Shown here: piece by piece, positions 1 to 64,000 of the stretch
Numbering within the stretch: the first letter of the stretch is position 1
How the letters are laid out: each line of letters begins with the position of its first letter
From: Hyphomicrobium sp.
GTDB taxonomy: Bacteria > Pseudomonadota > Alphaproteobacteria > Rhizobiales > Hyphomicrobiaceae
Direction of reading: 5' to 3'
Length of the DNA stretch: 64,000 nt
Assembly: GCF_019744875.1 (NCBI RefSeq)
Contig: NZ_JAIETU010000011.1
Span: forward strand, 10,723 to 74,722
Translations under genes and position numbers: made by a program
Notes under the pieces: model-generated
Database searches by the model: none
What the model was told of the DNA's origin: nothing
Seen by the model: the letters and a program-made list of their open reading frames with translations, nothing else

Positions 1-176
1 CGCACGGCGAGGCGCACGTCGTCGGACGCGTCCGGGTAGACGCGTGCGAGCATCGCAGTCATGCGCTGGCCGTAGAAGAGCTCGGCGGGCACGCTGGCGC
101 CGCCGTCCGAGATCAGGTTCGGATCGCGGGCGTTCGCTTCGTCGATCAAGGCATAGGCGGTTTCGAGGTTGGTCAC
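1..176 (-). CDS. DUF4202 family protein, 3' end cut by window edge
   Basis: Minus-strand translation from GTG at 176 reads VTNLETAYALIDEANARDPNLISDGGASVPAELFYGQRMTAMLARVYPDASDDVRLAV. This matches my recollection of the DUF4202 N-terminal pattern. GGAG lies 6 nt upstream. Confidence 0.55.
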   Translation of the reverse strand, partial: MTNLETAYALIDEANARDPNLISDGGASVPAELFYGQRMTAMLARVYPDASDDVRLAV

Positions 177-211
177 GCGCGGCTCCGCTGCGATGGCCCG
201 TGTAGCGCGCG

Positions 212-565
212 CTACAGCGGTCCGTGGAAAATGAAGTAGGCGCCGCCAATGATCAACCCGAAGCCCAGGACGTGATTGATCGTCAGCGGCTCCTTCAGGA
301 AAAAGACCGAGAATCCGGCGAACACCACGAGGGTGATGACCTCCTGGATCGTCTTGAGCTGGGCGGTTGAGTAGTACTCATGGCCGATCCGATTGGCCGG
401 GACGGCGAGGCAGTATTCGAAGAAGGCGATGCCCCAGCTCACGAGTACGACGATCCACAGGGCGGTCGTTTTGTACTTCAGATGCCCGTACCAGGCGAAT
501 GTCATGAAGATGTTCGAGACGAGAAGCAGCAGCACCGGCGTAAGTGCATTCGACAGTCCTGGCAT
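212..565 (-). CDS. DMT-superfamily small membrane protein (DUF486-like), 117 aa
   Basis: Only the C-terminal third of track ORF 212..1288 looks like a protein (MPGLSNALTPVLLLLVSNIF...GGAYFIFHGPL). It has four hydrophobic helices and an ATG at 565. Confidence 0.6.
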   Translation of the reverse strand: MPGLSNALTPVLLLLVSNIFMTFAWYGHLKYKTTALWIVVLVSWGIAFFEYCLAVPANRIGHEYYSTAQLKTIQEVITLVVFAGFSVFFLKEPLTINHVLGFGLIIGGAYFIFHGPL

Positions 566-742
566 CGATCCCCGTGCCTCCGCGATAGGGTTTGAGACAG
601 TGCAGCCCGGGCAGGGCTTCGCGCTTTTCATTAAGGCAAGCTGCCGTTCCTGTCTCGACAGTCCACGGCAATTGGCTATTACTGTGCGCGGCCTGGCCTG
701 CCGCCGAGACGCGGGGGGCGGTTCGACGGCCGATCGGGGCGA

Positions 743-1291
743 ATGGATATGTCGCGTCACCAGCTCGATGCATTGATGGCCGGCGTCGCCCGAGGCGACG
801 AGGCGGCCTTTGCCGAGCTGTATCAGGCAACTTCCGCGAAACTCTACGGTGTCGCCCTGCGTATCCTTCGCAGCAAGGAGGCTGCGGAGGACGTGGTTCA
901 GGATAGCTTTTTCAAAGTCTGGGAGCGGGCAGGGGATTTCGATCCCAAGTTGGCCGGACCTGTGACGTGGATGGTCGCCATCGTCCGGAACCGGGCGCTC
1001 GACGAGCTTCGGCGCCGCGCCGCGCGGCCGTCGTCGGATGTGTCCGAGCTTGACGACCTGCCGGGCGACGACGAGCATCCGATCGAGGCGATCGGCCGGC
1101 GCGAGGATTTCGACCGGCTTCTCAAGTGTCTGGAAGGCCTGGAGCCCGACAAGCGCCAGATGGTGCGGCTCGCCTATCTGGACGGCCTGAGCCGGGAGGC
1201 GCTCGCGCAGCGGTTCGACCGGCCCGAGGGTACGATCAAGACGTGGCTGCATCGCAGCCTGGCGATGTTGAAGGGATGCCTCGAGCAATGA
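743..1291 (+). CDS. ECF (sigma-70 family) RNA polymerase sigma factor
   Basis: Region 2 motif DVVQDSFFKVWE and region 4 motif LAYLDGLSREALAQRFDRPEGTIKTWLHRS. Its stop overlaps the next gene's start (ATGA). Confidence 0.9.
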   Translation: MDMSRHQLDALMAGVARGDEAAFAELYQATSAKLYGVALRILRSKEAAEDVVQDSFFKVWERAGDFDPKLAGPVTWMVAIVRNRALDELRRRAARPSSDVSELDDLPGDDEHPIEAIGRREDFDRLLKCLEGLEPDKRQMVRLAYLDGLSREALAQRFDRPEGTIKTWLHRSLAMLKGCLEQ

Positions 1292-2004
1292 GCGAGCTCG
1301 ACAACATCGATGGACTGGCGGCCGAGTATGTTCTCGGAACGCTGACGCGCGCCGAGCGTGCGGAGGCGGAGACGCGCCGGGCGCAAGACGCGGCGCTCGA
1401 CACGGCGATCCTGGCCTGGGAGCGGCGGCTTGCGCCGCTTGCCGATGTCGTGGCGCCCGTGACGCCGCCGGCCGGGCTCTACAACAAAATACGCGCCCAG
1501 ATCGGGCTCGCTTCGCATGTCGTATCGCTCAAGGCGCGCGAGCAGGCGATCACGCGGCGGGCCAGCCGGTGGCGCGCGGCAACGGCGGGCATGACGGCGC
1601 TGGCGGCATCGCTCGCGGGCGTTGTCGTCTGGCAGGATCATCAGCAGCGTCTGATGCCGACGCAGTATGTGGCGGTGCTGCAGGCGGGCGAGTCCCTGCC
1701 GGGCTTCCTGCTGACGGTCGATACCAAAACCAACATGTTCGTCATCTCGGCGATGCAGAAGCCGACGGAGCCGGAGAAGTCGTACCAGCTCTGGCTGGTA
1801 CACGATGGCATGCCGCAACCGAAATCGCTCGGCGTGTTCGACGACAGCGAGATGGATGTGCGGCCGATGCCCGGCGGCAAGGACCACGACATGTACATGG
1901 ACGCCACCTATGCGGTGAGCGTGGAGCCCAAGGGCGGTTCTCCCACGGGCGCACCGACGGGGCCGGTCGTGTTTTCCGGAAAGCTCGTCAAGGCGACGCC
2001 CTGA
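1288..2004 (+). CDS. Anti-sigma factor, RskA-like (one TM segment, periplasmic C-terminal domain)
   Basis: N-terminus LAAEYVLGTLTRAERAEAE, a central TM segment (AATAGMTALAASLAGVVVW), and C-terminal YQLWLV...PKSLGVF...AVSVEPKGGS typical of anti-sigma-K type. Translationally coupled to the sigma gene. Confidence 0.8.
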   Translation: MSELDNIDGLAAEYVLGTLTRAERAEAETRRAQDAALDTAILAWERRLAPLADVVAPVTPPAGLYNKIRAQIGLASHVVSLKAREQAITRRASRWRAATAGMTALAASLAGVVVWQDHQQRLMPTQYVAVLQAGESLPGFLLTVDTKTNMFVISAMQKPTEPEKSYQLWLVHDGMPQPKSLGVFDDSEMDVRPMPGGKDHDMYMDATYAVSVEPKGGSPTGAPTGPVVFSGKLVKATP

Positions 2005-2077
2005 GTTTGGCCGCATTGATTTGCGCGGCCTGAATCCAAACGGCTTTTCCGGATTACGATTTTAAATCTCGCTGATT

Positions 2078-2105
2078 TGAAACCGCCGCGATCGACGCGC
2101 GTAAT
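2078..2105 (+). promoter_or_regulatory. Candidate ECF-type promoter (TGAAACC-N15-CGTAAT)
   Basis: AAC at 2081-2083 and CGT at 2100-2102 are separated by 16 nt, about 92 nt upstream of the precursor ATG. Motif match only. Confidence 0.35.
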
Positions 2106-2196
2106 AACGGACATGCTTCTGCTGTCCGCAGCCCCCCGGGGACGGGAAGCGCCATGACTTTCAAAAGTCAGGGAGGTTTCATGAAAGGAAACGCCT

Positions 2197-2463
2197 ATGA
2201 AGATTTCAGTCTCGTCGGGTTCCGCACTGGCTGCCGCTGCTGCTGCGCTTCTCCTCTCCGGCGCCGTCGTGGCCCCGAGCTTCGCTGCTGAAGACGCCAA
2301 GGGCCACTGCGTTGGCGGTAACGCCTGCAAGGGCACGAGCGCCTGCAAGACCGCGACCAACGCTTGCAAGGGTCAGAACGCCTGCAAGGGTCAAGGCATG
2401 AGCGAAACCTCGAAGGACGATTGCGCGAAGATCGACGGCGCGAAGTTCGAGCCCGCGAAGTAA
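2197..2463 (+). CDS. bufA: Secreted six-Cys repeat peptide, bufferin-type (BufA2-like) RiPP precursor
   Basis: Sec signal peptide (…VVAPSFA/AEDAKG). The core GHCVGGNACKGTSACKTATNACKGQNACKGQG…DDCAKIDGAKFEPAK has six Cys. It sits directly upstream of DUF692 and DUF2063 genes. Confidence 0.8.
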   Translation: MKISVSSGSALAAAAAALLLSGAVVAPSFAAEDAKGHCVGGNACKGTSACKTATNACKGQNACKGQGMSETSKDDCAKIDGAKFEPAK

Positions 2464-2477
2464 TCGCCAGAAACGGT

Positions 2478-2502
2478 GTCCGGCGGCGCGTTGCCGCCGG
2501 AC
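2478..2502 (+). terminator. Perfect 10-bp GC hairpin between precursor and MNIO gene (attenuator or partial terminator)
   Basis: GTCCGGCGGC-GCGTT-GCCGCCGGAC followed by TTCATTTG, 15 nt after the precursor stop codon. Confidence 0.55.
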
Positions 2503-2578
2503 TTCATTTGCCGGCTGTTACGTGACAGCTTGTTCGGGGCCGCCTGTTCGAAGATACGTGTTCGAAGGATGTGATGCG

Positions 2579-3460
2579 ATGCATGCCGAGACGCAGGGCC
2601 GCGAGAAAAGCACCGCCATACGCCGTGACAAGCCGCCGTATCTCGGCTTTGGGCTCGGTCTCCGGCCGCAGCATTATCAGGACATTTTCGATACGGCGCC
2701 GAACATCGACTGGTTCGAGGTGGTGTCGGAAAACTACATGGTGGCGGGCGGCAAGCCGCTGCAGATGCTCGACCGGATCCGCGCCGATTACCCCATCGTC
2801 ATGCACGGCGTGTCGCTGTCGATCGCATCGACCGCACCGGTGAATATGGACTATCTGCGGGATCTCAAGGCCCTCGCCCGGCGCAGCGAGCCGGTGTTCA
2901 TTTCCGATCACCTGTGCTGGACCGGTGTGCATGGCGTCAACCTGCACGATCTCCTGCCGGTGCCGTATACGCGCGAGGCGCTCGATCATGTCGTGGCGCG
3001 CGTGCAGCATGTGCAGGACTATCTGGGCCAGGCCATCGCGCTCGAAAACGTTTCGAGCTATGTGCAGTTCTCGCATTCGGAAATGAGCGAATGGGAGTTC
3101 ATCGCGGAGTTGACGAAGCGCACGGGCTGCTGGCTGGTGTTCGATGTCAACAACGTGTTCGTCTCTGCGTTCAATCACGAGTTCGACGCGCACAAGTTCA
3201 TTGCGGGTATCCCCAAGGATCGCATTGTTCAGTTCCATCTCGCGGGGCATGAACACAACATGAGCCACATCGTCGACACGCACGACGCGCTGGTGTGCGA
3301 CGAGGTGTGGGATCTCTACCGTTCGGCCGTGCGTCAGTTCGGGCAGGTATCGGCGATTATCGAGCGGGACGATCACATTCCGCCGCTCGCGGAGCTGGTG
3401 GCCGAACTCGACATCGCGCGCCGGGTCGCCGCCGAGACGCTCCGCGACGCCGCAGAGTAA
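2579..3460 (+). CDS. bufB: DUF692 / MNIO family (multinuclear non-heme iron oxidative) enzyme, BufB-like
   Basis: LGFGLGLRPQHY…IDWFEVVSENYM…ISDHLCW…ALENVSSY…HLAGH are hallmark DUF692 (UPF0276) motifs. ATG at 2579 is preferred over GTG at 2522. Confidence 0.9.
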   Translation: MHAETQGREKSTAIRRDKPPYLGFGLGLRPQHYQDIFDTAPNIDWFEVVSENYMVAGGKPLQMLDRIRADYPIVMHGVSLSIASTAPVNMDYLRDLKALARRSEPVFISDHLCWTGVHGVNLHDLLPVPYTREALDHVVARVQHVQDYLGQAIALENVSSYVQFSHSEMSEWEFIAELTKRTGCWLVFDVNNVFVSAFNHEFDAHKFIAGIPKDRIVQFHLAGHEHNMSHIVDTHDALVCDEVWDLYRSAVRQFGQVSAIIERDDHIPPLAELVAELDIARRVAAETLRDAAE

Positions 3461-3470
3461 TGGTGCCGTC

Positions 3471-4280
3471 ATGACAGGGCGCGCGCCCACGCTTGCAGAC
3501 GTGCAGAGCTTGTTTCAGGCGGCTGTCGTCGATGGGTCGGACGATGTGCTGGGGCTGATCCCCGGCAATTCCCGCACCAGCAGCGATGTGTTGTTCGGCG
3601 TTTACCGCCATGCCTACGTGGCGCGTCTGGTCGAGGTGGTGCAGAACGCGTATCCGATACTGGCTGCGCATATGGGAGACGCGCGTTTCAAGGACATGGC
3701 GCGCGCGTATGTGGCGCTTTATCCGTCTCGCCACACGAATGCGCGCTGGTATGCGTCGGACGTGCCGGACCTGCTCGGACGGCCCGAGTATGCAGAGACG
3801 CCGGAGCTGCGCGAGATTGCGTTGATCGAACGGCAGCTCGATCTTGCGTTCGATGCAGCCGACGGCGCGGTGCTTGACCTTGCGGCGCTGGGCCGCCATC
3901 AGCCGGAAACGTGGGGTTCACTTGTGTTTCGCCCGCACCCTTCTGCGGCGGTGCTCAGGCTTTCCACCAATGCTTATGAGATCTGGGCGGCGCTCAAGAA
4001 CGACGCCGTCGCGCCAGACCCGGCGCGGCTTGCGGATCCGCATGCGGTTCTGATCTGGCGGCGCGAGGGCGTGGCCACGTCGCGTGTGCTCGGGGCCGAG
4101 GAAGCGATGCTGTGGATCGAAGCTTCGCGCGGAAAGCCTTTTGGTGGGCTCGCGGAGATGGCGGCGGTATTCGCCGATGCGGACATGGCGGCGCTACGCG
4201 TGGCGCAGTACCTTCAGGGCTGGCTCGTGTCGGGATTAATCAGTGAGGCCGACGTCCACGAGCTGACGGCGACGTCTTAG
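3471..4280 (+). CDS. bufC: DUF2063 domain protein, MNIO partner (BufC-like)
   Basis: N-terminus LQSLFQAAVVDG…VYRHAYVARLVEVVQNAYP…FKDMARAYVALYPS is typical of DUF2063. It follows the DUF692 gene after 10 nt. Confidence 0.85.
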   Translation: MTGRAPTLADVQSLFQAAVVDGSDDVLGLIPGNSRTSSDVLFGVYRHAYVARLVEVVQNAYPILAAHMGDARFKDMARAYVALYPSRHTNARWYASDVPDLLGRPEYAETPELREIALIERQLDLAFDAADGAVLDLAALGRHQPETWGSLVFRPHPSAAVLRLSTNAYEIWAALKNDAVAPDPARLADPHAVLIWRREGVATSRVLGAEEAMLWIEASRGKPFGGLAEMAAVFADADMAALRVAQYLQGWLVSGLISEADVHELTATS

Positions 4281-4323
4281 AAGGCAGCGGCCTCTCCCCA
4301 TTCAGAGAAGAGGCCGCCAACAA

Positions 4324-5064
<741 letters not shown>

Positions 5065-5144
5065 CTGCGGTCTCCGTAGTAGGCTTCTCGACAGTCGCCC
5101 GTATCTCGAGGCGGGGTCAGGCGATATATAGCGACCCGTCACTG

Positions 5145-5171
5145 CAACGCCAATCGCGGCGACATGGTTCA
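5145..5171 (-). promoter_or_regulatory. Candidate ECF-type promoter upstream of the SOD gene (TGAACC-N16-CGTTG)
   Basis: Minus strand reads TGAACCATGTCGCCGCGATTGGCGTTG. AAC to CGT spacing is 17 nt. It shares GCCGCGAT with the spacer of the 2078-2105 motif. Confidence 0.3.
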
Positions 5172-5199
5172 TCACTGGGTACAAGGCGAGCACGGATCA

Positions 5200-5934
5200 A
5201 TGGGGCTTCGGCTCGACAAGGCGCTGCTGGCGCGAGGTTTGGCGCCGACCCGCTCGCGGGCGCGGGACCTCATCCTGCGCGGCGCAGTGCGTGTAAACGG
5301 CGCGATCTCCTCCAAGGCGGGAACGGTCGTGGCCGACGGGGCGGAGATCGCGCTGACGGAGACGTTCGACTATGTGTCGCGCGGGGCGCTCAAGCTGATC
5401 GCGGCCCTCGATGCCTTCGGCTTTTCGGCCGAGGGGCGCGTGGCGCTCGATGCAGGTGCGTCTACGGGCGGTTTCACGGAGGTGCTGCTGGAGCGTGGGG
5501 CGGCGCATGTGTTCGCTGTCGATGTGGGGCGGGGCCAGCTCCATCCGCGCATCGCCGCCGACGCCCGTGTCACGTCGCTCGAAGGAATGGATGCGCGGGC
5601 GCTGACGGAGCAGGAGATCACGCGACGTGTCTCGGCAATCGTGGCCGACGTGAGTTTCATCTCGCTCGAAAAAGTGCTGCCGGGCGTGCTGCCCTTCGCG
5701 GAGCCGGGGACGTGGCTTGCGGCGCTCGTCAAGCCGCAGTTCGAGGCGGGCCGAGAGGCGATCGGCAAGGGCGGCATCGTGCGCGATGCGGCCGTGCGCG
5801 ATGCGCAGGCCACGAAGATGTCCGATTGGATGGCCGCGCAGCCGGGATGGCGCGCGGTGGGGGTGATCCCGTCGCCGATCGAAGGCGGGTCGGGCAATCA
5901 GGAGTTTCTACTTGGAGCCGTTTTCGATGGCTGA
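5200..5934 (+). CDS. tlyA: TlyA family rRNA 2'-O-methyltransferase (hemolysin A-like)
   Basis: S4 domain (RLDKALLARGLAPTRSRARDLI) plus FtsJ-type methyltransferase motif (LDAGASTGGFTEVLLERGA). Confidence 0.85.
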   Translation: MGLRLDKALLARGLAPTRSRARDLILRGAVRVNGAISSKAGTVVADGAEIALTETFDYVSRGALKLIAALDAFGFSAEGRVALDAGASTGGFTEVLLERGAAHVFAVDVGRGQLHPRIAADARVTSLEGMDARALTEQEITRRVSAIVADVSFISLEKVLPGVLPFAEPGTWLAALVKPQFEAGREAIGKGGIVRDAAVRDAQATKMSDWMAAQPGWRAVGVIPSPIEGGSGNQEFLLGAVFDG

Positions 5935-7153
5935 TGCCGTCAAGCTGACCATCGAGCGCGTCGGCGCAAAGGGACACGGCATCGCCATGCGCGATGGCGA
6001 ACCGGTCTATGTGCCGTTCGCGCTGCCGGGCGAAGCCTGGGCGCAGAACGCCGGGGCGTGGAGCCTGGCGTCAGATGCGAACCCCGAACGTGTTTCGCCC
6101 GTCTGCCGTCATTTCATGCAGTGCGGCGGGTGCCTCACGCAGCATATGTCGCCCGCGGCCAACCGTGCCTGGAAGCGCGACCTCGTCGTCGATGCATTCC
6201 GCCATCGCGGTCTCGATGCGGAGGTCATGCCGGCGGTGGTGGTCGGCGCGGCGTCGCGGCGGCGGGCGTTTCTGGGTGTCGAGCGGCGTGGACGCGAGGT
6301 GATCATCGGCTTCCGCGAGGAGGGGCAGCACACGCTCGTCGATCTTTCCGAGTGTCCGGTGCTCGACCCCGCTATCGTGGCCGCCGTGCCGGGGCTGCGC
6401 GAGATCGCCAAGCGCGTGATGGTGGACCGGGAGGGCGGGCGTCTCGTCGTGACGCGGCTCGATCATGGTCTCGATGTATCGTTCGACAACGGGCGCAAGG
6501 ATCTCTCGGCGCACGAGCGCTCGACTGTTGGGGCGCTCGCCGAAACCATGCGGCTGCTGCGGCTCTCCGTTGGCGGCGAGGTGATCGTCGCGCGCGGGCC
6601 GCCGGTCGTGACGATTGCGGGCGTGGCGGTGACAGTCGAACCGGGGCTGTTCCTGCAGGCCGTGCCCGAAGCGGAGACGCTGCTTGCGGATCTCTGCGTC
6701 GCGGCGCTGCCGAAGCGGCTCAAGACGGCCGCGGATCTCTTCTCAGGCGTGGGGACACTGACGCTGCCTCTCGCGCGGCGTGCGGCCGTGACGGCCTACG
6801 ACAGCGACAAGCGGGCAATCTCATCCCTCGCGAACGCGGTGCGCCATGCGCAGGGACTGAGGCCCGTGGCGGCTATCGTGCGCGATCTCTATCGCGATCC
6901 GCTTTCGGTGCGGGAGCTCAATGCGTTCGATGCCGTGGTGTTCGATCCGCCGCGCGCGGGCGCGGCCGAGCAGGCGGAGCGGCTGGCGAAATCGAAGGTA
7001 CCCGTGGTAATGGCCGTGTCGTGCAATCCCGCGACGCTGGCGCGGGACGCGCGCACGCTGATCGACGGGGGCTATCGGATGGGACCGGTCACGCCGATCG
7101 ACCAGTTCCTGTACTCCGCGCACGTCGAGGCATTCGCCGTGTTCCGGCGTTGA
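5927..7153 (+). CDS. Class I SAM-dependent RNA (uracil-5) methyltransferase, TrmA/RlmD family
   Basis: N-terminal TRAM-like region, Cys cluster CRHFMQCGGC, and C-terminal DLFSGVGTLTLPLA…FDPPRAGA…VSCNPATLARD. Its start overlaps the tlyA stop. Confidence 0.8.
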   Translation: MADAVKLTIERVGAKGHGIAMRDGEPVYVPFALPGEAWAQNAGAWSLASDANPERVSPVCRHFMQCGGCLTQHMSPAANRAWKRDLVVDAFRHRGLDAEVMPAVVVGAASRRRAFLGVERRGREVIIGFREEGQHTLVDLSECPVLDPAIVAAVPGLREIAKRVMVDREGGRLVVTRLDHGLDVSFDNGRKDLSAHERSTVGALAETMRLLRLSVGGEVIVARGPPVVTIAGVAVTVEPGLFLQAVPEAETLLADLCVAALPKRLKTAADLFSGVGTLTLPLARRAAVTAYDSDKRAISSLANAVRHAQGLRPVAAIVRDLYRDPLSVRELNAFDAVVFDPPRAGAAEQAERLAKSKVPVVMAVSCNPATLARDARTLIDGGYRMGPVTPIDQFLYSAHVEAFAVFRR

Positions 7154-7192
7154 TGCGGTCAGCCCGGAAGCCGGGTCGAGCCGAGAGAATCG

Positions 7193-7360
7193 TTACGCCG
7201 AAGCCTTGGCCTTAGCGGCGCGGGCCTTGCCGGCCTGCTTCTTGGCGCGGGTGCGGGCGGCGCCCGTGTTGCCCAGCGAGCGCGTGACCTTCGGGCGCGG
7301 AATGGCGCGGCGGGCCTTCTTCTTCTGGGTCTCAACCTTGCGGTGATGGCGGGCGGTCAT
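7193..7360 (-). CDS. Small highly basic protein, 55 aa (below the ORF-track cutoff)
   Basis: MTARHHRKVETQKKKARRAIPRPKVTRSLGNTGAARTRAKKQAGKARAAKAKASA. High GC3, with AAAGGGA upstream of the ATG. Confidence 0.4.
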   Translation of the reverse strand: MTARHHRKVETQKKKARRAIPRPKVTRSLGNTGAARTRAKKQAGKARAAKAKASA

Positions 7361-7521
7361 GAGCGAAAATCCCTTTAAAAGCCGGGCGCTTCGCCCGTAT
7401 CTCGATCTCAGACGCCTCGTCTAAGCGATCTTGCTGCGGGAGGCAAGTCGAACAGGGGTCGCGCCCCCGGGGGAACCGCCAATTTCGGCCAGTCCCGGCG
7501 TTTTCCAGGGCCGCCCCTCTC

Positions 7522-7540
7522 CTGTCCCTGGCCCTGTCAC
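7522..7540 (+). promoter_or_regulatory. Pho-box-like direct repeat (CTGTCCC-N5-CTGTCAC) upstream of btaA
   Basis: Two CTGTC repeats with a 12-nt period, about 60 nt upstream of the btaA ATG. The canonical period is 11 nt. Confidence 0.3.
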
Positions 7541-7600
7541 AGGGATGAAACATGACGGTTCTAGTCCAGCCGCATGACTTAGCTTATCGCGGGGACTGCA

Positions 7601-8866
7601 ATGGGCGGACTGGCCGAGGCGCAGGTACAAGGTGAAGGTGCTGTCGAGGATGGGCGGCGCAATCGCCGGCTCGCTGAGGCCGTGCACCGCTACGGGGCGG
7701 TGAGCCGCAAGGGGCTCGAGGAGCGGTTCTTCACGCTCGCCTTTTCCGGGCTCGTCTATCCCCAGATCTGGGAAGACCCGGTTGTCGACCTCGAAGCGAT
7801 GGCGCTCAAGCCTGGCCAGCGGGTCGCGGCGATCGCGTCCGGCGGGTGCAACGTGCTCTCGTACGTGACGGCCGTCGACGTGCGCGTCACGGCGCTGGAT
7901 CTCAATCCGGCGCATGTGGCGCTGAACAACCTCAAGGTCGCCGCCGTCCGGCACTGCCCCGACTACGAGACGTTCGCGCGCTTCTTCGCCTCCGCCAACG
8001 ACCGCGAGACCGCCGATCTCTACGACCGGCTGCTGGCGCCCAACCTCGACCGGACGACGCGCGCCTACTGGGAAGGCCGCGACATGCTCGGCCGCCGCCG
8101 GATCGGCTACTTCGGCCGTCACTTCTATCGCCAGGGCCTGCTCGGCTGGTTCATCACGATGGGCCACGGCATCTCGCGCCTGCATGGACGCAACCCGGCG
8201 CGGATGCTCGAAGCGAAGAACCGCGAAGACCAGAAGCGCATTTTCGAGGAAGAGCTCGCTCCGCTGTTCGAGATGCGCCACATGCGCTGGCTGATGGACA
8301 AGCCGGCTTCGCTGTTCGGCCTCGGCATTCCGCCGTCGCAGTTCGATGCGCTCAAGGGACAAGAGCGGCACATGGCCGACGTTCTCAAGGCGCGGCTCGG
8401 GCGGCTGGCGCACGGCTTCGATCTCGCGGACAACTATTTCGCATGGCAGGCCTTCGGTCGCGGCTATGCGGCGGGGGGCGCCGGTCCGGTGCCGCCGTAC
8501 CTGGCGCGCGAGAACTGGCAGACGCTCAAGGAGCGCGCCGACCGCGTGACGGTCGTGCATGCGTCGTTCGACGAGCACCTGTCGCACTTCCAGGGTCCGG
8601 CCTACGACGCCTATGTGCTGCTGGATGCGCAGGACTGGATGACCGACGCGCAGCTCACCGCGCTCTGGACCGAGATCGTACGCACGGCCATGCCGGGCGC
8701 GCGCGTGATCTACCGGACGGCCGGTGAAGATACGATCCTGCCGGGCCGCGTGCCGGACGCCATTCTCTCGCGCTTCCGCTACGATGCCGACTACGGACGC
8801 GGCATGGTCGACAAGGATCGCTCGTCGATCTATGGCGGCTTCCATCTCTATACGTTCGAGGGTTGA
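7601..8866 (+). CDS. btaA: BtaA-like SAM:diacylglycerol 3-amino-3-carboxypropyl transferase (DUF3419)
   Basis: LVYPQIWEDPVVD…IASGGCNVLSY…DAQDWM are DUF3419/BtaA hallmarks. A small methyltransferase gene follows. Confidence 0.8.
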   Translation: MGGLAEAQVQGEGAVEDGRRNRRLAEAVHRYGAVSRKGLEERFFTLAFSGLVYPQIWEDPVVDLEAMALKPGQRVAAIASGGCNVLSYVTAVDVRVTALDLNPAHVALNNLKVAAVRHCPDYETFARFFASANDRETADLYDRLLAPNLDRTTRAYWEGRDMLGRRRIGYFGRHFYRQGLLGWFITMGHGISRLHGRNPARMLEAKNREDQKRIFEEELAPLFEMRHMRWLMDKPASLFGLGIPPSQFDALKGQERHMADVLKARLGRLAHGFDLADNYFAWQAFGRGYAAGGAGPVPPYLARENWQTLKERADRVTVVHASFDEHLSHFQGPAYDAYVLLDAQDWMTDAQLTALWTEIVRTAMPGARVIYRTAGEDTILPGRVPDAILSRFRYDADYGRGMVDKDRSSIYGGFHLYTFEG

Positions 8867-8870
8867 GCGG

Positions 8871-9548
8871 ATGGCGAGGGCTGAGCCGATGGTTGATGCC
8901 GCTCAGGAAATGGACTCCATCTACCGGCTGCAGCGTCACATCTACGATGCGTCGCGTAAGTACTATCTGCTCGGCCGCGATGGGATGCTCGATGCCCTCA
9001 ATCCGCCGCCCGGCGGCACGGTGCTCGAAATCGGATGCGGGACGGGGCGTAATCTCATCCTGGCGTCGGGCCGCTATCCGGCGGCGCAGCTCTACGGCAT
9101 CGACGTTTCGGCGGTGATGCTCGAGACGGCGCAGGCGTCCGTCGCCAAGGCCGGTCTCTCGCACTGTATTCGGTTCGCCCAGGCGGACGCGAGCAAGCTC
9201 GACACGCAGGCCGACTTCGGCATCGCCGCGTTCGACCGTGTGTTCGTGTCCTATGCGCTCTCGATGATCCCGCCGTGGCGCGAAGCGCTGGAGCAGGCGT
9301 ACAGCGTCGTCAGGCCCGGCGGCTCGCTGCACATCGTCGATTTCGGCGAGCAGCAGCGCCTGCCTGTGATGTTCCGGTCGGGCCTCCGGGCGTGGCTCAG
9401 GCGGTTCTCGGTCCATCCGAGAGCGGAGCTCGAAGCGGAAGTGCGCAAGCTCGCGGAAGCCAACGGCGCGCACGCGACGTTCACGCGACCGTTCCGCGAC
9501 TATGCCTGCCGGGCCGAGATCCGGAAGCCGGCCGCGCCTACGCGATAA
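8871..9548 (+). CDS. btaB: BtaB-like class I SAM methyltransferase (DGTS synthesis)
   Basis: VLEIGCGTGRNL methyltransferase motif I. 225 aa, 4 nt after btaA. Confidence 0.75.
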   Translation: MARAEPMVDAAQEMDSIYRLQRHIYDASRKYYLLGRDGMLDALNPPPGGTVLEIGCGTGRNLILASGRYPAAQLYGIDVSAVMLETAQASVAKAGLSHCIRFAQADASKLDTQADFGIAAFDRVFVSYALSMIPPWREALEQAYSVVRPGGSLHIVDFGEQQRLPVMFRSGLRAWLRRFSVHPRAELEAEVRKLAEANGAHATFTRPFRDYACRAEIRKPAAPTR

Positions 9549-10557
9549 GCTTGGTGATCAGGACGGCGGGCAGGATCAGGGCGGCCGACCAGATCAGCGC
9601 GCTTACGGCGCTGACCGCGAGGACCGGGATAGCCGGTCGGCTCAGAACGCCCATCTCCAACGGCACAAGGCCGCGATTGAAGCCCTGAAACTTGCTGATC
9701 AGCAGGCTCACGAGGCCGCTGCGCTCGACGAATGCGGCGGCGTCCGCGTGCTGCTTCGGGGTGGCGCTGAAGGGCCAGGTGTCGATGCGGTCGCGCCGGC
9801 CGCTGCGGCCTTTGGCATAGGCGTAGACGTCGCCTGCGAATGCGCCTGCGGCGGCCGCGAAAGCGATCAGCGGCACGTCGCCCTTGCCGAGCACCATCAG
9901 GGTCGCGAGCCCGAATGCGAGGATCAGCGTCGGCACGAACAGGATGGGGCGGGGGATGGAGTTGGCGAGGGCGAGCGCGAACAGTGCTGCGGCGACCGCA
10001 TACTGATGGGCGGCGAGGAACGCGATCACCTCATCCTTGAAAGTGACGAGGAAGAACGCGGGCGCAATCACGCCGCCGGCCCAAATGAACGCGCTCAGAA
10101 CGTTGGCGATCTGGAACGGTATCTCGCGCATGCGGAACATGCCGGCGACAACCGGAATGACCGCGCGAACCGGCCCGAAGAAATGCCCGAGGAAAACACC
10201 GAACGCGCCGTAGGTGTCGAAGAACTCCTCGGCCTGCGAGATCAGGTGCGGACGCGTGGTGAAGGGCCAGATCTTGTGGACGCTGTCCTGGAAGTAGCGG
10301 CCGATCCAGAACGACACAGCATAGCCCAGCGTGCCGCCGAAGCCGGCGGCGACAATGGCGGGCCACAGCACGTGCATCTCGATGCCGCTTGCCGCGAGGA
10401 GCGCTGCGATGCCGACGAGAATGGCCGTGCCCGGAATGAGGAGCGACAGAAAGCAGAAGCTCTCTCCGAACGCGACGACGAACGCGACCGGCGCCGCCCA
10501 GTGCTCGTGCTCTCGAACGAACGCCACCACCGCTTCGACCGTTGCCTCAAGTGCCAT
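9538..10557 (-). CDS. DedA/SNARE-associated family membrane protein with extra C-terminal TM segments
   Basis: FGESFCFLSLLIPG…GYAVSFWIGRYF…FGPVRAVIPVVAG are DedA motifs. Confidence 0.75.
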   Translation of the reverse strand: MALEATVEAVVAFVREHEHWAAPVAFVVAFGESFCFLSLLIPGTAILVGIAALLAASGIEMHVLWPAIVAAGFGGTLGYAVSFWIGRYFQDSVHKIWPFTTRPHLISQAEEFFDTYGAFGVFLGHFFGPVRAVIPVVAGMFRMREIPFQIANVLSAFIWAGGVIAPAFFLVTFKDEVIAFLAAHQYAVAAALFALALANSIPRPILFVPTLILAFGLATLMVLGKGDVPLIAFAAAAGAFAGDVYAYAKGRSGRRDRIDTWPFSATPKQHADAAAFVERSGLVSLLISKFQGFNRGLVPLEMGVLSRPAIPVLAVSAVSALIWSAALILPAVLITKLIA

Positions 10558-10658
10558 CTGGCTCGTCTTTCTTCATGGGAGGCCACGGCACTCAGCGCAC
10601 GGACCAGCGTATGGAAATGCAGTCGCCCGGCGTGGGCTCTGTGTCAGTGTGACGGCGG

Positions 10659-11111
10659 TCAGGCCTTCTTGCAACGGCGATCGATCTCGCGCTGAAGCTC
10701 GCGGCCGACTTCACCCGCCAGCATTGCGCTGCGCGAGACCTGGGCCGGCGTGAGCCGCACGCCGACGCTCGCGAGGCTGGTCTTGGCCGTGTCGGCTTCG
10801 AGCTTGCCGCGCTTCAGCTCGTCGCACGTCAGCTCTTTCTTCTTCGATTTGTACGCGAAGAGCCGCACGCCCGAGGCATAGGCCTCCGGGGTCGGTGCTT
10901 CGTGGACCCAACTGCGGGACTTGTCGTCGACCATGTGTTTCAGCGTCGCCTGGCGGCGGCTGATGCATTCCGGGCTGTCGTCGACGCAGCCGAGACCGGC
11001 TCTCGATCCGATTTCAGGGCTCGACCCAATGGCGCAGGCCGCAAGCGAAAGAAGGCCGGCAACGAGGCCAAGGTTCGCCGCCAGTCGCAACGCGGCGTAG
11101 CAGATCGTCAT
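10659..11111 (-). CDS. Lipoprotein of unknown function
   Basis: Lipobox LLSLAAC after a hydrophobic N-terminus. High GC3. Confidence 0.55.
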   Translation of the reverse strand: MTICYAALRLAANLGLVAGLLSLAACAIGSSPEIGSRAGLGCVDDSPECISRRQATLKHMVDDKSRSWVHEAPTPEAYASGVRLFAYKSKKKELTCDELKRGKLEADTAKTSLASVGVRLTPAQVSRSAMLAGEVGRELQREIDRRCKKA

Positions 11112-11251
11112 CTCCGGCCCCTTGTTCTAACGTCGTTAGGCCAATAGAAGGCAGCCGTGGCAGGGTCAAGGCGGTTCGTCCGGCGGTCGAGACGCCTTAA
11201 GATGCCGATGCGGGTCTGCACATAATCGCGTTCCATTTCATGGAGTTCCAG

Positions 11252-12220
11252 ATGGTCCATGGTGTCCGGTTGCACGAGCTCGGCGGTCCTGACCGGCTGG
11301 TCTGGGAGGAGATTCCGGTTGGAGTCCCCGGGCCTGGCGACGTTCGAATCAAACAGCGGGCCGCTGGGCTCAACTATATCGACGTCTATTTCCGTACGGG
11401 TCTCTACCCGCTTGCGAGCCTGCCGGCGATCATCGGCATGGAGGGCGCAGGCGACGTGATCGCGCTGGGCGAGGGCGTGACGTCGCTCAGCATCGGAGAC
11501 AGGGTCGCTTATGCGGGCGCGCTCGGCGGCTATGCCGAGGAGCGCATCATCGCTGCGGACCGGCTGGTGAAGATCCCTGAGGGGATCTCTTACGAGACCG
11601 CGGCGGCCATGATGCTGCAAGGCATGACGGTCCGCTATCTGCTGCGCGAGACGTTCGCCGTCACCAGCGAGAGCGTGATCCTGTTCCATGCCGCTGCGGG
11701 CGGCGTCGGGTTGATTGCGTGCCAGTGGGCGCGCGCGCTGGGCGCGACGCTGATCGGAACCGTGAGCACCGACGAGAAGGCCGAACTCGCACGTAAGGCG
11801 GGCGCGACGCATGTGATCGTCACGGCGCGCGAGGATTTCGTGGCGCGCGTGCGCGAGATCACGAACGGGCGGTTGTGCGATGTCGTCTATGACAGCGTGG
11901 GCAAGGACACCTATCGCGGCTCGCTCGACTGCCTGCGGCCGCGCGGAACGTGGGTGAGTTTCGGCAACGCCTCCGGACCTGTGCCGCCGTTCGAGCTGAC
12001 GCTGCTCAAGGGATCGCTGTTCGCCACCCGTCCGTCGCTGATGGCCTACACGGCGACGCAGGCCGCGCTTGCGGCCAACGCGGCCGACCTGTTCGCGATG
12101 GTGGCGTCGGGACGCATTACGATCCCGATCAATCAGACGTATACGTTGCGCGACGCGGCGGAAGCGCATCGGGCGCTCGAAGCACGCCGCACGACCGGCT
12201 CGACGGTGTTGACGATTTGA
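11252..12220 (+). CDS. qor: NADPH:quinone oxidoreductase (zeta-crystallin/MDR family)
   Basis: HELGGPDRLVWEE…GLNYIDVYFRTGLYP…AAAGGVG. ATG at 11252 with GGAG 6 nt upstream is preferred over 11240. Confidence 0.85.
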   Translation: MVHGVRLHELGGPDRLVWEEIPVGVPGPGDVRIKQRAAGLNYIDVYFRTGLYPLASLPAIIGMEGAGDVIALGEGVTSLSIGDRVAYAGALGGYAEERIIAADRLVKIPEGISYETAAAMMLQGMTVRYLLRETFAVTSESVILFHAAAGGVGLIACQWARALGATLIGTVSTDEKAELARKAGATHVIVTAREDFVARVREITNGRLCDVVYDSVGKDTYRGSLDCLRPRGTWVSFGNASGPVPPFELTLLKGSLFATRPSLMAYTATQAALAANAADLFAMVASGRITIPINQTYTLRDAAEAHRALEARRTTGSTVLTI

Positions 12221-12239
12221 TTAGCGAGGGGAGACCTGA

Positions 12240-12872
12240 ATGGCTGACGCTCCGATCGACTTCTATTTCTGGCCGACGCCAAACGGCTTCAAGATCCGCA
12301 TCATGCTCGAGGAATGCGGGCTCGCCTACCGCTTGAAGCCGGTCGACATCTCGAAGGGCGATCAGTTCAAGCCCAAGTTCCTCGCCATCTCGCCGAACAA
12401 CAAGATGCCGGCCATCGTCGATCCGGATGGGCCGGGCGGGGAGCCGATTTCGATCTTCGAAAGCGGCGCCATTCTCCAATATCTTGGCCGCAAGTCCGGT
12501 CAGTTCTATCCGACGGACGAGCGCGCGCGCGTGCTCGTGGAGCAGTGGCTGTTCTGGCAGGTCGGCGGGTTCGGTCCGATGGCGGGGCAGGCGCATCACT
12601 TCCGCCACTACGCGCCGAAGAAGGTCGCCTACGGCATCGAGCGCTACACGACCGAGGTTACGCGCCTCTACGGCGTGCTCGAAAAGCAGCTCAAGAAGCG
12701 CGATTTCATCGCCGATACCTACTCCATCGCCGACATGGCCAGCCTGCCGTGGGCGCTGAACTGGGAGAAGCAGGGGCAGGACCTCAAGGCCTTCCCGCGC
12801 GTGAAGGCCTGGATCGAGCGTCTTTCGGCCCGCGACGGCGTCCAACGGGGGCTTTCCAACAAGCTCAAATGA
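12240..12872 (+). CDS. Glutathione S-transferase (Nu/YfcG-like)
   Basis: FWPTPNGFKIRIMLEE…ISPNNKMPAIVDP…FESGAILQYL. Confidence 0.85.
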   Translation: MADAPIDFYFWPTPNGFKIRIMLEECGLAYRLKPVDISKGDQFKPKFLAISPNNKMPAIVDPDGPGGEPISIFESGAILQYLGRKSGQFYPTDERARVLVEQWLFWQVGGFGPMAGQAHHFRHYAPKKVAYGIERYTTEVTRLYGVLEKQLKKRDFIADTYSIADMASLPWALNWEKQGQDLKAFPRVKAWIERLSARDGVQRGLSNKLK

Positions 12873-13138
12873 CGGGCCGCCGGAGAAACTTCCGGCATGG
12901 TTACCGCAAGGTTTCCAAATTGCTTAAGCTTTGATTTCTTGCCGGCCGGAAGCGGCCCGTTCGCCTCGAAACGAGTCGCGGGGCAACCGTTCCTTGGCGA
13001 AACGCCTGTTCCCTCGTTTACTGCTTATCATGAGCGCGCCCCCTATCGTTTGCTTCCAGAGGCCGCGGCACACCTGGCATTTCAGGCCGTGCCAGCCGCC
13101 TTCGGATCAGAAGCGACAGCGCTCAGAGGTAAACAGGG

Positions 13139-13408
13139 ATGGCACGTTTTGAATTTTCTTCCGAAGACGTCGTTGACGTTTCGGCACAGGGCGGCAGCAC
13201 GGATGCGCTCTACCAGCTCGGACTGATGTACTGCGTCGGCCGGGATGTCGGCGTGAACCTCGTCGAGGCCCACAAGTGGTTCAATCTCGCTGCCATGCGC
13301 GGCAACGATGACGCCAAGGCCTACCGGCTCGAAATCTCCCGCGAGATGACCAAAAAAGAAATCGCGGCCGCCCAGAAGAGCGCCCGCGAATGGTTGCGTT
13401 GCCACTAA
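13139..13408 (+). CDS. Sel1-repeat (TPR-like) small protein
   Basis: ALYQLGLMYCVGRDVGVNLVEAHKWFNLAAMRGNDDA is a Sel1 repeat. Confidence 0.7.
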   Translation: MARFEFSSEDVVDVSAQGGSTDALYQLGLMYCVGRDVGVNLVEAHKWFNLAAMRGNDDAKAYRLEISREMTKKEIAAAQKSAREWLRCH

Positions 13409-13427
13409 AGAAGCTGGCGTAGGTTTT

Positions 13428-14318
13428 TTAGGCTGCCTCGCCGGCTTCTTCGACCCGCGCGGCGCCCTGTACAGCCTTCTGGACCTTCTCGAAGGCGCGC
13501 ACTTCAATCTGCCGAATACGCTCGCGTGAGACGCCGAATTCCGTCGACAGCTCCTCGAGCGTGACGGGCTCGTCCGCGAGACGGCGCGCTTCGAAAATTC
13601 TCCGCTCACGATCGTTGAGCGTTGCCAGTGCGTCGCTCAGATACGACTTGCGGCGGCCCATCTCGTCGTCCTTGACGAGCGTTTCCTCCTGGTCGGGCGC
13701 ATCGTCGACGAGCCAATCCTGCCATTCTCCGGATTCGGAGTCGGCACGCACGGGCGCGTTGAGCGAGGCGTCGCCGCCGAGACGGCGGTTCATCGAAACG
13801 ACGTCTTCTTCCGACACGCCGAACTTGGTGGCGATCGTCTTGACGTGCTCAGGCTTCAGATCGCCTTCTTCCAGGGCCTGAAGCTGGCTCTTGGCGCGCC
13901 GCAGGTTGAAGAACAGCTTCTTCTGGGCGGCCGTGGTGCCCATCTTCACGAGGCTCCACGAGCGCAGGATGTATTCCTGGATCGAAGCGCGGATCCACCA
14001 CATCGCGTACGTCGCCAAGCGGAACCCGCGTTCGGGCTCGAAGCGCTTGACGGCCTGCATCAGGCCGACGTTGCCTTCGGAGATCACTTCGCCGATCGGC
14101 AGGCCGTAACCGCGATAGCCCATTGCGATGCGCGCGACGAGACGCAGATGCGAGGTGATCAGCTCCTGCGCCGCATCCGTATCGCCGTCATCGCGCCAGC
14201 GCTTCGCCAGCATGTATTCCTGATCCGGCTCCAACATCGGAAACCGGCGGATTTCCTCGAGGTAGCGCGACAGCCCATTCGAGCCGCCGGCAATCGTCGG
14301 AAGTGATTTTGTCGCCAT
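13428..14318 (-). CDS. rpoH: RNA polymerase sigma-32 (heat-shock sigma factor)
   Basis: RpoH box QKKLFFNLRRAK. Also LRLVARIAMGYRGYGLP and ATYAMWWIRASIQEYILRSWS. Confidence 0.95.
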   Translation of the reverse strand: MATKSLPTIAGGSNGLSRYLEEIRRFPMLEPDQEYMLAKRWRDDGDTDAAQELITSHLRLVARIAMGYRGYGLPIGEVISEGNVGLMQAVKRFEPERGFRLATYAMWWIRASIQEYILRSWSLVKMGTTAAQKKLFFNLRRAKSQLQALEEGDLKPEHVKTIATKFGVSEEDVVSMNRRLGGDASLNAPVRADSESGEWQDWLVDDAPDQEETLVKDDEMGRRKSYLSDALATLNDRERRIFEARRLADEPVTLEELSTEFGVSRERIRQIEVRAFEKVQKAVQGAARVEEAGEAA

Positions 14319-14535
14319 GTCTGTTTCACGCTCTGGCGGGATTGACCCGTCAGTGTACGCTCCCCATATCAACGTCGCGGACAAACTCTCGATATTGGAG
14401 GTTGTTCCGTACGCGCCTGCTTGCGGCGGGCTAGGTTTCCAGCACGTTTCAGCATGCCGAACTGCAACGTGCCAGTTGCATTGGAGTTTCGTTTTCTTAA
14501 CGCAACCTTATGTCGGAATCCGTCGGTCGGGATAA

Positions 14536-15669
14536 TTACGGTTTGGAAATTTTGCGCTTCGCTTTGGCGCGAGGGCCACTGGCCGCCTGTAAATCCGGGC
14601 CTTTTAGCGCCTTGTAGAGCCTTTCGATGTCGGCCGGTCGCGAACTTGTGAAGTGGAGCGAGCGGCCCGTGACGGGGTGCTCGAACCCCAATTCCACGGC
14701 ATGGAGCGCCTGGCGACCAAGTGCGGTCAAGGCTTCGGCGGCGTCGGCCGACAGTGTGCGGATGCTGGCCTTGAAGCCCGTGCCGTAGGCCGGATCACCC
14801 ATCACGGGGTGGCCCAGGTGCGCGAGATGGACGCGGATCTGGTGTGTGCGGCCGGTTTCCAGAACAAGCCGCAAGCGTGTGGCGGCGGGCGTTCCGTTCA
14901 ATCCGTTGAAGGTTTCGATTGCCTCGTAGTGCGTGATGGCGTGCCGGCCAAGCGTTTCGCGCACAACAGCCATGCGTGTGCGGTTGGCCGTGCTGCGTGC
15001 GAGGTTGGCATCAATGGCGCCGCTGGCCCGCAGCGGCACGCCCCAGGCGAAGGCCTCATAGGCGCGCACGAGACGGCCGTCGGTGCCGTGCGCGGCGAAC
15101 TGCTCGGAGAGGCCGCGATGGGCGGCGTCGGTTTTCGCGATCACCAGCAGGCCCGAGGTGTCCTTGTCGAGACGATGGACAATGCCCGGGCGCTTCACGC
15201 CGCCGATGCCGGAAAGCTCGTCGCCGCAGTGGGCGATCAGGGCATTCACCAGCGTTCCACCGGCGTGGCCGGCGGCGGGATGGACGACGAGGCCGGCAGG
15301 CTTGTCGAGCACGAGCAGGTGCGGGTCCTCGTAGACGATGACGAGTGGAATCGGTTCGCCGGCCGGCTCGGCCGCGACAGGCTCGGGAACATCGACGACG
15401 ATGTGCTGGCCGATCTTCGTCTTGGTGCCGGGGTCGCGCTCGGGCGTGCCGTCGCACGTTACGTGCCCCTGGCGGATAAGGGTCTGCAAGCGGGCCCGGC
15501 TCAGGGCGGGCGAGAAGTGGGCCGCGAGCACACGGTCCAGCCGCTGGCCGGAAGCGGCTTCTGCAACCGTGAGCTCCTGGCGGCCCGTCAGCACGACGGG
15601 TTCTTCGAACTCCGGATCTGCGATCTCGGTGTCGTCGTCTTCGATCATGGCGTCTTCGTCTTCGGTCAT
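14536..15669 (-). CDS. rluD: RluA-family 23S rRNA pseudouridine synthase (RluD-like)
   Basis: S4 domain plus HRLDKDTSGLLV catalytic motif and THQIRVHLAHLGHP. Confidence 0.9.
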   Translation of the reverse strand: MTEDEDAMIEDDDTEIADPEFEEPVVLTGRQELTVAEAASGQRLDRVLAAHFSPALSRARLQTLIRQGHVTCDGTPERDPGTKTKIGQHIVVDVPEPVAAEPAGEPIPLVIVYEDPHLLVLDKPAGLVVHPAAGHAGGTLVNALIAHCGDELSGIGGVKRPGIVHRLDKDTSGLLVIAKTDAAHRGLSEQFAAHGTDGRLVRAYEAFAWGVPLRASGAIDANLARSTANRTRMAVVRETLGRHAITHYEAIETFNGLNGTPAATRLRLVLETGRTHQIRVHLAHLGHPVMGDPAYGTGFKASIRTLSADAAEALTALGRQALHAVELGFEHPVTGRSLHFTSSRPADIERLYKALKGPDLQAASGPRAKAKRKISKP

Positions 15670-15765
15670 GATCGGCCGCCTTTTTCACCGGATTTCTGTC
15701 GCCTTGGGCGTTCGGATGCTGTTAGAGCACGGGGGTGACCAGCTTCGTTTCCGAGAGACGACACC

Positions 15766-16185
15766 ATGAGCGAGCCCACGCCCGTCCCGCATGCCGCCGA
15801 TCGCGCTGAGGCGGCCGCGCGCAATCGCAAGGAACGCGTGCTGGTGTTCATCGTCGCCTTTCTCGGCCTGCTCATCGTGGCGGGCATCGCGGCCGTGGTG
15901 CTCAGGATCATCTATCTCTCCGCAAACCCTGCCGCAAATCCCACCGCACCCCCGGGGCTACAACAGGGTTCGGTCGAAATCGGCCCGCGGACGCAGCTCG
16001 GAGCCATGGACGCGTCGCAACTTGCGTTGCCAGAGGGCGCTACGGTCAAGTCGCTCTCGTTAAGCGGTGACCGGCTTGCCGTCCACTACGAGGCGGGGGG
16101 CAAGGACGCGATCGCCATTCTCGATGTCGCATCCGGGGCGGTGCTGCGGCGATACGACGTGGTTCCGGGCGCGCCGAAGCCGTAG
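15766..16185 (+). CDS. Membrane-anchored hypothetical protein
   Basis: One TM segment (VLVFIVAFLGLLIVAGIAAVVL). High GC3. No family recognised. Confidence 0.5.
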   Translation: MSEPTPVPHAADRAEAAARNRKERVLVFIVAFLGLLIVAGIAAVVLRIIYLSANPAANPTAPPGLQQGSVEIGPRTQLGAMDASQLALPEGATVKSLSLSGDRLAVHYEAGGKDAIAILDVASGAVLRRYDVVPGAPKP

Positions 16186-16259
16186 GTTTGCCCGCGCAAA
16201 CGCAAGTTCCCGCTTGATCGCGTGCCGGGCCTCTCTTATAGGTGGCCGCTCCAGCGAGA

Positions 16260-16335
16260 GCCCCGTTCGTCTAGTGGCCTAGGACACCAGCCTCTCACGT
16301 TGGTAACAGGGGTTCGAGTCCCCTACGGGGCGCCA
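16260..16335 (+). tRNA. tRNA-Glu (anticodon CUC)
   Basis: Cloverleaf folded by hand: acceptor GCCCCGT/ACGGGGC, anticodon stem CCAGC/GTTGG, loop CTCTCAC, T-arm GGGGTTCGAGTCCCC, encoded CCA. Confidence 0.9.
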
Positions 16336-16428
16336 CACCAGCCATAAGCCATTGAAATTGCGCAAACCCTTGGTTTCCAAGGGTTTCGCTAGCTCGACTG
16401 CTACGAATTTCTGCTTCGTAGCATGACT

Positions 16429-16702
16429 ATGAGGGACGTGGCTAAGTTCCCCTTTCTGACCCAACGAAACGGCAGCGCAATGGAACTGCAAGCGCGATGT
16501 CGACCCTGGGCTGAGGGCTGAGGGTCGAGGCAAACAGATTGGGTGTTCACTGAAAACACCGGATCGCAGATTGGCAGAGAAGGCCTACGCGGCTCAGCAC
16601 TCGGAGGTCGAGCAGATCTTCGATCGGTGGCGTACGGAGGACAGGCAACCGATTGGTAGGTCTGAACCTGATAAGAGGCCTCCATCGAAACTTGCTGTGT
16701 GA
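16429..16702 (+). pseudogene. Tyrosine-integrase N-terminal remnant (frameshifted, catalytic domain absent)
   Basis: Frame 1 reads MRDVAKFPFLTQRNGS…. The next frame reads WNCKRDVDPGLRAEGRGKQIGCSLKTPDRRLAEKAYAA…. Together these mimic the YL.RNG.WYFRRRVP.DLR…GK.EI..SLKT.D…A integrase N-terminus. It starts 94 nt after the tRNA. Confidence 0.55.
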
Positions 16703-17035
16703 CGCCGGCGCTGCTTCGGCGTCTTGCTGATATCCACTATCTGGAGGATGTCTATCGACGCATCTGCCAGGTCAGGTCCGCTTACGAGCGACAACGGGGC
16801 ATCAGCGCTGGTTGGTGATCCGTCCTATGACCCCGACCCATCGACGCCAACGACGGTGTACCCTCGTGCAACAAGATCACGCGCGACAGGTACGCCTGCT
16901 CCGCAACCTATATCGAGGACCCGGCCCTCTTCGGCTGGCAAGTCCTCGATGAGGTGAACAACCCATTTTCGATGTACGGCAGAAGTTCCGAACCGTTCGA
17001 GGTAGACGCCTGCGCCGTCGTTATAGCCTGAGACG
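16594..17035 (-). pseudogene. Class I SAM methyltransferase fragment (premature stop, no start codon)
   Basis: Minus frame reads …YNDGAGVYLERFG…VLDIGCGAGVPVARDLVARGYTVVGVDGSGS, then TAG at 16825-16827. A downstream remnant lies in another frame. Confidence 0.4.
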
Positions 17036-17309
17036 ACAATCCATTTGGGGGCATTGGACGTGCCGACAACGTTTGCAGATTGGCGATCGAACGTTGAGCC
17101 CGACTGCCGCTCCTGGCCCGTCGCAGACGTTGCAGCCTAGGCAGATCCGTCCCAGAAGCCGAAGTCGGATCAGAGGCCGCCCGCACGCTCGGCCATGTTT
17201 GTCCGCTTCTGATCCGGGCTCCGCCGTCACGGCATGACAGGCTTGGAGCCATTTGCAGCACGAAGACGTATTGTGCTAATGGCCCAGCCGATAGTGATCG
17301 AGCGAGCAC

Positions 17310-17918
17310 ATGCCCGAACCCGACACCTCACTCTCCATTCTCATTATCGATGAGAATCGGCTTCGGGCGGCCGTGATCCAAGACGGGCTGCGCGATGCCG
17401 GCTACAATAGGCTTACCGTGGTCCACGACGTTGTCGGTATCGCGCGACGCATCTCGGACATATCGCCAGACGTCATCGTCATCGATCTGGAGAATCCCAA
17501 TCGCGACGTGCTCGAGAGCATGTTCCAGTTGTCCCGTGCAGTGAAGCGTCCGATCGCCATGTTCGTCGATCGCTCCGACCAGGCGGCGATCGAGGCGGCG
17601 GTGGACGCCGGCGTTTCGGCCTATGTCGTCGACGGACTGAAGCGTGAGCGCGTCAAGCCTATCCTGGACATGGCGATTAGCCGATTCAATGCGTTCGCAC
17701 GCATGTCACGCGAGCTGGAAGAGGCGCGCTCGCAGCTCGAAAGTCGCAAGCTCGTGGATCGCGCGAAGGGAATCCTTATGAAAACGCGCGGCCTGTCGGA
17801 AGCCGATGCGTATTCATTGCTGCGCAAGACCGCCATGAACCAAAATCGCAAGATTTCCGAAATTGCAGAGAGCTTGATCACCGCTGCCGGCCTGTTGGCT
17901 CCGCCGGAGGACACATGA
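17310..17918 (+). CDS. nasT: NasT: response-regulator receiver + ANTAR RNA-binding antiterminator
   Basis: REC domain followed by the ANTAR motif LVDRAKGILMKTRGLSEADAYSLLRKTAMNQNRKISEIA. Confidence 0.9.
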   Translation: MPEPDTSLSILIIDENRLRAAVIQDGLRDAGYNRLTVVHDVVGIARRISDISPDVIVIDLENPNRDVLESMFQLSRAVKRPIAMFVDRSDQAAIEAAVDAGVSAYVVDGLKRERVKPILDMAISRFNAFARMSRELEEARSQLESRKLVDRAKGILMKTRGLSEADAYSLLRKTAMNQNRKISEIAESLITAAGLLAPPEDT

Positions 17919-19144
17919 ACGAGCGCCGTTCACACGAGATTGTCGCCGGCTTCATGCCGCTGCTTGACAGCGCGATTCTCGTCGCTGCCAAAGAGAAGCG
18001 CTTCGCGGCCGCGGAAGGCATCGATCTCACACTCGTGCGCGAGACATCTTGGGCCAATATCCGCGATCGCATGGCCGTGGGTCATTTTCAGGTTGCCCAC
18101 ATGCTGGCGCCCATGCCGATTGCAGCCAACCTGGGCCTAACACCGCTCGCCGCCGACACCATTGCACCCATTGCGCTTGGCCTGGGTGGCAATGCCGTCA
18201 CGGTATCGAACGCACTCTGGATCCGTATGGCTGTGCATGGCGCCATAGCCGATCTCGATCCCGCTGCAGCAGGACGAGCACTTCGACACGTGGTCGCCGA
18301 GCGACTTGGAGCGACGGATGCGCAATTGCGCTTCGCCGTGGTCCACCCGTTCTCGGGGCACAATTATGAGCTCCGGTATTGGCTTTCGGCCTGCGGGGTC
18401 GAACCGGAGCGCGATGTTGAGATTGTCTACGTGCCGCCGCCGCTCATGGCGGACGCTCTCGCGAGCGGAACCATAGACGGCTACTGCGTCGGCGAACCTT
18501 GGAACACCGCCGCTACGTCGAGCAGCCTTGGACGGATCGCGACGATCAAGGCGGCTCTTTGGCGATCGAGCCCCGAAAAGGTTTTGGGCGTTGCGGCGAA
18601 GTGGGCAGAGCGGGAGCCGGAGGCTCTTGCCGGGCTATTGCGCGCCCTATGCCGCTCGGCGCAATGGTGTGCGTCTCGCGAAAACCACCGCGAGCTTGCG
18701 GAGATGTTGGGCGCCCGCGCGCTCATCGACCGCCCGGCGGAATGGATGCTCCATGGCCTTTCCGGCACGCTCGACATTGGTGGGGGCGAGGCGCGGCAGG
18801 CCGATAACTTTTTCGTGCCGTTTGACAAGGCCGCGACCTTCCCGTGGAAAAGCCACGCGCTCTGGTTCTATTCGCAGATGGTCCGATGGGGACAGGTCGC
18901 GCACAGTGCCGGGAATGCGTCGATCGCGCGCGAGACCTATCGGCCCGACCTCTACCGTAGCGCGTTGAAGCCGCTCGGGATCGCACTTCCATCGGCGAAT
19001 GCGAAGGTGGAAGGAGCGCTTGTCGCGCCGACTCCTGTCGGCTCGGCGGGCGCAAGCCTTACGCTGGGACCGGATGGATTCTTCGATGGCACTCTGTTCG
19101 ATCCAGACCGCCTCGACGACTACATCGAGGCTCAGCGGCGATGA
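17915..19144 (+). CDS. nasS: NasS: cytoplasmic NrtA/CmpA-like nitrate/nitrite sensor
   Basis: NrtA-type binding-protein fold motifs with no signal peptide. ATGA overlap with nasT. Confidence 0.85.
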   Translation: MNERRSHEIVAGFMPLLDSAILVAAKEKRFAAAEGIDLTLVRETSWANIRDRMAVGHFQVAHMLAPMPIAANLGLTPLAADTIAPIALGLGGNAVTVSNALWIRMAVHGAIADLDPAAAGRALRHVVAERLGATDAQLRFAVVHPFSGHNYELRYWLSACGVEPERDVEIVYVPPPLMADALASGTIDGYCVGEPWNTAATSSSLGRIATIKAALWRSSPEKVLGVAAKWAEREPEALAGLLRALCRSAQWCASRENHRELAEMLGARALIDRPAEWMLHGLSGTLDIGGGEARQADNFFVPFDKAATFPWKSHALWFYSQMVRWGQVAHSAGNASIARETYRPDLYRSALKPLGIALPSANAKVEGALVAPTPVGSAGASLTLGPDGFFDGTLFDPDRLDDYIEAQRR

Positions 19145-19312
19145 GACTTGCGGAGTTGCACTGCACAAACTTTGTGCCTCCGAAGTGAAAACTGTCTGTT
19201 CTTTGGCCTTGCTGAAATCCCGCCAACGCGCGTATTCGTTAGATAAGTTCTGATCAGGAGCCATTTGCTGCAGCGCCACCGTAGGTACGCCAGCTGGCTC
19301 TAGATCCTGACA

Positions 19313-19402
19313 GGTGCCCAACGATGGGCGCTGATTTGGCAAAGCCGCCGTTCAAGCCATTGCGCACCAGCGCAGGGGTTTGACCGGCGGCTTTTTTGTT
19401 TT
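19313..19402 (+). promoter_or_regulatory. nas leader: two hexaloop hairpins (ANTAR target) overlapping an intrinsic terminator
   Basis: P1 is GGTGCCC-AACGAT-GGGCGCT. P2 is (T)GGC-AAAGCC-GCC(G). Both loops are A..G.. type. The terminator is GCCGCCG…CGGCGGC + TTTTTTGTTTT (19344-19402). Confidence 0.65.
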
Positions 19403-19432
19403 CAAGCCTCGCGGGCACGGGAGACCGGATCG

Positions 19433-20731
19433 ATGAACGACAGCAGTAGCTCAGATCTCAGTTTGGCGCGCTCGGATGGCCGCGCACTGTGGATGTCCAC
19501 GTTCGCCTTCACCGTGTGCTTCGCGGTGTGGACGATTTTTTCCATCATCGGCGTGAAGATCAAACAGGAGCTTGGTCTCTCGGAAACCGAGTTCGGCCTG
19601 CTGATCGGAACTCCGATCCTGACCGGCTCGCTCTCGCGCATTTTCCTCGGCATCTGGACCGACCGCTTCGGCGGTCGTCTCGTGTTCACGGTCGCGATGC
19701 TGATGACGAGCTTTGCGACAGTGCTGCTCGCCTTCGCTGAAACCTATCCGCAGATGATTGCCGCCGCCCTTGGCGTCGGTCTGGCGGGCGGATCCTTTGC
19801 AGTCGGCGTCGCCTACGTTTCGCGCTTTTATCCGTCGCGACGGCAGGGTACGGCGCTCGGAATTTTCGGCGTCGGTAACGTCGGGGCAGCGGTGACCAAA
19901 TTCGCAGCGCCCTTCGTGCTGCTTGCCTGGGGATGGCAGGCAGTTGCTCTCATATGGGCGGCAGTGCTCGCCGTCATGGCGGTCGCCTTCTACGTCACGA
20001 CCGTTGACGATCCGGTCACCATCGAGCGCCGCAAGACCGGCGCCGCTGCCGCACCTTTCATGTTGGAACTCTCAACGCTGCGCGATAAGCGCGTCTGGCG
20101 CTTCGCGCTCTACTACTTCTTCGTGTTCGGGGCGTTTGTGGCGCTGGCCCTCTGGCTGCCGCGTTACTTGATCGGCGTCTACGGCTTCGACATCGCGACG
20201 GCCGGCATGATCGGCGCGCTCTATTCGATCCCGGCCAGCATCTTTCGGGCCTACGGCGGCATGCTGTCGGACCGGATCGGTGCACGCACAGTGATGTACT
20301 GGAGCCTCGGCGTCTCGGTCCTCGCAACGCTCATCCTATCCCTCCCACCGACGAGCTACGTCATGCGCGGCATCAACGGCGACATCTCCTCTCATTTCGA
20401 GATTGGCGTCGGCGCGTTCATCGTCGTTACATTCGTGCTCGGGTTCTTCATGAGCCTAGGCAAGGCCGCGGTGTTCAAGCACATCGCGACTTACTACCCG
20501 CAGAGCGTCGGCGCGGTCGGCGGCCTAGTCGGCATGATCGGCGGCCTCGGCGGCTTCATCCTTCCCATCGCGTTCGGTGCGCTGAACGACCTCACGGGGC
20601 TGTGGTCCAGCTGCTTCATGCTGCTGTTTCTCATCGTCGCGGGATCGCTCGCGTGGATGGACGTCACGATCCGGCGCCTGAACAGAAACGGGCAGCCCCT
20701 CTCCCCTCGCGCCGTCGTCGCAGCAGAATAG
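19433..20731 (+). CDS. narK: MFS nitrate/nitrite transporter (NarK/NrtP type)
   Basis: 12-TM MFS protein with a nitrate-porter signature (GGSFAVGVAYVSRFYP…GNVGAAV…). First gene after the nas leader. Confidence 0.85.
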   Translation: MNDSSSSDLSLARSDGRALWMSTFAFTVCFAVWTIFSIIGVKIKQELGLSETEFGLLIGTPILTGSLSRIFLGIWTDRFGGRLVFTVAMLMTSFATVLLAFAETYPQMIAAALGVGLAGGSFAVGVAYVSRFYPSRRQGTALGIFGVGNVGAAVTKFAAPFVLLAWGWQAVALIWAAVLAVMAVAFYVTTVDDPVTIERRKTGAAAAPFMLELSTLRDKRVWRFALYYFFVFGAFVALALWLPRYLIGVYGFDIATAGMIGALYSIPASIFRAYGGMLSDRIGARTVMYWSLGVSVLATLILSLPPTSYVMRGINGDISSHFEIGVGAFIVVTFVLGFFMSLGKAAVFKHIATYYPQSVGAVGGLVGMIGGLGGFILPIAFGALNDLTGLWSSCFMLLFLIVAGSLAWMDVTIRRLNRNGQPLSPRAVVAAE

Positions 20732-20746
20732 CGGGAGGCCAGTGGA

Positions 20747-23197
20747 ATGACTGAGAAACTCATCATCATTGGCAATGGCATGGCCCCCGGGCGCATGCTG
20801 GAGTATCTCCTCGAGAAGGCGGCGGGGCGTTACGAGATCACCATCTTCAATGCCGAGCCGCGCGTGAACTATGACCGCATCATGCTGTCGCCGGTTCTCT
20901 CCGGCGAGAAGGACTACGAGCAGATCATCATTCACGGTGACGGCTGGTACATCAAGAACGGCATCACCCTCTACAAGGGCCACAAGGTCGTTGCGATCGA
21001 CCGCGCCGCGAAGACCGTGACCTCCGACAAGGGCGTCACGGCCGCATACGACAAACTGGTGATTGCCACGGGCTCGGTACCATTCATCCTTCCGGTGCCA
21101 GGCAACACGCTGCCGGGCGTTCTCTCATACCGCGACCTCGACGACGTGCAGGCCATGCTGCTCGCGGCGCAGTCGCGCTCGAAGGCAGTGGTGATTGGCG
21201 GCGGCCTTCTCGGGCTGGAGGCGGCTGCCGGGCTGAAAGAGCGGGGCATGGACGTCACCGTGCTCCACCTCATGCCGACGCTGATGGAGCGCCAGCTCGA
21301 TCCTGCCGCCGGCTATATGCTGCAGCAAGAACTCGAGAGCCGCGGCATCAAAGTCATCACCAAGGCTTCGACCAAATGCATTCTGGGTGCGCGCAAGGTC
21401 GAGGGCGTGGAGCTTGACGATGGGCGGATCATTCCGGCGACGCTTGTGGTCATGGCTGCCGGCATCAAGCCTAACGCCTGGATCGCGAAGGAGGCCGGCA
21501 TCGCCACCAATCGCGGCATCCTCGTCGATGATCGCATGCAGACATCGGATCCCGACATCATGTCTCTCGGCGAATGCGCCGAGGTCGGCGGACACGTCTA
21601 TGGCCTTGTCGCGCCACTGTACGAAATGGCGCGTATCGCCGCCGCGAAGCTCGCGGGCGAACAGGGGCCGGGCTTTGTCCACAACGACACCCCCACCAAG
21701 CTCAAAGTCACCGGCATCGACGTCTTCTCGCTCGGCGATTTCGCCGACGGTGAGGACCGGCAGGAGATCGTGCTGCGGGACGCTGCGGCGGGTGTCTACA
21801 AGCGGCTGGTGCTCAAGGAGAACCGGATCGTCGGCACCGTCCTCTACGGCGAAACGGCCGACGGCGCGTGGTTCAACGACCTCAAGAAAAAAGCGATCGA
21901 CATCTCGGACATGCGCGAGACGCTGATCTTCGGCCAGGCCTACCAAGGTGGCGCGCCGCTGGACCCTACGGCGGCCGTTGCAGCGTTGCCCGATGACGCA
22001 GAAATTTGCGGCTGCAACGGCGTGTGCAAGGGCAAGATCGTCTCGACGATTAACGACAAGGGCCTGACGTCGCTCGACGACGTGCGGGCGCACACTAAGG
22101 CGTCCGCGTCGTGCGGTTCGTGCACGGGCCTCGTCGAGCAGGTGATGAAGTTCACCCTCGGAGACGCCTACAATCCCATTGCCGTGCAGCCGATGTGCGC
22201 TTGCACGACATTAGGCCATGACGACGTGCGCCGCTTGATCAAGGCGAAGGGTCTGAAGTCCATCTACGCCGTCATGCAGGAGCTGGAGTGGAAGACATCT
22301 TGCGGCTGCGCCAAGTGCAGGCCGGCGCTCAATTACTATCTCATCTGCGACTGGCCCGGCGAATATGCCGACGACTATCAATCGCGCTTCATCAACGAGC
22401 GCGTTCACGCCAACATCCAGAAGGACGGCACCTATTCAGTCGTTCCGCGCATGTGGGGCGGCGTGACGAACGCCAGAGAATTGCGCGCCATCGCTGACGT
22501 GGTCGACAAGTTCCAGATCCCGGCCGTGAAAGTCACCGGCGGCCAGCGGATCGACATGCTCGGCGTTCGCAAGGAGGATCTGCCTTCGGTGTGGGCCGAT
22601 CTCGGCAAGGCCGGGTTCGTATCCGGGCATGCCTACGCCAAGGGTCTGCGGACGGTGAAAACGTGCGTCGGCAGCGAATGGTGCCGCTTCGGCACGCAGG
22701 ATTCCACTGGCCTCGGCATCCGCATAGAAAAATTCATGTGGGGTTCCTGGACACCCGCCAAGGTGAAGATGGCCGTCTCTGGCTGTCCGAGAAACTGCGC
22801 CGAAGCCACCTGCAAGGACGTCGGCGTCATCTGCGTCGATAGCGGATACGAGATCCACTTTGCCGGTGCCGCCGGCCTCGACATCAAGGGCACCGAAGTT
22901 CTTGGCCTCGTCAAAACGGAGGACGACGCGCTCGAGGCCGTCGTCGCGCTGACGCAGATGTACCGCGAGCAGGCACGGTATCTCGAGCGCATCTACAAAT
23001 GGGCAAAACGCGTCGGCATCGACGAAATACGCCGGCAGATCCTCGACGATCCGGAACGCCGGCGCAGTTACTTCGATCGCTTCGTGCATTCGCAGAAATT
23101 CGCCCAAGTCGATCCCTGGTCGGAGCGCGTGTCCGGCCTGCACAAGCACGAGTTCCGTCCGCTCGCCACGGTCGGCCTTCCCCAAGCAGCGGAGTGA
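20747..23197 (+). CDS. nirB: NAD(P)H-dependent assimilatory nitrite reductase, large subunit
   Basis: FAD/NAD fold, BFD-like 2Fe-2S domain (CGCNGVCKG), sirohaem/4Fe-4S motifs (CVGSEWCRFG…SGCPRNCAEA). 816 aa. Confidence 0.95.
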   Translation: MTEKLIIIGNGMAPGRMLEYLLEKAAGRYEITIFNAEPRVNYDRIMLSPVLSGEKDYEQIIIHGDGWYIKNGITLYKGHKVVAIDRAAKTVTSDKGVTAAYDKLVIATGSVPFILPVPGNTLPGVLSYRDLDDVQAMLLAAQSRSKAVVIGGGLLGLEAAAGLKERGMDVTVLHLMPTLMERQLDPAAGYMLQQELESRGIKVITKASTKCILGARKVEGVELDDGRIIPATLVVMAAGIKPNAWIAKEAGIATNRGILVDDRMQTSDPDIMSLGECAEVGGHVYGLVAPLYEMARIAAAKLAGEQGPGFVHNDTPTKLKVTGIDVFSLGDFADGEDRQEIVLRDAAAGVYKRLVLKENRIVGTVLYGETADGAWFNDLKKKAIDISDMRETLIFGQAYQGGAPLDPTAAVAALPDDAEICGCNGVCKGKIVSTINDKGLTSLDDVRAHTKASASCGSCTGLVEQVMKFTLGDAYNPIAVQPMCACTTLGHDDVRRLIKAKGLKSIYAVMQELEWKTSCGCAKCRPALNYYLICDWPGEYADDYQSRFINERVHANIQKDGTYSVVPRMWGGVTNARELRAIADVVDKFQIPAVKVTGGQRIDMLGVRKEDLPSVWADLGKAGFVSGHAYAKGLRTVKTCVGSEWCRFGTQDSTGLGIRIEKFMWGSWTPAKVKMAVSGCPRNCAEATCKDVGVICVDSGYEIHFAGAAGLDIKGTEVLGLVKTEDDALEAVVALTQMYREQARYLERIYKWAKRVGIDEIRRQILDDPERRRSYFDRFVHSQKFAQVDPWSERVSGLHKHEFRPLATVGLPQAAE

Positions 23198-23201
23198 CGC
23201 C

Positions 23202-23528
23202 ATGCAGTGGATTGCAATCGGACAGCTATCGGATATTCCGCAGCGCGGCGCGCGATGCATCAAAACCCCTCACGGAAAAGTGGCCGTGTTCCGCACGGGT
23301 GACGATCGCGTGTTCGCTATCGAAGATCATTGCCCCCACAGGGGTGGCCCATTGAGTCAGGGCATCGTCCACGGCGCCTCCGTGACGTGTCCGTTGCACA
23401 ACTGGGTCATCTCTCTTGAGACCGGAAAGGCGCAAGGCGCAGACGAAGGAGCCGTGCGCACCATTCCGCTGAAAACAGAAGGCGGAACGATCTATATCGC
23501 CAGCAGCGCCGCAGTAGAGGCGGCCTGA
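23202..23528 (+). CDS. nirD: Nitrite reductase small subunit (Rieske-like)
   Basis: CPHRGGPLSQG…CPLHNW. 108 aa, directly after nirB. Confidence 0.9.
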   Translation: MQWIAIGQLSDIPQRGARCIKTPHGKVAVFRTGDDRVFAIEDHCPHRGGPLSQGIVHGASVTCPLHNWVISLETGKAQGADEGAVRTIPLKTEGGTIYIASSAAVEAA

Positions 23529-23531
23529 GCG

Positions 23532-26192
23532 ATGGAAATGGCCGCCCCGCGCTCCGTCAAGACGACATGCCCCTATTGCGGCGTCGGCTGTGGGGTTATT
23601 GCCGAAATCGGCTCGGGCGGTGACGCGAGCGTCCGCGGAGACCCGGATCATCCGGCGAACTTCGGGCGGCTCTGTTCCAAAGGCTCGGCTCTGGCGGAGA
23701 CGATCGGGCTCGATGGGCGGCTGCTCGATCCCGAGATCCAGGGCGCTCGAACGAATTGGAACACGGCGCTCGATCTCGTCGCCACGAAATTTAGCAACAC
23801 GATCCGAGAGCACGGGCCCGACTCCATCGCCTTCTACGTTTCCGGACAGCTTCTCACAGAAGACTACTACGTCGTGAACAAGCTGATGAAAGGTTTCATT
23901 GGCACGGCGAACATCGACACCAACTCTCGCCTGTGCATGGCGTCGTCCGTTGCCGGGCACCGCCGCGCTTTCGGCTCCGATACCGTGCCCGGCTGCTACG
24001 AGGATCTCGAACTCGCCGATCTCGTCGTGCTGGTCGGCTCGAATCTCGCCTGGTGCCATCCCGTGCTCTACCAGCGCATCGCCGCCGCCAAGGAGAAGCG
24101 GCCCGAGATGAAGGTCGTGCTGATCGATCCGCGCCGCACCGCGACAAACGACCTCGCGGATCTTCACCTGGCGATACGGCCTGACGGCGACGTCTCGTTG
24201 TTCCTCGGCTTGCTGAGCCACCTCGGGCGCAACCGCGCGATCAACGCGCAATACGTTAGCCGCCACACCTCGGGCATCGTCGAAGCGCTTTGCGCCGCCG
24301 ATGAGCTTGACCCCTATACGCTGGTACGAAGAACGGGTCTGCCGCTTGCAACGCTGGAAAGGTTCTATGCGCTGTTCGCGGCGACCGAGCGCACCGTCAC
24401 CGTTTACAGCCAGGGCGTGAACCAGTCCGCATCGGGCACGGACAAAGTCAACGCGATCATCAATTGCCACCTGGCAACCGGACGCATCGGCAGGCCCGGC
24501 ATGGGACCGTTCTCGGTCACTGGCCAGCCGAATGCGATGGGCGGGCGCGAGGTCGGCGGCCTCGCAAATATGCTGGCCGCGCACATGGCCATCGAGAACC
24601 CCGAGGATCGTGACCGCGTGCAACGCTTCTGGCGCGCGCCGGCCATCGCCACGAAGCCCGGCCTCAAGGCCGTCGATATGTTCCGCGCTGTCGCCGATGG
24701 ACGGATCAAAGCCTTGTGGGTGATTGCGACGAATCCCGTCGTCTCGATGCCGGACGCAGAAAACGTCAAAAACGCCATCGCGGCCTGCCCGTTTGTCGTT
24801 GTGTCGGACGTTACGGCGCAGACTGACACAGCAAAGCTCGCGCATGTTCTGCTTCCCGCCCTCGCCTGGGGCGAGAAAAGCGGCACCGTCACCAACTCAG
24901 AGCGCCGCATTACGCGCCAGCGCAGTTTTCTACGCGCGCCCGGTGCAGCCCGGGCCGACTGGTGGATCGTCTCAGAGGTGGCTAAGCGCATGGGTCATGG
25001 AGAGGCGTTCTCCTATCGTGGGCCGGAAGACATCTTTGCCGAGCATGCCGCGCTTTCGGCTTTCGAGAACAACGGGACGCGCGACTTGGATATCGGCGCG
25101 TACGCTCAGCTCGACGCCGCCGACTACGACGAACTCCCGCCGTTCCAATGGCCAAGCCCGAAGCAGGGCGAAGCGAGGGTGCGCTTGTTCCACGACGGCG
25201 GATTTTATACGCCGGACGGCAAAGCGCGCATCGTTCCGATCAGCCCCGGCGCTGAGGAGCCTGCTACGCCGGGCTTCCCGCTGACCCTCAACACGGGCCG
25301 CGTGCGCGATCACTGGCACACGATGACTCGAACCGGCAAAAGCGAGCGGTTGTCGCAGCACTACGCCGAGCCGTTCGCTGAAATTCATCCTGACGACGCT
25401 GAGCGTTTCCGGGTCAAAGACGCCGACCTGGTTCGCGTCTCCACGGGGCTGAACTCCATACTGGTGCGGGCGCTCGTGACACCTCGCCAACAACCGTGCT
25501 CGATCTTCGTTCCGATGCATTGGAACGATCAGTTCGCTTCGAGCGCACGCGTCGATTGCCTCGTCCCCAGCATTACGGATCCGATTTCCGGCCAGCCGGC
25601 CTCTAAAAACGTTCCGGCTCGGATCGAGCGCTACGTAGCGGCCACGTACGGCTTCGCGGTGCTGCGTTCGCGGCCCGCGCGCGTTCCCGCGCAATACTGG
25701 GCGATCGCCAAATGCAAAGGCGGATGGCGAGTTGAGTTTGCTCTATCGAGCGAACCCGGCGACTGGCACGCCTTCGCGCGCGGCCTCCTCTCCAGCGCAA
25801 ACGACCCGGCCAACTACGAGGATACGCAAACAGGACGCAGACGCTTTGCGGCCTATGGCGACGGGCATCTCACCGGAATGCTGTTTCTAGCGCCGGAACC
25901 GGTTGCCGTCTCGCGCGAATGGGCCATTTCACAGCTCGCCGCGTCGAACACCTCAGCGGGCAAGCGCAACGCAGTTCTCGCAGGACGCCCCGGAGCTGGC
26001 GTCGTCGACCGCGGTGCGACGGTCTGTGCCTGCTACGGCATTGGCGCGAACGAGATCTCTGCGGCCGTTCGAAACGGCTGCTGCACCGTCGCGGCCATCG
26101 GTGAAGCCACTCAGGCAGGTACCAACTGCGGCTCGTGCCGTCCCGAGATCAAGAGGATCATTCATGACAACACGCTCGCGAAGGCCGGCTAA
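23532..26192 (+). CDS. nasA: Assimilatory nitrate reductase catalytic subunit (molybdopterin) with C-terminal BFD-like domain
   Basis: N-terminal 4Fe-4S motif CPYCGVGCG…C, MopB and molybdopterin-binding regions, C-terminal CACYGIG…CGSCRPE. Confidence 0.9.
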   Translation: MEMAAPRSVKTTCPYCGVGCGVIAEIGSGGDASVRGDPDHPANFGRLCSKGSALAETIGLDGRLLDPEIQGARTNWNTALDLVATKFSNTIREHGPDSIAFYVSGQLLTEDYYVVNKLMKGFIGTANIDTNSRLCMASSVAGHRRAFGSDTVPGCYEDLELADLVVLVGSNLAWCHPVLYQRIAAAKEKRPEMKVVLIDPRRTATNDLADLHLAIRPDGDVSLFLGLLSHLGRNRAINAQYVSRHTSGIVEALCAADELDPYTLVRRTGLPLATLERFYALFAATERTVTVYSQGVNQSASGTDKVNAIINCHLATGRIGRPGMGPFSVTGQPNAMGGREVGGLANMLAAHMAIENPEDRDRVQRFWRAPAIATKPGLKAVDMFRAVADGRIKALWVIATNPVVSMPDAENVKNAIAACPFVVVSDVTAQTDTAKLAHVLLPALAWGEKSGTVTNSERRITRQRSFLRAPGAARADWWIVSEVAKRMGHGEAFSYRGPEDIFAEHAALSAFENNGTRDLDIGAYAQLDAADYDELPPFQWPSPKQGEARVRLFHDGGFYTPDGKARIVPISPGAEEPATPGFPLTLNTGRVRDHWHTMTRTGKSERLSQHYAEPFAEIHPDDAERFRVKDADLVRVSTGLNSILVRALVTPRQQPCSIFVPMHWNDQFASSARVDCLVPSITDPISGQPASKNVPARIERYVAATYGFAVLRSRPARVPAQYWAIAKCKGGWRVEFALSSEPGDWHAFARGLLSSANDPANYEDTQTGRRRFAAYGDGHLTGMLFLAPEPVAVSREWAISQLAASNTSAGKRNAVLAGRPGAGVVDRGATVCACYGIGANEISAAVRNGCCTVAAIGEATQAGTNCGSCRPEIKRIIHDNTLAKAG

Positions 26193-26976
26193 AGGTGTGC
26201 GAAACAACGGCGGGGGCGTCACCCTGGTGGGAGCCGGGCCAGGTGATCCGGATCTGCTGACTCTCAAGGCTATCAAGGCCATGCAGGACGCAGACGTCAT
26301 CTTGTTCGACGCGCTCGTCTCCTACGAAATCCTCGCGTTCGCCAGAACAAACGCGAAGCGTATGCTCGTCGGCAAGCGCGGGCACCGTCTATCCTGCCGC
26401 CAGGACGACATCAACGACCTGATGCTGAAGCTCGCCCGGCGGGGCAAGCACGTCGTACGCCTGAAATGCGGCGACCCCTCTATTTTTGGCCGCGCAGGCG
26501 AAGAGATCGCCCATCTAGAAGCGGCCGGCATTCCCGTGAGCGTCGTGCCGGGAATCACCAGCGCTTCCGCCATGGCGGCATCCCTCAACATGTCGCTGAC
26601 GCATCGCGACTGCGCTCATTCCGTCCGCTTCGTCACCGGCCACGCAAAAACCGGGGACATGCCAGCCGATCTCGACTGGAAGGGGATTGCCGATCCCACA
26701 ACGACGCTTGTCGTTTACATGGGTGGCCGCACGAGCGGGGCGATTGCACGCCGCCTCATGGCCGAAGGCCTCGATGTGTCGACGCCGTGTGTCCTCGCAA
26801 CTTCGATTTCGCAGCCTAGAGCGCACCACCGCCTTGGCACCCTCCAAGATCTCGCCAGCGGAACATTGCAGAGTGAAAGTGACGACCCCGTACTGATCGG
26901 CATCGGCTCTGCATTCGCTGTGGCCGCGTCGCGCGCGAACGACATACCGCTAGCCGCCGCATCCTGCCAATCGTGA
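26164..26976 (+). CDS. cobA: Uroporphyrinogen-III C-methyltransferase (sirohaem branch)
   Basis: VTLVGAGPGDPDLLTLKA…VVRLKCGDPSIFGRAGEE…VVPGITSA. Overlaps the nasA 3' end by 29 nt. Confidence 0.85.
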   Translation: MTTRSRRPAKGVRNNGGGVTLVGAGPGDPDLLTLKAIKAMQDADVILFDALVSYEILAFARTNAKRMLVGKRGHRLSCRQDDINDLMLKLARRGKHVVRLKCGDPSIFGRAGEEIAHLEAAGIPVSVVPGITSASAMAASLNMSLTHRDCAHSVRFVTGHAKTGDMPADLDWKGIADPTTTLVVYMGGRTSGAIARRLMAEGLDVSTPCVLATSISQPRAHHRLGTLQDLASGTLQSESDDPVLIGIGSAFAVAASRANDIPLAAASCQS

Positions 26977-27003
26977 CACCTACGCAGTAACGACGGGTCG
27001 CAC

Positions 27004-28311
27004 ATGAAAATTCGCATAGCTCCGTGCCTTTCACCGTTCGCCATCGCTTCTTCGCTCATCGCGGCAGGCGCACCAGGACTGGCGGCTGACATCTCCGGAG
27101 ACTGTTGCGCCGATCTCGAGGCAAGGATCGCGCAATTAAAGGCCGCAACGGCCCGGAAAGGGAACCGCAAAGTCAAACTCACCATCTCGGGGTATGTCGC
27201 GCAGGAGATCACCTGGTGGGACGATGGCGGAGAGCGAAACGCGTATCTCCACGGTCTCGGTCCGACGCAGGCAACGCACGTCAAACTCAATGGCGAAGCT
27301 GTCATCTCGCCGGGCTGGAAAGCCGGCCATCTGATCCGCATCCAAAATCTTTCGGACAATCCGTTTGGCCGTAGCGGCGCGGCCGCCATGGACCAGAACA
27401 GCAGCACGTTCAATCAAGGCCTCAATCTGCAGATGTCTTATTGGTATCTGCAGAGCGAAGCATTTGGGACGCTGAGCATTGGAAAGCTGGCACCCGCTGC
27501 CAAGAGCATAGCCATGTTTACCGATAAATCTGGAACTCAGATTATCGACAACGACACGTTCCTCGATGGCTTTCCGCAGTTCATCATCCGCAGCGGAGGC
27601 GATCTCTCACCTGCGGGACTGACCTGGGGGCAGCTCGCCTTTTGCTACGCGCAGAACGCGCCTCTCGGTGGCGATTGCGACGGACTCGTCATGAATGCGG
27701 TGCGATACGACACGCCTGTATTCGCGGGCTTCAGCGCGTCCGCGAGCTGGGGCCAGGATGACGACTGGCAGATCGGAGCGCGATATGCCGGAGAAAAATC
27801 GGGTTTTAAAGTGCTGCTCGGCGTCGGCTACTCCGGGAGCACCGACGAGAATCTCTCTGTCGTCCTGCCGAGCCTGATCGAAAAAGATTCTCGTTATTTC
27901 CAGGCCGGCGGATACGCTGAGCACGTGGACACCGGGTTATTCCTGCACGTTGCCTATGGCCGCGAGGATAACGGCGGCACCCGTCTCGCCGGCAACGCAA
28001 CGCCTCCAAACGGTGAGCATTGGTTTTTGAAAGGAGGTGTGCGGAGGAAATGGACACCACTCGGGGCCACGATAGTTTATGGCGACGCCGGAAAGTATAT
28101 CGACCAGGTTGGACCCGCTGCCGTTTCGTTCGGGATCACGTCGAGCGAACTCAACCAGTTCGGTGGTGGAATCGTCCAGGAGCTGGACTCGGTTTCAATG
28201 TCCGTCTGGCTCAAGTATCGCCAGCAGAGCGCCGAAATCTCCGGCGCCGGCGCGATGGGTCCGCTTGAAGACCTACAAACGTTATCAATGGGCGTCCTCG
28301 TCAGTTTCTAG
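27004..28311 (+). CDS. Outer-membrane porin (alphaproteobacterial Porin_2/Omp2b-like)
   Basis: Signal peptide, N-terminal coiled segment (DLEARIAQLKAATARKGNRKV), alternating beta-strand pattern, C-terminal …GVLVSF. Confidence 0.7.
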   Translation: MKIRIAPCLSPFAIASSLIAAGAPGLAADISGDCCADLEARIAQLKAATARKGNRKVKLTISGYVAQEITWWDDGGERNAYLHGLGPTQATHVKLNGEAVISPGWKAGHLIRIQNLSDNPFGRSGAAAMDQNSSTFNQGLNLQMSYWYLQSEAFGTLSIGKLAPAAKSIAMFTDKSGTQIIDNDTFLDGFPQFIIRSGGDLSPAGLTWGQLAFCYAQNAPLGGDCDGLVMNAVRYDTPVFAGFSASASWGQDDDWQIGARYAGEKSGFKVLLGVGYSGSTDENLSVVLPSLIEKDSRYFQAGGYAEHVDTGLFLHVAYGREDNGGTRLAGNATPPNGEHWFLKGGVRRKWTPLGATIVYGDAGKYIDQVGPAAVSFGITSSELNQFGGGIVQELDSVSMSVWLKYRQQSAEISGAGAMGPLEDLQTLSMGVLVSF

Positions 28312-28658
28312 AGCGTTCATGGGTATGCCTGTTTCGAAATTTCTGTTCTGGGCTTTCGAGAAAGATCTCTACATCTGACGTCGCAACTCCCCTCTTGAGC
28401 AGACATGGTCGGCGATGCCGAGGAACGCGCAGTTTGCGAGGAGGCAGACTGCAGCTATTAGGACCTGCCAACTTGCATTCGCCTGTTATGGATCAGAACC
28501 GGTCCACATCGATAGCGAGCCGCTTTGTGTGCTGCTATCAGGTGCCCCAACACTTACTTTCAAAGCAACAAATGCGCATTGTCGAAGGCGTCGCCAAACT
28601 CGGGCGCGCTGCGTGCAATCGCGGGGACTTGCGGCGGCGTCAAACGCCGTTGCCTTCG

Positions 28659-28682
28659 CGCTATATACGTGCCTATATAACG
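28659..28682. promoter_or_regulatory. AT-rich palindrome CGCTATATAC-GTGC-CTATATAACG (copy 1 of 4)
   Basis: Lies in the 770-nt non-coding stretch upstream of the TonB-receptor operon. Matches CGCTATAT-N8-ATATARCG. Confidence 0.5.
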
Positions 28683-29083
28683 GGCAGAGATGCCGGGGGG
28701 CATCGAGTATTGCGTGGGGGAAACTGATGTCGCGGCCTGCCGCTGCAGCTATTGCTGCGGGCGTTTTTCAAACAAATTCGACGTTCGCTGAGGCTCAGCG
28801 ATTTCGCTGCTCCGGCAGCAGATCCAAGGTATCGAGCCTGCGCCCGGGGTTTCCAGCCCCCATTCGAGCTCAGAGTGACGGACCAGGTGGTCCTCCCGCC
28901 TAAGGGTCGCGTCTCACGCTTTTCCCGCATGATTTAGCGCTCTGCTATCCGCGACCAGCACCCTCACGCCCATCAGAACAGGGCCGACCGGTCCTGCGCG
29001 GAACCGATCATGCCGACACCCAACAACATATCAAACGTGGTGAGCCACATCGGCCATCGCGCGTATCGCTAGGAGCGTTGCGT

Positions 29084-31447
29084 ATGAGAGAAGTGAAATT
29101 CGCGCTGACTGCTGCATTGTTTATGGCGCCCATGCCGGCGCTGGCGCAGGAAGCGAAGACCAATGAGAAAATCGAAAGCCTGCCGCCTGTCACCGTGACC
29201 ACCAATTCGCCGGCGAAGGCAGCAAAGTCCGCTGTTGCGAAGAAAAAGCCGCAGGCCGCGCCTGTAAGCACTCAAAATGTGCAGATCGAAGGGGCCAACG
29301 AGGCCCCGTCAACTCCCTCCGTCACGAGCAAAATTGTCGGCGGCGTGATTGTCACGAATCCGGATCTCGGGCGGGTCAGTAGCGTCACGCGCGAGGGCCT
29401 CACACTGTTCGGTGGTGGGGCGCAGACGAGCTTCTATCAAGCCGCCAACATCCTGCCTTCCGTGAACGTTGAGAGCCCTGATCCCTACGGCCTTAGCGCG
29501 ACGCGCAACATCAACATTGCGGGCAAGTCAGACTTTCATCTCTCCCGCAACATCAACGGGCTCCCCGTCGCCGGGATCGTGGGTGGTGCCGATCTCTACG
29601 ATCTCGAGAACATCTATCGGCTTGACGTCTATCGGGGAGCGATCCCGGCTGACAAAAGTCTTGGCATGTCCAACGCGTCCGGCGTGATCGACCAGATTAT
29701 TCTTGGTCCGCAAGACAAATCATCGAGCTTCTTTTCGCAGAGCTTCGGATCCTGGGATTTCAGCAAGACGTTTGCGCGTTTCGACAGCGGGCTGTTGAGC
29801 ACGGGCACGAAGTTCTTCGTCTCGGGCTCGGTTACGGACGCGGACAAGTGGACCGGAGTGGGCGATTCATCGCGCGATAACGCCGCTTTGGGCTGGAGCC
29901 AGAAGTTCGGAGACAACCTGAACGTCGACGTCAACGCCGTCTACAACAAGTTCGACGGCAATCCCTATCGTGCGCTGACCTATGCGCAGACGCGCGATCT
30001 CAAGAGCAACTACAAATTCGACTACAACACCGCTTTGACCGGCAATCCAGCGGCCGACGTCAACTATTACAAATTCAACCGCTCGAGCGCAGAGACCTAC
30101 GCGCTCCAAGCAAACATCGACTACGAGTTCTCCGAAGGCCAGCACGTCGTGTTCAAGCCCTACTATTGGAACAACGATGGCGTGCAGTATTCTGCAGCCG
30201 GCAACAACGTCCAGATTTGGCGTCAGGAAAACGATAACGTTGGCGGCGTGCTCGAATACAAGGGCCAGTTCGGAACCGGCACAGACCTCACAGTCGGATA
30301 CTGGTGGCAGTCCATGGCGCCTCCTCCGCCGCCGACTGACCAGCGTCGCTTCAGAGTCACGCCGACTGGGGACTTGGCGTTCGTGTCGTGGAACACGATC
30401 GCAAAGATCGATGATTTCGTCATCAACAGCCCGTACGCGCAGCTTACGCAGACTTTCGGATCGATCACCGTCACCGGCGGATTGCGCTACATGAGCCTCG
30501 GTGCGCCGGAGATGCAGTATTTCAACGGAGCGGGCGTGCCTGATGGCACCTTGGATGATGCCCTGGCCACTAATCCTGCTCTTCTCCCCGGCACCTCGGT
30601 GGCGCAGCACGACTACAACGAGTTCCTTCCGAACATCGCCATCACCAAGGATTTCGGCGCCGGATGGAGCGCAAACATCGCATACGGTCGCAACCTGGGG
30701 CGGCCGGACTGGGGTCCGCAGGCAAACAACTACATTTCCAACCGCGCTGCCTTCCAGGCCAAAGGCATCACGCTTCAGGATCTCGTTGACAAAGTTAGAC
30801 CTGAAATTGCCGATCAGATTTCGGCTCAAGTCAGCTTCCAGGGAAATGGCCTGACGGTCATTCCCTCCGTCTTCTATGCTGAGCGCGCCAACAAGCAGGT
30901 GAAGATTATCGATCCCGGCATCGGCCCCAACATTGCCTATTACGAAGGGACCGGGTCGAGCACGGAATACGGCGCTGAATTGCAGGTGGGCTATCAGTTC
31001 GGGTCGGAACTTTTTGTCTTCGGTTCGGGAACACTCGCCTCTGAGACCTTCGATGCCGACACGGCAACGCTGAGCGGCGGCGCGCTGCTCGGCACCAAAG
31101 GAAAGCAGATCCCCAACACGCCCCAGACGATGCTCAAAGCCGGCCTGACCTATAGCTGGGAAGGCTTCTCGTTCACGCCGGTCGTCCGGTACATCGGGGA
31201 ACGCTATGGCGACGCGTCGAACCTACAAAAGGTCTCTGCGTATACGGTGGCCGATTTTACTGTCGGCTATGACGCCACCCGCCTGTTCGATCTGGAAGAG
31301 GTGACAATGAGGGTTGGCGTCATGAACGTGTTCGATAGCAAGTATGTGTCTCAGATCGCGCCTAACGATTTCGATCTGAGCTCGAACGCGACGTACTACG
31401 TGGGTGCCCCGCGTACCTTCGTTGGCACCGTGGCGGTGAAATACTAG
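29084..31447 (+). CDS. TonB-dependent outer-membrane receptor
   Basis: Signal peptide, plug domain, beta-barrel, C-terminal …TFVGTVAVKY. AGGAG lies 8 nt upstream of ATG 29084. Confidence 0.9.
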   Translation: MREVKFALTAALFMAPMPALAQEAKTNEKIESLPPVTVTTNSPAKAAKSAVAKKKPQAAPVSTQNVQIEGANEAPSTPSVTSKIVGGVIVTNPDLGRVSSVTREGLTLFGGGAQTSFYQAANILPSVNVESPDPYGLSATRNINIAGKSDFHLSRNINGLPVAGIVGGADLYDLENIYRLDVYRGAIPADKSLGMSNASGVIDQIILGPQDKSSSFFSQSFGSWDFSKTFARFDSGLLSTGTKFFVSGSVTDADKWTGVGDSSRDNAALGWSQKFGDNLNVDVNAVYNKFDGNPYRALTYAQTRDLKSNYKFDYNTALTGNPAADVNYYKFNRSSAETYALQANIDYEFSEGQHVVFKPYYWNNDGVQYSAAGNNVQIWRQENDNVGGVLEYKGQFGTGTDLTVGYWWQSMAPPPPPTDQRRFRVTPTGDLAFVSWNTIAKIDDFVINSPYAQLTQTFGSITVTGGLRYMSLGAPEMQYFNGAGVPDGTLDDALATNPALLPGTSVAQHDYNEFLPNIAITKDFGAGWSANIAYGRNLGRPDWGPQANNYISNRAAFQAKGITLQDLVDKVRPEIADQISAQVSFQGNGLTVIPSVFYAERANKQVKIIDPGIGPNIAYYEGTGSSTEYGAELQVGYQFGSELFVFGSGTLASETFDADTATLSGGALLGTKGKQIPNTPQTMLKAGLTYSWEGFSFTPVVRYIGERYGDASNLQKVSAYTVADFTVGYDATRLFDLEEVTMRVGVMNVFDSKYVSQIAPNDFDLSSNATYYVGAPRTFVGTVAVKY

Positions 31448-31473
31448 AGGACGGCACGAATGGAGCGTCGCAG

Positions 31474-32550
31474 ATGCTCCATTCGTGTGCTTCCGGGAAC
31501 GACTGCATGCTCCTGATGCAAACGATCGCTCGCCGATCTATCCCGCTATGGCTCTCTCTCGTCGTGTTGGTTGCTGCTGGAGCGTCCCCTGTCCGCGCAG
31601 ATCGCCTCGTGACGGATATGGCCGGACGGACTGTGAAGGTGCCTGACAGGATTGCGCATGTGGCAACCATCGGGCCCGTTCCGGTTCTGAACAGCTTTGT
31701 GTTCGCCATGGGAGAAGCGGCGACGATCGCCAACAATCTACCGCCCAATCTCGGAGGACCGAGGTGGCGCTTCCAGTATGTGTTCGCGCCGCAAATCGCA
31801 AAGCAGCCGGTTATTCAAACTGGTGACGGGCCGAGCATAGAGGGTGTCGCCCAGCTTGCCCCCGATGTCGTTTTGACGATGGATCGGCCCACCATCGATC
31901 TGGTGGAGCGGGCGCGCACGCCCGCGATCTATTTGGCGTGGCGGGAGCCGGACGATGTGAAGACGGCAATGCGTCTGCTTGGGGCCTTGTATGATAAGCC
32001 GGATGTGGCGGAAACCTACTGCCGGTACTTCGACGACTCTCTCGCCAAGGTCAGCGCCCGTACCGATGCGTTGTCCGCAGCCGATCGGCCACGCGTTCTT
32101 TATGCAAACCTCAAACGCCTAACGCAGCCGCATCGCATCGCCGAGTGGTGGATCGCGAAAGCCGGAGGAAAAAGCGTAACCGATGACGGTCGCACCAGCG
32201 AAGCGTTCAACTTTTCAATCGAGCAGGTTTTGCTCTGGGACCCCGAAGTGATCATCGTTAGCGGAGCCGACGAGATCGCTGATGCCTACGCCGATGCGCG
32301 GCTCGCCGGCGTTTCGGCCATAAAGAAGCGTCGCGTGTATGCCGTGCCGATGGGCGCGCACGTTTGGGGGAATAGAACAGCCGAGCAGCCCCTGACCGTT
32401 CTCTGGGCGGCCAAGAACTTCCATCCCGAGCTATTCAAAGATGTGTCCCTCACTGAGGAAGTGCGCTCCTTCTACGCCAAGTTTTTTAAGGCCGGCCTGA
32501 GCGACAACGACATCGATGTGATCCTGGAGGGTCGCGCCGGTGCCCGATAG
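31474..32550 (+). CDS. Periplasmic substrate-binding protein, iron-chelate/B12 (cluster A, FecB/BtuF-like) type
   Basis: Signal peptide ending …GASPVRA/DR and Peripla_BP_2-like layout. The start may instead be 31507 or 31516. Confidence 0.75.
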   Translation: MLHSCASGNDCMLLMQTIARRSIPLWLSLVVLVAAGASPVRADRLVTDMAGRTVKVPDRIAHVATIGPVPVLNSFVFAMGEAATIANNLPPNLGGPRWRFQYVFAPQIAKQPVIQTGDGPSIEGVAQLAPDVVLTMDRPTIDLVERARTPAIYLAWREPDDVKTAMRLLGALYDKPDVAETYCRYFDDSLAKVSARTDALSAADRPRVLYANLKRLTQPHRIAEWWIAKAGGKSVTDDGRTSEAFNFSIEQVLLWDPEVIIVSGADEIADAYADARLAGVSAIKKRRVYAVPMGAHVWGNRTAEQPLTVLWAAKNFHPELFKDVSLTEEVRSFYAKFFKAGLSDNDIDVILEGRAGAR

Positions 32551-32620
32551 ACAGAAACACGAAGGGGCTCTGAGCTGCGACGATCAGAGGCGTCAAGCTT
32601 CGCCCGATGCCGCAGCGCCA

Positions 32621-33643
32621 ATGGGCTCGACGGTTCGCATCGGCCTTTCCGGATGCGGCGGCGGCCTGGAGTCGATCTCGTCATCGAAGCTGCTGGATCT
32701 CGTGGAGAGGATCGAAGCCTGGGGGTTCGATGCGCTGTGGCTGAACGAGGAGCACTTCCAGGGCAGCATCGTTGAAGTCGAAGGGCGCCGATGCCATTCG
32801 CCTCTCATCCTTGCGAGCGCCGTTCTTGCGCGTACGCGCAAATTGCGCGTCGGCTTTTCCGTGCTGCTGCTTCCGCTTCATCACCCGGTGCGTCTCGCGG
32901 AGGAAATCGCGACACTCGACGTGCTGTCCGACGGCCGGGTCGATTTCGGCATTTCGCGAGGCGGCAATGGTCGTTATCTCGAAGTGTATGGTGTGGCTCC
33001 CGAAAGTGTGGAGGAGCGCTTCCAAACGACACTGGAGTTTTGCCTCCAGGCTTGGCAGCAAGGCACGATGACGTTCGGAGGGAATGCCTACTCGATCGAG
33101 CCGAAGCCGGTCCAGAAGCCTCACCCTCCTGTCTTCATCGGCACCTATTCCGACGAGATGGCGGGCTGGACGGCGCGCGAGGGCCACGCGCTGATATGCC
33201 ATGGCATCACGAGCATGGACAATCAACGCCGCCTGGTGAAGGCCTTCAGTGACGCCGGAGGCGACGTGCGACGCGTCCCGTTTGGACGATTTGTCTATGT
33301 GAGCGAGACGGACGCGAGTGCGCGCAAAGAGCTTTGGCCGACGGTGCTGAAATTGACGGAGAGGCTGAGAGGCTTCGGTCTGTTCAATCGTAAGGGTGTT
33401 GTCGCCGAGCGGGATCTCGATCCGGAGGTCTTCTTCAACGAGATGGTCATTGCGGGCAGCCCCGAGACGTGCGCGCGGAAGGTTCTCGCGCTCCATGACG
33501 AACTCGGGTTGACGTACCTCAATGCCTTGAGCGCGTTCTTCGGCTTTTTGCCGCTCGAACTTCTCGAAAAGTCGCTGGCTCTATTGGGAACTGAAGTCCG
33601 GCCGCGCGTGGAGCGCGTGCTGGCTGCCGGTCTCACATCATGA
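32621..33643 (+). CDS. Luciferase-like (LLM class) flavin-dependent oxidoreductase
   Basis: GFDALWLNEEHF…LAEEIATLDVLSDGRVDFGISRG…KPHPPVFIG. Sits between the binding-protein and permease genes. An alternative GVG-overlap start lies at 32540. Confidence 0.8.
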   Translation: MGSTVRIGLSGCGGGLESISSSKLLDLVERIEAWGFDALWLNEEHFQGSIVEVEGRRCHSPLILASAVLARTRKLRVGFSVLLLPLHHPVRLAEEIATLDVLSDGRVDFGISRGGNGRYLEVYGVAPESVEERFQTTLEFCLQAWQQGTMTFGGNAYSIEPKPVQKPHPPVFIGTYSDEMAGWTAREGHALICHGITSMDNQRRLVKAFSDAGGDVRRVPFGRFVYVSETDASARKELWPTVLKLTERLRGFGLFNRKGVVAERDLDPEVFFNEMVIAGSPETCARKVLALHDELGLTYLNALSAFFGFLPLELLEKSLALLGTEVRPRVERVLAAGLTS

Positions 33644-34659
33644 GACGGCCGCGTTTATTCTCAATCAGTGCGCTGCTGATGCTGGCGTTGCTTGGCATGA
33701 CGGCAGTGTCGCTCGCTGTTGGCCGTTATCCGCTGAGCCTCGCGGACATTTGGGAGTTCCTGCAGGCGTCGGTCGGCCTGCGCGATATTGGGTCAGAACG
33801 GTACGCGCTGCTCTACAACATCATCGTCGAAATTCGATTGCCGCGAGTTCTGGCGGCCATCCTGATCGGCGCGGCGCTGGCGATATCGGGCGCCTCATTC
33901 CAAGCCGTGTTTCGCAACCCACTGGTCTCTCCCGGCATCCTCGGCGTGCTCGGGGGTGCCAGCTTCGGAGCGGCGCTTGGCCTGCTGCTGTCGGATCAAT
34001 GGCTCGTGATTCAACTGCTTGCCTTCACGATGGCGCTTTTGGCAGTTGGGTTTGGGGTTTTTATCGCCAATCTCTTCGGGCCAGCGACGATGGTGACGCT
34101 TGTTCTCGGCGGCATCATCAGTGGTGCGCTGTTCACAGCCTTGTTGTCGATTACCAAGTACACGGCGGATCCCTACAATGAACTGCCGGCAATCGTTTAT
34201 TGGCTGATGGGTAGTCTCCAGGCCGTGCAGTTGACGCACATCACCGCGGTGGCAATCCCGATCATCGCCGGCATCGTGGTGCTGACGCTGCTCGGTCACG
34301 CACTCGATGCCCTGTCGATGGGTGACGACGAAGCCCGTTCACTGGGAGTTCCCGTCACGGCTGTTCGCTATGGTGTGATTATCATGGCTACTCTTATCTC
34401 CGCACTGTCGGTGTCGATCGCGGGGATCATCGGATGGGTTGGGCTCGTGGTCCCGAATTTCGCGCGTCTGGCGTTCGGGCCAGCGAACACCCGCCTTCTG
34501 CCGCTCAGCGCGCTTATTGGATCGTTGTTTCTGCTGAGCGCCGACCTCATCACGCGTGTCATAACTCCTGCAGAGATCCCCATCGGGATCGTTACAGAGC
34601 TGCTTGGCATTCCCGCATTCCTACTTGTCCTTGGAAGGGCTAGGCGGGCTTGGATCTAG
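33640..34659 (+). CDS. FecCD-family ABC permease (iron-chelate type)
   Basis: IVEIRLPRVLAAILIGAALAISGASFQAVFRNPLVSPGILG is a FecCD signature. Overlaps the LLM gene stop. Confidence 0.9.
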   Translation: MRRPRLFSISALLMLALLGMTAVSLAVGRYPLSLADIWEFLQASVGLRDIGSERYALLYNIIVEIRLPRVLAAILIGAALAISGASFQAVFRNPLVSPGILGVLGGASFGAALGLLLSDQWLVIQLLAFTMALLAVGFGVFIANLFGPATMVTLVLGGIISGALFTALLSITKYTADPYNELPAIVYWLMGSLQAVQLTHITAVAIPIIAGIVVLTLLGHALDALSMGDDEARSLGVPVTAVRYGVIIMATLISALSVSIAGIIGWVGLVVPNFARLAFGPANTRLLPLSALIGSLFLLSADLITRVITPAEIPIGIVTELLGIPAFLLVLGRARRAWI

Positions 34660-34679
34660 ATCAGGCAAAACCCATCCAG

Positions 34680-35480
34680 ATGGAGATGTCGCGAGGGCCT
34701 CATCTCGTGGCGCGCGACATACATTTTCGGATTGGCGCGCACAACATCCTGAAGGGCATCGATCTGGCCATTGGTCCCGGTGAGATCATGTCGCTCCTGG
34801 GTGCCAACGGAGCGGGCAAGACAACACTGCTGCGCGTATTGCTGGGGCTGATTTCGCCCGCCCAGGGACAGGTTCTTATCGACGACACCGCGACTTCGTC
34901 TCTGGCGCGACGAGACGTGGCGCAACGCATGGCCTATGTGCCGCAAGTCCACATGACGCCGTTCCCCTACACCGTCCGCGAAGTCGTCGCGATGGGACGG
35001 CTGTCGCGGAAGGGCTTGTTGGGCAATCCGTCCGATCGCGATCAAGAGGTCGTCCAAAGCGTTCTCGAGCAGATCGAGATTTCGCGCCTCGCCGATCGCG
35101 TCTACAGCGAGATTTCCGGAGGTGAGCGTCAGCTCACGCTCATCGCGCGGGCGCTCGCGCAGCAAGCGTCGATCCTCATCCTGGATGAGCCGATGGCTAA
35201 CCTCGACTTCGGCTATCAGACCTTGCTCAGCACGCATCTGAGAAAACTCGCCCAATCGGGTCACACGATCCTCATGAGCGGCCACGACCCGCAGCTCGCT
35301 TTTCATTCGTCGACGCGCATCGGGCTGCTGTTTGATGGCCGTCTCGAGCTGGACGGCAAGCCACAAGACGTTTTGACCGCAGGGACGATGCAAAGGCTTT
35401 ACGGGGTCGATGTCGACATCATCGCGCTCGCTGACGGCCGAAGAGCATTTTTCCCGGTTGTCAGCCCGGTTAGTCAGTGA
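34680..35480 (+). CDS. ABC transporter ATP-binding protein (FecE/FepC-like)
   Basis: Walker A GANGAGKTT, signature SGGERQ, Walker B ILILDEP. Confidence 0.9.
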   Translation: MEMSRGPHLVARDIHFRIGAHNILKGIDLAIGPGEIMSLLGANGAGKTTLLRVLLGLISPAQGQVLIDDTATSSLARRDVAQRMAYVPQVHMTPFPYTVREVVAMGRLSRKGLLGNPSDRDQEVVQSVLEQIEISRLADRVYSEISGGERQLTLIARALAQQASILILDEPMANLDFGYQTLLSTHLRKLAQSGHTILMSGHDPQLAFHSSTRIGLLFDGRLELDGKPQDVLTAGTMQRLYGVDVDIIALADGRRAFFPVVSPVSQ

Positions 35481-35515
35481 GTGAACCGCTCCGCGTACTT
35501 CGATGAATGTGCAGG

Positions 35516-36178
35516 CTACCCGCGCTTGGGCGATTGATCCGTCGGCTTCTGCGCGACGAGAAAGATGCGGGCGTCTTTCCGCGTAGATCCATGGCGCGCG
35601 CGTTCGATGATCGTAAAGCCGGCAGCTTCGATCTCTCCTTCGAGCTCAGCCGCAGAGAAGCACGATACATACGGAGCCTTGCCCGCGAACTGAGCAATCG
35701 GAATGGCGTATCGTATGAGGGGGTTCATCTCGGAGAGGCACGGGGTCTTCGAGATGAACAGGCCGCCGGGCTTCAATCGTCGATGGAGCGATGAAAGCGT
35801 CGAGGGCCGTGCAGGGATAAGATGTAAGAGGTTGAACGCGAGAACGGCGTTGTACGCGGCATCCGGTCCCGGAACGTCCCCAGCGGCCGCAACCGCGAAG
35901 TCGACATTCGTGCATCCTGCGGTCGCCACCTTTCCGCGCGCGATCGCGATCATCTCGCTCGACACGTCCGTTGCAATCAGGCGCCCCACGGCGGGAGCGA
36001 GCTTCAGCGCGGTCGTGCCCGTCCCGCAGCCGACCTCGAGCACGGTGTCTGTGGCTCCGAGGATTTCCCGCGTGCGCTCGATCGTGCGCTCGTAGCCAAT
36101 CGTGTCCTTGATCGGCGCGGCCGCATATTTGCGCGCTGCCTTGTCCCAGAACTGCGTGTCGTCAGTGGTGCTGACCAT
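35516..36178 (-). CDS. Class I SAM-dependent methyltransferase
   Basis: VLEVGCGTGTTALKLA motif I. Starts at MVSTTDD. The upstream part of track ORF 35516..36484 is non-coding. Confidence 0.8.
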   Translation of the reverse strand: MVSTTDDTQFWDKAARKYAAAPIKDTIGYERTIERTREILGATDTVLEVGCGTGTTALKLAPAVGRLIATDVSSEMIAIARGKVATAGCTNVDFAVAAAGDVPGPDAAYNAVLAFNLLHLIPARPSTLSSLHRRLKPGGLFISKTPCLSEMNPLIRYAIPIAQFAGKAPYVSCFSAAELEGEIEAAGFTIIERARHGSTRKDARIFLVAQKPTDQSPKRG

Positions 36179-36263
36179 TGCGATCCCCCTCGGCCGCAAC
36201 GATCTAACACATGCAAAATTCATTGGTATTGCCGCTGATTGCACATGGCATATACAAATATGC

Positions 36264-37157
36264 ATGGATGAGATCGATTGGAACCTTGTGCGGGCCTTCC
36301 ATGCGACGGCCGATGCCGGCTCGCTCTCGGCTGCGGCACGCAAGCTGGGGCTGACACAGCCGACGTTGTCGCGCCAGGTTGCGGCGTTGGAAGCAAAGCT
36401 CGGCGTCACTCTGTTCGAGAGAGTGGGCAAAAAGCTCATAGCGACCGACGTCGCCCTTGGACTTCTCGCGCATGCCCAGAACATGGCGACAGCGGCCGAC
36501 GCAATGGCGCTCGCGGCCGCTGGATCCGTTCAGGACGTGGAAGGTCGCGTCACCATTTCGGCAACGGATACGATCGCGGCGTATGTCCTGCCCGATATCG
36601 TCGCGCGCCTTCGGCGCGAGGCGCCTCAAGTCACTGTTGCCATTGTGGCCTCGAATTCATTCAGCGACCTGAGACGGCGCGAAGCCGACATCGCCATCCG
36701 TCATGTGCGTCCGACTGAGCCCGAGTTGATCGGCCGGCTGGTGCGCGAAACGACGGCTCACTTCTACGCCTCCGCCCGGTGGATTGCCGAGAACGGATTG
36801 CCGGCCTCGTTTGAGAGCATTTCCGCAGCGGATCTCGTGGCCTTCGAGCCTGTCGAGCAATTTGCGGAGCATCTGGCTCGCATCGGTATCACTGTCAGGC
36901 CCGATGAATTTCGCATGGTCTCGGAGAACGCGGTCGTGCTGTGGGAGATCGTTCGCAGCGGGCTTGGCGTTTGCATGATGCTTCGCGAAATCGCGGAGCG
37001 CACGCCGGGTATAGTCCGTCTGCTCCCCGATTTGCCCGGAGTTCCTGTGCCGATCTGGCTCGTCAGCCACCGCGAGCTGCGCACGAGCCGGCGCGTGCGC
37101 CTGGTCTTTCAGATCCTCGCCGAGGAACTGAGTGGCGAGGGCTGCGTTCCGTGTTGA
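36264..37157 (+). CDS. LysR-family transcriptional regulator
   Basis: HTH motif LVRAFHATADAGSLSAAARKLGLTQPTLSRQVAALE. Divergent from the methyltransferase. GCATAT-ACAA-ATATGC sits at the start codon. Confidence 0.9.
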   Translation: MDEIDWNLVRAFHATADAGSLSAAARKLGLTQPTLSRQVAALEAKLGVTLFERVGKKLIATDVALGLLAHAQNMATAADAMALAAAGSVQDVEGRVTISATDTIAAYVLPDIVARLRREAPQVTVAIVASNSFSDLRRREADIAIRHVRPTEPELIGRLVRETTAHFYASARWIAENGLPASFESISAADLVAFEPVEQFAEHLARIGITVRPDEFRMVSENAVVLWEIVRSGLGVCMMLREIAERTPGIVRLLPDLPGVPVPIWLVSHRELRTSRRVRLVFQILAEELSGEGCVPC

Positions 37158-37302
37158 GTGTGTGCCGGATGTCGCGGAACCGATACGTGTGTGAGGCAGT
37201 GTGGTAGCTGTGCGCCACCTCACTGTATGGATGACGCGACGCCCAACAAACGACACGATGCCGTGGCCGTTGGTGGCCAAGGCTGATGTCAATTTCGATC
37301 GA

Positions 37303-37755
37303 ATGCAAATGAGCCGTATCCGCAGACTGGCCGCGAGCTTTCTGATCGTTCTGCTGGTGCCATCTTTGGCGCTCGCGGCGACGCCGCTTCGCTATTGCAT
37401 CGGGCCGTCCGGTCATCAGGCGCTCGAGTTTGTCATCGACGGCATCTCCCACAGCGGCAATCACGCAAGCCACGGTCACTCATCGCAAGATGCTGACGAC
37501 TGCAGCGATGCCGGCAGCACGGCGTTCTTAGACGCCGAGAGGTGCACCGATACGGCGTTGATGGACACGGCTTCGGCGCCGCCCGTGGTGGACCTGAAGC
37601 ACCTCACAGTGTCGTCGCTGTTAGCGCAGCCGTTGTTCGTGATGCCCGCAGCGTCCGCCGACGATTTGCGCGGTCCTCCTATCGCCAATAGTCACAAGCC
37701 TCAGCTTGTCGATCCGCGCGTTGCGATCCGTCGCACGACGGTGCTGCTCATTTAG
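37303..37755 (+). CDS. Secreted Cys/His-rich protein of unknown function
   Basis: Signal peptide (…VPSLALA/ATP), then RYCIGPSGHQALEFVIDGISHSGNHASHGHSSQDADDC…ERC. No family recognised. A hairpin + TTTTCC follows at about 37774-37810. Confidence 0.55.
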   Translation: MQMSRIRRLAASFLIVLLVPSLALAATPLRYCIGPSGHQALEFVIDGISHSGNHASHGHSSQDADDCSDAGSTAFLDAERCTDTALMDTASAPPVVDLKHLTVSSLLAQPLFVMPAASADDLRGPPIANSHKPQLVDPRVAIRRTTVLLI

Positions 37756-38084
37756 AGCCATCGCGCCCTGCGCGTGCCTCACCTGCAATGCGGGTGAGCA
37801 CACTTTTCCAAACATCTGACAGCTCCGGCCTTGCCTTCGGCAATGCTCCAGCGTGCTCACGCTAACCGCCTCATTTCGATGAGTGGGGATCGATGAGTCG
37901 TGCGCGGATGCAAGTCGAGTTGGCCGCGCGGACGCTACGGACGTCACGGAGGCGGGCGCAAGCCCTGCCACCTCAAGGAACACGGCAATCGACAAGGAGG
38001 AAGCACGCCCTAAGCGACGAAACATTCATTGCGGCCGGTGAGGCCGTTCCAACCTCAACGCAGACCTAAACCTGGAGATGAAAA

Positions 38085-38345
38085 ATGAAATCAGTTGTTC
38101 GTATCGCAGCACTTGCTCTGAGCCTCGGCGCGCTGTCGCTTCCCGCGTTTTCGGCCGATGATCACGGGCATTGCTCGGGCGCAAATGTCTGCGCCGGTGA
38201 CGCTGCTTGTGAAAAGCAGGGCTACAAGGAGCTGACGAAGGACGAGTGCTCCAAGATCGACGGCGCCAAGTTCGAGGCTTCCTCGCATGAGGGCGAAGGC
38301 CACAAGGACGGCGATCACTCCAAGCACGACCACGACAAAAAGTAA
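38085..38345 (+). CDS. Orphan paralog of the bufferin-type precursor: four Cys, His-rich C-terminal tail
   Basis: Signal peptide (…SLPAFS/ADD). GHCSGANVCAGDAACEKQGYKELTKDECSKIDGAKFE aligns with 2197-2463. Tail is SSHEGEGHKDGDHSKHDHDKK. GGAG lies 8 nt upstream. Confidence 0.75.
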   Translation: MKSVVRIAALALSLGALSLPAFSADDHGHCSGANVCAGDAACEKQGYKELTKDECSKIDGAKFEASSHEGEGHKDGDHSKHDHDKK

Positions 38346-38353
38346 CGGACAGG

Positions 38354-38384
38354 GCCGCGCGGCATTCTTCGGATGCCGCGCGGC
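38354..38384 (+). terminator. Perfect 12-bp GC hairpin after the orphan precursor (no U-tract)
   Basis: GCCGCGCGGCAT-TCTTCGG-ATGCCGCGCGGC, 9 nt after the stop and 38 nt before the next ORF. Confidence 0.5.
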
Positions 38385-38422
38385 TGCCCGTTCCGTTGGG
38401 CAACCCATAGGGAGTACGACCC

Positions 38423-38683
38423 ATGCAAAAACTAGTCTGCCTTCTATTTGCAGGCTTCGTCTTTTCTCTCAGTCCGGCATCGGCGAATGTCGGCTCAGGC
38501 CTGCTCGCCAAGGCGTCCAGCCTCGACCGCGGTGTCACCGAAGGGCAGGTGCTTGAGATACGCCATCGCCACCGGCACTGGCGGCGGCATCATCACCATC
38601 GGAGATGGGGGCACCGCCATCATCGTCGGCACTGGGGGTTCAAGCTTCACCGGCGCCATCATCATCATCACCGCTATCATTGA
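38423..38683 (+). CDS. Secreted peptide with extreme His/Arg/Trp-rich C-terminal tail
   Basis: Signal peptide MQKLVCLLFAGFVFSLSPASA/NV. Tail is RHRHRHWRRHHHHRRWGHRHHRRHWGFKLHRRHHHHHRYH. GGGAG lies 8 nt upstream and a hairpin follows the stop. The tail frame is ambiguous (see findings). Confidence 0.45.
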   Translation: MQKLVCLLFAGFVFSLSPASANVGSGLLAKASSLDRGVTEGQVLEIRHRHRHWRRHHHHRRWGHRHHRRHWGFKLHRRHHHHHRYH

Positions 38684-38769
38684 CAGCGGTGGGCGCGGCG
38701 GTTGGGAAGTCCCGCCGCCGCGCTTGTCATATCCGCTGCGATAGCGGGCGCGTCCGGTGCTTCGGCGAT

Positions 38770-39156
38770 TTAAGGTCCGGTCGGCCTCGTTGCGCGGCCT
38801 TCGGAGCCTTCGCTGACGGTTAGAAACATGAGCTTCACCGGCGAGAGCGTGCGCTGGGAATGCCAGACGCCGGCCGGAATTTGAACCACGTCGCCTTTGC
38901 GTGCCGTCTTCTGAATCTCGCCGTCGGGCGTGAGCTGGGTAAGCTCCGTTTCGCCCTCGAGGATGAACAGCATCTCGTCGCCTCCGGCATGGCGCTCCCA
39001 GCCTGTCTGGCCGTGGAAATGCACGAGGCCCATGAGACAGCCTTGGAACGTGCCGAGCACACGCATGCAGTCGATGGCATCTCCCTCGGACATATCTGGC
39101 GTGACGTGAGCGACAGGCATGGCGTCCAGCAGGGTAGAGACGTCGTGGATGTTCAT
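38770..39156 (-). CDS. Cupin-domain protein
   Basis: HFHGQTGWERHAGGDEMLFILEGE…GDVVQIPAGVWH. ATGA overlap with the upstream MFS gene. The rest of track ORF 38770..40257 is out of frame. Confidence 0.75.
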   Translation of the reverse strand: MNIHDVSTLLDAMPVAHVTPDMSEGDAIDCMRVLGTFQGCLMGLVHFHGQTGWERHAGGDEMLFILEGETELTQLTPDGEIQKTARKGDVVQIPAGVWHSQRTLSPVKLMFLTVSEGSEGRATRPTGP

Positions 39157-40460
39157 GCTCTCGATCCTGTTTCTTCTTTTGCATCCAACTCGAGACTGGG
39201 CGTCGACGGCCGTAGAATGGCCAGCGCCAGAACGACTGTGCTGACAGCAATGGTCAGGGCAAATCCGGCGGTGTATCCGATCTGGGCGGCCAGAGCCGTC
39301 GCCAGGCTCGCGGCCATGATCTCGCCGAGCACGTTGGCGCTCTTGAAAATTGTCACGTCCGTGCCCGCCTGCTCGCCTCGACGGGCGAACAGCATCAGCA
39401 CCGTGTAGACCGCAACGGAGGCGAGCCCCATTCCTGTGCTGCCTACGATCCGGAGCGCCGCGGCCGTGACGATGTCGGGGCGCGTGTTCGTCCATGACAG
39501 CGCGAGCCACCCGGCAGACGACGCCATCAGTAGGACAAGCCCTATGAGGAGCGACGGCCAGGCGCCGACGCGCGCGACGAGCCACGCCGCGGCGCCGCAC
39601 CCCAGCACGATCATGGCGCCCATGCTGAGGGTGTCGATAGCGCCGATTTCGCTCGGGGCCCAGCCCTTGTCGACGAGATAGAGGCGAAGGAGCGAGCCAT
39701 CTCCGGAGTGGGAGGCGGCATAGAGGGTCGCGACGATGAGCACGAAAAGGAAGTGAGGGCGCTTGACCGCTGCCAGGAGCGTGGCCCGCTTTCGCGGGGC
39801 GGGCGCGGCACTCTCGGTTTCGCGCCAGACAACAGCAGGGATCGCACATAGAACCAAGAGGCCGACGATGCCGAGGAGGCATCCGCGCAAGCCGATTGCG
39901 TCGACCGTCATCAGGACTCCGCCGCCACCGAGAAGCACGCCCGCCGCCATGCCGCCCACGCTGTAGGCGTTGGCGAGCGCGAGGTGGCGGCCTTCCAAGC
40001 GCTCTGCGGCGAGCCCATCGGTGGCGATGTCCTGTGTGGCGGCAAACAGCGACGCCAACCCTAGAAGGATGAGGCTGGAGGTTGCCCCGCTGCTGTCGGC
40101 GCCGGTCAGGATCAAGGCACCTATGGCTACGAGCACGAGGAGCTGCTGCAAGAGCAACCACGTGCGCCGGCGTCCGAGCGCCGGCCACCAAAGGCTGTCC
40201 ACGAGGGGGCTCCACAGGAACTTGAGCATCCACGGCAGACCGAGCAGCGGTACCCACGCGAGGAGCGACAGCTCAACGCCTGCGGCTCGAAGCAGCACGG
40301 GGTACGAGCCGAAGATGAGCCCCAGCGGAAGCCCCTGGGCGAAATAGAGGGCGCCGAGCAGCAGCAGGATGAAGGCAGGGCTGTCCGTTCGTCCCTGCCT
40401 CGTCGCGCTGTGTGCAGTTTCAGTGCCGTGCGACGTGTCTTGGCCGAGTGAGGTGTGCAC
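39153..40460 (-). CDS. AmpG/RhtX-FptX-like MFS permease (probable siderophore importer)
   Basis: LYFAQGLPLGLIFGSYPVLLR…LLGLPWMLKFLWSPLVD. GTG at 40460 with GAGGAGG 9 nt upstream is preferred over ATG 40538. Confidence 0.65.
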   Translation of the reverse strand: MHTSLGQDTSHGTETAHSATRQGRTDSPAFILLLLGALYFAQGLPLGLIFGSYPVLLRAAGVELSLLAWVPLLGLPWMLKFLWSPLVDSLWWPALGRRRTWLLLQQLLVLVAIGALILTGADSSGATSSLILLGLASLFAATQDIATDGLAAERLEGRHLALANAYSVGGMAAGVLLGGGGVLMTVDAIGLRGCLLGIVGLLVLCAIPAVVWRETESAAPAPRKRATLLAAVKRPHFLFVLIVATLYAASHSGDGSLLRLYLVDKGWAPSEIGAIDTLSMGAMIVLGCGAAAWLVARVGAWPSLLIGLVLLMASSAGWLALSWTNTRPDIVTAAALRIVGSTGMGLASVAVYTVLMLFARRGEQAGTDVTIFKSANVLGEIMAASLATALAAQIGYTAGFALTIAVSTVVLALAILRPSTPSLELDAKEETGSRA

Positions 40461-40482
40461 CTTGTCTTGCCTCCTCAATCGG

Positions 40483-42714
40483 TCAGAACGAGACCTTGGT
40501 GCGCACGCCGTAGGTCGCCGGGTCGCCGAGCGCGCCATAGGCGCCCACGCCGCCGGTTCCGGCGAAGTCGTAGGAGTTCACCACGTAGCGCTCGTTGAGG
40601 ATGTTGCGGCCGAAGAAGGCGATGTCCATGTCGCCGTACTTGAAGCCGAGCGTCGCGTTGAGAAGCGTGACGCCCTTCTGCTTCGAGGCATTGGCTTCGT
40701 CGAGGTAGTAGTCACCCAGCGTGCGGGCATCGACAAGCAGGTAGCCGCCCCAGTCGGCCCGGTACTCGAAGCCATAGTTCGTTGTGAACGAGGGAATGAA
40801 GCTGACCTCGTTGCCGCTGAAATCGGCGTAGTCATTCACGAACTCGCCGAAAGTCGCATGCGTCACGCCGAGCCCGCCGAAGAGGCGGAGCTGGGACGTC
40901 ATCTGCAAGCTCGCCTCCAGCTCGCCGCCGTAGCTTTCGACGCGCTCAGCATTATTGACGCCGAACTCCGACGGGCTGAACTGGTTCAGCACCTGATAGT
41001 TCTCGGTGTCGGAATAGAAGAGCGAGCCGTTGAGGGCGAGGAAGCGTCCGAACGGCCGGCTCTTGAAGCCGATCTCGTAGTTGTCCGAGGTTTCTTCGTC
41101 GAAGCGGAACTCGTTGATGTCGGTCAGCGCGCGGTCGGCGATGAAGCCGCCCGGCTTGAAGCCGCGCGCATACTTCGCATAGGCCGTGAAGTTCGAGGTC
41201 GGCGCATAGAGCAGCGCAATCGAGGGCAGAACCTTCGCATAGTCCTTCTCGGCTTCTGCGATAAAGGGAGCTGGATGCGCGTTTTCTCCCTCGCGCCCTG
41301 CCCACTCGTAGCGCATGCCGGGGACAATGGTGAAGCCGCCGCCGAGCCCGTAGCGCAGCTCGCCGAAGACGGCGACGTCGTCGCTGGTCGTCTTGGCGTG
41401 CCGCAACGGCATGCCGGGAATTTCGATGTCGGGATAGAGCAGTGTGCCGCCGTCGAAATCCATGACGGTGTGCGCGGCGAAGACGCCGGCCGACCACTGA
41501 AGCTGCGCCGAGGGATCGTTCGACGTGAGGCGTACTTCCTGCGTCAGCGAGCGGACCTCCTCTTCCGAGTAGCCGATGTAACGCCACATCGGATCGGGAA
41601 TGGCCGTCTGGTCGCCGTCGTTGTGGAAGTCCCATGTCGAGCGGCGGTTTGCCGTGACCGACAGGATGTCGAACGTGTCGAAGCGGCTTTTGATGCGCAG
41701 GGCCTGCAGGTCCTGGCCGATGCGCTCCTTGCCGGGATCGTTATAGGTGACGTCGAACGGGGCGGTGGCAAGCTGCGCGAACGGAATGAACGGATCGCTC
41801 TGGTCGTCAAAGCGCTCGTGCTGCAGGATGAAATCGATGGTCGTGCGGCTTGTGGGCACGATGGTGAGCTTCGCCCGGCCGCCGTAGGATTCCTTGTCGC
41901 CGTAGGGCTCGTTCAGGGCGGTATTGTCATAGAAGCCGTCGCGCTTCTGGCCGATGAAGTCAGCGGTCAGGAAGGCGGAGCTTGAGCCGAGCGGCGTCGA
42001 GAAGCCTGCGCCGGCCTCGTACGCGTCGTAGTTTCCGGCCGATCCTGTGACGTAGCCGGTTGGCTTGTCGGTTGGGCCGCCCGTCTGGATGTCGATGACG
42101 CCTGCCGGGCGGCTGAACCCGAACGATGTGCTCTGCGGTCCCTTGAGCACGTTGATCTGGTCAACGCGCGTAAACATTGAGGCGCGGGCCAGTGTCGTCA
42201 GCGCGGGGATGTCATCCACGTAGTAGCCGACGCCGGGAACGACGCCAGGGGACGACTGGTAGCCAAGCTCGTGCACGCCGCGGATCGAGAAGGTCGGCAT
42301 GCGGTTGCCGCCGGAGTCGAAGCCGGTGACGTTCGGGAACGATTGGGCAAGATCGCGCGCGGTGCTGAGCCCGCGTGTTGCGACCTCGTCTCCGGTCATG
42401 ACGGAGACGCCCGAAGGAACATTCGCAAACTCGGCAGTGGCCTGCGAAATGCCATCCGCGGGTGGTTTAGCGGCGGGCGGAGGCTGGGGCTGCGGCGCGG
42501 TCGCAGCGACTGGCTGCTCAAGTGCCTTCTTTTGCGCCGCGGGTTTCTTCGCCTTCTTGGCGGTGACGCTCAGAGGCGGCAGATCATACGTCTCGTTGGC
42601 GTCCGCCGGCTTGGCGGCCTGCTGGGCCACAGCTTCTCCGGCGGCCACGACGGCGCAAGAAACGGCATATGCCAGAACGCAGGCCATTCGGCCCGATGCG
42701 AGAAAAGCGGTCAT
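40483..42714 (-). CDS. TonB-dependent siderophore receptor
   Basis: Signal peptide, Pro/Ala-rich linker, plug (SGVSVMTGDE…FSIRG), barrel, C-terminal YGVRTKVSF. Confidence 0.9.
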   Translation of the reverse strand: MTAFLASGRMACVLAYAVSCAVVAAGEAVAQQAAKPADANETYDLPPLSVTAKKAKKPAAQKKALEQPVAATAPQPQPPPAAKPPADGISQATAEFANVPSGVSVMTGDEVATRGLSTARDLAQSFPNVTGFDSGGNRMPTFSIRGVHELGYQSSPGVVPGVGYYVDDIPALTTLARASMFTRVDQINVLKGPQSTSFGFSRPAGVIDIQTGGPTDKPTGYVTGSAGNYDAYEAGAGFSTPLGSSSAFLTADFIGQKRDGFYDNTALNEPYGDKESYGGRAKLTIVPTSRTTIDFILQHERFDDQSDPFIPFAQLATAPFDVTYNDPGKERIGQDLQALRIKSRFDTFDILSVTANRRSTWDFHNDGDQTAIPDPMWRYIGYSEEEVRSLTQEVRLTSNDPSAQLQWSAGVFAAHTVMDFDGGTLLYPDIEIPGMPLRHAKTTSDDVAVFGELRYGLGGGFTIVPGMRYEWAGREGENAHPAPFIAEAEKDYAKVLPSIALLYAPTSNFTAYAKYARGFKPGGFIADRALTDINEFRFDEETSDNYEIGFKSRPFGRFLALNGSLFYSDTENYQVLNQFSPSEFGVNNAERVESYGGELEASLQMTSQLRLFGGLGVTHATFGEFVNDYADFSGNEVSFIPSFTTNYGFEYRADWGGYLLVDARTLGDYYLDEANASKQKGVTLLNATLGFKYGDMDIAFFGRNILNERYVVNSYDFAGTGGVGAYGALGDPATYGVRTKVSF

Positions 42715-42856
42715 TCAGTAGCCCCCACGGCGATCAAACTCATGCTGGGATAGGAGGGCAGCAGGAGATCGATAACAATCGCCGCGGCTTTGGGGATTCC
42801 GTCTTTGTCTTTGGCTTTTCGCGTCGAGCGAAGGGGGCAACGGATGAGACCGGCGG

Positions 42857-43699
42857 CTAGGTCTCATCGCGGCCGACGCACGTGCTCGGCGATACGCCGA
42901 AACGCTTGCGGAACTCGGTCGAGAAATGCGCCGGATGGTAGCCGCAGCTGTAGGCGGCTTGGGACACGGACATTTCGCCCTGCTCGAGCAGCATCTTGGC
43001 GTGATCGAGGCGTGCCGCTTTGACGTAGGCGTAGACGCTCGCGCCGAACAGGGCGCGAAACAGCTCTCCCAACCGGTGGGCATTCATGCCGACTTTGCGG
43101 GCAAGGTCGGGAACGCTCGGCGGATCGGAAAGTGAGGCCAGTAACATTCCGCGAGCCGCATGAACGCGTTCGATCTCGCCGGCGCGGGCAGAGGGTACGC
43201 CGTCCGTGCCCGATGGACTGGCTCTGCCCATCGCATCGCTCTGGGCAACGACGGACAGCAGCTCCAGCGCCTTGCCGGAAAGGTAGAGCCGACGTGCGGG
43301 ACCAACCAGCGGGCAACCGAGCATCTGCCAGGCCAGGGCATTCGCCGGGCGATGATTGTTCCACGATCGGTAGTTTGTCTTGGGAGGCGCGAGGGCGGTG
43401 CGGGCGCCGGGCCCGGCGATGGCGTCTACGCGCTCGAAGGGGAGACGGATGAAGACGGCGCTAAGCTGGCAGTCCTGCGGCACCCTATGCTCGATGCTCA
43501 CCGGATCTTCGAGGCAGTAGTTGATCACCGTCCGCGGTGTCCAGGTGTTGTCGAAACCGGAGCGCGAGGTGGAAATCGTGCCTTCGGTCAGAATACCGCA
43601 CCAGATTCCGGGCAGCATCGAAGAGTCCCAGCGTTGCGCTTCGGACAACGTCATCCTCGAGAGGATGATTTCCAGGCCGTCGAATTGGACGGTTTCCAT
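42857..43699 (-). CDS. AraC-family regulator (PchR/RhrA-like siderophore-responsive type)
   Basis: C-terminal double HTH (VPDLARKVGMNAHRLGELFRALFG…SVSQAAYSCGYHPAHFSTEFRKRFG). Lies upstream of the receptor gene. Confidence 0.85.
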   Translation of the reverse strand: METVQFDGLEIILSRMTLSEAQRWDSSMLPGIWCGILTEGTISTSRSGFDNTWTPRTVINYCLEDPVSIEHRVPQDCQLSAVFIRLPFERVDAIAGPGARTALAPPKTNYRSWNNHRPANALAWQMLGCPLVGPARRLYLSGKALELLSVVAQSDAMGRASPSGTDGVPSARAGEIERVHAARGMLLASLSDPPSVPDLARKVGMNAHRLGELFRALFGASVYAYVKAARLDHAKMLLEQGEMSVSQAAYSCGYHPAHFSTEFRKRFGVSPSTCVGRDET

Positions 43700-43739
43700 A
43701 TCTGGTTCCTACACCTGCAAACCTCACGCTTACATAATA

Positions 43740-43756
43740 TTGACCGCAATAGTCAA
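43740..43756. promoter_or_regulatory. Inverted repeat TTGAC-N7-GTCAA (contains TGA-N9-TCA)
   Basis: TTGACCGCAATAGTCAA, 41-57 nt upstream of the AraC ATG (43699). Confidence 0.35.
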
Positions 43757-43876
43757 GTTTAAGCCCGCGGCTGGCGCGCGACCGCAGTCGGGTGTGGCCG
43801 TCCGGGCGCCGGTTGGTCTGTCGGAGCTTTGGAAATTGGAATCTGGGTCGTCGGAGCGCCGGTTTGGCAGCACGCG

Positions 43877-44080
43877 CTAGGGATTTGGCCCTTGGGCCGC
43901 GCTGGGCCGGCGGGCGGAGTTCGGCCAGAGACCGTAGGCGCAAACGGCCACAGGCACGGCGAGAAGCGCCCAGGATATCGCGTCCCAACCGGCGTCGCCC
44001 GTCAGTCCAATGAGCAGACCCGCGATCGTCGCGACTGCCATGACGGCGGGATAGGTCCAAATGCCGGAGCGCCTTCGCAC
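43877..44080 (-). CDS. Small two-TM membrane protein
   Basis: GTG start overlaps the PepSY gene's TAG stop by 1 nt. Two hydrophobic helices. Confidence 0.45.
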   Translation of the reverse strand: MRRRSGIWTYPAVMAVATIAGLLIGLTGDAGWDAISWALLAVPVAVCAYGLWPNSARRPSAAQGPNP

Positions 44081-45252
44081 TATCTCCGACCTCCATCACG
44101 GAGGCGGCGTGCCCGCAGGATGCGGCCGGACCACAGAACCAGGCCCGATCCGAGAACGAAAATCGTGAGCAGGGTGAGGAGTGCCCAGATTATTTTGAGG
44201 GGGAGGCCACCGTAGTCGCCAAAGTGCAGCGGTTGCGAGACGAGAAGGGCCGTGACGTACCAGGGCATCGCGCGCGAGTCGACGACGCGGCCGGTGGCCG
44301 CATCGCAGACCACGGGTTTGAGAAGGCGCGATGTCAGGGGCGAGGCGCCCTTCATGAACACGGCATAGTGGCTGGCGCTCGAAAAGATCGATCCCGGAAA
44401 CGCGATGAACGACGGCTTCATTCCGGTCGCCAGGGCTTGGGCGGCGTCGGCCGTTTGCTGGACGGAGGACAGCGTTTCGGGGCGCGGCCTGCCGGCTTCC
44501 TTGCCCAGCATGTCGGCGAGCTGGTCGTACTGCCAGTACTTTATGGTGAGATCGGCAAAGGCGTTGAGCACACCCGTTGACCCAACGACCAGCATCCAGC
44601 ATCCGATCACGATGCCCACGAGGTTGTGAAGATCGAGCCAGCGCACGATGGCCACGCGATGGTGGCGGACTTCGCCAAATTTCAGACGCCGCATGGAAGG
44701 CCCGTACAGGGCAATGCCGCTGGCGATAGCCAGAACGAAGCAGGCGCCCATCACCCCGAGAAAGATCTTGCCCTTCAATCCAAGCAGCAACTCTGTGTGC
44801 AGGCGAAGGATAAAGGGAAGCACGCCCGACTGCGCATTTATCTCATCGAGGATAGCGGCTCGATGGGCATCGACGCGGACGGTGCGGTTCTTGGTGTAAT
44901 CCGATGTGGGCGTTGCTCCGATCGAGAGGAGAACGACGCCCGGCTGATCGTCGTCCCAGAACACGAATTGGACCGCGTGACCTGGCAGATGCGCGTGGCC
45001 CGCTGCAACGATGCGGTCGAGGCTCGCGGGCTGTGTGCCAGGTGCGACGGGCTGCGGCGCGGCGTGTGTTCCGCTCAGCTCTTCGATCTAGTGGGCGAAA
45101 ATGAGAGGCAGTCCCGTCAGGCATAGAACGAGCAGGAATGCTGTGGCTACCAGGCTGCTCCACGTATGGACGACCGACCAGAGCCGCCCGCTGCGGATAC
45201 GGCGGGCGGCTGCGGGATAGAGGATCGTTGTGGGATGACCGTCCGCCGGCAT
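44080..45252 (-). pseudogene. PepSY-associated TM protein (PiuB/FoxB-like) interrupted by an in-frame TAG
   Basis: ATG at 45252 overlaps the receptor stop (TAATG). It reads MPADGH…WSVVHTWSSLVATAFLLVLCLTGLPLIFAH-TAG(45088-45090)-IEELSG…FVFWDDDQP…, continuing in the same frame. Confidence 0.75.
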
Positions 45253-47504
45253 TAGAACTTCTGGCTGGCGCCAATGCCGACCACACGGCCGTGCCCGACT
45301 GCCATGCTATGAATGTTCGGCGTGTACGTTGCGCCGAAATACTGCGCATGCTCGTCGAGCATGTTGTTGCCAAACCCGTAGATCTTCAGGTCCTGGTGCT
45401 CCCACTCGATCCGCAGGTTGACAATGCTGTACGGGTCCAGGTCGAACGTGTTGCGGATGTCTGCGGCGCGCGCGCCGACATACTGGTATTCGGCCTGGGT
45501 CAGGACGCTGCCGGGAATTCCCAGCTCGTGGCCGGGAATGCGATACTGCGCGGATACGTTCGCCGTCATATCGGCCGACAAGGGAACGCGGTTGCCGTTG
45601 GCGGCGCCGGTCATGCTGCCGGGCTTTACCCCCACCATTTCGGATTCAGTGACACCCAATCCCGCGGTGACGGTCAGCCGCTCAGTCAGACGGGCGGCGC
45701 CTTCGACTTCGAAGCCGTAAGAATTGTAGTCCTGGTTGGCGAATATGTAGACCGGCACGCCGCCGCTAATGATGTAGTCGTAGAGCTGACCATCGGCGAT
45801 GTCGTTGAAGAAGGCGCTCACGTTCAAATCGGCGCGGCGGTTGAACCAGGAGGTCTTGGCGCCGACTTCGTAGGTCCATCCCGTCGATGCGCCGAACGGA
45901 ACGGAGGGGTTGCCGAGGGCCGAGTTGATCGCCGTTTTCTCGAAGCCGCCGGAGGCGTAGCCGCGGGCGATCGAGGCATAGGTCATGACGGTGGAGGTCC
46001 AATCGTAGGAGGCGGCCGCGCGCCCGGTGAGGTAGGTATCCGACACGCTCTGCCGCTGGCTGAAGGTCGGGACCGTGCCGGGAAATCCGTTCGACACATA
46101 GAGCGACGACAGCTCTTGATCGTCGTGGGACAGGCGAAGTCCGCCGGAAATCTTCAGCCTCTCCGTCAGCGGCACTGTCGTGTCACCGAAAACCGACCAT
46201 GTCTGCGCGGTGATGGCGATGTCGTTGGTGCCGTTCTGGTAGGGGCTCAGCGAGCTTTTCTGGACCCGCTGCTGATCGTACTCGGAGCGGAAGTAGTTCG
46301 CGCCGATCACCCATGAGATGGGGCTCGCATCTGTGGAACTCAGGCGAAATTCCTGATTGTAGATCTTCTCTGTTTCGTCGATGTCCGTCCAATCCGTGGA
46401 GGGATCGGCGAAGTAGGCCGGCGGCAGTCCTGTGTATGCCGAGAAGAGGAACGAGTCCGTGCCGTCGTAGTAGCCGGCGAGGTCGAGGTTCTGGAAATTC
46501 GATACGGACGTGAAGACGACGCCATCGAAGCGGCGCTGGATATCGGCGGTGAACTCGGAGCGCTCGCGGTCGTTCATTGGAATGATATCGGCGCCGCTCA
46601 CGGGATAGCCCGGCTGCTCCAGCAGAAGGGTGTAGGAGTTGTGGCGCTTGTCGCGATCATGGCCGGCCATGAGGTTGATCGTGAGATCGGGTGACGGTGT
46701 GAAGCGGAGCGTGCCACGCCCTGCTGCCAACTCGGCACCCCCTTCGTGGCCCCCGGCGATGCGATTTGGAATGTCGCCGTCCAGGTCTTGGAAGCGCAGT
46801 GCTGCGCGTCCTGCCACAAGGCCGGGCGCGAGCCAGCCGCCTGCGACGACCTCGGCCAGCTTGTGTCCGCTGCTTCCGAGTTCGCCGGTGACCTTGAACT
46901 CCCGCTCGCCGTCTGCGCCCCTGGTGATGACGTTGACGGCGCCACCGAGGGCGTTGCGGCCGAACAGTGTGCCCTGTGGTCCGCGCAGCACCTCGACACG
47001 CTCGACGTCGAGCAATGACGGCGGATAGCCGAACGCGGTTGTCGGGACGCCGTTGGTCGCGAAGCCGACCGTGTTGTCGAGAGAGTTCAGCGGATTTCCC
47101 AAAGGACCGACGCCGCGCATGTTCACGAAGTCGAGACCCGGCTGGCCGAAGCCTGCAAACACGAAGTTGGGCGAGGCGCGGGTGATCTCGGCTCCGGGAT
47201 CGCTGCTGTAGAAGTTGGGAACGTCGCTCATGCCGCCGGACGGGGCGCCTGTGCCGCCGTTGCCGGCCGTGTCGGGTGCTCCCTCGATGACGGTGATGCC
47301 GATCGGTACGTTGCGGGCCTGCTCGACGCGCTTCGTCGAGGAGATCTTGCCGGGCTTGCCGGTGGCTTCGACCGTCAACGGCGCGAGTTCGACCGTCTCG
47401 CCGGCCGGTTGAGGGTCTTGTGGCGCCGCGTCTTGCGCCAGCGCCGAGCTGGCCAGTCCCAATGCCATGGCGGCCACGCCGCACAATCTATCGACGCGCA
47501 TCAA
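45252..47504 (-). CDS. TonB-dependent siderophore receptor
   Basis: Signal peptide, plug (ITVIEG…VEVLRGPQGTLFGRNA), barrel, C-terminal VGIGASQKF. Confidence 0.9.
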   Translation of the reverse strand: MMRVDRLCGVAAMALGLASSALAQDAAPQDPQPAGETVELAPLTVEATGKPGKISSTKRVEQARNVPIGITVIEGAPDTAGNGGTGAPSGGMSDVPNFYSSDPGAEITRASPNFVFAGFGQPGLDFVNMRGVGPLGNPLNSLDNTVGFATNGVPTTAFGYPPSLLDVERVEVLRGPQGTLFGRNALGGAVNVITRGADGEREFKVTGELGSSGHKLAEVVAGGWLAPGLVAGRAALRFQDLDGDIPNRIAGGHEGGAELAAGRGTLRFTPSPDLTINLMAGHDRDKRHNSYTLLLEQPGYPVSGADIIPMNDRERSEFTADIQRRFDGVVFTSVSNFQNLDLAGYYDGTDSFLFSAYTGLPPAYFADPSTDWTDIDETEKIYNQEFRLSSTDASPISWVIGANYFRSEYDQQRVQKSSLSPYQNGTNDIAITAQTWSVFGDTTVPLTERLKISGGLRLSHDDQELSSLYVSNGFPGTVPTFSQRQSVSDTYLTGRAAASYDWTSTVMTYASIARGYASGGFEKTAINSALGNPSVPFGASTGWTYEVGAKTSWFNRRADLNVSAFFNDIADGQLYDYIISGGVPVYIFANQDYNSYGFEVEGAARLTERLTVTAGLGVTESEMVGVKPGSMTGAANGNRVPLSADMTANVSAQYRIPGHELGIPGSVLTQAEYQYVGARAADIRNTFDLDPYSIVNLRIEWEHQDLKIYGFGNNMLDEHAQYFGATYTPNIHSMAVGHGRVVGIGASQKF

Positions 47505-47585
47505 CGCAAGTCCCCCAATAGTTTACGTTCCCCGTAAACTTTCAGGTAGCACCCGTGCGGGGAGGTGCCTACGGCGGGGGCGTTT

Positions 47586-47634
47586 GCGCGATCAAATTCC
47601 TCGTTTGCGCAATCAAACCTGGTCGCGATCAAAC
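47586..47634. repeat. Three direct repeats GCG(C/-)RATCAAA in the AraC-receptor intergenic region
   Basis: GATCAAA at 47590, AATCAAA at 47611, GATCAAA at 47627. Two weaker GATCAGC copies at 47644 and 47660. Spacing is 16-21 nt. Confidence 0.5.
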
Positions 47635-47645
47635 TTGGCGCGCGA

Positions 47646-48696
47646 TCAGCGTTCGCGGCGATCAGCGCTCGGAGGATGGCCGAAGCGCTTGCGATAGGCT
47701 GTTGCAAAGGCGCCCGCGTTGGCGAAGCCCACTCGGAAACCCGTCTCGGCAATGGAGAGGGCTTCGTTGCGGAGAAGCATCTGGGCAATCTCCAGGCGCC
47801 GGTTGCGCACATAGCCGAAAATGGTGTCGCCGAAGGCCAGACGGAATTGCCGCGAGAGGGTGGTGACGTTTACGCCCAGGAGGCGCGACAGTTCTGCGAG
47901 ACTTGGCGGCGAGACGATATCGCGATCGACGATATTGCGTGCGGCTGCCGCGCGCTCGAACTCGCGGGTTGAAAGTCCGCTCGCTTCGCGTCGGCCGCTG
48001 TCCTCGGCGATGAGGCGGGTTGCCTCCGCGATCATGGCGAGGACGCAGCCCTCCAGAAACAGCTCGCTCATGATGCCGGTGTAGGGATTGTCCAGCGTCC
48101 TCTGGGCGAATTCGCTGAAGGTGGTCGATCGCGGAAAGTGGCGGGCCAGAGTTTCAGAGGCGAGCAAGGCGCGGAGAGGCGCTACGTCATCCGTATCGCC
48201 GTCTGAGACGCGGAGGGACTCCGTGAACGCGGAGGTGATCTTGAAGCCTGCTCCCGCGCTTCGTGTTCCTGCGTCGCAGTAGCCCTTGCAGGACGTGATT
48301 CCCAATGACGAATGGGCAGTGGGGTTGCGTGGCGACCTGGCCGACGCCTGCGATCTCGAGGGGGCGCGCTGGGCCTTCGAACATGATGCCGCACCGCACC
48401 GAGGGATCTTCGTCGACTTCGATGATGCGATCCTCGAGGTACTCGAGATCGTAGGCGGTTACGAACAAGCCCGGCTGGAGTTGGCGCGCGAGCATTTTTC
48501 CGCGCGCGAAGGGGGCGTTGACCAATCTCGGCAGTGCATCGCTCGCTCGCGACTGCTCGCCCAGGAGAGACGCAATCTCTTCGAGCTCAGACTGGCCGAT
48601 CTCGTACGTGCGTTGTGCCGTTGAGAATGCGACTGCGCCCATTTGGTGAGACATCCGAAGTTGATGAGAGCGACACCAGATTGCGGCGGGCTCCAA
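47646..48696 (-). pseudogene. AraC-family regulator split by a frameshift near 48290-48310
   Basis: The N-terminal sensor half is in frame 48187..48696 (…QPGLFVTAYDLEY…CPFVIG). The C-terminal HTH half is in frame 47646..48305 (…LAELSRLLGVNVTTLSRQFRLAFG…). The frames overlap by about 118 nt. Confidence 0.65.
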
Positions 48697-48825
48697 ATCT
48701 AAGCTCAGGTCTGAGTGTATACAACGGGTCCTGCTCCGTTATCTTTACGGTATATGTATAGAATAATGAAGGAGCATTTAGAGCGTTCCCGCTGGGGCGC
48801 CGTGCTGCGGTCGCGGCGATGGACG

Positions 48826-49455
48826 CTAGCCCCAGACGCGTCCGGATCTGGGCGTGTCGAGCTGATAGTCCGTGGCGTGGCGGGTGAAGAAGTCTCGTCC
48901 GAAACGGCGTGCGGATGCGACGGGATCGAGCGGGTCCTTGTAGACGTCGCCGCGGGCGTTTCCGATGCCGTGCACGACGCCGACGAACGTCGAGCGGGTA
49001 TAGCGGGAGAACTCCTGAACCTGACTGACGATGCTGGCAGATACCTGAGGAAAGGTCTCTTCGGAGCTCAGTACGAGGCCGACGCGCTTGCCGAGCATTC
49101 CGCCGGTCACCTCGGCGGAGCGCGGGTGGGATGCGGCATAGTAGCAAAACGTGCGATCGAAAAACGCCTTGAGCTGGGCCGATGCGCCATACCAATAGAT
49201 GGGCGTTGCGGCGATGAAGCCGTCTGCGGGAAGGTAGCGTTCGAAGAAGACGGAGCGGAAGCCGTCATCGATTGCGCATTCTCCATCTGGCTTGCGGCAT
49301 TCGCGGCAGTCTCTCAGGAAGAAGCGGATGAAGTCGTCGACGTATGCGAATTCGACCTCGTGGCCGGACTCTTCGAGGCCCTCGCGGACTGATTGAGCCA
49401 GGATCGACGAATTTCCGTTGCGACGAGGACTCGATGATAGAACGAAGGCCTTCAT
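48826..49455 (-). CDS. Flavodoxin-like fold NAD(P)H-dependent FMN reductase family protein
   Basis: MKAFVLSSSPRRNGNSSILA…ATPIYWYGASAQLKAFFDR. Confidence 0.75.
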   Translation of the reverse strand: MKAFVLSSSPRRNGNSSILAQSVREGLEESGHEVEFAYVDDFIRFFLRDCRECRKPDGECAIDDGFRSVFFERYLPADGFIAATPIYWYGASAQLKAFFDRTFCYYAASHPRSAEVTGGMLGKRVGLVLSSEETFPQVSASIVSQVQEFSRYTRSTFVGVVHGIGNARGDVYKDPLDPVASARRFGRDFFTRHATDYQLDTPRSGRVWG

Positions 49456-49758
49456 GTGTTCCCCTTCAGCAGTTCTAATCCTGACGTATTGAACGCGCGT
49501 GCTCGTGGACTTCCAGTGCGCCGGACCCGGGCGTTCCGCCGCAGAGCTTCGCGACGCAAGGCTGAGCGGATTGGAGCAGCGACAGCGATGTTCTCGCGAA
49601 GTTTGGGCTAGTATTAATTATCCAATTAGTTAAATCATTCATCAGGACCGTCGCGATTGCAAGCCCCAGTTTGAAGTCGAGGCGCCTTGCGGGCTAAGCT
49701 CCCGCAGCGCGCCGCAACACGGCTGTTCAGCACGCATCGCCGAGGCGAAAGAGAGAGA

Positions 49759-50460
49759 ATGTCGAACCGGAAATCGAAGGGCGCAGGGCGCCCGGTTCGC
49801 GTGGAGCCGTCTCCTCGCAAAACGGCCGGGGTGGCGGAGGCGTCAGAGCGAGCGAAGGGCCGGGAAGCCGAGTTCCTGAAGGCGGCGCTCAACCTATTTG
49901 CCGAGAGCAATTTCGCGTCCGTGACGATCAAGGACATCGCCCAGTCGCTCGGCGTCAACACGGCGCTCATCTATTACTACTTCGAGAACAAGACGGACCT
50001 CTTCAGGGCGGTCATCGATTTCGCGCTCGGGAACGCGTTCGCCAACATGCGCGCCATTGAAGCCGGCAGCGAGGACCCGGCCGAGCTCATTTCGGCGTGG
50101 CTCGATCATCACGTGGACCGCTACGCGGAAATCCACCACTTCGTGAAGATCGCGCTCGACTACAAGGGCTCGACGGAGCGGGATCCGGCGGTGGATGCGA
50201 CGATCGCCAACTTCTACGCTAAAGAGCGCGAGCTGCTGGCGCGCTTTGTGCGCCTTGGCATCGATCAGGGGCGGTTCCGGCGCGTGGACCCCGGCCGCAT
50301 GGCCCAGTTCATTTCCACTCATCTCGACGGGTGCATGGTGCGGATGGTCATTCTGCCGGATTTCCCGCTCAAGGCGGAGGTCGGCAATCTGCGTCGCCTG
50401 GTGCTGAGCCACCTCGAGCCTGACGCGGCGCAGAAGCCGGCACCGCGATCACGGCGCTGA
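49759..50460 (+). CDS. TetR/AcrR-family regulator
   Basis: HTH motif FASVTIKDIAQSLGVNTALIYYYFENKTDLF. An AT-rich TAATT-ATCC-AATTA repeat lies in the divergent intergenic region (about 49613-49640). Confidence 0.85.
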   Translation: MSNRKSKGAGRPVRVEPSPRKTAGVAEASERAKGREAEFLKAALNLFAESNFASVTIKDIAQSLGVNTALIYYYFENKTDLFRAVIDFALGNAFANMRAIEAGSEDPAELISAWLDHHVDRYAEIHHFVKIALDYKGSTERDPAVDATIANFYAKERELLARFVRLGIDQGRFRRVDPGRMAQFISTHLDGCMVRMVILPDFPLKAEVGNLRRLVLSHLEPDAAQKPAPRSRR

Positions 50461-50573
50461 CGGTGGCTCTCCGTCGCGCCCGAGCGGGCGAAAGCCGCCG
50501 ACATTTCGCTTTCGCTGCAACCGGCCGGTATGCCAACATTGCAAAGTCCGCGAGGCGCGCTGAGGTTTGATGC

Positions 50574-51131
50574 ATGCTCCAGGCTTGGCTGTCGGTCGGT
50601 TTCATCGTTCTGATCGCGATTTTCATCCTCGCCTACGTGCTGTGGCGGAGGGACAGTCGCGTTCTGGCCGTCGCCGCGCTGGTCGTGGGCGTGCCGCTCT
50701 GGTTTGCGTGGGAGTATGCGCGTCCGACGTGGACGACCGGCGTCGTGACCGGAACCGAAGTGCGCCGCAGTGATCCCGATGCCCGCGGCAACACGAGCGA
50801 CGTGCAATACATCTATATTCGCAACCGGTCCGACCGGGGGCTGGAGCTGACCAACGAAGATTCCTGGTGGTGGCTGAAGCGGAACAGCGAGCGCGTCTTC
50901 AACGACGCCAAGACCGCCGAAATGCGTCAAACCGAGATGACGCTGATGTGGAACCGCTGGCGCTCGACGCTCTTCAGTTGGTATCCGAACGTGATCGCCA
51001 TTGGGCAGGCCGGGTCCTGGCCGTTCTGGTCGTTGCGCGTCATCGGCTTCTACGGCATGTCGATCGCGCTTTGGATCGCGTACTTCTACGCGTTTGTCTG
51101 GCTGAACCGCTCGCGCGCGCCGGATGCGTGA
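50574..51131 (+). CDS. DUF1523-like membrane protein
   Basis: N-terminal TM segments, VQYIYIRN…LTNEDSWWWLKRNSERV, C-terminal TM segments. Family assignment is from memory. Confidence 0.5.
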   Translation: MLQAWLSVGFIVLIAIFILAYVLWRRDSRVLAVAALVVGVPLWFAWEYARPTWTTGVVTGTEVRRSDPDARGNTSDVQYIYIRNRSDRGLELTNEDSWWWLKRNSERVFNDAKTAEMRQTEMTLMWNRWRSTLFSWYPNVIAIGQAGSWPFWSLRVIGFYGMSIALWIAYFYAFVWLNRSRAPDA

Positions 51132-51162
51132 CGGTGCCGGGCTGTGAGGTCCACGCCGAGCG

Positions 51163-51666
51163 CTAAGCGCTTTGCCTGAGGCGATTGTATAGTTTTCCGA
51201 GGATGACGATCGCGACTGTGCCGGCCAGTACCGGGGTCAGCAGGAACGACCATCCTGGATTTATCAGCGCGACGACGATCGGATTGGCCCCTGCCGGGGG
51301 ATGCACGGTATCGCTCAGCATCATGGATGCAATCGCCAAGCCCACGCCGACGGCGATGCCGATGGGGGTTGGCCCAAATGCTCCCACTGCGAGAAGCCCG
51401 GCGGCAGCCGATATGAGGTGGCCGCCAATCACATTGCGAGGGCGCGCGAGGGGGCTTGCGGGAATGCCGAAGACGAGCACGCAGGACGCGCCGAAGGGCG
51501 GAATCAACAAAAGTGCGACATGTGTTTCGTTGGCCACCGCCAGAAGGCCGATGGTGAGCGCGCCACCCAACCCCGACAGCACCGCATTGCGCCAGGGGCG
51601 TGCTCCGATGGCAGCGAGGGTTCGCTTCAGCCAGCCGCTTTCGATCGCCGTATCGACGCTCGCCAT
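51163..51666 (-). CDS. HPP-family membrane protein
   Basis: …IPPFGASCVLVFG…RNVIGGHLISA…DTVHPPAGA (HPP motif). Confidence 0.8.
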   Translation of the reverse strand: MASVDTAIESGWLKRTLAAIGARPWRNAVLSGLGGALTIGLLAVANETHVALLLIPPFGASCVLVFGIPASPLARPRNVIGGHLISAAAGLLAVGAFGPTPIGIAVGVGLAIASMMLSDTVHPPAGANPIVVALINPGWSFLLTPVLAGTVAIVILGKLYNRLRQSA

Positions 51667-51681
51667 GTCATGACCTCTCGG

Positions 51682-51719
51682 AAAAAGGTGCGGGCAGGGA
51701 CCTGTCGATCCCCGCCCGC
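51682..51719 (-). terminator. Intrinsic terminator after the formate dehydrogenase gene
   Basis: Minus strand reads GCGGGCGGGGA-TCGACAGG-TCCCTGCCCGC followed by ACCTTTTTCC. Confidence 0.6.
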
Positions 51720-51726
51720 GAAGGTT

Positions 51727-52926
51727 CTAGCGCTTGAACTTCGCTGCTTCCTCGGAGCCGCCGGTGGCATTGCCGGCGCTGTAGGAGTGGGCGCCTACGC
51801 CCGCGAGGCTGCCGCCCTGGACGACGAGGTACTCGTTGCGGATCGGCTTGCCTGCGAAGTAGCACTCGAGGATCTCGCGCGTGCCAGCCGCATAGCGCGT
51901 CTGGGCCGAGAGCGAGGTACCCGAGATGTGAGGCGTCATGCCGTGATGGGGCATCGAGCGCCACGGATGATCCTGCGGAGCCGGCTGCGGGAACCAGACG
52001 TCGCCGGCATAGCCTGCGAGCTGGCCGCTTTCGAGCGCGCGGGCGATAGCGTCGCGGTCGCAGAGCTTGCCGCGCGCGGTGTTCACGAGGTAGGCGCCGC
52101 GCTTGAAGTTCTTGAGCGACTTCTCGTTGATCATGTGCTCCGTCTCCGGGTGGAGCGGGCAGTTCAGCGTCACGACATCGCAAACCTTCGTCAGGCTTTC
52201 GAGCGTCGTGTGATGCGTGAGGTTCAGCTCCTTTTCAACGGATTCGGGAAGCTTGTGGCGATCCATGTAGTGAAGCTGGACGTCGAACGGCTTCAGGAGG
52301 CGCAGCACGCGCAGGCCGATACGGCCGGCGGCAACCGTGCCGACGTGCATGCCTTCGATGTCGTAGGAGCGCGACACACAGTCGGCAATGTTCCAGCCGC
52401 CCTTGATGACCCAGTTGTAGGACGGGATGTAATTGCGGACGAGCGACAGCATCTGCATGACGACATGCTCGGCGACGCTGTTCGAGTTGCAATACGTCAC
52501 CTCGGCGACCGTGATGCCGCGGTCCATGGCGGCCTGCAGGTCAGTGTGATCCGAGCCGATGCCGGCCGTGAGAATCATCTTGAGCTTCGGCGCCTTGGCG
52601 ATGCGCTCGGCCGTCATGTAGGCCGGCCAGAACGGCTGCGAGATGACGATTTCGGCGTCATGCAGTTCCTGGTCGAGCTTGGAATTGGCGCCGTCCTTGT
52701 CCGACGTCACGACGAGCGTGTGCCCGTTCGATTCGAGGAACTTGCGCAGACCCAGCTCGCCCGAGACGCTGCCGAGAAGCGCGCCAGGCTTGAAGTCGAT
52801 CGCCGACGGGGTCGGCGCGGTCTGGCCGTCCGGATACTTGGTGATCTTCGGAATGTCGTCGCGGGCGTAGGACTTCGGGTAGCCATCAACGGGGTCGTCG
52901 TAGAGCACACAAACGATCTTTGCCAT
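51727..52926 (-). CDS. fdh: NAD-dependent formate dehydrogenase (metal-independent, D-2-hydroxyacid dehydrogenase family)
   Basis: MAKIVCVLYDDPVDGYPKSYARDDIP…TAGIGSDH…GTVAAGRIGLRVLRRL-type Rossmann motif. Close to the Pseudomonas sp. 101-type FDH as I recall it. Confidence 0.9.
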   Translation of the reverse strand: MAKIVCVLYDDPVDGYPKSYARDDIPKITKYPDGQTAPTPSAIDFKPGALLGSVSGELGLRKFLESNGHTLVVTSDKDGANSKLDQELHDAEIVISQPFWPAYMTAERIAKAPKLKMILTAGIGSDHTDLQAAMDRGITVAEVTYCNSNSVAEHVVMQMLSLVRNYIPSYNWVIKGGWNIADCVSRSYDIEGMHVGTVAAGRIGLRVLRLLKPFDVQLHYMDRHKLPESVEKELNLTHHTTLESLTKVCDVVTLNCPLHPETEHMINEKSLKNFKRGAYLVNTARGKLCDRDAIARALESGQLAGYAGDVWFPQPAPQDHPWRSMPHHGMTPHISGTSLSAQTRYAAGTREILECYFAGKPIRNEYLVVQGGSLAGVGAHSYSAGNATGGSEEAAKFKR

Positions 52927-53181
52927 CGTAGTTCTCCTTCATGGAATTTGGCCATGAGGAAGCGCTCCGTCCGGCGTGTGCCGGACGATGTTTCAACTCG
53001 GATGAGGGATGGAGCTTCGCCCGGCGTCAGACGCCGCGGCTCAGGTCTGCAACTCCTCGCGCTTCCTCGTGGCGGCGGGTTTCATTTCTTTTGTGAGTGT
53101 TCCGTCGCAACGCGGCTGTTGTCGGACCTGCGGCATCGTGGGTCAAATTGATGTGCTTGACGATGCAATCGATCCCATCAA

Positions 53182-54102
53182 TCACGCGGTTTCGAGCGTG
53201 ACGCTGCTGAAGGCCAATTCGAGGTTTAGCCTCGATCCGGTGGCCATGAATGCGCGCGCGAGCGGGGGGAGCGGATCGCGGTTCGTTGCGACGATGCCGA
53301 TCGTCTGCGTGTGTACCGGCTCGATGAGATCGATGAGTGCGATGTCCTCGCAACCTGCGAATATGTAAGCGAAGCTGTGGGGAATGATGCTGGACCAGCG
53401 TCCGCTGCAGACGTGGGAGCACACGGCGAGGAACGAGTTCGTCGTGACGGTCGGCTCAAGCTCGAGCCCTAGTGAGCGCGCCAGATTGTTCAAGACCCGG
53501 CGATTCTGCATGCTCTCGTTCAACAGGCACAGATTGCTGCGTACGGCCTCGCGCCAAGTGATGACGCTCTTGCCGGCGCTGCCCGGCTTGCGGCTGGTCA
53601 CGAACAGATAGCGCTCGCGGTAGAGCGCGGCTTTGCGCACGTGCTGCAACGGCTCGTTCTCGAGATAGGTCACGCCTGCATCGAGTTCGAACTTGTCGAG
53701 CGCGCGCTGGATTTCTGCGGAGGTGGCCGACTGGACGTCGATGGTGACTTGCGGGTGTTTGAGGGTGAATGGGGCCGTGAGTTCCGCGACGGCGGGCATG
53801 GCGGCCGGGATGACGCCGAGCCGCAGCGTGCCCTTGAGGCTGCCGCGGCATCCCTCGACATCCTGTTTCAGGCTCTCGTAGTCATTCAGGATCTTTCCTG
53901 CCCAGGCGACGACGCGCTCGCCCTCGGGTGTCAATCCCATGAACCGGGATGCGCGTACGACGAGGCGCATATCAAGCTCGCGTTCGAGCGCCTTGATGCC
54001 GGACGAGAGTGTGGGCTGCGTGACGTTGCACGCATTCGCGGCGCGACCGAAGTGCTCCTCGCGCGCCAGCGTAACGAGGTAGGTCATCTGCCGGATGAAC
54101 AT
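53182..54102 (-). CDS. LysR-family transcriptional regulator
   Basis: MFIRQMTYLVTLAREEHFGRAANACNVTQPTLSSGIKALE. Confidence 0.9.
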   Translation of the reverse strand: MFIRQMTYLVTLAREEHFGRAANACNVTQPTLSSGIKALERELDMRLVVRASRFMGLTPEGERVVAWAGKILNDYESLKQDVEGCRGSLKGTLRLGVIPAAMPAVAELTAPFTLKHPQVTIDVQSATSAEIQRALDKFELDAGVTYLENEPLQHVRKAALYRERYLFVTSRKPGSAGKSVITWREAVRSNLCLLNESMQNRRVLNNLARSLGLELEPTVTTNSFLAVCSHVCSGRWSSIIPHSFAYIFAGCEDIALIDLIEPVHTQTIGIVATNRDPLPPLARAFMATGSRLNLELAFSSVTLETA

Positions 54103-54159
54103 GGAAACCTCTAGCTAGGAACGACTGGGGTTCTAAACTATACTAATTTCGTAAAGAAA

Positions 54160-54540
54160 CTAGTGGGTGAGCATCGCGGCCGGACCGACGTCGATCTCGG
54201 ACAGCGAGTGCGCCAGTTGGAGTGCATTGTTCCGCGGCATGGAAAAGCTCACGCCGAAGCCGTCTTTGGTTCGCAGCGTCACGATCAGCGAGGCGGGGTC
54301 GGTGGCCTGCTCGATCGACCAGGCTCCCATCGGAAATGCGTAGCGGAACGACGCATCGCGCAACTGCCGCCGCAATGCCGCTTCGATCAGGCTTGGCAGC
54401 GTGATCGCCAGGTTGCCCAGATCCGGGATGCGAAACTTCAGCGAAGTTGCTGTGCCGGCCTCGTCCTCGAGGCTGAGCGTGACCGTCTCGCCATCATCGC
54501 TGATGTTATAGGTCGTCATCTCTTTGACATTGATGGTCAC
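54160..54540 (-). CDS. Hypothetical protein, 126 aa
   Basis: GTG start with GAGG 7 nt upstream. High GC3. No recognised family. Confidence 0.5.
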   Translation of the reverse strand: MTINVKEMTTYNISDDGETVTLSLEDEAGTATSLKFRIPDLGNLAITLPSLIEAALRRQLRDASFRYAFPMGAWSIEQATDPASLIVTLRTKDGFGVSFSMPRNNALQLAHSLSEIDVGPAAMLTH

Positions 54541-54553
54541 GGGCGAACCTCGA

Positions 54554-54577
54554 CGCTATATCCTGTCGGATATAGCG
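54554..54577. promoter_or_regulatory. Perfect 24-bp palindrome CGCTATATCC-TGTC-GGATATAGCG (copy 2 of 4)
   Basis: Perfect 10+4+10 inverted repeat, 14 nt upstream of the GTG at 54540. Confidence 0.6.
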
Positions 54578-54745
54578 ATAAAGTGCACCGGCCGCGTGCG
54601 CAAGATCGCACATTGGGCTGGAAAAACCGTCAATTGATCGAAGGGCGCAATCGATTGGGGCGCCGGGGGCGTCGTGAGTCGGAGCGCGTCGTGGGAGGCC
54701 CGATGTCGTGCTCGGGCCTCCCATTCCGTACAGGCGATGTCACGC

Positions 54746-55753
54746 TCAGGCGACGTCGAGCACGATGCGGTAACGCGCCTTGCCGTCCAGGAGATGCTGG
54801 ATGGCGTCGTTGACCTTCGAGATCGGGAAGTGCTCGGTCTGCGGCGCGATGTTGTGGCGGGCGCAGAACTCAAGCATCAGTTGCGACGTGACGGGCGCGC
54901 CGTTGGGCGAGCCCGATATGCTGTTCTGCCCCATGATGATGGGGAATGCCGCCACGGGAATCGGCTCGAGCACGGCGCCGACGACGTGGAGACGGCCCTT
55001 GGGGCGCAGCGTTGCGATCATTGCCGGCCAGTCGAGCGTCACGTTGACGGTCGAGATCAGGAGATCGAGCGTGCCGGCGATGCGCTTGAGATCGTCGGTG
55101 TTGCGCGTGTTGACGACGTTGTGGGCGCCAAGCGAGCGGGCTTCGTCGGCCTTGGAATCGCTCGTGGTGAAGGCGGTCACCTCGCAGCCCCAGGCGTGAG
55201 CAAACTTGAGCGCCATGTGGCCGAGGCCGCCGATGCCGATCACGCCGACGCGATCGGTCGGCTTGATGCCGAAGGCGCGAAACGGCGTGAACACGGTGAC
55301 GCCGCCGCAAAGTAGCGGCCCTGCTTCCCGGGCGTCGACGCCGTCGGGGATAGGAATTGCCCATGGCCACTGCGCGCGGACTTTTTCCGCAAATCCGCCG
55401 TGCCGGCCGACGATCGTGCCCGAATGCGTTGCGCACAGGTTCTGGTCGCCGTCGAGACAGGGCTGGCAGTGCATGCAGCTCGAAGAAGCCCAGCCGACGC
55501 CGACGCGCTGGCCGATCTTCAGTCCCTTTGCGTTCGAACCGAGCTTGCTGACCCGGCCGATGACCTCGTGTCCTGGAACGATCGGGTAGGTGGTCATGCC
55601 CCATTCGTTGTGCATCATCGAGACGTCGGAATGGCAGATGCCGCAGGTCTCAACGTCGATTTCGACGTCGTCTGCGCCCAGCGGGCCGGGGTCGTATTCA
55701 AATGGCTCGAGCGGCTTGTCGGCGCCTTTCGTGGCCCATGCTTTGATTGCCAT
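54746..55753 (-). CDS. Zn-dependent NAD(P) alcohol dehydrogenase (YahK/cinnamyl-ADH type)
   Basis: GICHSDV…GHEVIG…C..C..C…C structural-Zn motif, GIGGLGH Rossmann motif. Confidence 0.85.
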   Translation of the reverse strand: MAIKAWATKGADKPLEPFEYDPGPLGADDVEIDVETCGICHSDVSMMHNEWGMTTYPIVPGHEVIGRVSKLGSNAKGLKIGQRVGVGWASSSCMHCQPCLDGDQNLCATHSGTIVGRHGGFAEKVRAQWPWAIPIPDGVDAREAGPLLCGGVTVFTPFRAFGIKPTDRVGVIGIGGLGHMALKFAHAWGCEVTAFTTSDSKADEARSLGAHNVVNTRNTDDLKRIAGTLDLLISTVNVTLDWPAMIATLRPKGRLHVVGAVLEPIPVAAFPIIMGQNSISGSPNGAPVTSQLMLEFCARHNIAPQTEHFPISKVNDAIQHLLDGKARYRIVLDVA

Positions 55754-55776
55754 TGTGATTGCATCCTCCTCCAGTT

Positions 55777-55821
55777 TGAAAATCAACCGTAGCGTCCTTG
55801 GTTTTCCAAGGCACGCTACGG
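55777..55821 (-). terminator. Intrinsic terminator after the dehydrogenase-cytochrome c gene
   Basis: Minus strand reads CCGTAGCGTGCCTTGG-AAAA-CCAAGGACGCTACGG followed by TTGATTTTC. Confidence 0.6.
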
Positions 55822-55876
55822 CCAGCTCGATCTTCCAAGCACTCCGCTTCTTGCTGTCGAAGCCGGAAAAAGAGCC

Positions 55877-57643
55877 TCAGCGCGCCCGATGCCCGATGGC
55901 CCAAACATAGGCGGTGACGGCATCTAGGTCCGCCTTCGACAGCTCGACGCCTCCCATTGGCGGCATGGCGCCCGGGTGCTGCTTGGGTGTTTCGACGCCA
56001 TTGGCGATGGTGTCGTGAAGGCTTGCAACACTACCGTCGCCCCACAGCCATTTACCCGACGTGAGATCGGGACCAACGGGCGTGCCGATGCCGTCGGCGC
56101 CGTGGCAGCCCGCGCATGTCGCGCCCGCTACCTCGCCGTGGAACACCTTGCGGCCCTGCTCGACTTGATCGGCCGTGCTGCCTTCCGGCGGCGTCAGTGC
56201 TGCGACACTGCCCGCGTCAGGGTGGACGCCTTCGGGAGGCGAAGCGTCTTGTGCAGAAGACGCGGCAGCGATCTGGGGAGCGGCCTCGATCGGTGCGCCG
56301 GCGTCTCCCTGATAGGTGATGCGCCAGATACGGCCTGCCTTGTCGTCGGAGACAAAGAGCGCGCCGTCCGGCGCGACCGCTAGACCGGACGGACGATGTG
56401 CGGCGCGCCCGGGCTCTCTGAACCGCCCTGCGAAGCCATCGGCGAACACGACGTAGTCGCCGGACGGCTTTCCGCCGGCCAGCGGCTGGAAGACGACATT
56501 GTATCCCTGCTGCGGACCTGGTGCACGGTTCCACGATCCGTGGAAGGCGATGAAGGCTCCGCCCTGATAGGCCTTCGGGAACAGCGCACCACGATAAATC
56601 TTGAGATCGTTGGGCGCCCAATGCGCAGGGTAGTAGGCGACGGGCGGCGTCTTGTCCGCACATTTGCCGACTGCCTTGCCGCCGTCACCGCCGTATTCCG
56701 GCGCCAGCACGAGCTTCTTCTGCGCGGGATCGAAGTAGCACTCGGGCCATCCAAAGTTGGCGCCTTGCTTGAGGATCATCACTTCCTCCGAAGGAAGGTT
56801 GAACCCCTGCTCCTGAGTGTAGAGCTTCGACCAATTCTCGTGCAACTGGTCGCGCCCGTGCTGGGTTACGAACAGCCGCCCCTCGTCGTCGAAGTCGAAC
56901 CCTTCGGGATTGCGGATCCCGGAAGCGTAGCGCTCCTTGGCCGAAAATGTCTGGCCGAGCTTGTTGGCGTCGTAGCGCCAGACGCCCGCGCGAGTTTCGA
57001 GCTCCGTGCAGGGCTGGTTGCCGGGCGAGGCCGGCATGCGATTCTTCACTTCGCAGGTGTTGGTGGCAGAGCCCATCGAGACGAATAGGTTGCCGGCGGC
57101 GTCGATGGCGAATGGATGCATTGGGTGATCGCCAGTGATCGGCATGCCGCTCAATACGACCTCGGCCTTGGCATCGGCCGTTGGCAGCGCGCCGTTCTTG
57201 ATCGCGTAGCGCACGATGCGATCGTTAATCTCGGCGTAGAGCCAGTCCTTGTGGATCCAGATGCCGGTGCCGCCCTTGCCGCCGTTCGCGAACGTCTCGC
57301 CGAAGCGGGAGACGGCATCGGCCTTTCCTGCTCCTTTGGTGTCCTTCAACGCGACGACGAAGCCGCCATCGGGCGGCGTGTCGTTGCCGTAATAGACGCC
57401 GCTCCACGTATTGACATAGAGCGTGCCGTCGGGAGCTACCGCCATCTGGCGGGCATGTCCGACGTTGTCAGCGAAAATCGAGGCGCAGAAGCCCTTGGGC
57501 AGCGACAAGCCCGCATTCTCTATGCACGCCGATTTTGGATCCTCCGCCCTCGCAGGCGAAGCGACCGAAGGGACGAGACCAACAGCAATGACATTCATGG
57601 CCAGGAGCGCCGCGCTCTGGCGCCAGACGATCGACGACTGCAT
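55877..57643 (-). CDS. Periplasmic PQQ-type (sorbosone/glucose dehydrogenase-like) beta-propeller fused to a c-type cytochrome domain
   Basis: Signal peptide. Propeller motifs (…GDHPMHPF…GWPECYFD…FHGSWNR). C-terminal CAGCHG haem-binding site and …MPPMGG. Confidence 0.6.
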   Translation of the reverse strand: MQSSIVWRQSAALLAMNVIAVGLVPSVASPARAEDPKSACIENAGLSLPKGFCASIFADNVGHARQMAVAPDGTLYVNTWSGVYYGNDTPPDGGFVVALKDTKGAGKADAVSRFGETFANGGKGGTGIWIHKDWLYAEINDRIVRYAIKNGALPTADAKAEVVLSGMPITGDHPMHPFAIDAAGNLFVSMGSATNTCEVKNRMPASPGNQPCTELETRAGVWRYDANKLGQTFSAKERYASGIRNPEGFDFDDEGRLFVTQHGRDQLHENWSKLYTQEQGFNLPSEEVMILKQGANFGWPECYFDPAQKKLVLAPEYGGDGGKAVGKCADKTPPVAYYPAHWAPNDLKIYRGALFPKAYQGGAFIAFHGSWNRAPGPQQGYNVVFQPLAGGKPSGDYVVFADGFAGRFREPGRAAHRPSGLAVAPDGALFVSDDKAGRIWRITYQGDAGAPIEAAPQIAAASSAQDASPPEGVHPDAGSVAALTPPEGSTADQVEQGRKVFHGEVAGATCAGCHGADGIGTPVGPDLTSGKWLWGDGSVASLHDTIANGVETPKQHPGAMPPMGGVELSKADLDAVTAYVWAIGHRAR

Positions 57644-57697
57644 CTTTCTATCCTTGGAGCTGATGAACGAAACAAGCTAGCTAGTCGTGGACGTGCC

Positions 57698-58666
57698 CTA
57701 ATTACCGACGTGAACTGGCACGATCTCGAACGGCAGGGATGGCGGCCCCTTTTCCTTGGGCGCGAGCAGGTGCGATAGCTGTCCTTCGGCGACCCAAGCG
57801 GTATCGCCAATTTTGGCGAACGCCGTCGGCTCCTTGAGGCCATCCTTGATGGTCTCTATTCGCGCCGTGTCGCCTTCGATCGTCACGCGGTCGAGCGTTC
57901 CGCTGCCTTCGGCCATGAGAAACGTCGCTGCGCCGATGCGGCGGAGCCCGTCGGGAAGGGACAGCGGCCTCGAGGTTTTCAGCTTGGTGACGGCGCCGGC
58001 CTTGCCGTCCGCGATTTCGATGCGGAATAACTCACCACCGTGAAACGTGTTGACGTAGAGGTGCCCATCCTCGCCGAGCGCAATGCCGTCCAAGCCGGCG
58101 CCGTTGTTGGGCGGCTGGAACTGCTTGTCCTCGATAAAGATTTCGAGCGCCTTTGCGCCGGGGGCGAGCCGCAGGATGCGGGGAACGACCGTATCGGTGA
58201 CGTAAAGCGTGCCGTCGGCCGCGATCGTCATGTCGTTGCAGAGCGACGGACCGGCCGGGAACGCGTAGCTCGCCTTTCCTTCACCGGACGCGAGATCGAA
58301 GGCCTTGAGGTGGGAGCCTGCAATTGAGCTTGGTCCCGGAACTCCGAACCCCGACACGTCGTTCGAGCACACCCACAGCGTCGCGGTCTTCGCGTCGGCG
58401 TAGAGGCCGAACGTCGACCGACTGTCGAATGCGCCCGGCGGAATCCACGGCTCGGCCTTTGTTGCGCCAGCATTTACGCGCTGAACGCCACCAGCCGCAA
58501 AGCTGCTCACGTATAGCGACCCATCCGGCCCGGCCGTGATGCTCTCCGTGTAGGCTTGGTCTCCCGGGACAACGATTGGCGTAGCGCTTTGCGCGAAAGC
58601 GGCTGGTGGAACAAGAAGCACAGCCATCAAGGTGAGGTGAGCAGCGATCCGATCTGGCAAGCTCAT
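57698..58666 (-). CDS. Secreted beta-propeller protein (SMP-30/gluconolactonase/NHL-like)
   Basis: Signal peptide …PPAAFA/QS. Repeated …DG.LYV. strands. Family assignment is tentative. Confidence 0.45.
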   Translation of the reverse strand: MSLPDRIAAHLTLMAVLLVPPAAFAQSATPIVVPGDQAYTESITAGPDGSLYVSSFAAGGVQRVNAGATKAEPWIPPGAFDSRSTFGLYADAKTATLWVCSNDVSGFGVPGPSSIAGSHLKAFDLASGEGKASYAFPAGPSLCNDMTIAADGTLYVTDTVVPRILRLAPGAKALEIFIEDKQFQPPNNGAGLDGIALGEDGHLYVNTFHGGELFRIEIADGKAGAVTKLKTSRPLSLPDGLRRIGAATFLMAEGSGTLDRVTIEGDTARIETIKDGLKEPTAFAKIGDTAWVAEGQLSHLLAPKEKGPPSLPFEIVPVHVGN

Positions 58667-58685
58667 AAGCGTCCGTCCTTCCATT

Positions 58686-58709
58686 CGCAGTATATATTCG
58701 TATATAGCG
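58686..58709. promoter_or_regulatory. Degenerate palindrome CGCAGTATAT-ATTC-GTATATAGCG (copy 3 of 4)
   Basis: Right arm matches 9/10 and left arm 6/10 to the 54554 palindrome. Lies in the divergent region between 58666 (-) and 58975 (+). Confidence 0.35.
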
Positions 58710-58974
58710 ATATCCGATTACAGATCTTGCATGCCGACGTCGGCCACATTCATCGCGCTTGTGCTTCAACGCGGTTGGGCTTCATCGCGATCCCACAGCA
58801 CGACGCTTTGCATCGGCCATAAGATGGGAACCAAACGTCCGAATGCGATAGAACGAAGCTCTTGTGTTCTTGCCTAAAACTCCCAAATTGAAGATCGTCG
58901 CCTAGCGGAGAATCCGTCGGAAGCTTAGCAATCAGATCCACGGCCTCGATTTCGATCTTCCAGGAGAAGCACGA

Positions 58975-59883
58975 TTGTCCAGCCTCGTAGACTTGGCCGA
59001 TCTTATCCGGCGGCATGCGACGGCCGATGGGCCTAACGAAACCGCGATCCCGCGGATCGGACTGTTTCGTGCCTCGCGGGCCGATGAGCCCGTCTGCATG
59101 ATTTACGAACCATCGGTCTGCATCGTCGCTCAGGGGCGCAAGAGGTCCATGGTTGCGGACCGGGAGTTTCGTTACGATCAGTCCAACTACCTCGTCATCA
59201 AGGCGGATGTTCCAATCATCAGCCACCACGTTGATGCCACGCCCGGACGGCCGTTCTTGTGCATGCGCATGAAGCTCGATTCGGCCGCCATCGCAGCTTT
59301 GATGCTCGAGCGGGGGATGAAGCCGACTGGCAGCGATGAGCCGGGATCTGCCCTCGTGATCAGCAGTGTCACCCGTGATCTGATTGATGCATCTATTCGC
59401 ATGCTCCGGCTTCTCGAAACGCCGGGTGACATTCCAACACTCGCCCCGCTGATAGAGCGCGAGATCCTGTATCGGCTTCTGCAGGGCGACCAAACTTCGA
59501 AGCTCGGGCAAATTGCGTTCGCCGGAAGCAAGCTACGGCAAGTCACCCGTGCGATAGCTTGGATTAGGCAGAACTTCAGAGAGCCCTTTAGTGTCGAAGC
59601 CACTGCTGCACAGGCGAACATGAGCGCTTCGCAGCTTCACCTTCATTTTAAAGCCGTGACGACGCTGAGCCCTCTTCAGTATCAGAAGCAGCTGCGGCTG
59701 CAGGAGGCCCGGCGTCTCATGCTGACGCAAAACCTCGACGCAGCCGCGACGGCTTACGCGGTTGGATACGAAAGTCCCTCACAATTCAGCCGCGAATACC
59801 GCCGCCTGTTCGGTGTTCCGCCTGCCGCCGATGGCCGTCGTCTTCGCAGTTCATTGCCTCCCTTGGAGGATGCAGAAACTTAG
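58975..59883 (+). CDS. AraC-family regulator with AraC_N-type N-terminal domain
   Basis: …CIVAQGRKRSMV…. C-terminal HTH is ATAAQANMSASQLHLHFKAVTTLSPLQYQKQLRLQEAR…YAVGYESPSQFSREYRRLFG. Confidence 0.85.
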   Translation: MSSLVDLADLIRRHATADGPNETAIPRIGLFRASRADEPVCMIYEPSVCIVAQGRKRSMVADREFRYDQSNYLVIKADVPIISHHVDATPGRPFLCMRMKLDSAAIAALMLERGMKPTGSDEPGSALVISSVTRDLIDASIRMLRLLETPGDIPTLAPLIEREILYRLLQGDQTSKLGQIAFAGSKLRQVTRAIAWIRQNFREPFSVEATAAQANMSASQLHLHFKAVTTLSPLQYQKQLRLQEARRLMLTQNLDAAATAYAVGYESPSQFSREYRRLFGVPPAADGRRLRSSLPPLEDAET

Positions 59884-59959
59884 ACTGCGTTCGCGCAACG
59901 GAAAAAGCGGCGCAGGCTCAAGGCCTGCGCCGAAATCTGAGGACCGCATTCGTCCGCAT

Positions 59960-61012
59960 TCAGACGGCGCGCAGAAGGCCCGTCTTCGGGTGGCAGTTGA
60001 TGTACTCGAAATGCTGGTTCGAGGCGTCGAACACCGACACCTCGTGATACAGTGTCAGATCCGTGAACTTGTGAACGTTCCGCATGAACGTCACGAAAAT
60101 CTGCAGATGCGTCGGGTGAGACTCGCCCCAATGCTCGAGATGGGCAAGGGAGTTCCAGAGGCTGACGCCGAAACCCTTCTCCTGCGCGTTGCCGTTCTCG
60201 TCGATGTGATGGCAGTAGCGGTTGGTGTAGCAGCCGACCTCCAGGCCTTCGTCGCGAAGAAAGTTCATGCCTTGATGCAGCACGGGCTCGATGTCCTCGT
60301 ACCACGTGCGGCGCTCCTCGTCCTTGGTCCGGCTCCAGTCCTCTCCTGATCTGATCAAGGTCAGGTTCTTGTGGCCGCTGATGACGACGCGTCCGCCGGC
60401 CTTGGGCTGACCCTGTGTGACCGTGAGTTGGCCGACCGGCTCCATAGTGTCGTTCTGGGAGACGGGCAGGCGATCGCGCATGGATCCCCAGTAGCCGTGC
60501 TCGAAGATCGGCTGGCTCATGTTGCCGAAGAGGATGCTCGCGCCTTCGAAGGGGCCGTAGTCGTGCGTAAAGATCGTCTCGAACTGTTCCATTCGGGGGC
60601 TGAGCACCTCGCGGAAATAGCCGACGCCCTCCTTGAGGCGATCGTCGGAGGCCCACCAGCCGGAAACGTCTGCGCTGTCGGTCCAGGCTTTATGCGCGGT
60701 CGGGTCTTGCCAGTAGGCGACAACGATCAGGTTCAGGTAGCCATCGGCGTCGACGAACTGAACGAGGTCGTGACGTGCCGGTCCGTCGGCGAGTTTGAGG
60801 CTATCCTGGATGGTCTTGAAGGCCGCGAATGCTTTCGCGCGCATGTCGTCGCCCTTCGACTGAACGCCGAGGTACGCCATGACGAGTTGTTTGACGGCCG
60901 GATCGACGCGGGCGGAAAATGCGTCATAGGGCGGTTTCCACGAGTCGCTGACGCGACGGTGACGGGTGCGTGGGCACCGCAGGTGGCTTGGAATCGATGA
61001 GTCCAAAGACAT
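59960..61012 (-). CDS. oxd: Aldoxime dehydratase (haem enzyme, OxdA/OxdB family)
   Basis: SSIPSHLRCPRTRHRRV…PPYDAF…YLGVQ…HGYWGSMRDRLPVSQND…GGRVVISGHKNLTLIRSG…ESHPTHLQIFVTF…LYHEVSV…FEYINCHP. Colinear with P. chlororaphis OxdA as I recall it. Confidence 0.85.
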   Translation of the reverse strand: MSLDSSIPSHLRCPRTRHRRVSDSWKPPYDAFSARVDPAVKQLVMAYLGVQSKGDDMRAKAFAAFKTIQDSLKLADGPARHDLVQFVDADGYLNLIVVAYWQDPTAHKAWTDSADVSGWWASDDRLKEGVGYFREVLSPRMEQFETIFTHDYGPFEGASILFGNMSQPIFEHGYWGSMRDRLPVSQNDTMEPVGQLTVTQGQPKAGGRVVISGHKNLTLIRSGEDWSRTKDEERRTWYEDIEPVLHQGMNFLRDEGLEVGCYTNRYCHHIDENGNAQEKGFGVSLWNSLAHLEHWGESHPTHLQIFVTFMRNVHKFTDLTLYHEVSVFDASNQHFEYINCHPKTGLLRAV

Positions 61013-61054
61013 TGTGATCCTCCCGAGTTTTTTTATCGTGCAGTTGTTAGTTTG

Positions 61055-61078
61055 CGCTATATCCATACAGATATAACG
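61055..61078. promoter_or_regulatory. Palindrome CGCTATATCC-ATAC-AGATATAACG (copy 4 of 4)
   Basis: Left arm is identical to the 54554 copy and the right arm matches 8/10. It lies 43 nt upstream of the oxd ATG. Confidence 0.5.
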
Positions 61079-61266
61079 AATTTTCACCAAGGTGGTTTGG
61101 CGTCTTCCGATCCGCCGGAACCTGCTGTCGAAAAACTGCTGAGTTTGATAAGCGCCTCAGCTTGTGCGTTTGCCAAACGCCCGTGCTGCGGGTCACCGGC
61201 AGTGTCGAAGAAGGACTGAGGCGCTGCAAGTGCAGGGTGCCTTCCGGCGCCGGGTAAAATGCCCGA

Positions 61267-61935
61267 CTAGGCCGTCGTCACGCCTGCAAGTTTGTCGGGA
61301 CCGATCAAGCCTGCGCTCAACGCCAGCCATACGAGATGCGCATCGTTCTCGGCGCCGATCTTGGCCTTGATGGCGTAGTGATGATTGCGAACTGTCTTTT
61401 GGCTGAGGTTGAGCATGTTGGCGATGGCGTCACTGCTGAGGCCGGTCGCGAGAAGTCTCAGGATTTCAGTCTCGCGCGTCGACAGTAGAGCGATGGCCGG
61501 GTTGGTGCCGCTCAAACGGTCCGCCGCCAGAGCCTGGCAGATGTCGTCGCTCAAGGCGCGTCCACCGCGGGCAACCGCTTCGACCGCTCTCACGAGTTCG
61601 CCGGGCGGACTGCTCTTGGTGATGTAACCGCTGGCGCCTGCCTCGAAAGCTTTGAGGGCGAAGGCGGAGCCAGCATGCATCGAAAAAATCAAGATGCGGG
61701 CGTCCTTGTCCCAGTCTCGGATTCGCCGCACGGCTTCCAACCCGCTTGCACCCTGCAGCGTGAGATCCATGACCACTACGTCGGGCTTATGGGCCTTGTA
61801 GGCGATGTAGGCCTGCGCCACGTCCTCCGCCTCAGCGCAGACCGCAAACTGCTGCCGCATCTCGAGGAGCCTTCGATATCCCTCCCGCACCACCGGGTGG
61901 TCGTCGACGAGCAGGATGGAAATTGTGCCGCTCAT
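61267..61935 (-). CDS. NarL/FixJ-family response regulator (REC + LuxR HTH)
   Basis: ILLVDDHPVVREG…DVVVMDLTL…TRETEILRLLATGLSSDAIANMLNLSQKTVRNH. Confidence 0.9.
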   Translation of the reverse strand: MSGTISILLVDDHPVVREGYRRLLEMRQQFAVCAEAEDVAQAYIAYKAHKPDVVVMDLTLQGASGLEAVRRIRDWDKDARILIFSMHAGSAFALKAFEAGASGYITKSSPPGELVRAVEAVARGGRALSDDICQALAADRLSGTNPAIALLSTRETEILRLLATGLSSDAIANMLNLSQKTVRNHHYAIKAKIGAENDAHLVWLALSAGLIGPDKLAGVTTA

Positions 61936-63311
61936 GCCAGAGCTTCGGGAGCACTGGTCGGTACCACGGCCAAAATGCGCAGCCCGCGCGGTGCGTTGCC
62001 GATTGAAAGCGCGCCGCCGATTCCGGCGAGCCGCTCTCGAATGCCGAGAATTCCATGGCCGGAGCCGGTCCGGATTTTACTCGCGTCGCCACCGCCGTCG
62101 TCCTCAATCGTCAAGGCGACGTGCGGCGCCGTCTCCGCTACATGTTCGAGCCGCACACTGACTTCGGTAGGGCGACCATGCTTTGAAGCGTTGGTCAGAC
62201 ACTCCTGGGCAATTCGATAGAGATCGACCGCGATACACTTCGGCAAGGTGGCAATGCGTCCGGACATGTGGAGCTTGTAGACGGTGCCGGAGTTCGATTG
62301 AGCGTTGAAGTCGTTGATGAGCTGCCGCAGGCTGGCCTCCAGTCCAAGCTCCTCGATGCTTTGCGACCTTAGGCGAACGAGCGTCGTTCGCAACGCATCC
62401 ATCATGCGCTTCTGCGCCTTCGTAATGGATCGCGCATCCTTGGCAATGTCAGGCCGGTCAGCCGGCGCGCCAGCTTCGATGACAGTGGCGAGCGCAGCGG
62501 TCGCAGCCAGAGCTTGTCCGAACTCGTCGTGGAGGTCTCGCGCGATTGAGCGCCGCTCATCCTCCTGGACTTGGAAAAGGCGATTGGTCAGCGCGAGGCG
62601 TTCGGAATTGTTCTGATGCAAGGTTGCAGCCAGCCGATTCACGGCATTGGAGATATGATTGAACTCCGTGCTCTTGAACTTATTCAGCTTGAGCGCGAGT
62701 TCGCCGCCCTCCAGTTTGCGTAGGGCGTCGATGATGGCGCGCGCCGGCATGAGCGCATGGCCTATCATCACGGCCGCCAGAAACGCGATGGCGCCGGCCA
62801 TCATGATGGCGAACTGAACGACCGTCGAAATCTCTCGCCATGCCCGCCGCAGCGCGGCGTCGGGATCGGCACTGGTTACGAAGACGCCTGCCGACGAATC
62901 GCGAATGGAGAGGTTCTGGGCAATCGGCTCATGCGGGCCGAGAATGTCGAGATAAGCGGCTACGAACCACTGTGGCGCTTGCGGTCCAAGCACCTCGACT
63001 TGACTGCACAGCGTCTGCTGGTCCGCGCCCGGCGGTGCGTACGTCACACAAACACCTGGTGAAATGATGCTCTGGGTTGCCACCGATTTCCATTCGGGCA
63101 ACGTCATCAATGTTCCGCGCGCCATGCCGTTACGCCAGACCAAGTGCTGCCAATAGAGACCCTGGAGATGCGTGTTGACGCGCTGACTGGTCGCCGAGAC
63201 GTCGCTCTCGATGGACCGATGCGCATCTATGATGAGGCATCCGACAGCGACGACCAGACATAAGAGGACGACGGCCATCAATCGCAGCACGAGCAAGGTC
63301 AGGAGACGCAT
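61932..63311 (-). CDS. Sensor histidine kinase (HAMP + HisKA_3 + HATPase, NarX-like)
   Basis: Two TM segments. ERRSIARDLHDEFGQ H-box and DDGGG…GHGILGIRERL. Its stop overlaps the regulator gene's start. Confidence 0.85.
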   Translation of the reverse strand: MRLLTLLVLRLMAVVLLCLVVAVGCLIIDAHRSIESDVSATSQRVNTHLQGLYWQHLVWRNGMARGTLMTLPEWKSVATQSIISPGVCVTYAPPGADQQTLCSQVEVLGPQAPQWFVAAYLDILGPHEPIAQNLSIRDSSAGVFVTSADPDAALRRAWREISTVVQFAIMMAGAIAFLAAVMIGHALMPARAIIDALRKLEGGELALKLNKFKSTEFNHISNAVNRLAATLHQNNSERLALTNRLFQVQEDERRSIARDLHDEFGQALAATAALATVIEAGAPADRPDIAKDARSITKAQKRMMDALRTTLVRLRSQSIEELGLEASLRQLINDFNAQSNSGTVYKLHMSGRIATLPKCIAVDLYRIAQECLTNASKHGRPTEVSVRLEHVAETAPHVALTIEDDGGGDASKIRTGSGHGILGIRERLAGIGGALSIGNAPRGLRILAVVPTSAPEALA

Positions 63312-63472
63312 GGTTCCGCTCCGAAGGTTTTCGGGATACTGGCACAAACAATGGAGAATTGAAGCCTGAAACCAACGAGCCGGGCAAATTGCCCGGCCCG
63401 CGGCCGAATTTGTTTTGAAACGAGCTGATCGCTACGGCATCTGCTTGCCGCAGACCGCGCGCCCGGTCGCGG

Positions 63473-64000
63473 CTAGCCCGACGTTCCGCACGCGGCGCGC
63501 AGGATGAAGGGCGCTCCCGCAAGAAGGGCGCGCACGTCGTCGGCGATGATTTGCGATTGGTCGCCCTGCGTGCGCATGCCGTAGATGAACTTCCGGATGC
63601 CCAGATAGAAAACCATGCCGTGCAGCGCCCAAAACGCTTCCTCTTCCCGCGCCGTGATCGGGAGGGATGCCAGCGTGGGGAGGCCGAGCTCGGCGCGCAG
63701 TTCCCCGCAGGCCGGGCGGATCAGCTGCGTACGGATGAGCGATACGTACCGGTTCGTCATCGGGTGGCCCTTGAGGCCGGCGAACATGAAGATGCGCATC
63801 CACTGGGCATCGAAAATGCGCTCCGCATACGCGTGATAGAAACGGATGAGCCGCTGCTCGAGCGGTTGGGACCTATCGGACAGCAAGCCCCTCCAGTCCG
63901 GATCCCACCTCGACAGGAAGACGTGGTCGTAGACGCGTTCGATGAGCGCTTCCTTGCTCGGAAAGTACCGGAAGATTGCGGAGTGGGTTATTCCCAGCGT
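63473..64000 (-). CDS. TetR-family regulator, 5' end outside the window
   Basis: The minus frame continues upstream of track ORF 63473..63886 as …TLGITHSAIFRYFPSKEALIERVYDHVF… (end of a TetR HTH). Confidence 0.7.
   Translation of the reverse strand, partial: TLGITHSAIFRYFPSKEALIERVYDHVFLSRWDPDWRGLLSDRSQPLEQRLIRFYHAYAERIFDAQWMRIFMFAGLKGHPMTNRYVSLIRTQLIRPACGELRAELGLPTLASLPITAREEEAFWALHGMVFYLGIRKFIYGMRTQGDQSQIIADDVRALLAGAPFILRAACGTSG

Follow-up and report, generated by a model that had tools for sequence, protein, structure and literature searches.

The locus at positions 743-4280 of the window, the 64-kb stretch of Hyphomicrobium DNA that was analysed, is supported by its matches to curated models as a standard Buf2-type bufferin biosynthetic operon, bufA2-bufB-bufC. 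A SigK/RskA-type ECF sigma/anti-sigma cassette probably carries this operon as cargo, and it is to this whole reading, inclusive of the events proposed below, that we attach the word probable. Bufferins, a family described in 2024, are secreted, cysteine-modified, copper-binding peptides, and their published regulators are of the SigF/NrsF type. The sole unusual point of the locus is that the switch for a Buf2 cluster appears to be a SigK/RskA-type pair, with a stress sigma factor, in place of the SigF/NrsF one known from bufferins. The cluster is typical; the sigma pair, as a new regulatory module, is the new element.

The sequence-only reading had described five tightly packed, co-directional genes, with an ATGA overlap between the first two, and had interpreted them as a bufferin-type RiPP metallophore cluster of precursor, MNIO and DUF2063 protein. 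All five open reading frames are present and each matched its family (Table 1). The identification was correct, because curated models recognize the core above their cut-offs and a DUF2063/HvfC-type partner stands beside it. BufA2 scored 86.4 bits with the equivalog NF050166 (cut-off 60), BufB scored 380.4 bits with NF050167 (cut-off 310) and 371 bits with PF05114, and BufC scored 61.7 bits with PF09836 (DUF2063). The HMM searches that had been suggested, with models for DUF692/MNIO, DUF2063 and the BufA precursors, thus returned significant matches; the precursor is a BufA2, and no match to DUF2282, the Buf1-type precursor domain, was seen at E <= 0.01. The second-best NCBIfam match of BufB was HvfB, at 266 bits and below its cut-off of 360. 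The description of the family as almost unexplored has been overtaken, as at least eight papers from 2024 to 2026 and the NCBIfam equivalog models cover bufferins.

Table 1. Features of the bufferin locus, in window coordinates.
Feature	Coordinates	Strand	Basis
Housekeeping-type promoter candidate of the sigma/anti-sigma operon: TCGACAG, 13-nt spacer, GCTATTAC	655..682	+	Conservation, inferred
ECF sigma factor, SigK type, 182 aa	743..1291	+	Sigma70_r2 and Sigma70_r4_2
GAAAC-N17-CGTA, ECF-type motif inside the sigma coding sequence, codons 32-41	838..863	+	Codon conservation
RskA-type single-pass anti-sigma factor, 238 aa	1288..2004	+	RskA_C; NF052375
ECF-type promoter TGAAAC-N16-CGTA, 119 nt upstream of bufA2 (predicted)	2078..2103	+	Conserved motif
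bufA2, Buf2-type ("6-Cys") bufferin precursor	2197..2463	+	NF050166; six invariant Cys
GC-rich hairpin, 11 bp, then TTCATTT, between bufA2 and bufB	2478..2502	+	Folding energy
bufB, MNIO (DUF692) bufferin maturase	2579..3460	+	NF050167; PF05114
bufC, DUF2063/HvfC-type partner, C-terminal half RRE-like	3471..4280	+	PF09836; structure model
Hairpin GGCCTCT...AGAGGCC between the convergent bufC and SOD genes	4289..4315	.	Read directly from the sequence

The precursor consists of 88 residues, of which residues 1-30 form the signal peptide and the remaining 58 form the core with its six cysteines. By inspection, the Sec signal has K2 in the n-region, an Ala/Leu h-region and SFA|AE at the -3/-1 positions, and it is conserved across 23 homologues, in which C38, C44, C50, C57, C63 and C76 are all invariant. 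BufA2 homologues numbered 3486. For BufA2, AlphaFold gave a poor model (pLDDT 52). The bufB reading frame spans 2522-3460, and an AAGGA Shine-Dalgarno sequence precedes the ATG at 2579, which is the likely start. The nine MNIO metal-ligand positions of BufB (H76, H111, E156, D189, N192, H220, D233, H235 and E262) were invariant among 65 BufB sequences. Their spacing fits the ligand set of MbnB. The structure model of BufC was confident (pLDDT 88.7), and its Foldseek matches were NGO1945 (3DEE, E 3e-6), TglI (8HCI_A) and the RRE proteins TbiB1 and 6JX3_B, the last two with probabilities of 0.97-0.98. As modeled, the C-terminal half of BufC is RRE-like. One could suppose the peptide to be unmodified, an ordinary small secreted protein rich in disulfides, with the MNIO and DUF2063 proteins acting on something else; many BufA-type genes do stand without an adjacent MNIO, and a second copy in the window, at 38085, is an example. 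We regard this as highly improbable, given equivalog-level BufA2 and BufB matches that are adjacent and in canonical order, a gene order conserved in more than 60 loci, the intact MNIO ligand positions and the RRE-like domain in BufC.

The intergenic region between bufA2 and bufB folds at -37 kcal/mol over a 76-nt stretch (z -3.6), and a hairpin follows bufA2 in most related loci, with differing sequences. This hairpin may act as a partial terminator or stabilise the transcript, which would tend to leave precursor in excess. The hairpin beyond bufC is likely a bidirectional terminator.

The lack of a DoxX gene, which had been put forward as one of two differences from known clusters, is real but does not set the locus apart. 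No doxX lies at the locus, where the bufC stop and the convergent SOD gene are just 43 bp apart, and two DoxX queries gave zero tblastn matches in the 64-kb window. The founding Caulobacter buf2 operon has no doxX either, and Buf1 can do without DoxX (PMC11626156). Its absence is therefore normal, and Buf2 is not defined by the presence of DoxX. Within the lineage doxX is variable: it follows bufC in loci L003-5 and L084-88 and is absent in the window, L001, L002 and L008. Since seven close relatives carry doxX after bufC, it was probably lost in the lineage of the window. Close relatives of the locus add doxX, a DUF255-thioredoxin gene or a second bufA2.

The other proposed difference, the upstream ECF/anti-sigma pair, was confirmed and could be made more specific. 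The best solved match of the sigma factor is SigK of Mycobacterium tuberculosis (4NQW, E 3.9e-24), and its C129 and C179 align with the redox cysteine pair of SigK (C133/C183 equivalents); with the NCBIfam SigK subfamily model it scores 130.9 bits, below the cut-off of 226. The anti-sigma factor, whose start overlaps the sigma stop (caATGAgc), scores 77.4 bits with RskA_C (PF10099) and 107.8 bits with NF052375 (cut-off 100). Its periplasmic domain contains no cysteine; M189 and M204 are invariant in it and M194 is nearly so. The anti-sigma factor matches RskA_C instead of NrsF (DUF1109), and tblastn with two NrsF queries was empty across the 64-kb window. By similarity, the pair is of the SigK/RskA type and not of the SigF/NrsF type known for bufferins.

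The order sigma, anti-sigma, bufA2, bufB, bufC was found in 15 of the 80 nearest species-level genome loci and in every metagenome locus with a sigma at least 60% identical (six of the six with Buf2 genes), and all three anti-sigma orthologues that were looked up have Buf2 downstream. On these sequence comparisons, the five-gene arrangement is not due to chance. The class-A loci whose sigma is at least 60% identical are orthologues of a single locus within a single clade, that of Hyphomicrobium and its relatives; their synteny alone could mirror descent and not function. A more distant cassette, L104, with a sigma 48% identical, also has TrxDsbH and a BufA2-like precursor aboard.

Motifs point to the link between the sigma factor and the operon. 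The motif TGAAAC-N16-CGTA upstream of bufA2 is the sole exact match in the 64 kb, with both strands scanned. In the form TGAAAC[C/T]-N16/17-CGTA it lies upstream of bufA2 in 11 of 11 class-A adjacent loci; among 80 Buf2 loci the motif precedes bufA2 in 47 (shuffle mean 0.34). Of 75 diverse SigK/RskA loci, 23 have the same consensus immediately behind rskA (0.19 expected, as shuffle mean), and in distant cassettes this copy precedes other secreted cargo, namely fasciclin (Mpt83-like), DUF7282 and DUF4394 proteins. A copy of the motif inside the sigma gene occupies the same position in 50 of 55 SigK-like sigma genes (36-84% identity). Across 17 sigma orthologues, only 4 of the 64 columns with an invariant amino acid use a single codon, and two of these, K33=AAA and R40=CGT, are both rare codons that supply the wobble bases of the motif. 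Judged by these invariant rare codons, the motif is held by codon-level selection, and it could serve as an internal promoter from which the anti-sigma gene is transcribed, which would provide negative feedback. Against the link, the -35 consensus quoted for ECF18 in C. metallidurans is GCATCC and differs from GAAAC.

These motifs also bear on the view that the SigK/RskA pair is a mere syntenic neighbour with its own regulon and that a SigF/NrsF-type sigma elsewhere transcribes bufA2BC, as in Caulobacter, in which sigF-nrsF adjoins buf1 and controls buf2 in trans. GAAAC-N17-CGTA is likewise found upstream of bufA2 in about 15 loci adjacent to SigF/NrsF and in 12 loci without a sigma nearby, and the Caulobacter SigF site, GTAACC-N16-CGAA, differs by one base per element from the bufA2 motif; 2078-2103 could thus be recognized by a SigF-type factor whose gene lies beyond the window. 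The single clade of the close class-A loci would fit this view as well. The variant present here, however, with T before GAAAC, C/T after it, N16 and CGTA[A/G], is the one that follows rskA in distant SigK/RskA cassettes whose cargo is unrelated, whereas SigF-adjacent loci use another, GAAAC[G/A]-N17-CCGTATCAG. The codon-level selection on the motif within the SigK-type gene argues in the same direction. The empty search for NrsF carries little weight here, since the window is a small part of the genome. On balance we judge transcription by a distant SigF-type factor to be unlikely, and retain the cassette's own sigma as the preferred reader of the bufA2 promoter.

For the sigma/anti-sigma operon itself, the candidate promoter at 655..682 stands out as the one strongly conserved block where class-A loci have otherwise diverged between DMT6 and the sigma gene. 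It was not flagged by a generic E. coli-type promoter scan, and it resembles the Caulobacter sigma-73 consensus, TTGACGS-N10-14-GCTANAWC. Seven of the 15 class-A loci carry an upstream copy of the ECF-type motif before the sigma gene; neither the window nor its closest relative, L001, does, which speaks against the cassette reading.

We propose the following course of events. A housekeeping-type promoter would keep the sigma factor and its membrane anti-sigma factor constitutively supplied. A signal at the envelope, probably copper or a related thiol-oxidative stress, would inactivate RskA or act on the cysteine pair of SigK, and sigma would be set free. The comparative evidence suggests that the freed sigma would then read the motif upstream of bufA2, for transcription of bufA2BC, and also the motif in its own gene, for more anti-sigma and hence negative feedback. 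Read-through would be limited by the hairpin after bufA2, so that more precursor than enzyme would be made. By homology with Caulobacter Buf2, the iron enzyme BufB, aided by the RRE-bearing BufC, is predicted to oxidize C44, C50, C57 and C63, which lie in N/S-A-C-K repeats, to 5-thiooxazoles while the peptide is still in the cytoplasm. In Caulobacter Buf2, each of the four central cysteines loses 4 Da, and cysteines I and VI stay unmodified (PMC11626156). Export by Sec, cleavage by signal peptidase after SFA30 and formation of a C38-C76 disulfide would follow, for an expected net change of -18 Da, and the 58-residue product would chelate copper in the periplasm.

The peptide could be a bufferin in its chemistry and yet serve, or respond to, something other than copper, either another thiophilic metal or envelope thiol/redox stress. 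SigK/RskA is redox-sensitive through its cysteine pair, and its inducing signal in mycobacteria is still reported as unknown. Thioredoxin/CcdA or DUF255-thioredoxin genes are embedded in related Buf2 loci, the conserved convergent gene next to the locus encodes an Fe/Mn SOD with a Tat signal, and the literature describes fusions of MerC with bufferins as well as a SigF regulon that Cr and Cd induce. Copper is nevertheless the metal bound by those bufferins and related thiooxazole peptides that have been characterised, and Caulobacter bufA2 is induced by Cu and not by Fe, Zn or Mn. A role or trigger other than copper thus seems to us rather unlikely, though it deserves more weight than the alternatives above, and copper stays the preferred ligand.

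The closest known system is the buf2 operon of Caulobacter vibrioides (CCNA_02999-03001; Buf2 / BUF_6/12Cys, also grouped under the captophorins). It shares with our locus the six-Cys precursor with a Sec signal, the BufB MNIO, the BufC DUF2063 protein, the lack of DoxX, an ECF-type promoter (predicted here) and an expected product with four thiooxazoles and one disulfide. The Caulobacter operon is induced by copper and protects against it (PMC11626156). Its SigF/NrsF regulator is encoded at another locus, whereas here a SigK/RskA-type pair lies directly upstream and co-directional. A bufferin cluster beside a dedicated ECF sigma and membrane anti-sigma factor is likewise seen in Caulobacter sigF-nrsF-buf1ABCD and in Cupriavidus metallidurans rpoQ-rsqA / gigPABT (ECF16). 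These Buf1/gig systems have a four-Cys DUF2282 precursor and DoxX, in contrast to the BufA2 precursor here, and their anti-sigma factor is a six-TM NrsF (DUF1109) that senses through periplasmic cysteines, unlike the single-pass, cysteine-free RskA type. Buf1/gig operons with ECF16 regulators respond to metal stress. HvfABC / oxazolin and fontiphorin share the MNIO and DUF2063 enzyme pair, the thiooxazole chemistry and a copper-related role, but their precursor family is another one, with EGKCG-type repeats in place of the six-Cys Buf2 domain. As to the switch, the nearest relatives are the SigK-RskA systems of M. tuberculosis and Yersinia (ECF18/19), with mpt83/mpt70 fasciclin cargo, which have the closest sigma, the cysteine pair and a co-transcribed rskA-type anti-sigma gene. 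It is a possible, if tentative, generalization that SigK/RskA-type cassettes are envelope sensors of copper or thiol stress, in which a family-wide promoter within the sigK coding sequence (GAAAC-N17-CGTA, with the rare AAA and CGT) gives anti-sigma feedback, and that in the Hyphomicrobium clade a copper-chelating Buf2 bufferin operon has replaced the fasciclin (Mpt83-like) cargo. The cargo of the M. tuberculosis cassette is a fasciclin, whereas that of the present one would be a RiPP operon.

Profile searches placed each product of the cluster in a known family (features collected in the table). Pfam matches across it were Sigma70_r2/r4_2, RskA_C, MbnB_TglH_ChrH (371 bits) and DUF2063. Against the NCBIfam equivalog models, which carry curated cut-offs of 60 bits for BufA2 and 310 bits for BufB, the bufA2 product scored 86.4 bits as a BufA2 family periplasmic bufferin-type metallophore and the bufB product 380.4 bits as an MNIO family bufferin maturase BufB; the HvfB, ApyH, MbnB and ChrH models all scored under their cut-offs. 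The sequence-only reading had described five co-directional genes, taken them for a bufferin-type cluster and proposed profile searches as the check. All five ORFs were found as described, the MNIO, DUF2063 and BufA2 models all match, and the two equivalog scores above cut-off together with the DUF2063 match support the bufferin interpretation. BufA2 homologues numbered 3486, and the six cysteines were invariant in a 23-sequence sample; an AlphaFold model of BufA2 from the 23-sequence alignment was too poor for use (pLDDT 52). In BufB, H76, H111, E156, D189, N192, H220, D233, H235 and E262 are invariant (65 sequences), with a spacing that agrees with the tri-iron ligand set of MbnB, and the nearest solved structure is 3BWW, a DUF692 protein. 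A sequence search of the PDB gave no match for BufC. Its confident model (pLDDT 88.7) resembles the DUF2063 protein NGO1945 (3DEE) and TglI, and the C-terminal half resembles RiPP recognition elements (TbiB1, 6JX3_B). Judged from these matches, invariant residues and model similarities, bufA2BC is a canonical Buf2 bufferin gene cluster, unexceptional within an established family. Its biosynthetic core brings no novelty; the NCBI annotation models would already call the cluster bufferin.

Features of the bufferin locus and of the orphan bufferin-like region (window positions)
Feature	Position	Strand	Remarks
DMT_6 (DUF486) gene			upstream of sigma gene, on the opposite strand
TCGACAG-N13-GCTATTAC	655-682		upstream of sigma gene; conserved; resembles alphaproteobacterial housekeeping promoter
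Sigma gene	743-1291		co-directional with the other four cluster ORFs
GAAAC-N17-CGTA copy	838-863		within sigma coding sequence
Anti-sigma gene	1288-2004		ATGA overlap with sigma gene
TGAAAC-N16-CGTA motif	2078-2103		119 nt before bufA2; sole exact match in the 64-kb window
bufA2 leader stem, CATGCTTC...GGGAAGC	2113-2152		sequence conserved in six closest loci
bufA2	2197-2463		88-aa ORF; typical signal sequence ending SFA|AE; six cysteines
Strong hairpin	2478-2502		after bufA2
bufB (MNIO)	from 2522		likely start ATG 2579, AAGGA in front
bufC (DUF2063)	3471-4280		
Hairpin	4289-4315		between bufC and the convergent superoxide dismutase gene
Fe/Mn-type superoxide dismutase	4324-5193	-	convergent with bufC; twin-arginine signal RRSFLR
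Orphan bufferin-like gene	38085-38345	+	86-aa secreted peptide
Secreted His/Arg-rich protein	38423-38683	+	86 aa; next ORF after orphan gene
TonB-receptor-like ORF	40483-42714	-	near orphan gene; identified from translation

The Caulobacter buf2 operon (CCNA_02999-03001) is copper-induced and copper-protective; in its product the four central cysteines each show a change of -4 Da, and Cys I and VI are unmodified, probably as a disulfide (PMC11626156). This operon has no doxX, and Buf1 (DUF2282-precursor) modification works without DoxX (PMC11626156). The missing DoxX, formerly put forward as a peculiarity of the locus, is thus no departure from Buf2, since the founding operon lacks it as well. 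The description of the family as nearly unexplored was likewise out of date, given the Buf2 work and the later generalisation of the 5-thiooxazole chemistry under the class name captophorins (PMC13097082). Among the related loci compared with the window (L-numbers), doxX lies 3' of bufC in L003-5, L084/85 and L086-88. The window, L001, L002 and L008 lack it, and in them the superoxide dismutase gene directly follows bufC; a doxX remnant was sought 3' of bufC in the window, where there are merely 43 bp. This distribution is consistent with a dispensable gene having been lost recently. In L001-5, L008, L084 and L086-88 the dismutase gene lies next to the cluster and convergent with it, a conserved position. 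By its twin-arginine signal the enzyme is probably periplasmic, and its gene showed no upstream ECF motif.

What is new is the regulatory module, in which the Buf2 operon is cargo of a SigK/RskA cassette. The best solved relative of the sigma factor is M. tuberculosis SigK (4NQW, E 3.9e-24), and C129 and C179 align with both SigK redox cysteines. The anti-sigma factor, for which a PDB sequence search gave no match, is RskA-type and single-pass, without cysteine in its periplasmic domain; M189 and M204 are invariant and M194 nearly so. Buf2 genes lay directly downstream of all three anti-sigma orthologues looked up, and were present in 6/6 metagenome loci with a sigma at least 60% identical.

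A one-genome-per-species scan yielded the 80 nearest Buf2 loci, mostly from Hyphomicrobium and relatives. Class A, whose close loci are a single orthologous locus within one clade, has orthologous DMT6, sigma, RskA and bufA2BC genes, either adjacent (10 loci) or with an inserted 600-aa DUF255-thioredoxin gene and a second bufA2 (5 loci). Class B (about 20) has SigF/NrsF, in many cases accompanied by DoxX in a divergent operon; class C (14) has thioredoxin/CcdA or DUF255-thioredoxin genes; class D (31) has none of these neighbours. A SigK/RskA pair thus accompanies 15/80 loci and SigF/NrsF about 20/80, so that, by gene neighbourhood, Buf2 loci often include regulators, in two interchangeable types. 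Loci beside sigF-nrsF include L014-L019, L023, L025, L029, L031, L033, L036, L044, L051, L055, L060 and L068; doxX often follows, and the arrangement is often divergent from bufA2. A thioredoxin and CcdA/DsbD_TM pair lies between bufA2 and bufB in L028, L034, L047, L052, L057 and L064. A DUF255 (Thioredox_DsbH) gene, encoding about 600 aa, precedes one or two bufA2 genes in L009, L010, L020, L021, L041, L043, L050, L067, L078, L090 and L104. The M. tuberculosis SigK regulon is also said to include a DipZ-type protein.

Does the local sigma factor drive the operon, or is SigF acting in trans? In 47/80 Buf2 loci the 450 nt upstream of bufA2 contain, on the sense strand, the looser motif GAAAC-N15-17-CGTA (shuffle mean 0.34, maximum 3; opposite strand 3), and it is present in 11/11 adjacent class-A loci. 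This alone is not decisive, because a similar motif, GAAAC[G/A]-N17-CCGTATCAG, is also carried by loci beside SigF or lacking a sigma gene in the vicinity; the Caulobacter SigF site is GTAACC-N16-CGAA. Class-specific promoter features were judged too weak a discriminator, because the thioredoxin-insert class-A loci use a GAAACG-N17 variant. GAAAC is unlike the -35 element quoted for ECF18 in Cupriavidus. A codon test and a survey of the distant family served better.

The codon test concerned the motif copy inside the sigma gene. Across 17 sigma orthologues, only 4 of the 64 columns with an invariant amino acid keep a single codon, and two of these are K33 (AAA) and R40 (CGT), rare codons in these genes, from which the motif takes its wobble bases. 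For the survey, metagenomes were scanned using the anti-sigma alignment, which gave 80 SigK/RskA loci (sigma identity 36 to 84%). The internal motif was found in 50 of the 55 RskA-paired SigK-like sigma genes whose 5' part was on the contig, about 90 nt into the coding sequence, and persisted at identities as low as about 40%. This has the look of an internal promoter, or a site of RNA polymerase binding, shared across the family. In 23/75 loci the motif also occurred in the 300 nt that follow the rskA stop codon (shuffle mean 0.19), and the site before bufA2 in the window fits the family consensus TGAAAC[C/T]-N16/17-CGTA[A/G]CT. The cargoes behind this copy after rskA, all secreted, were the bufA2 operon, DUF255-thioredoxin with bufA2, fasciclin proteins of the Mpt83 type, which the mycobacterial SigK regulon is known to contain, and DUF7282 and DUF4394 proteins. 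Given the codon test and the family survey, we infer that the local sigma factor likely drives bufA2.

Among the cargoes, a secreted DUF7282 protein is the apparent single-gene cargo in L121, L126, L137, L144, L145, L148 and L150, and a secreted DUF4394 protein in L108 and L115. The more distant cassette of L104 (3081-7314; sigma 48% identical) carries a DUF255-thioredoxin and a 97-aa six-Cys BufA2-like precursor without MNIO, followed by an ORF that by eye, from its translation, looks OsmC/Ohr-type.

Upstream of the sigma gene the ECF motif is absent in the window and L001, and present in 7/15 class-A loci. A generic sigma-70 scan of 400-5400 found no promoter; we propose the element at 655-682 as a candidate housekeeping promoter on its conservation and on its likeness to the alphaproteobacterial consensus. 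Such a promoter would supply sigma and anti-sigma constitutively, and once the sigma factor is active the internal motif would raise anti-sigma synthesis. The hairpin after bufA2 recurs in most related loci with unrelated sequences, which suggests attenuation or stabilisation favouring the precursor. The leader stem showed no covariation or compensatory changes in six close relatives, and an Rfam scan of 1-6000, which includes it, gave no match.

Elsewhere in the window, the orphan bufferin-like peptide has only four cysteines and a His-rich tail, HEGEGHKDGDHSKHDHDKK. It is 46% identical to both ends of the BufA2 core and scores 27 bits with the BufA2 model, under the cut-off of 60. Its gene has no adjacent MNIO gene and no upstream GAAAC-CGTA motif. 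Matches amounted to only 18 cluster representatives in 1.8 billion proteins, among them giant proteins with 12-13 tandem domain copies.

The value of the locus lies in its regulatory wiring and not in its biosynthetic core. The conserved motif within the sigma gene points to a directly testable feedback loop, and SigK/RskA cassettes are widespread. One whose output is a predicted copper-binding peptide makes copper or envelope thiol stress tractable to test as their signal, in a non-pathogenic system. Published surveys link bufferins to SigF/NrsF, and RskA was not found together with bufferins or MNIOs in the literature searched. A 2025 survey reported sigma and NrsF genes in Buf1 gene clusters and none in Buf2 clusters; many Buf2 loci of Hyphomicrobium relatives lie beside sigF-nrsF. 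Bufferin regulators published so far are SigF/NrsF (Caulobacter) and RpoQ/RsqA (Cupriavidus); the locus in the window has a SigK/RskA-type pair instead.

Follow-up and report, generated by a model that had tools for sequence, protein, structure and literature searches.

Putative ModE operators upstream of four transcription units in a Hyphomicrobium genome region

Molybdate-responsive operators in described systems

The "Mo-box" published for Escherichia coli ModE has the consensus ATCGNTATATA-N6-TATATANCGAT. The operators at the modABC, moaABCDE, dmsA and napF promoters share one 24-bp inverted repeat, CGnTATATA-N6-TATATAnCG. The modA operator overlaps the promoter and the transcription start, which accounts for molybdate-dependent repression. 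In the α-proteobacterium Rhodobacter capsulatus, Mo-boxes are bound by MopA and MopB at mopA-modABC, morAB, anfA and mop. In the presence of molybdate, the ModE-type repressor turns off both morABC, a second transporter resembling ModABC, and anfA, which encodes the activator of a Mo-free isoenzyme, the Fe-only nitrogenase. In EMSA, ModE bound the archaeal ModE box of Methanosarcina acetivorans, RTTATGT-N8-RCATAAY, which mediates repression of the alternative nitrogenases and is also located upstream of metal transporter genes. Haemophilus influenzae imports molybdate and tungstate through the type II ABC system MolBC-A (HI1470/HI1471/HI1472; PMC4031551).

We analyzed a 64,000-nt stretch of a Hyphomicrobium sp. 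contig (the window), in which a 24-bp palindrome with the E. coli repeat precedes four transcription units. Sites 2 and 3 resemble the E. coli modA operator in lying close to the start codon (about 20 nt in modA), but the four units include no mod, moa or molybdoenzyme operon. The regulatory logic proposed here for an importer and for a LysR-type regulator acting on a NAD-dependent formate dehydrogenase is that of R. capsulatus. However, the alternative enzyme is a formate dehydrogenase instead of a nitrogenase, the intermediate regulator is of LysR type instead of an enhancer-binding protein, and the importer is of type II (FecCD) and comes with a TonB receptor. The M. acetivorans box is likewise a palindrome with an 8-nt centre, but its half-site is TTATGT and not CTATAT, and it belongs to another domain of life.

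Copies and identity of the palindrome

A pattern search of the whole window with CGCTATATN8ATATARCG returned three exact matches (28659-28682, 54554-54577 and 61055-61078), the second of which is a perfect palindrome and hence was matched on both strands. No match occurred in 100 dinucleotide shuffles. When up to 3 mismatches were allowed, the sole extra site was 58686-58709, with 2 mismatches that both fall in the left arm. The relaxed pattern CGNTATATN8ATATANCG (14 fixed positions) found three window sites with 0 mismatches and one with 2, against 0 and 0.025 per window, respectively, in block shuffles; the five 4-mismatch matches were at background level (5.8). Overall, the shuffle expectation for CGYTATAT-N8-ATATARCG was about 0.03, compared with three exact copies and one 2-mismatch copy observed. 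These searches confirmed the four copies reported by a first-pass annotation of this DNA, together with its claim that they are not due to chance. All four sit upstream of genes, in line with the promoter-region placement proposed there, and the distances given to the starts at 54540 and 61012 agreed with the sequence.

A Mo-box was defined as two CGnTATATA arms in inverted orientation around a 6-nt centre, 24 bp in all (equivalently TATAT-N7-TAYAT). Site 1 fits 18 of 18 specified positions, sites 2 and 4 fit the 14 core positions, and site 3 has 2 mismatches. The palindrome has the same 24-bp geometry and sequence as the ModE consensus, and the E. coli modA operator CGTTATATTGTCGCCTACATAACG, located 20 nt before modA, aligns with it in the same 24-bp register. 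The first-pass annotation had matched the motif to no known box, a statement that does not hold, as ModE was absent from the list it checked. Its description of the element as resembling an operator, by which a dimeric regulator connects several transcription units, is upheld. Judged by sequence, the palindrome is the known ModE motif, and the regulon members may be new.

The motif is associated with molybdenum genes across bacteria. Among the 120 genomic matches listed, an arbitrary sample, 44 had a modA, modB or modE homologue within 300 bp. Direct flanking genes among these 120 matches encoded ModA (27), ModE (8), ModB (4), MoaA (8), MoeA (5) and molybdopterin oxidoreductases (5); DmsA-type genes also flanked the pattern in other genomes. 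A control set of 55 matches in viral contigs contained no ModA or ModB and one weak ModE-like match. Several Hyphomicrobiales genomes carry the box before modA (L059, L065, L106, L128 and L132). Elsewhere, Mo-boxes were located before MolA-like binding proteins or FecCD permeases (L064, L085, L147 and L175), before a TonB receptor-DUF2478-PBP-FecCD-ATPase operon adjoining modE in Stenotrophomonas (L172), and before NAD-aldehyde dehydrogenases in five α-proteobacteria. Phylogenetic footprinting, which the first-pass annotation had proposed as a check, indicated that all four window sites recur at orthologous promoters of related genomes, where the arms are retained and the centres differ.

The four downstream units

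Mo-box 1 (CGCTATATACGTGCCTATATAACG; 28659-28682) fits CGNTATATA-N6-TATATANCG perfectly and lies 395 nt before the start of a TonB-dependent receptor gene. It is kept in the same position, about 360-445 nt ahead of the receptor gene, in orthologous Hyphomicrobium loci, with 1 mismatch in L203, 2 in L202, 3 in L204 and 5 in L199, the last still palindromic. The more distant receptor operons of Methylocystis (L200) and Methylomonas (L201) have no box. A promoter, TTGCCT-N17-CTATAT, was predicted by reading the sequence at 28650-28678 (plus strand), where a generic sigma-70 scan made no call; the right half of Mo-box 1 provides its -10 hexamer (28673-28678). The layout TTGnnn-N17-(C/A)TATAT is common to L202, L203, L204 and L199, and site 1 is the only one of the four with a convincing sigma-70 promoter placement.

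A conserved 5' leader follows on the plus strand (28689-28903). It contains a hairpin, GATGCC-GGGG-GGCATC (28689-28704), which covaries (U-A to C-G) in L204 and L199, a Shine-Dalgarno-like GGGGGAA (28716-28722), a terminator-like hairpin (28743-28760) and a small ORF (ATG at 28727, ending at 28903) for 58 aa with a hydrophobic N-terminus. The coding status of this ORF is uncertain because only the N-terminal ~15 residues are conserved.

The first large gene behind Mo-box 1 encodes the TonB-dependent receptor (29078-31447, plus strand; PF00593), whose orthologues are nearly all from methylotrophs and methanotrophs. It is followed on the same strand by genes for a MolA-like periplasmic binding protein (Peripla_BP_2; 31474-32550), a luciferase-like (flavin or F420) oxidoreductase (PF00296; 32540-33643), and the FecCD-type permease (33640-34659) and ABC ATPase (34650-35480) of a type II ABC importer. 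The oxidoreductase gave no NCBIfam model above cut-off, and its gene accompanies those of the transporter in Hyphomicrobium, Methylocystis and Methylomonas. Among solved structures, the permease is closest to HI1471 (MolB; 2nq2, 3e-54), compared with 7e-46 for FhuB, and haem and B12 permeases also match. The binding protein matches MolA (HI_1472; 3psa, 1e-14) over residues 160-341 only, the C-terminal half, and is nearer to the uncharacterised entry 4ovk (3e-36). By these matches to MolBC-A, the substrate may be molybdate or tungstate; unlike MolBC-A, the operon adds the TonB-dependent receptor, the luciferase-like oxidoreductase and the conserved leader.

Mo-box 2 is the perfect palindrome CGCTATATCCTGTCGGATATAGCG (54554-54577), 13-14 nt before the GTG start of hyp126 (54160-54540, minus strand), which encodes an uncharacterised 126-aa protein. 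A box was located 10-14 nt upstream of every hyp126 orthologue examined (L177-L188), with conserved arms and variable centres, and distant homologues in L107 and L147 likewise directly adjoin a Mo-box. Hyp126 has 63 homologues, some labelled Hyphomicrobium; it had no Pfam or NCBIfam match, and its low-confidence AF2 model gave no significant fold match. Co-oriented genes encode a LysR-type regulator (53182-54102), a metal-free NAD-dependent formate dehydrogenase (FDH; 51727-52926) and an HPP-family membrane protein (51163-51666), all on the minus strand, and L183, L185 and L187 share the gene order hyp126-LysR-FDH-HPP. The FDH scored 706.5 bits against the equivalog NF005750 (cut-off 329) and covers residues 1-385 of the 386 model positions. 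The FDH and HPP genes sit behind a conserved 255-nt gap with conserved upstream elements of ATCAATTTGA type, which differ in sequence from the Mo-box. The LysR protein is probably the intermediate activator of these two genes.

Mo-box 3 (CGCAGTATATATTCGTATATAGCG; 58686-58709), the copy with 2 left-arm mismatches, is 19 nt from the ATG (58666) of a minus-strand operon (54746-58666). The operon encodes a secreted beta-propeller (57698-58666), a GSDH-type (PQQ-type) dehydrogenase fused to cytochrome c (55877-57643) and an Ahr-type NADPH aldehyde reductase (54746-55786; NF047908, 568 bits, cut-off 470). In L203, the box of the orthologous operon has 1 mismatch and is located 60 nt before the operon start, and there the beta-propeller and TonB-receptor operons lie side by side in divergent orientation, both with a box of their own. 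Beta-propeller homologues at 33-57% identity (L192-L198) showed no box. Box control appears to be lineage-specific because these distant orthologues, like L200 and L201, are without it. We can only conjecture a link between this operon and molybdenum.

Mo-box 4 (CGCTATATCCATACAGATATAACG; 61055-61078) lies 42-43 nt from the ATG (61012) of a monocistronic gene for an aldoxime-dehydratase-like, haem-containing dehydratase (Oxd; 59960-61012, minus strand; PF13816, 1.7e-95), near which a terminator-like hairpin was detected (59932-59908). In Hyphomicrobium sp. L183/L184, the box 49 nt before the Oxd orthologue differs in sequence and has 1 mismatch. Oxd scored 491.6 bits against the OxdA equivalog NF050090, under the cut-off of 600. 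It carries a clear Pfam haem-dehydratase domain and is a member of that family, with an uncertain substrate, and its connection to molybdenum is likewise conjectural.

Proposed control and alternative explanations

We consider it highly likely that the four palindromes are ModE operators, at which molybdate-bound ModE would repress the four units until molybdenum or tungsten becomes scarce. ModE-family regulators are dimers that bind DNA once loaded with molybdate or tungstate, and with plentiful Mo/W the complex would occupy each box. Transcription would then be blocked, as the boxes are proposed to lie over the promoters or just behind them. At site 1, the bound box would cover the promoter spacer and the -10 hexamer. 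No promoter was called at sites 2-4, where the boxes are 13-42 nt from the start codon; there, repression rather than activation is suggested by position only.

Under Mo/W scarcity, the boxes would be vacated and the four units expressed. Unit 1, with its receptor, MolABC-like importer and luciferase-like oxidoreductase, would serve scavenging. Unit 2 would supply hyp126 and the LysR protein, which in turn probably activates the metal-free FDH and the HPP protein. The periplasmic beta-propeller, PQQ-type dehydrogenase-cytochrome c fusion and NADPH aldehyde reductase of unit 3, and the haem enzyme of unit 4, may act as backup enzymes. The response would therefore combine molybdenum scavenging with molybdenum-free backup enzymes. 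Precedents are the repression of anfA, a metal-free alternative, by MopA/MopB in R. capsulatus and of vnf/anf by ModE in Methanosarcina. The first-pass annotation had recognized a theme of haem/redox enzymes and a metal-chelate importer; the units are better read as a molybdenum-starvation response, given the MolB-like permease and the metal-free FDH.

It is possible, though doubtful, that ModE runs a broader Mo-sparing programme in Hyphomicrobium-like methylotrophs than in model bacteria, with the TonB route, the LysR cascade and hyp126 as its additions. If so, Mo/W would have a TonB-dependent outer-membrane route, as free oxyanion or chelate, feeding a MolABC-type importer, and the conserved luciferase-like oxidoreductase would process the cargo. 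A ModE-to-LysR cascade would swap Mo/W-dependent formate oxidation for the metal-free NAD-FDH, and the hyp126 family would function specifically in Mo starvation.

Binding of the palindrome by a neighbouring regulator (LysR at 53182, AraC at 58975 or the LuxR-type response regulator at 61267) instead of ModE is unlikely. A regulator gene is found no more than 300 bp from each of sites 2-4, hyp126 and LysR are invariably found together with the box, and ModE itself binds DNA through an HTH_1 domain of LysR type. However, one operator would have to be shared by three regulator families, and no regulator adjoins site 1. L183 has no AraC/beta-propeller block, yet its hyp126 and Oxd boxes are present, and the ATCAATTTGA-type elements are a likelier LysR target. 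The nearby AraC, LysR, response-regulator and TetR proteins are also unlikely binders because dozens of genomes that lack these neighbours have the same box at modA, modE, moaA and moeA.

We regard it as very unlikely that the sites are vestigial ModE boxes, no longer regulatory in a lineage without ModE. Neither modE nor modABC was detected in the window or across ~250 kb of related loci, and no Hyphomicrobium-labelled protein came up in a homologue search from a short α-proteobacterial ModE; the presence of a cognate regulator is thus an assumption. Vestigial ModE sites after ModE loss were reported for Geobacter metallireducens. However, three of the four sites here are perfect, and the arms were kept while centres and flanks diverged, among genomes whose hyp126 proteins are 58-80% identical, which argues for continuing selection on the boxes. 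In keeping with the ModE reading, the window encodes a molybdoenzyme, an assimilatory nitrate reductase (23532-26192).

CTATAT resembles the α-proteobacterial -10 element. Back-to-back CTATAT hexamers without a dedicated binding protein (the right half of Mo-box 1 can act as a -10 hexamer), or a short dispersed REP/MITE-like repeat, are most improbable, since there are just four copies, all closely upstream of genes, and since orthologous sites retain the CG...CG ends and the fixed 24-bp register with variable centres. In addition, the matches listed show a strong enrichment of the pattern next to mod genes across phyla. The first-pass annotation had itself named such a repeat among the outcomes that would refute its reading; it was rejected because the 40-nt flanks of the four copies are unrelated (7-38% identical, at random level, compared with 62-79% for the cores), with no extended repeat.

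Parallel ModE-linked operons of a TonB receptor and a type II ABC importer were observed in Stenotrophomonas and also beside Mo-boxes in Bacteroidota.

The palindrome as a probable ModE-type Mo-box

A pattern search located exact copies of CGCTATATN8ATATARCG at 28659-28682 (site 1), 54554-54577 (site 2) and 61055-61078 (site 4), and the same pattern had no match in dinucleotide shuffles of the window. A mismatch-tolerant search of the window added only 58686-58709 (site 3), with two mismatches, both in the left arm; the four copies reported in the first-pass annotation are thereby confirmed as written. The box arm is CGCTATAT. Over the 14 fixed positions of CGNTATATN8ATATANCG, four sites with at most two mismatches were observed against 0.025 expected from block shuffles of the window, so the copies are indeed not due to chance. 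Five matches with four mismatches occurred at background frequency and were rejected as weaker Mo-boxes. The 40-nt flanks of the four copies were 7-38% identical, as in random sequence; the palindrome is therefore a short self-contained element and not part of a REP- or MITE-like repeat.

All four copies were located upstream of genes, as had been proposed. Site 1 lies 395 nt before a TonB-dependent receptor gene, and site 2 lies 13 nt before the GTG of the gene for hyp126, an uncharacterised 126-aa protein (54160-54540, minus strand). Site 3 lies upstream of a gene for a secreted beta-propeller, 19 nt from its ATG, and site 4 is 42 nt before the ATG of the gene for Oxd, an aldoxime-dehydratase-like haem enzyme (59960-61012, minus strand). 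No usable promoter was called at these positions in a generic scan for sigma-70 promoters and terminators.

The first-pass annotation had matched the motif to no known box after considering Fur, Irr, RirA, Zur, FixK and LexA. This did not hold, since ModE, the molybdate-responsive regulator, was missing from that list and its consensus fits. The half-site CGYTATAT(A/C) and the full site of 24 bp display the geometry and sequence of the ModE operator. The E. coli ModE consensus is ATCGNTATATA-[N6]-TATATANCGAT (Rodionov et al., 2004, PMC545781), and site 1 (CG-C-TATATA-CGTGCC-TATATA-A-CG) agrees with it wherever a base is specified. For modA of E. coli K-12, the genome record gives the operator CGTTATATTGTCGCCTACATAACG; it has the same register as the motif and is located 20 nt before modA. 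EMSA has verified an archaeal ModE box whose centre is 8 nt long (PMC12327845). We consider the palindrome very probably a ModE-type Mo-box. The motif itself is already textbook knowledge, which solves the earlier puzzle, and the finding is therefore an instance of the ModE operator.

A literature-independent check consisted of a scan of one genome per species with CGYTATATN8ATATARCG, which yielded at least 120 loci, an arbitrary sample. Among the matches listed, a modA, modB or modE homologue was found within 300 bp of the match in 44 of 120 loci, where random placement would give a few tenths of a locus. The clustered direct flanking genes among these listed matches encoded ModA (27 loci), ModE (8), ModB (4), MoaA (8), MoeA (5) and DmsA-type molybdopterin oxidoreductases (5). 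The 55 viral-contig matches used as a control included no ModA, no ModB and one weak ModE-like match. The box precedes modA in five Hyphomicrobiales among the matches listed (comparison loci L059, L065, L106, L128 and L132). A recurrent flanking ORF 'family' (L074, L075, L091, L115, L141, L163) was rejected as the antisense frame of short ModE-like genes.

Transcription units behind the four sites

The first unit, behind site 1, has genes for a TonB receptor, a binding protein of the Peripla_BP_2 family, a luciferase-like oxidoreductase, a permease of the FecCD type and an ATPase. Among solved structures, HI1471 (MolB, 3e-54) was closest to the permease, with siderophore, haem and B12 permeases ranking behind. 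The binding protein matched MolA (HI_1472) at 1e-14, and an uncharacterised PDB protein scored better. Molybdate and tungstate are the substrates of the type II importer MolBC-A (PMC4031551). All five genes, the oxidoreductase gene among them, are kept as a set in Hyphomicrobium, Methylocystis and Methylomonas. Phylogenetic footprinting recovered the box, with its relative position unchanged, in L203, L202, L204 and L199 of Hyphomicrobium (1, 2, 3 and 5 mismatches, the last still a palindrome), and it was absent from the orthologous operons of the two more distant genera, Methylocystis and Methylomonas. In 5/5 Hyphomicrobium sequences the right half of the box forms a (C/A)TATAT hexamer, and 17 nt upstream of it is a TTGnnn hexamer. 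Since this half coincides with the predicted -10 hexamer, a bound dimer would cover the spacer and the -10 region.

The leader directly downstream of site 1 (28689-28903) was conserved. It contains a hairpin, GAYGCC-GGGG-GGCRTC, with one compensatory change (GATGCC-GGGG-GGCATC in the window, covarying in L204 and L199), followed by a Shine-Dalgarno-like GGGGGAA and a short ORF (58 aa). Conservation of this ORF was limited to its hydrophobic, signal-peptide-like N-terminus, and in four orthologues the hydrophobic stretch is followed by a Cys. Positions 28743-28760 hold a terminator-like hairpin. The leader fold was barely better than shuffles (z = -1.8), and the alifold consensus was weak except for the first hairpin. 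Rfam returned no match at gathering thresholds and none at E<=1 for 28300-29200, so a Moco or cobalamin riboswitch was rejected. Possible readings of the leader are a gene for a small secreted protein or lipoprotein, a leader peptide and a regulatory RNA. The receptor operon had no match in the plasmid collection.

A methyltransferase gene (35516-36484, minus strand) lies just after the ATPase gene. Two other TonB-dependent receptors (40483-42714 and 45252-47504, minus strand) occur with AraC-type regulators and a PepSY_TM protein in a siderophore-type layout (40483-47504). Neither has a Mo-box, and of the window's three receptors the box thus marks a single one.

The second unit begins with hyp126 and a LysR regulator; after a conserved gap of ~255 nt come the genes for an NAD-dependent formate dehydrogenase (706 bits for equivalog NF005750) and an HPP membrane protein. 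L183 (Hyphomicrobium sp.), L185 and L187 have the same order. The Mo-box is found 10-14 nt before the hyp126 start in every orthologue examined. Its arms are conserved while its centres differ (CCGACAGG, CCGATCGG, CCGTTCAA, TCTATAAA, TTATCAGA), a pattern characteristic of sites bound by a protein. Mo-boxes also directly adjoin the more distant hyp126 homologues of L107, L147 and L189-L191, with two boxes in L189-L191. The L147 box is placed between a MolA-like transporter operon and hyp126-modA, and a short ModE adjoins. A Mo-box is directly upstream of both distant homologues from the motif scan and at every homologue locus examined. The family has no domain assignment, and a Foldseek search of PDB with the AF2 model (pLDDT 67.5, pTM 0.41) gave nothing at E<=0.001. 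A resemblance to the di-Mop domains of ModE/ModG (E~0.01) was discounted as evidence at TM 0.25-0.29. The family is a good target for functional work.

In the LysR-formate dehydrogenase gap (52927-53190, minus strand), the blocks shared by four genomes are GATCAAT...ATCAATTTGA close to the LysR stop, GAGGAAGCGCGAGGAG after it, and the 5' region before the ATG. These blocks are candidates for a LysR binding site and an fdh promoter or leader. Because these conserved elements are fdh's own and differ in sequence from the Mo-box, we infer a cascade in which ModE would control LysR and LysR would activate fdh.

The third unit encodes the secreted beta-propeller, a fusion of a GSDH-type dehydrogenase with cytochrome c, and an NADPH aldehyde reductase of the Ahr type. 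In L203 the orthologous operon has its own box with one mismatch and is the divergent neighbour of the TonB-receptor operon, so that the first and third units are linked by both neighbourhood and motif. Among beta-propeller homologues of 33-57% identity from seven distant loci of a metagenome scan, the box was present in 0/7. The fourth unit encodes Oxd, a haem dehydratase of the aldoxime-dehydratase family scoring below the OxdA equivalog cut-off; 49 nt upstream of its L183 orthologue is a box that differs in sequence. Among the matches listed, a Mo-box directly precedes an NAD-dependent aldehyde dehydrogenase gene (PF00171) in five alphaproteobacteria (L106, L111, L123, L126, L151). This placement suggests that ModE control may extend more broadly to aldehyde and formate enzymes that need no Mo, and the dehydrogenases may be Mo-free substitutes for molybdenum aldehyde oxidoreductases. 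That the third and fourth units are backups for molybdoenzymes is a conjecture.

In Hyphomicrobium sp. GCA_051860585.1 (L183, 13512-16885), fdh-HPP is directly followed by a block of histidine kinase, response regulator and Oxd genes. In the window (54746-63347), the fdh-HPP and Oxd blocks are separated by the Ahr/GSDH-cytochrome c/beta-propeller operon together with an AraC gene. Gene order is rearranged between close relatives, each unit keeping its own Mo-box.

Proposed cognate regulator and direction of control

No modE or modABC was detected in the 64-kb window. Using tblastn with E. coli ModE and ModA and eight ModE-like proteins, no match was found in the window or any Hyphomicrobium-like locus, and a 105-aa alphaproteobacterial ModE used as seed of a homologue search gave only proteins of the Stellaceae type. 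Homologues of hyp126 and the TonB receptor labelled Hyphomicrobium were at most 80-85% identical, and the exact proteins occurred on metagenome contigs only; the window is therefore assigned to a methylotroph resembling Hyphomicrobium. Short ModE proteins (~105-140 aa, N-terminal HTH only) adjoin Mo-boxes in L074, L075, L092, L147 and L163; at E<=1e-20 they have 415 relatives, which carry the annotation 'molybdate transport system regulatory protein'.

At least one molybdoenzyme is encoded in the window, namely a molybdopterin-type assimilatory nitrate reductase with a BFD domain (23532-26192), and no Mo-box precedes it in the window. Its nas cluster (17310-26192) includes an ANTAR response regulator (17310-17918), an MFS transporter (19433-20731) and a NirB-type nitrite reductase (20747-23197). 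A porin gene (27004-28311) follows, just before site 1.

The LysR, AraC or response regulator encoded nearby is unlikely to bind the sites, as three families would have to share one operator and mod genes carry the same box in genomes without such neighbours. The failure to find modE in the window and related loci would fit sites left vestigial by loss of ModE, as in Geobacter metallireducens (PMC2700814); however, perfect arms kept across diverged genomes indicate continuing selection, and we give vestigial sites very little credence. Dispersed repeats or bare -10 elements are contradicted by the unrelated flanks, conserved CG ends and fixed register.

ModE with molybdate binds DNA as a dimer and the apo-protein does not (PMC11672702). 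Under ModE control, the units would be repressed when Mo/W is replete and derepressed on starvation. We regard this as the most likely direction, with reasonable confidence, because the boxes appear to overlap promoters or follow them closely and the genes would be of use to a cell lacking Mo; our confidence in the specific physiological roles is lower. The proposed repression parallels that of mopA-modABC, morAB and anfA by MopA/MopB in R. capsulatus (PMC6925177) and of vnf and anf by ModE in Methanosarcina (PMC12327845). The sites provide a compact list of genes that the methylotroph probably turns on when molybdenum or tungsten is depleted. Formate oxidation is central to methylotrophy, and a ModE-gated switch to a metal-free formate dehydrogenase, if true, would explain methylotroph tolerance of Mo/W limitation.

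Wider occurrence of the predicted regulon members

In Stenotrophomonas maltophilia (L172, 1062-7252), modE is followed by a Mo-box and a TonB receptor-DUF2478-PBP_2-FecCD-ATPase-methyltransferase operon, which parallels the TonB receptor/MolABC-like/oxidoreductase operon of the window. TonB-dependent receptors directly flank Mo-boxes in several Bacteroidota (L088, L115, L150 with two boxes, L169) and one Opitutaceae (L095) among the matches listed, which hints, from gene neighbourhood, that a ModE-controlled outer-membrane uptake route is widespread. To our knowledge, outer-membrane passage of molybdate or Mo-chelates is poorly understood, and the predicted ModE-controlled TonB receptor with its MolABC-like importer, occurring in several phyla, is a concrete candidate route. 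The new part may be the regulon members, namely the TonB receptor/MolABC-like/oxidoreductase operon, the LysR-linked metal-free formate dehydrogenase and the hyp126 family; no description of them as ModE targets was found in the literature searched, which covers the field in part.

DUF2478 (PF10649) genes recur beside Mo-boxes (L172, L187, L189-L191, L203), and in L187 and L189-L191 they are divergent from hyp126 across the boxes. Elsewhere in the window (2197-4280), an 88-aa small ORF, an MbnB/TglH/ChrH-family RiPP-modifying enzyme (DUF692; 2522-3460) and a DUF2063 protein (3471-4280) form a layout resembling metal-binding RiPP clusters of the bufferin/methanobactin type.

What the first reader, a model, noticed from the sequence alone, without database searches (positions are those of the whole stretch)
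37303..38683. Compact locus of three secreted Cys/His-rich small proteins next to a LysR regulator and siderophore-uptake genes: candidate undescribed periplasmic metal-handling module
Three consecutive plus-strand genes each encode a signal-peptide-bearing small protein rich in metal ligands. The first (37303-37755) carries RYCIGPSGHQALEF…HSGNHASHGHSSQDADDC…ERC. The second is the bufferin-like peptide with a His tail, and the third is the His/Arg/Trp peptide. Hairpins separate them (about 37774-37810 with TTTTCC, and 38354-38384). A LysR gene lies upstream (36264-37157). A cupin/MFS/TonB-receptor operon converges from the right. None of the three matches a family I can name with confidence, apart from the paralogy to the RiPP precursor. 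The co-location suggests a shared function in periplasmic metal sequestration or delivery.
Basis: inference. Interest (0 to 1): 0.75.

Follow-up and report, generated by a model that had tools for sequence, protein, structure and literature searches.

The report
Detached metal-resistance peptide cassette in Hyphomicrobium
Three small secreted Cys/His-rich proteins are real, conserved genes, but they are a cut-off copy of an uncharacterised helper cassette that normally travels with zinc/cobalt/cadmium-type efflux pumps, not partners of the neighbouring LysR or iron-uptake genes.

Summary
All three ORFs are real. Each has a Sec-type signal peptide, conserved homologues and dN/dS well below 1. 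The window comes from a Hyphomicrobium sp.

The link to LysR and the siderophore genes is positional only. DNA homology to related loci covers just about 37140/37170-38721. Elsewhere the same genes form a cassette: ORF1, a His/Gly/Lys peptide, ORF2, ORF3, a Tyr/His peptide. That cassette lies beside a CzcN-like methyltransferase, a CDF transporter, a CsoR/RcnR-family repressor and czcCBA, or beside a P1B-4 ATPase. The window copy has lost two of the five peptide genes and has no czc genes within 64 kb.

- **ORF1** belongs to an uncurated family of about 145 aa (130 cluster representatives). In 20 of 25 loci a paralogue sits 76-125 nt upstream of czcC, the position of CzcI. No homology to CzcI or DUF2946 was detected.
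- **ORF2** is a shortened four-Cys relative of the bufferin-2 precursor BufA2 with a His-rich tail. It is never next to an MNIO enzyme and always follows an ORF1-type gene. A complete bufA2-bufB-bufC operon lies 34 kb away.
- **ORF3** is a sequence-conserved His/Arg/Trp peptide that gene callers usually miss.

Best reading: a periplasmic metal-binding and sensing accessory set.

The parts
37139..38721 (+). Segment homologous to the peptide cassette of czc-type metal-resistance islands. This is the whole extent of what is shared with the island loci.
   Evidence: blastn of the window against L001 and L007 gives 79-85% identity over 37139/37170-37925 and 37944/37947-38716/38721. Nothing is shared to the left (lysR) or to the right (cupin).
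37240..37262 (+). Conserved 23-nt motif CGCCCAAyAAACGACAyGATGCC, 47 nt upstream of the ORF1 start at 37309. Candidate promoter or operator of ORF1.
   Evidence: It occurs once in each locus that holds the region upstream of an ORF1 orthologue, always in front of that orthologue, with 0-3 mismatches. This holds between loci whose flanking DNA is otherwise unalignable. It is absent upstream of the czcI-position paralogues. The reading frames downstream of its internal ATG differ between loci, so the conservation is at the DNA or RNA level. No Rfam match.
37303..37755 (+). ORF1: 150-aa Sec-exported protein, with probable true start at 37309. Member of an uncurated family of about 145 aa. Features: signal peptide, RYCxGPSGHQAxEFV, a His-rich stretch, CxD, and the C-terminus DPR..RRTxVLLI.
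   Evidence: 14 homologues at 53-97% identity. A profile search found 130 cluster representatives, most of about 135-170 aa. Residues invariant across the superfamily are C32, E42, C81, D83 and L148; G37 and H38 are nearly invariant. dN/dS 0.14-0.33. No Pfam, NCBIfam or PDB match. The AF2 model is of low confidence (pLDDT 67): a hairpin at 29-43 plus a strand at 82-85, the rest of the mature chain mostly without regular structure.
37774..37801 (+). GC hairpin 19 nt after the ORF1 stop, followed by CACACUUUUCC. Terminator-like or attenuator-like.
   Evidence: -24.3 kcal/mol for the folded 66-nt segment 37760-37825, z = -3.2. A hairpin is present at the same place in all ORF1 orthologues, with different stem sequences. 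The simple terminator scan did not call it.
37947..38015 (+). Remnant of the 3' end of the deleted His/Gly/Lys-rich secreted peptide gene ('HGK'). Pseudogene fragment.
   Evidence: L001 positions 8626-8906, which hold most of the HGK gene (8685-8972), have no counterpart in the window. Homology resumes at L001 8906, which corresponds to window 37947. No chromosomal-type locus has an HGK match by HMM search, while all island loci with sequence there do. The end coordinate is read from the sequence.
38085..38345 (+). ORF2: 86-aa Sec-exported, four-Cys relative of the bufferin-2 precursor BufA2, with the C-terminal tail SSHEGEGHKDGDHSKHDHDKK.
   Evidence: tblastn to the window's own bufA2 gives E = 3e-11 at 43.5% identity. 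NCBIfam BufA2 scores 27.1 bits against a cut-off of 60. The family alignment has invariant HGHC, C36, C42 and C55 and a conserved His tail. Relative to BufA2 it lacks the block containing two Cys repeats. dN/dS 0.04-0.14. The AF2 core (residues 27-65) has pLDDT 82-86, with C30 on strand 1 and C55 on a short helix. A GGAG Shine-Dalgarno lies 8 nt upstream.
38352..38384 (+). Strong GC hairpin between ORF2 and ORF3, with no U-tract.
   Evidence: -39.2 kcal/mol for the folded 58-nt segment 38343-38400, z = -5.9; none of 200 shuffles folds as well.
38423..38683 (+). ORF3: 86-aa Sec-exported His/Arg/Trp peptide. An accessory member of the cassette, absent in some lineages.
   Evidence: 10 homologues, nine of them strong (E <= 2.5e-14) and mostly 84-90 aa. 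Invariant SLSPASA|NV and a conserved residue order HRHWRRHHHHRRWGHRHHRRHW. dN/dS 0-0.27. GGGAG Shine-Dalgarno. The exact protein is not in the 15-billion-protein collection, and gene callers often call the opposite strand instead. Absent from L004, L006/L026 and L043-L047.
2197..4280 (+). Complete bufferin-2 operon: bufA2 2197-2463, MNIO bufB about 2579-3460, DUF2063 bufC 3471-4280. It lies behind an ECF sigma factor (743-1291) and an RskA-type anti-sigma factor. Possible maturase acting in trans on ORF2. This link is inferred, not shown.
   Evidence: NCBIfam BufA2 86.4 bits (cut-off 60) and MNIO_BufB 380.7 bits (cut-off 310). Pfam MbnB_TglH_ChrH, DUF2063, Sigma70_r2/r4 and RskA_C.

Best explanation
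The locus is a chromosomal, detached and partly deleted copy of a cassette of small Sec-exported metal-ligand proteins. In Hyphomicrobium this cassette normally accompanies czc-type divalent-cation efflux determinants: CzcCBA, a CDF transporter, a P1B-4 ATPase, a CzcN-like methyltransferase and a CsoR/RcnR-family repressor.

**Shown**
- The genes are real and under constraint.
- ORF1 plus ORF2 form the invariant core. ORF3 and two further His-rich peptides are optional.
- The LysR and iron-uptake genes are only insertion neighbours.

**Inferred mechanism**
- All three products act in the periplasm on metal cations.
- ORF2 folds like a bufferin. C30 and C55 would form a disulfide, and C36 and C42 would be central. 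It would bind metal through the HGH motif, the central Cys and the His/Asp tail. The central Cys may or may not be converted to thiooxazoles by the BufB/BufC pair encoded 34 kb away.
- ORF3 would be a polyhistidine sponge.
- ORF1 would be the sensing or modulating member. It has a Cys/His/Glu...Cys/Asp site on a small sheet, followed by a long linker and an invariant C-terminal RTVVLLI. It would play for the peptide cassette the role its paralogues play in front of czcCBA, analogous to CzcI.

Which metal is handled is not settled. The efflux context points to Zn, Co, Cd or Ni. The bufferin ancestry and the C-H-C fingerprint of the repressor leave Cu open.
For: **Reality of the genes.** Homologues, conservation and dN/dS support all three.

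**Context.**
- Full cassettes beside PEMT, CDF, a Trns_repr_metal regulator and czcCBA: L001, L004, L005 (H. zavarzinii), L007, L019-L021, L026/L027, L047 and L048.
- An ORF1-like/ORF2-like pair directly upstream of an SPC...HEGST (P1B-4 type) ATPase and next to czcBA: L045/L046.
- A pair next to PEMT: L043.
- 20 of 25 superfamily members sit 76-125 nt upstream of czcC.

**Detachment.** The homology limits and the two deletions are defined. No czc gene occurs in the window.

**ORF2 and bufferin.**. The bufferin papers describe the CysI-to-last-Cys disulfide, the modified central Cys, and stand-alone precursor genes (PMC11626156, PMC12452194).

**CzcI.** It is a periplasmic protein that damps CzcCBA activity (PMC10127602).
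Against: - No experiment and no expression data support any of this. The function rests on composition and gene neighbourhood.
- ORF1 shows no detectable homology to CzcI (hhalign probability 1-11%; the NCBIfam CzcI models do not match). The analogy is therefore positional and architectural only.
- The window copy lacks the pump genes, the regulator and two of the five peptides, so it may act differently or hardly at all.
- ORF3 is so Arg-rich that metal binding is not the only plausible role.
- No MNIO gene lies near any ORF2 homologue (0 of 45 loci, 485 kb). ORF2 fails the BufA2 model cut-off.
- The AF2 models are of modest confidence.
Confidence: 0.6

Rival explanations
1. ORF1-family genes are cis-acting exported leader ORFs, in the manner of CutF, CopL or CruR, rather than stable periplasmic proteins. 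Metal binding by the emerging nascent chain would change how long the ribosome dwells on the invariant C-terminal codons. That in turn would control the RNA structure just downstream, and so the expression of the next gene: czcC for the paralogues, the peptide genes for ORF1. This reading can coexist with the best explanation for ORF2 and ORF3.
For: - The superfamily has a Sec signal, Cys/His ligands, a length-conserved linker of about 67 residues between CxD and the end, and an almost invariant extreme C-terminus.
- The intergenic distance to czcC is constant at 76-85 nt in 15 loci.
- In all 15 loci the czcC Shine-Dalgarno is predicted to pair (P = 0.60-0.99) with the first 27 nt after the upstream stop codon. 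Different arm sequences are used in different clades, for example UCUCCC with GGGAGA in L023 and CCCGAAUC with GAUUCGGG in L033-L039.
- Every ORF1 orthologue has a hairpin right after its stop codon.
- The CutF mechanism and the inclusion of CzcI among CutF-like proteins are described in 10.1101/2022.11.11.516240.
Against: - There is no Pfam DUF2946 match, no CxxxC motif and no proline-rich C-terminus.
- The duplex statistics are modest (z from +0.8 to -2.9, mean -1.7), and many of the sequences are close relatives.
- RNAalifold on the MAFFT alignment gave no consensus structure.
- A helix that hides the Shine-Dalgarno also fits plain translational coupling without any sensing.
- In the window the next gene is 329 nt away and the hairpin looks like a terminator.
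- Whole-protein dN/dS of 0.14-0.33 suggests that more than the two ends is under constraint.
Confidence: 0.25
2. ORF2 is a true RiPP precursor. BufB/BufC (2579-4280) would convert C36 and C42 to 5-thiooxazoles in trans, making a copper-binding bufferin with an added His tail. On this reading the module is about copper.
For: - ORF2 is clearly homologous to BufA2, including the C-terminal CxKIDGAKFE block.
- Its four Cys align with CysI, II, III and VI of BufA2. This reproduces the pattern of bufferin 1, with outer Cys in a disulfide and inner Cys modified (PMC11626156).
- A complete bufA2BC operon is in the same window.
- Stand-alone precursor genes are known. No genome with Buf2 precursors lacked an MNIO gene (PMC12452194).
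- The island repressor has a CsoR-like C-H-C fingerprint and hits RicR best, though below the cut-off (fingerprint read from the sequence).
Against: - ORF2 is never next to an MNIO or DUF2063 gene in 45 loci.
- It always travels with Zn/Co/Cd-type efflux genes.
- It scores below the BufA2 cut-off and has lost two Cys repeats.
- Whether island-bearing genomes such as H. zavarzinii have a BufB could not be tested here.
Confidence: 0.3
3. One reading: a LysR-controlled module that works with the flanking siderophore and TonB uptake genes in iron or metal delivery.
For: - lysR ends 145 nt upstream of ORF1 on the same strand, and two TonB-receptor clusters flank the locus.
- The arrangement is stable in at least 9 contigs of this Hyphomicrobium lineage.
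Against: - The same genes occur in about ten other lineages without LysR, cupin, MFS or receptor genes, and always with efflux genes.
- The shared DNA starts at the end of lysR and stops after ORF3.
- ORF1 brings its own conserved upstream motif.
Confidence: 0.05
4. The chromosomal copy is a decaying leftover of an old island insertion with no present function.
For: - Two of five cassette genes have been deleted: HGK in all chromosomal copies, and YH in the window, L009, L011 and L015.
- The pump, the CDF, the methyltransferase and the repressor are absent from the window.
Against: - All three ORFs are intact in every chromosomal copy.
- Among chromosomal copies at 96-97% DNA identity, ORF2 has 0 non-synonymous changes, and ORF1 and ORF3 have dN/dS of 0-0.33. 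The counts are small.
- The upstream motif and the Shine-Dalgarno sites are kept.
Confidence: 0.1

Closest known systems
Bufferin 2 precursors (BufA2, BUF_6/12Cys, NCBIfam NF050166) of the MNIO-modified copper-binding RiPPs
   Same: - Sec signal peptide and small size.
- Significant sequence similarity to the window's own BufA2 (E = 3e-11), including GHC and CxKIDGAKFE.
- The predicted strand/short-helix core places the first and last Cys where bufferins have their disulfide (PMC11626156).
   Different: - Four Cys instead of six or twelve.
- 27 bits against a cut-off of 60.
- An added His/Asp/Lys tail.
- Never adjacent to MNIO or DUF2063 genes in 45 loci.
- Always preceded by an ORF1-type gene and embedded in Zn/Co/Cd-type efflux islands rather than a SigF-type copper regulon.
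CzcI of Cupriavidus metallidurans (NCBIfam NF045614), the periplasmic protein encoded upstream of czcCBA that damps pump activity
   Same: - Small Sec-exported protein.
- 'RYC' directly after the signal peptide, then a His-rich stretch and a later Cys motif.
- Paralogues of ORF1 occupy exactly the CzcI position, upstream of czcC in 20 of 25 loci (PMC10127602).
- Like czcI, ORF1 is followed by a hairpin that could give a monocistronic message with read-through.
   Different: - No detectable sequence homology (hhalign probability 1-11%; the CzcI models do not match).
- Longer (about 145 aa against 115 aa), with a different, invariant C-terminus.
- The window's ORF1 has no czc gene next to it.
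CutF / CopL / CruR (DUF2946): exported upstream ORFs that sense periplasmic copper and control the downstream gene in cis
   Same: - Sec signal, Cys/His ligand motif and a conserved C-terminal motif.
- Position immediately upstream of metal-homeostasis genes, with intergenic regions under 100 nt.
- A predicted stem that hides the downstream ribosome-binding site, shown here for the paralogues (10.1101/2022.11.11.516240).
   Different: - No DUF2946 match.
- No CxxxC motif.
- The C-terminus is hydrophobic (RTVVLLI), not proline-rich.
- For the window's ORF1 the next gene is 329 nt away.
Histidine-rich periplasmic metal sponges and chaperones of resistance islands (SilE/PcoE, CzcE, CusF). This comparison is from general knowledge and was not tested.
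   Same: Small secreted proteins rich in metal ligands, encoded beside RND metal pumps.
   Different: - No sequence relationship: ORF3 and the HGK and YH peptides match no Pfam or NCBIfam model.
- ORF3 is strongly cationic (14 Arg in 65 residues) and has conserved Trp.

Membership tests
Bufferin 2 precursor (BufA2 / BUF_6/12Cys) | Score at or above the curated cut-off of NCBIfam NF050166 (60 bits) | tested here: not met
   ORF2 scores 27.1 bits. The window's genuine BufA2 scores 86.4 bits.
Bufferin 2 precursor (BufA2 / BUF_6/12Cys) | Six or twelve conserved Cys in the core | tested here: not met
   ORF2 has four invariant Cys (C30, C36, C42, C55). The block holding two Cys repeats is missing in all 25 family members aligned.
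Bufferin 2 precursor (BufA2 / BUF_6/12Cys) | Sec signal peptide and sequence homology of the core | tested here: met
   tblastn to the window's bufA2 gives E = 3.5e-11 at 43.5% identity over 62 aa. The signal peptide was read from the sequence.
Bufferin 2 precursor (BufA2 / BUF_6/12Cys) | Gene linked to an MNIO (BufB) and a DUF2063 (BufC) gene | tested here: not met
   No MNIO or DUF2063 hit in 45 loci (485 kb) around ORF2 homologues. A bufA2BC operon exists 34 kb away in the window.
Bufferin 2 precursor (BufA2 / BUF_6/12Cys) | Central Cys converted to 5-thiooxazoles; copper binding | not testable with these tools
   This needs mass spectrometry, NMR and metal-binding assays.
Bufferin 2 precursor (BufA2 / BUF_6/12Cys) | Small folded core with a disulfide between the first strand and a short helix | tested here: inconclusive
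   The AF2 core has pLDDT 82-86, with C30 on strand 27-31 and C55 on helix 52-56. Coordinates could not be inspected, and no bufferin structure was available for comparison.
CzcI (NCBIfam NF045614 / NF045615) | Match to the curated CzcI models or detectable homology to CH34 CzcI | tested here: not met
   No hit for ORF1, for 46 superfamily members or for the czcI-position paralogue. CH34 CzcI itself scores 172.5 bits. hhalign probability is 1.1% and 11%.
CzcI (NCBIfam NF045614 / NF045615) | Gene immediately upstream of czcC-czcB-czcA | tested here: not met
   The window has no czc genes. The feature is met for paralogues of the same superfamily in 20 of 25 loci.
CzcI (NCBIfam NF045614 / NF045615) | Periplasmic protein that lowers CzcCBA activity | not testable with these tools
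   This needs genetics and transport assays (PMC10127602 describes the property).
CutF-like / DUF2946 (Pfam PF11162) | Pfam DUF2946 match, CxxxC motif, proline-rich C-terminus | tested here: not met
   No Pfam hit at E <= 1 for ORF1 or at E <= 0.01 for 46 members. The motifs are C-x5-H...E and CxD, and the C-terminus is RTVVLLI.
CutF-like / DUF2946 (Pfam PF11162) | Short intergenic region with a stem that shields the downstream ribosome-binding site | tested here: inconclusive
   Predicted in 15 of 15 czcI-position paralogues, but the statistics are modest and RNAalifold found no consensus. It does not apply to the window's ORF1, which has a 329-nt gap and a terminator-like hairpin.
The ORF1 superfamily itself (uncurated) | About 145 aa; signal peptide; C-x-G-x-x-G-H-x-A-x-E; CxD; C-terminal (D)P(R)...RTxVLL(I) | tested here: met
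   ORF1 has all of these features. The profile search recovers 130 representatives, most of about 135-170 aa.

The most novel reading that the evidence does not exclude
The ORF1 superfamily is a second, independently evolved class of Sec-exported nascent-chain metal sensors, convergent with CutF/DUF2946. Metal-dependent folding of its Cys/His/Glu-Cys/Asp site outside SecY would act on the invariant C-terminal RTVVLLI inside the ribosome. This would open or close the RNA helix just after its stop codon and so gate czcCBA, or, for ORF1, the peptide cassette. ORF2 would show the bufferin scaffold recruited into Zn/Co/Cd resistance. It would act either without MNIO chemistry or as a substrate modified in trans, so that ORF1 and ORF2 form a fixed sensor-effector pair.
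Probability: 0.2. Interest if true: 0.8.

Novelty: new variant of a known kind. Interest (0 to 1): 0.55.

Why it matters
- Czc-type pumps are the textbook heavy-metal resistance systems, yet their small accessory proteins are poorly understood. CzcI is the only studied occupant of the slot in front of czcC.
- This work finds an unannotated family of 130 cluster representatives, every checked member labelled 'hypothetical protein' or unnamed. It fills the same slot without detectable homology to CzcI, and has a predicted helix that ties its translation to that of czcC.
- It also finds a bufferin-derived protein that has left its MNIO operon and always travels with one branch of this family. This bears on an open question in the bufferin field: whether stand-alone precursors are modified in trans or act unmodified.
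- Both points can be tested directly in culturable Hyphomicrobium strains such as H. zavarzinii ATCC 27496.
- On a practical level, ORF3-type genes are systematically missed by gene callers.

Tried and rejected
- **Plasmid collection.** tblastn of ORF1 and of the czcI-position paralogue found no match.
- **GTDB species representatives.** The scan gave only two Hyphomicrobium loci because the search patterns were strict.
- **PDB.** The sequence profile search and Foldseek with the ORF1 model gave nothing meaningful. The best hits had E = 0.46 and E = 4, and the model was of low confidence.
- **Rfam.** Nothing over 37000-38900.
- **Sigma-70 promoter scan.** No sites. The terminator scan did not call the two hairpins.
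- **RNAalifold.** No consensus on the MAFFT alignment of the czcI-like/czcC spacers, because the two clades place the arms in different columns. I used per-sequence pairing probabilities and duplex shuffles instead.
- **N-terminal extension of ORF1.** Gene callers start ORF1 at 37258 or 37201. I rejected this because the frames upstream of the MS..RR start differ between orthologues.
- **The 23-nt motif as a CsoR/RcnR operator.** I set this aside because the motif has no G/C-tract palindrome (by eye).
- **A shared ECF promoter with bufA2.** I considered this, given that TGAAAC-N16-CGTAAT lies upstream of bufA2. I found no convincing counterpart at ORF1 or ORF2.


Full report
**1.

- ORF1: 37303-37755, 150 aa.
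- ORF2: 38085-38345, 86 aa.
- ORF3: 38423-38683, 86 aa.

Each begins with a typical Sec signal: a basic N-region, a hydrophobic core and an AXA-like cleavage site. I read these from the sequence, since no predictor was available. The mature products carry the following ligand counts:
- ORF1: 3 Cys and 7 His.
- ORF2: 4 Cys and 7 His.
- ORF3: 18 His, 14 Arg and 3 Trp in 65 residues.

All three are real genes.
- ORF1 has 14 homologues at 53-97% identity, mostly of the same length.
- ORF2 has 41 homologues, mostly 80-89 aa, with four invariant Cys and a conserved His tail.
- ORF3 has nine strong homologues and one marginal one. The order of residues in the His/Arg/Trp block is conserved, not just the composition.
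- Nei-Gojobori dN/dS in the named frames is 0.14-0.33 for ORF1, 0.04-0.14 for ORF2 and 0-0.27 for ORF3.

The two hairpins exist: -24.3 kcal/mol for the folded segment around the first (z = -3.2) and -39.2 kcal/mol for the segment around the second (z = -5.9). The neighbours are as described. Source names attached to identical proteins show that the organism is a Hyphomicrobium sp. ORF1 and ORF2 are labelled 'hypothetical protein'. The exact ORF3 protein is absent from the 15-billion-protein collection, because callers often take the opposite strand.

**2. The trio is a fragment of a larger cassette**

Fetching contigs that encode ORF1 or ORF2 homologues gave two kinds of locus.

*Chromosomal loci (L009-L016).* These are 96-100% identical to the window and share lysR, the trio and the cupin-MFS-receptor-AraC genes.

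*Island loci.* These are L001, L004, L005 (Hyphomicrobium zavarzinii ATCC 27496), L007, L019-L021, L026/L027, L047 and L048. They share nothing with the window except the small genes. Their gene order is as follows:
1. ORF1.
2. A secreted His/Gly/Lys peptide, here called HGK.
3. ORF2.
4. ORF3.
5. A secreted Tyr/His peptide, here called YH.
6. On the opposite strand, a CzcN-like PEMT/ICMT methyltransferase, in most cases a CDF transporter, and a CsoR/RcnR-family repressor.
7. A paralogue of ORF1.
8. czcC-czcB-czcA.

Several islands sit among genes of integrative elements.

blastn limits the shared DNA to window 37139/37170-37925 and 37944/37947-38721, at 79-85% identity. Three conclusions follow:
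- lysR, whose stop codon ends at 37157, and the cupin gene are insertion neighbours.
- The HGK gene has been deleted, leaving a 3' remnant at about 37947-38015.
- The YH gene is still present as a 114-aa ORF in L010, L012, L013, L014 and L016. It has been deleted in the window, L009, L011 and L015.

The window has no czc gene within its 64 kb.

**3. The invariant core is the ORF1-ORF2 pair**

HMMs for the five peptides were run on all ORFs of all loci. An ORF1-type gene followed by an ORF2-type gene occurs in every locus. HGK, ORF3 and YH come and go.

The pair also occurs in two other settings:
- Directly upstream of a P-type ATPase with SPC and HEGST motifs and beside czcBA, in L045/L046 (Hyphomicrobium sp. 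GCA_019753045.1). From my own knowledge these motifs mark the P1B-4 Co/Zn type.
- Next to the PEMT gene alone, in L043/L044.

It confirms co-conservation and moves the functional association from iron uptake to cation efflux.

**4. ORF1**

Neither ORF1 nor 46 diverse relatives match any Pfam-A or NCBIfam model. No solved structure matches by sequence or by fold.

A profile search of 1.84 billion representatives found 130 clusters at E <= 1e-3, most of about 135-170 aa. Of the 10 further clusters whose members were looked up, only three carry a source name, all 'hypothetical protein' and the organism-named ones from Hyphomicrobium.

The family signature is as follows:
- A signal peptide.
- PLRxCxGxDGH(R/Q)A(I/L)EF(V).
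- An HH-rich stretch.
- CxD.
- A poorly conserved linker of conserved length.
- An almost invariant extreme C-terminus, (D)P(R)L...RTVVLL(I).
- Invariant residues, in ORF1 numbering: C32, E42, C81, D83 and L148.

The AF2 model has pLDDT 67. It shows only a hairpin (29-43) and a strand (82-85); the rest of the mature chain is mostly without regular structure.

In 20 of 25 further loci a family member lies 76-125 nt upstream of czcC. That is the slot of CzcI in Cupriavidus metallidurans. I fetched CH34 czcI. It shares the signal peptide, 'RYC' right after it, a His-rich stretch and a later Cys motif. Homology is not detectable, however. hhalign gives probabilities of 1% and 11%. The NCBIfam CzcI models hit CzcI at 172 bits but hit neither ORF1 nor the paralogue. 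CzcI is described as a periplasmic protein that damps CzcCBA (PMC10127602). A bioinformatic study groups it with the CutF-like DUF2946 exported sensors (10.1101/2022.11.11.516240).

**5. Cis features**

- *Upstream motif.* A 23-nt motif, CGCCCAAyAAACGACAyGATGCC, occurs once in each locus that holds the region upstream of an ORF1 orthologue, and it is not found before the czcI-position paralogues. In the window it lies at 37240-37262, 47 nt upstream of the start at 37309.
- *Hairpin after ORF1.* Each ORF1 orthologue is followed by a GC hairpin whose sequence differs between lineages.
- *Spacer before czcC.* For the czcI-position paralogues the spacer to czcC is 76-85 nt in 15 loci. In all 15 the czcC Shine-Dalgarno is predicted to pair (P = 0.60-0.99) with the first 27 nt after the upstream stop codon. 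The arm sequences differ between clades.
- *Limits of that evidence.* Duplex shuffles give a mean z of -1.7, many sequences are related, and RNAalifold on the MAFFT alignment failed. I therefore treat this as suggestive evidence for translational coupling. It is compatible with, but does not show, a CutF-like sensing mechanism.

**6. ORF2**

ORF2 is homologous to the window's own BufA2 (E = 3e-11). It scores 27 bits against a cut-off of 60, whereas the real BufA2 scores 86 bits.

The alignment shows that ORF2 lacks the block with two Cys repeats. It keeps the counterparts of CysI, II, III and VI, and adds the tail SSHEGEGHKDGDHSKHDHDKK. In bufferins the outer Cys form a disulfide and the inner Cys become thiooxazoles (PMC11626156). 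The AF2 core of ORF2 has pLDDT 82-86 and places C30 on the first strand and C55 on a short helix, which matches that description.

No MNIO or DUF2063 gene lies in any of 45 loci around ORF2 homologues. The window does hold a complete sigma/anti-sigma-bufA2-bufB-bufC cluster at 743-4280. The bufferin authors note that stand-alone precursors exist and may be modified in trans or not at all (PMC12452194). I could not test whether island-bearing genomes have a BufB.

**7. Mechanism, with confidence levels**

*Shown:*
- The gene set is exported, constrained and co-inherited.
- Its habitual company is Zn/Co/Cd-type efflux machinery.

*Inferred:*
- About 0.6: the products handle metal cations in the periplasm, with ORF2 and ORF3 as binders or buffers and ORF1 as a sensing or modulating member.
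- About 0.25, not exclusive of the above: the ORF1 family acts in cis as an exported leader.
- About 0.3: ORF2 is matured by BufBC.

The metal handled is open. The efflux context suggests Zn, Co, Cd or Ni. The bufferin ancestry and the C33-H58-C62 fingerprint of the island repressor keep Cu possible. That repressor's best NCBIfam hit is RicR, below the cut-off.

The window copy has lost the pump, the regulator and two peptides. It may be a reduced stand-alone buffer or, less likely given the intact ORFs and low dN/dS, a relic.

**8. Novelty and score**

The kind of system is known: small periplasmic accessory proteins of metal-resistance determinants, and bufferin-type proteins. The particular families are not curated or described in the libraries and papers I could search. 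The fixed ORF1-ORF2 pairing and the predicted helix hiding the Shine-Dalgarno in front of czcC also appear to be new.

I rate it a new variant of a known kind, with interest 0.55. Its interpretation is partly supported: the idea of a metal-handling module stands, and the LysR/siderophore link does not.

Noticed in passing
window 743-4280: A complete bufferin-2 gene cluster: ECF sigma factor (743-1291), RskA-type anti-sigma factor (about 1288-2004), bufA2 (2197-2463, six Cys), MNIO bufB (about 2579-3460) and DUF2063 bufC (3471-4280). An ECF-like TGAAAC-N16-CGTAAT lies upstream of bufA2 at about 2079-2106. The anti-sigma factor is RskA-type, not the NrsF type described for Caulobacter.
   Followed up: partly
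window 4324-5193 (minus strand): A 289-aa ORF right after the bufferin cluster looks like an Fe/Mn superoxide dismutase (DVWEHAYYLKYQN motif). It has an N-terminal twin-arginine-like signal (RRSFLRTAGAIALM...), which would make it an exported SOD. This was read from the translation only and not scanned against any library.
   Followed up: no
L001 11808-11885, and the same spacer in L004, L007, L019-L021, L023, L025 and L033-L039: In 15 loci the czcC Shine-Dalgarno is predicted to pair with the sequence just after the stop codon of the upstream ORF1-family gene. The spacer length is constant at 76-85 nt, an inner GC hairpin is present, and the arm sequences differ between clades. This suggests translational coupling or sensing in front of czcCBA.
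   Followed up: partly
window 37240-37262; one copy in each related locus that holds the region upstream of an ORF1 orthologue: A 23-nt motif, CGCCCAAyAAACGACAyGATGCC, is conserved upstream of every ORF1 orthologue, even where the flanking DNA cannot be aligned. It has no Rfam match and no obvious palindrome. Its function is unknown.
   Followed up: partly
window 38423-38683; L009 10411-10596: ORF3-type genes are usually not called. The exact protein is absent from the protein collection, and several assemblies annotate a 54-61 aa (in one case 90 aa) ORF on the opposite strand instead.
   Followed up: yes
L001 7427-7849 (minus strand), L004 7528-7960 (minus strand), L007 9422-9940 (minus strand): Many islands carry a third ORF1-family paralogue, transcribed divergently from ORF1. 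One island can therefore hold three members of the family.
   Followed up: partly
L045/L046 7214-10914: In Hyphomicrobium sp. GCA_019753045.1 the ORF1-like/ORF2-like pair sits directly in front of a heavy-metal P-type ATPase with SPC and HEGST motifs (P1B-4 type, like CzcP). It is also next to czcBA, with IS630-type transposase genes nearby.
   Followed up: partly
window 29078-35480 and 38770-47504: The trio lies between two iron-uptake style clusters. On the left are a TonB receptor, a periplasmic binding protein, a luciferase-like monooxygenase, FecCD and an ABC ATPase. On the right are cupin, MFS, a TonB receptor and AraC, then PepSY_TM, a second TonB receptor and a second AraC. The luciferase-like gene inside the ABC operon is unusual.
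   Followed up: no
L047 11578-11832: Another small secreted basic peptide, rich in His, Arg, Ser and Gly (MRMIQKVCIAALL...SNRGHGNSHASNGSHAERGSHFRK...), lies in a rearranged island. These islands seem to collect such peptides.
   Followed up: no
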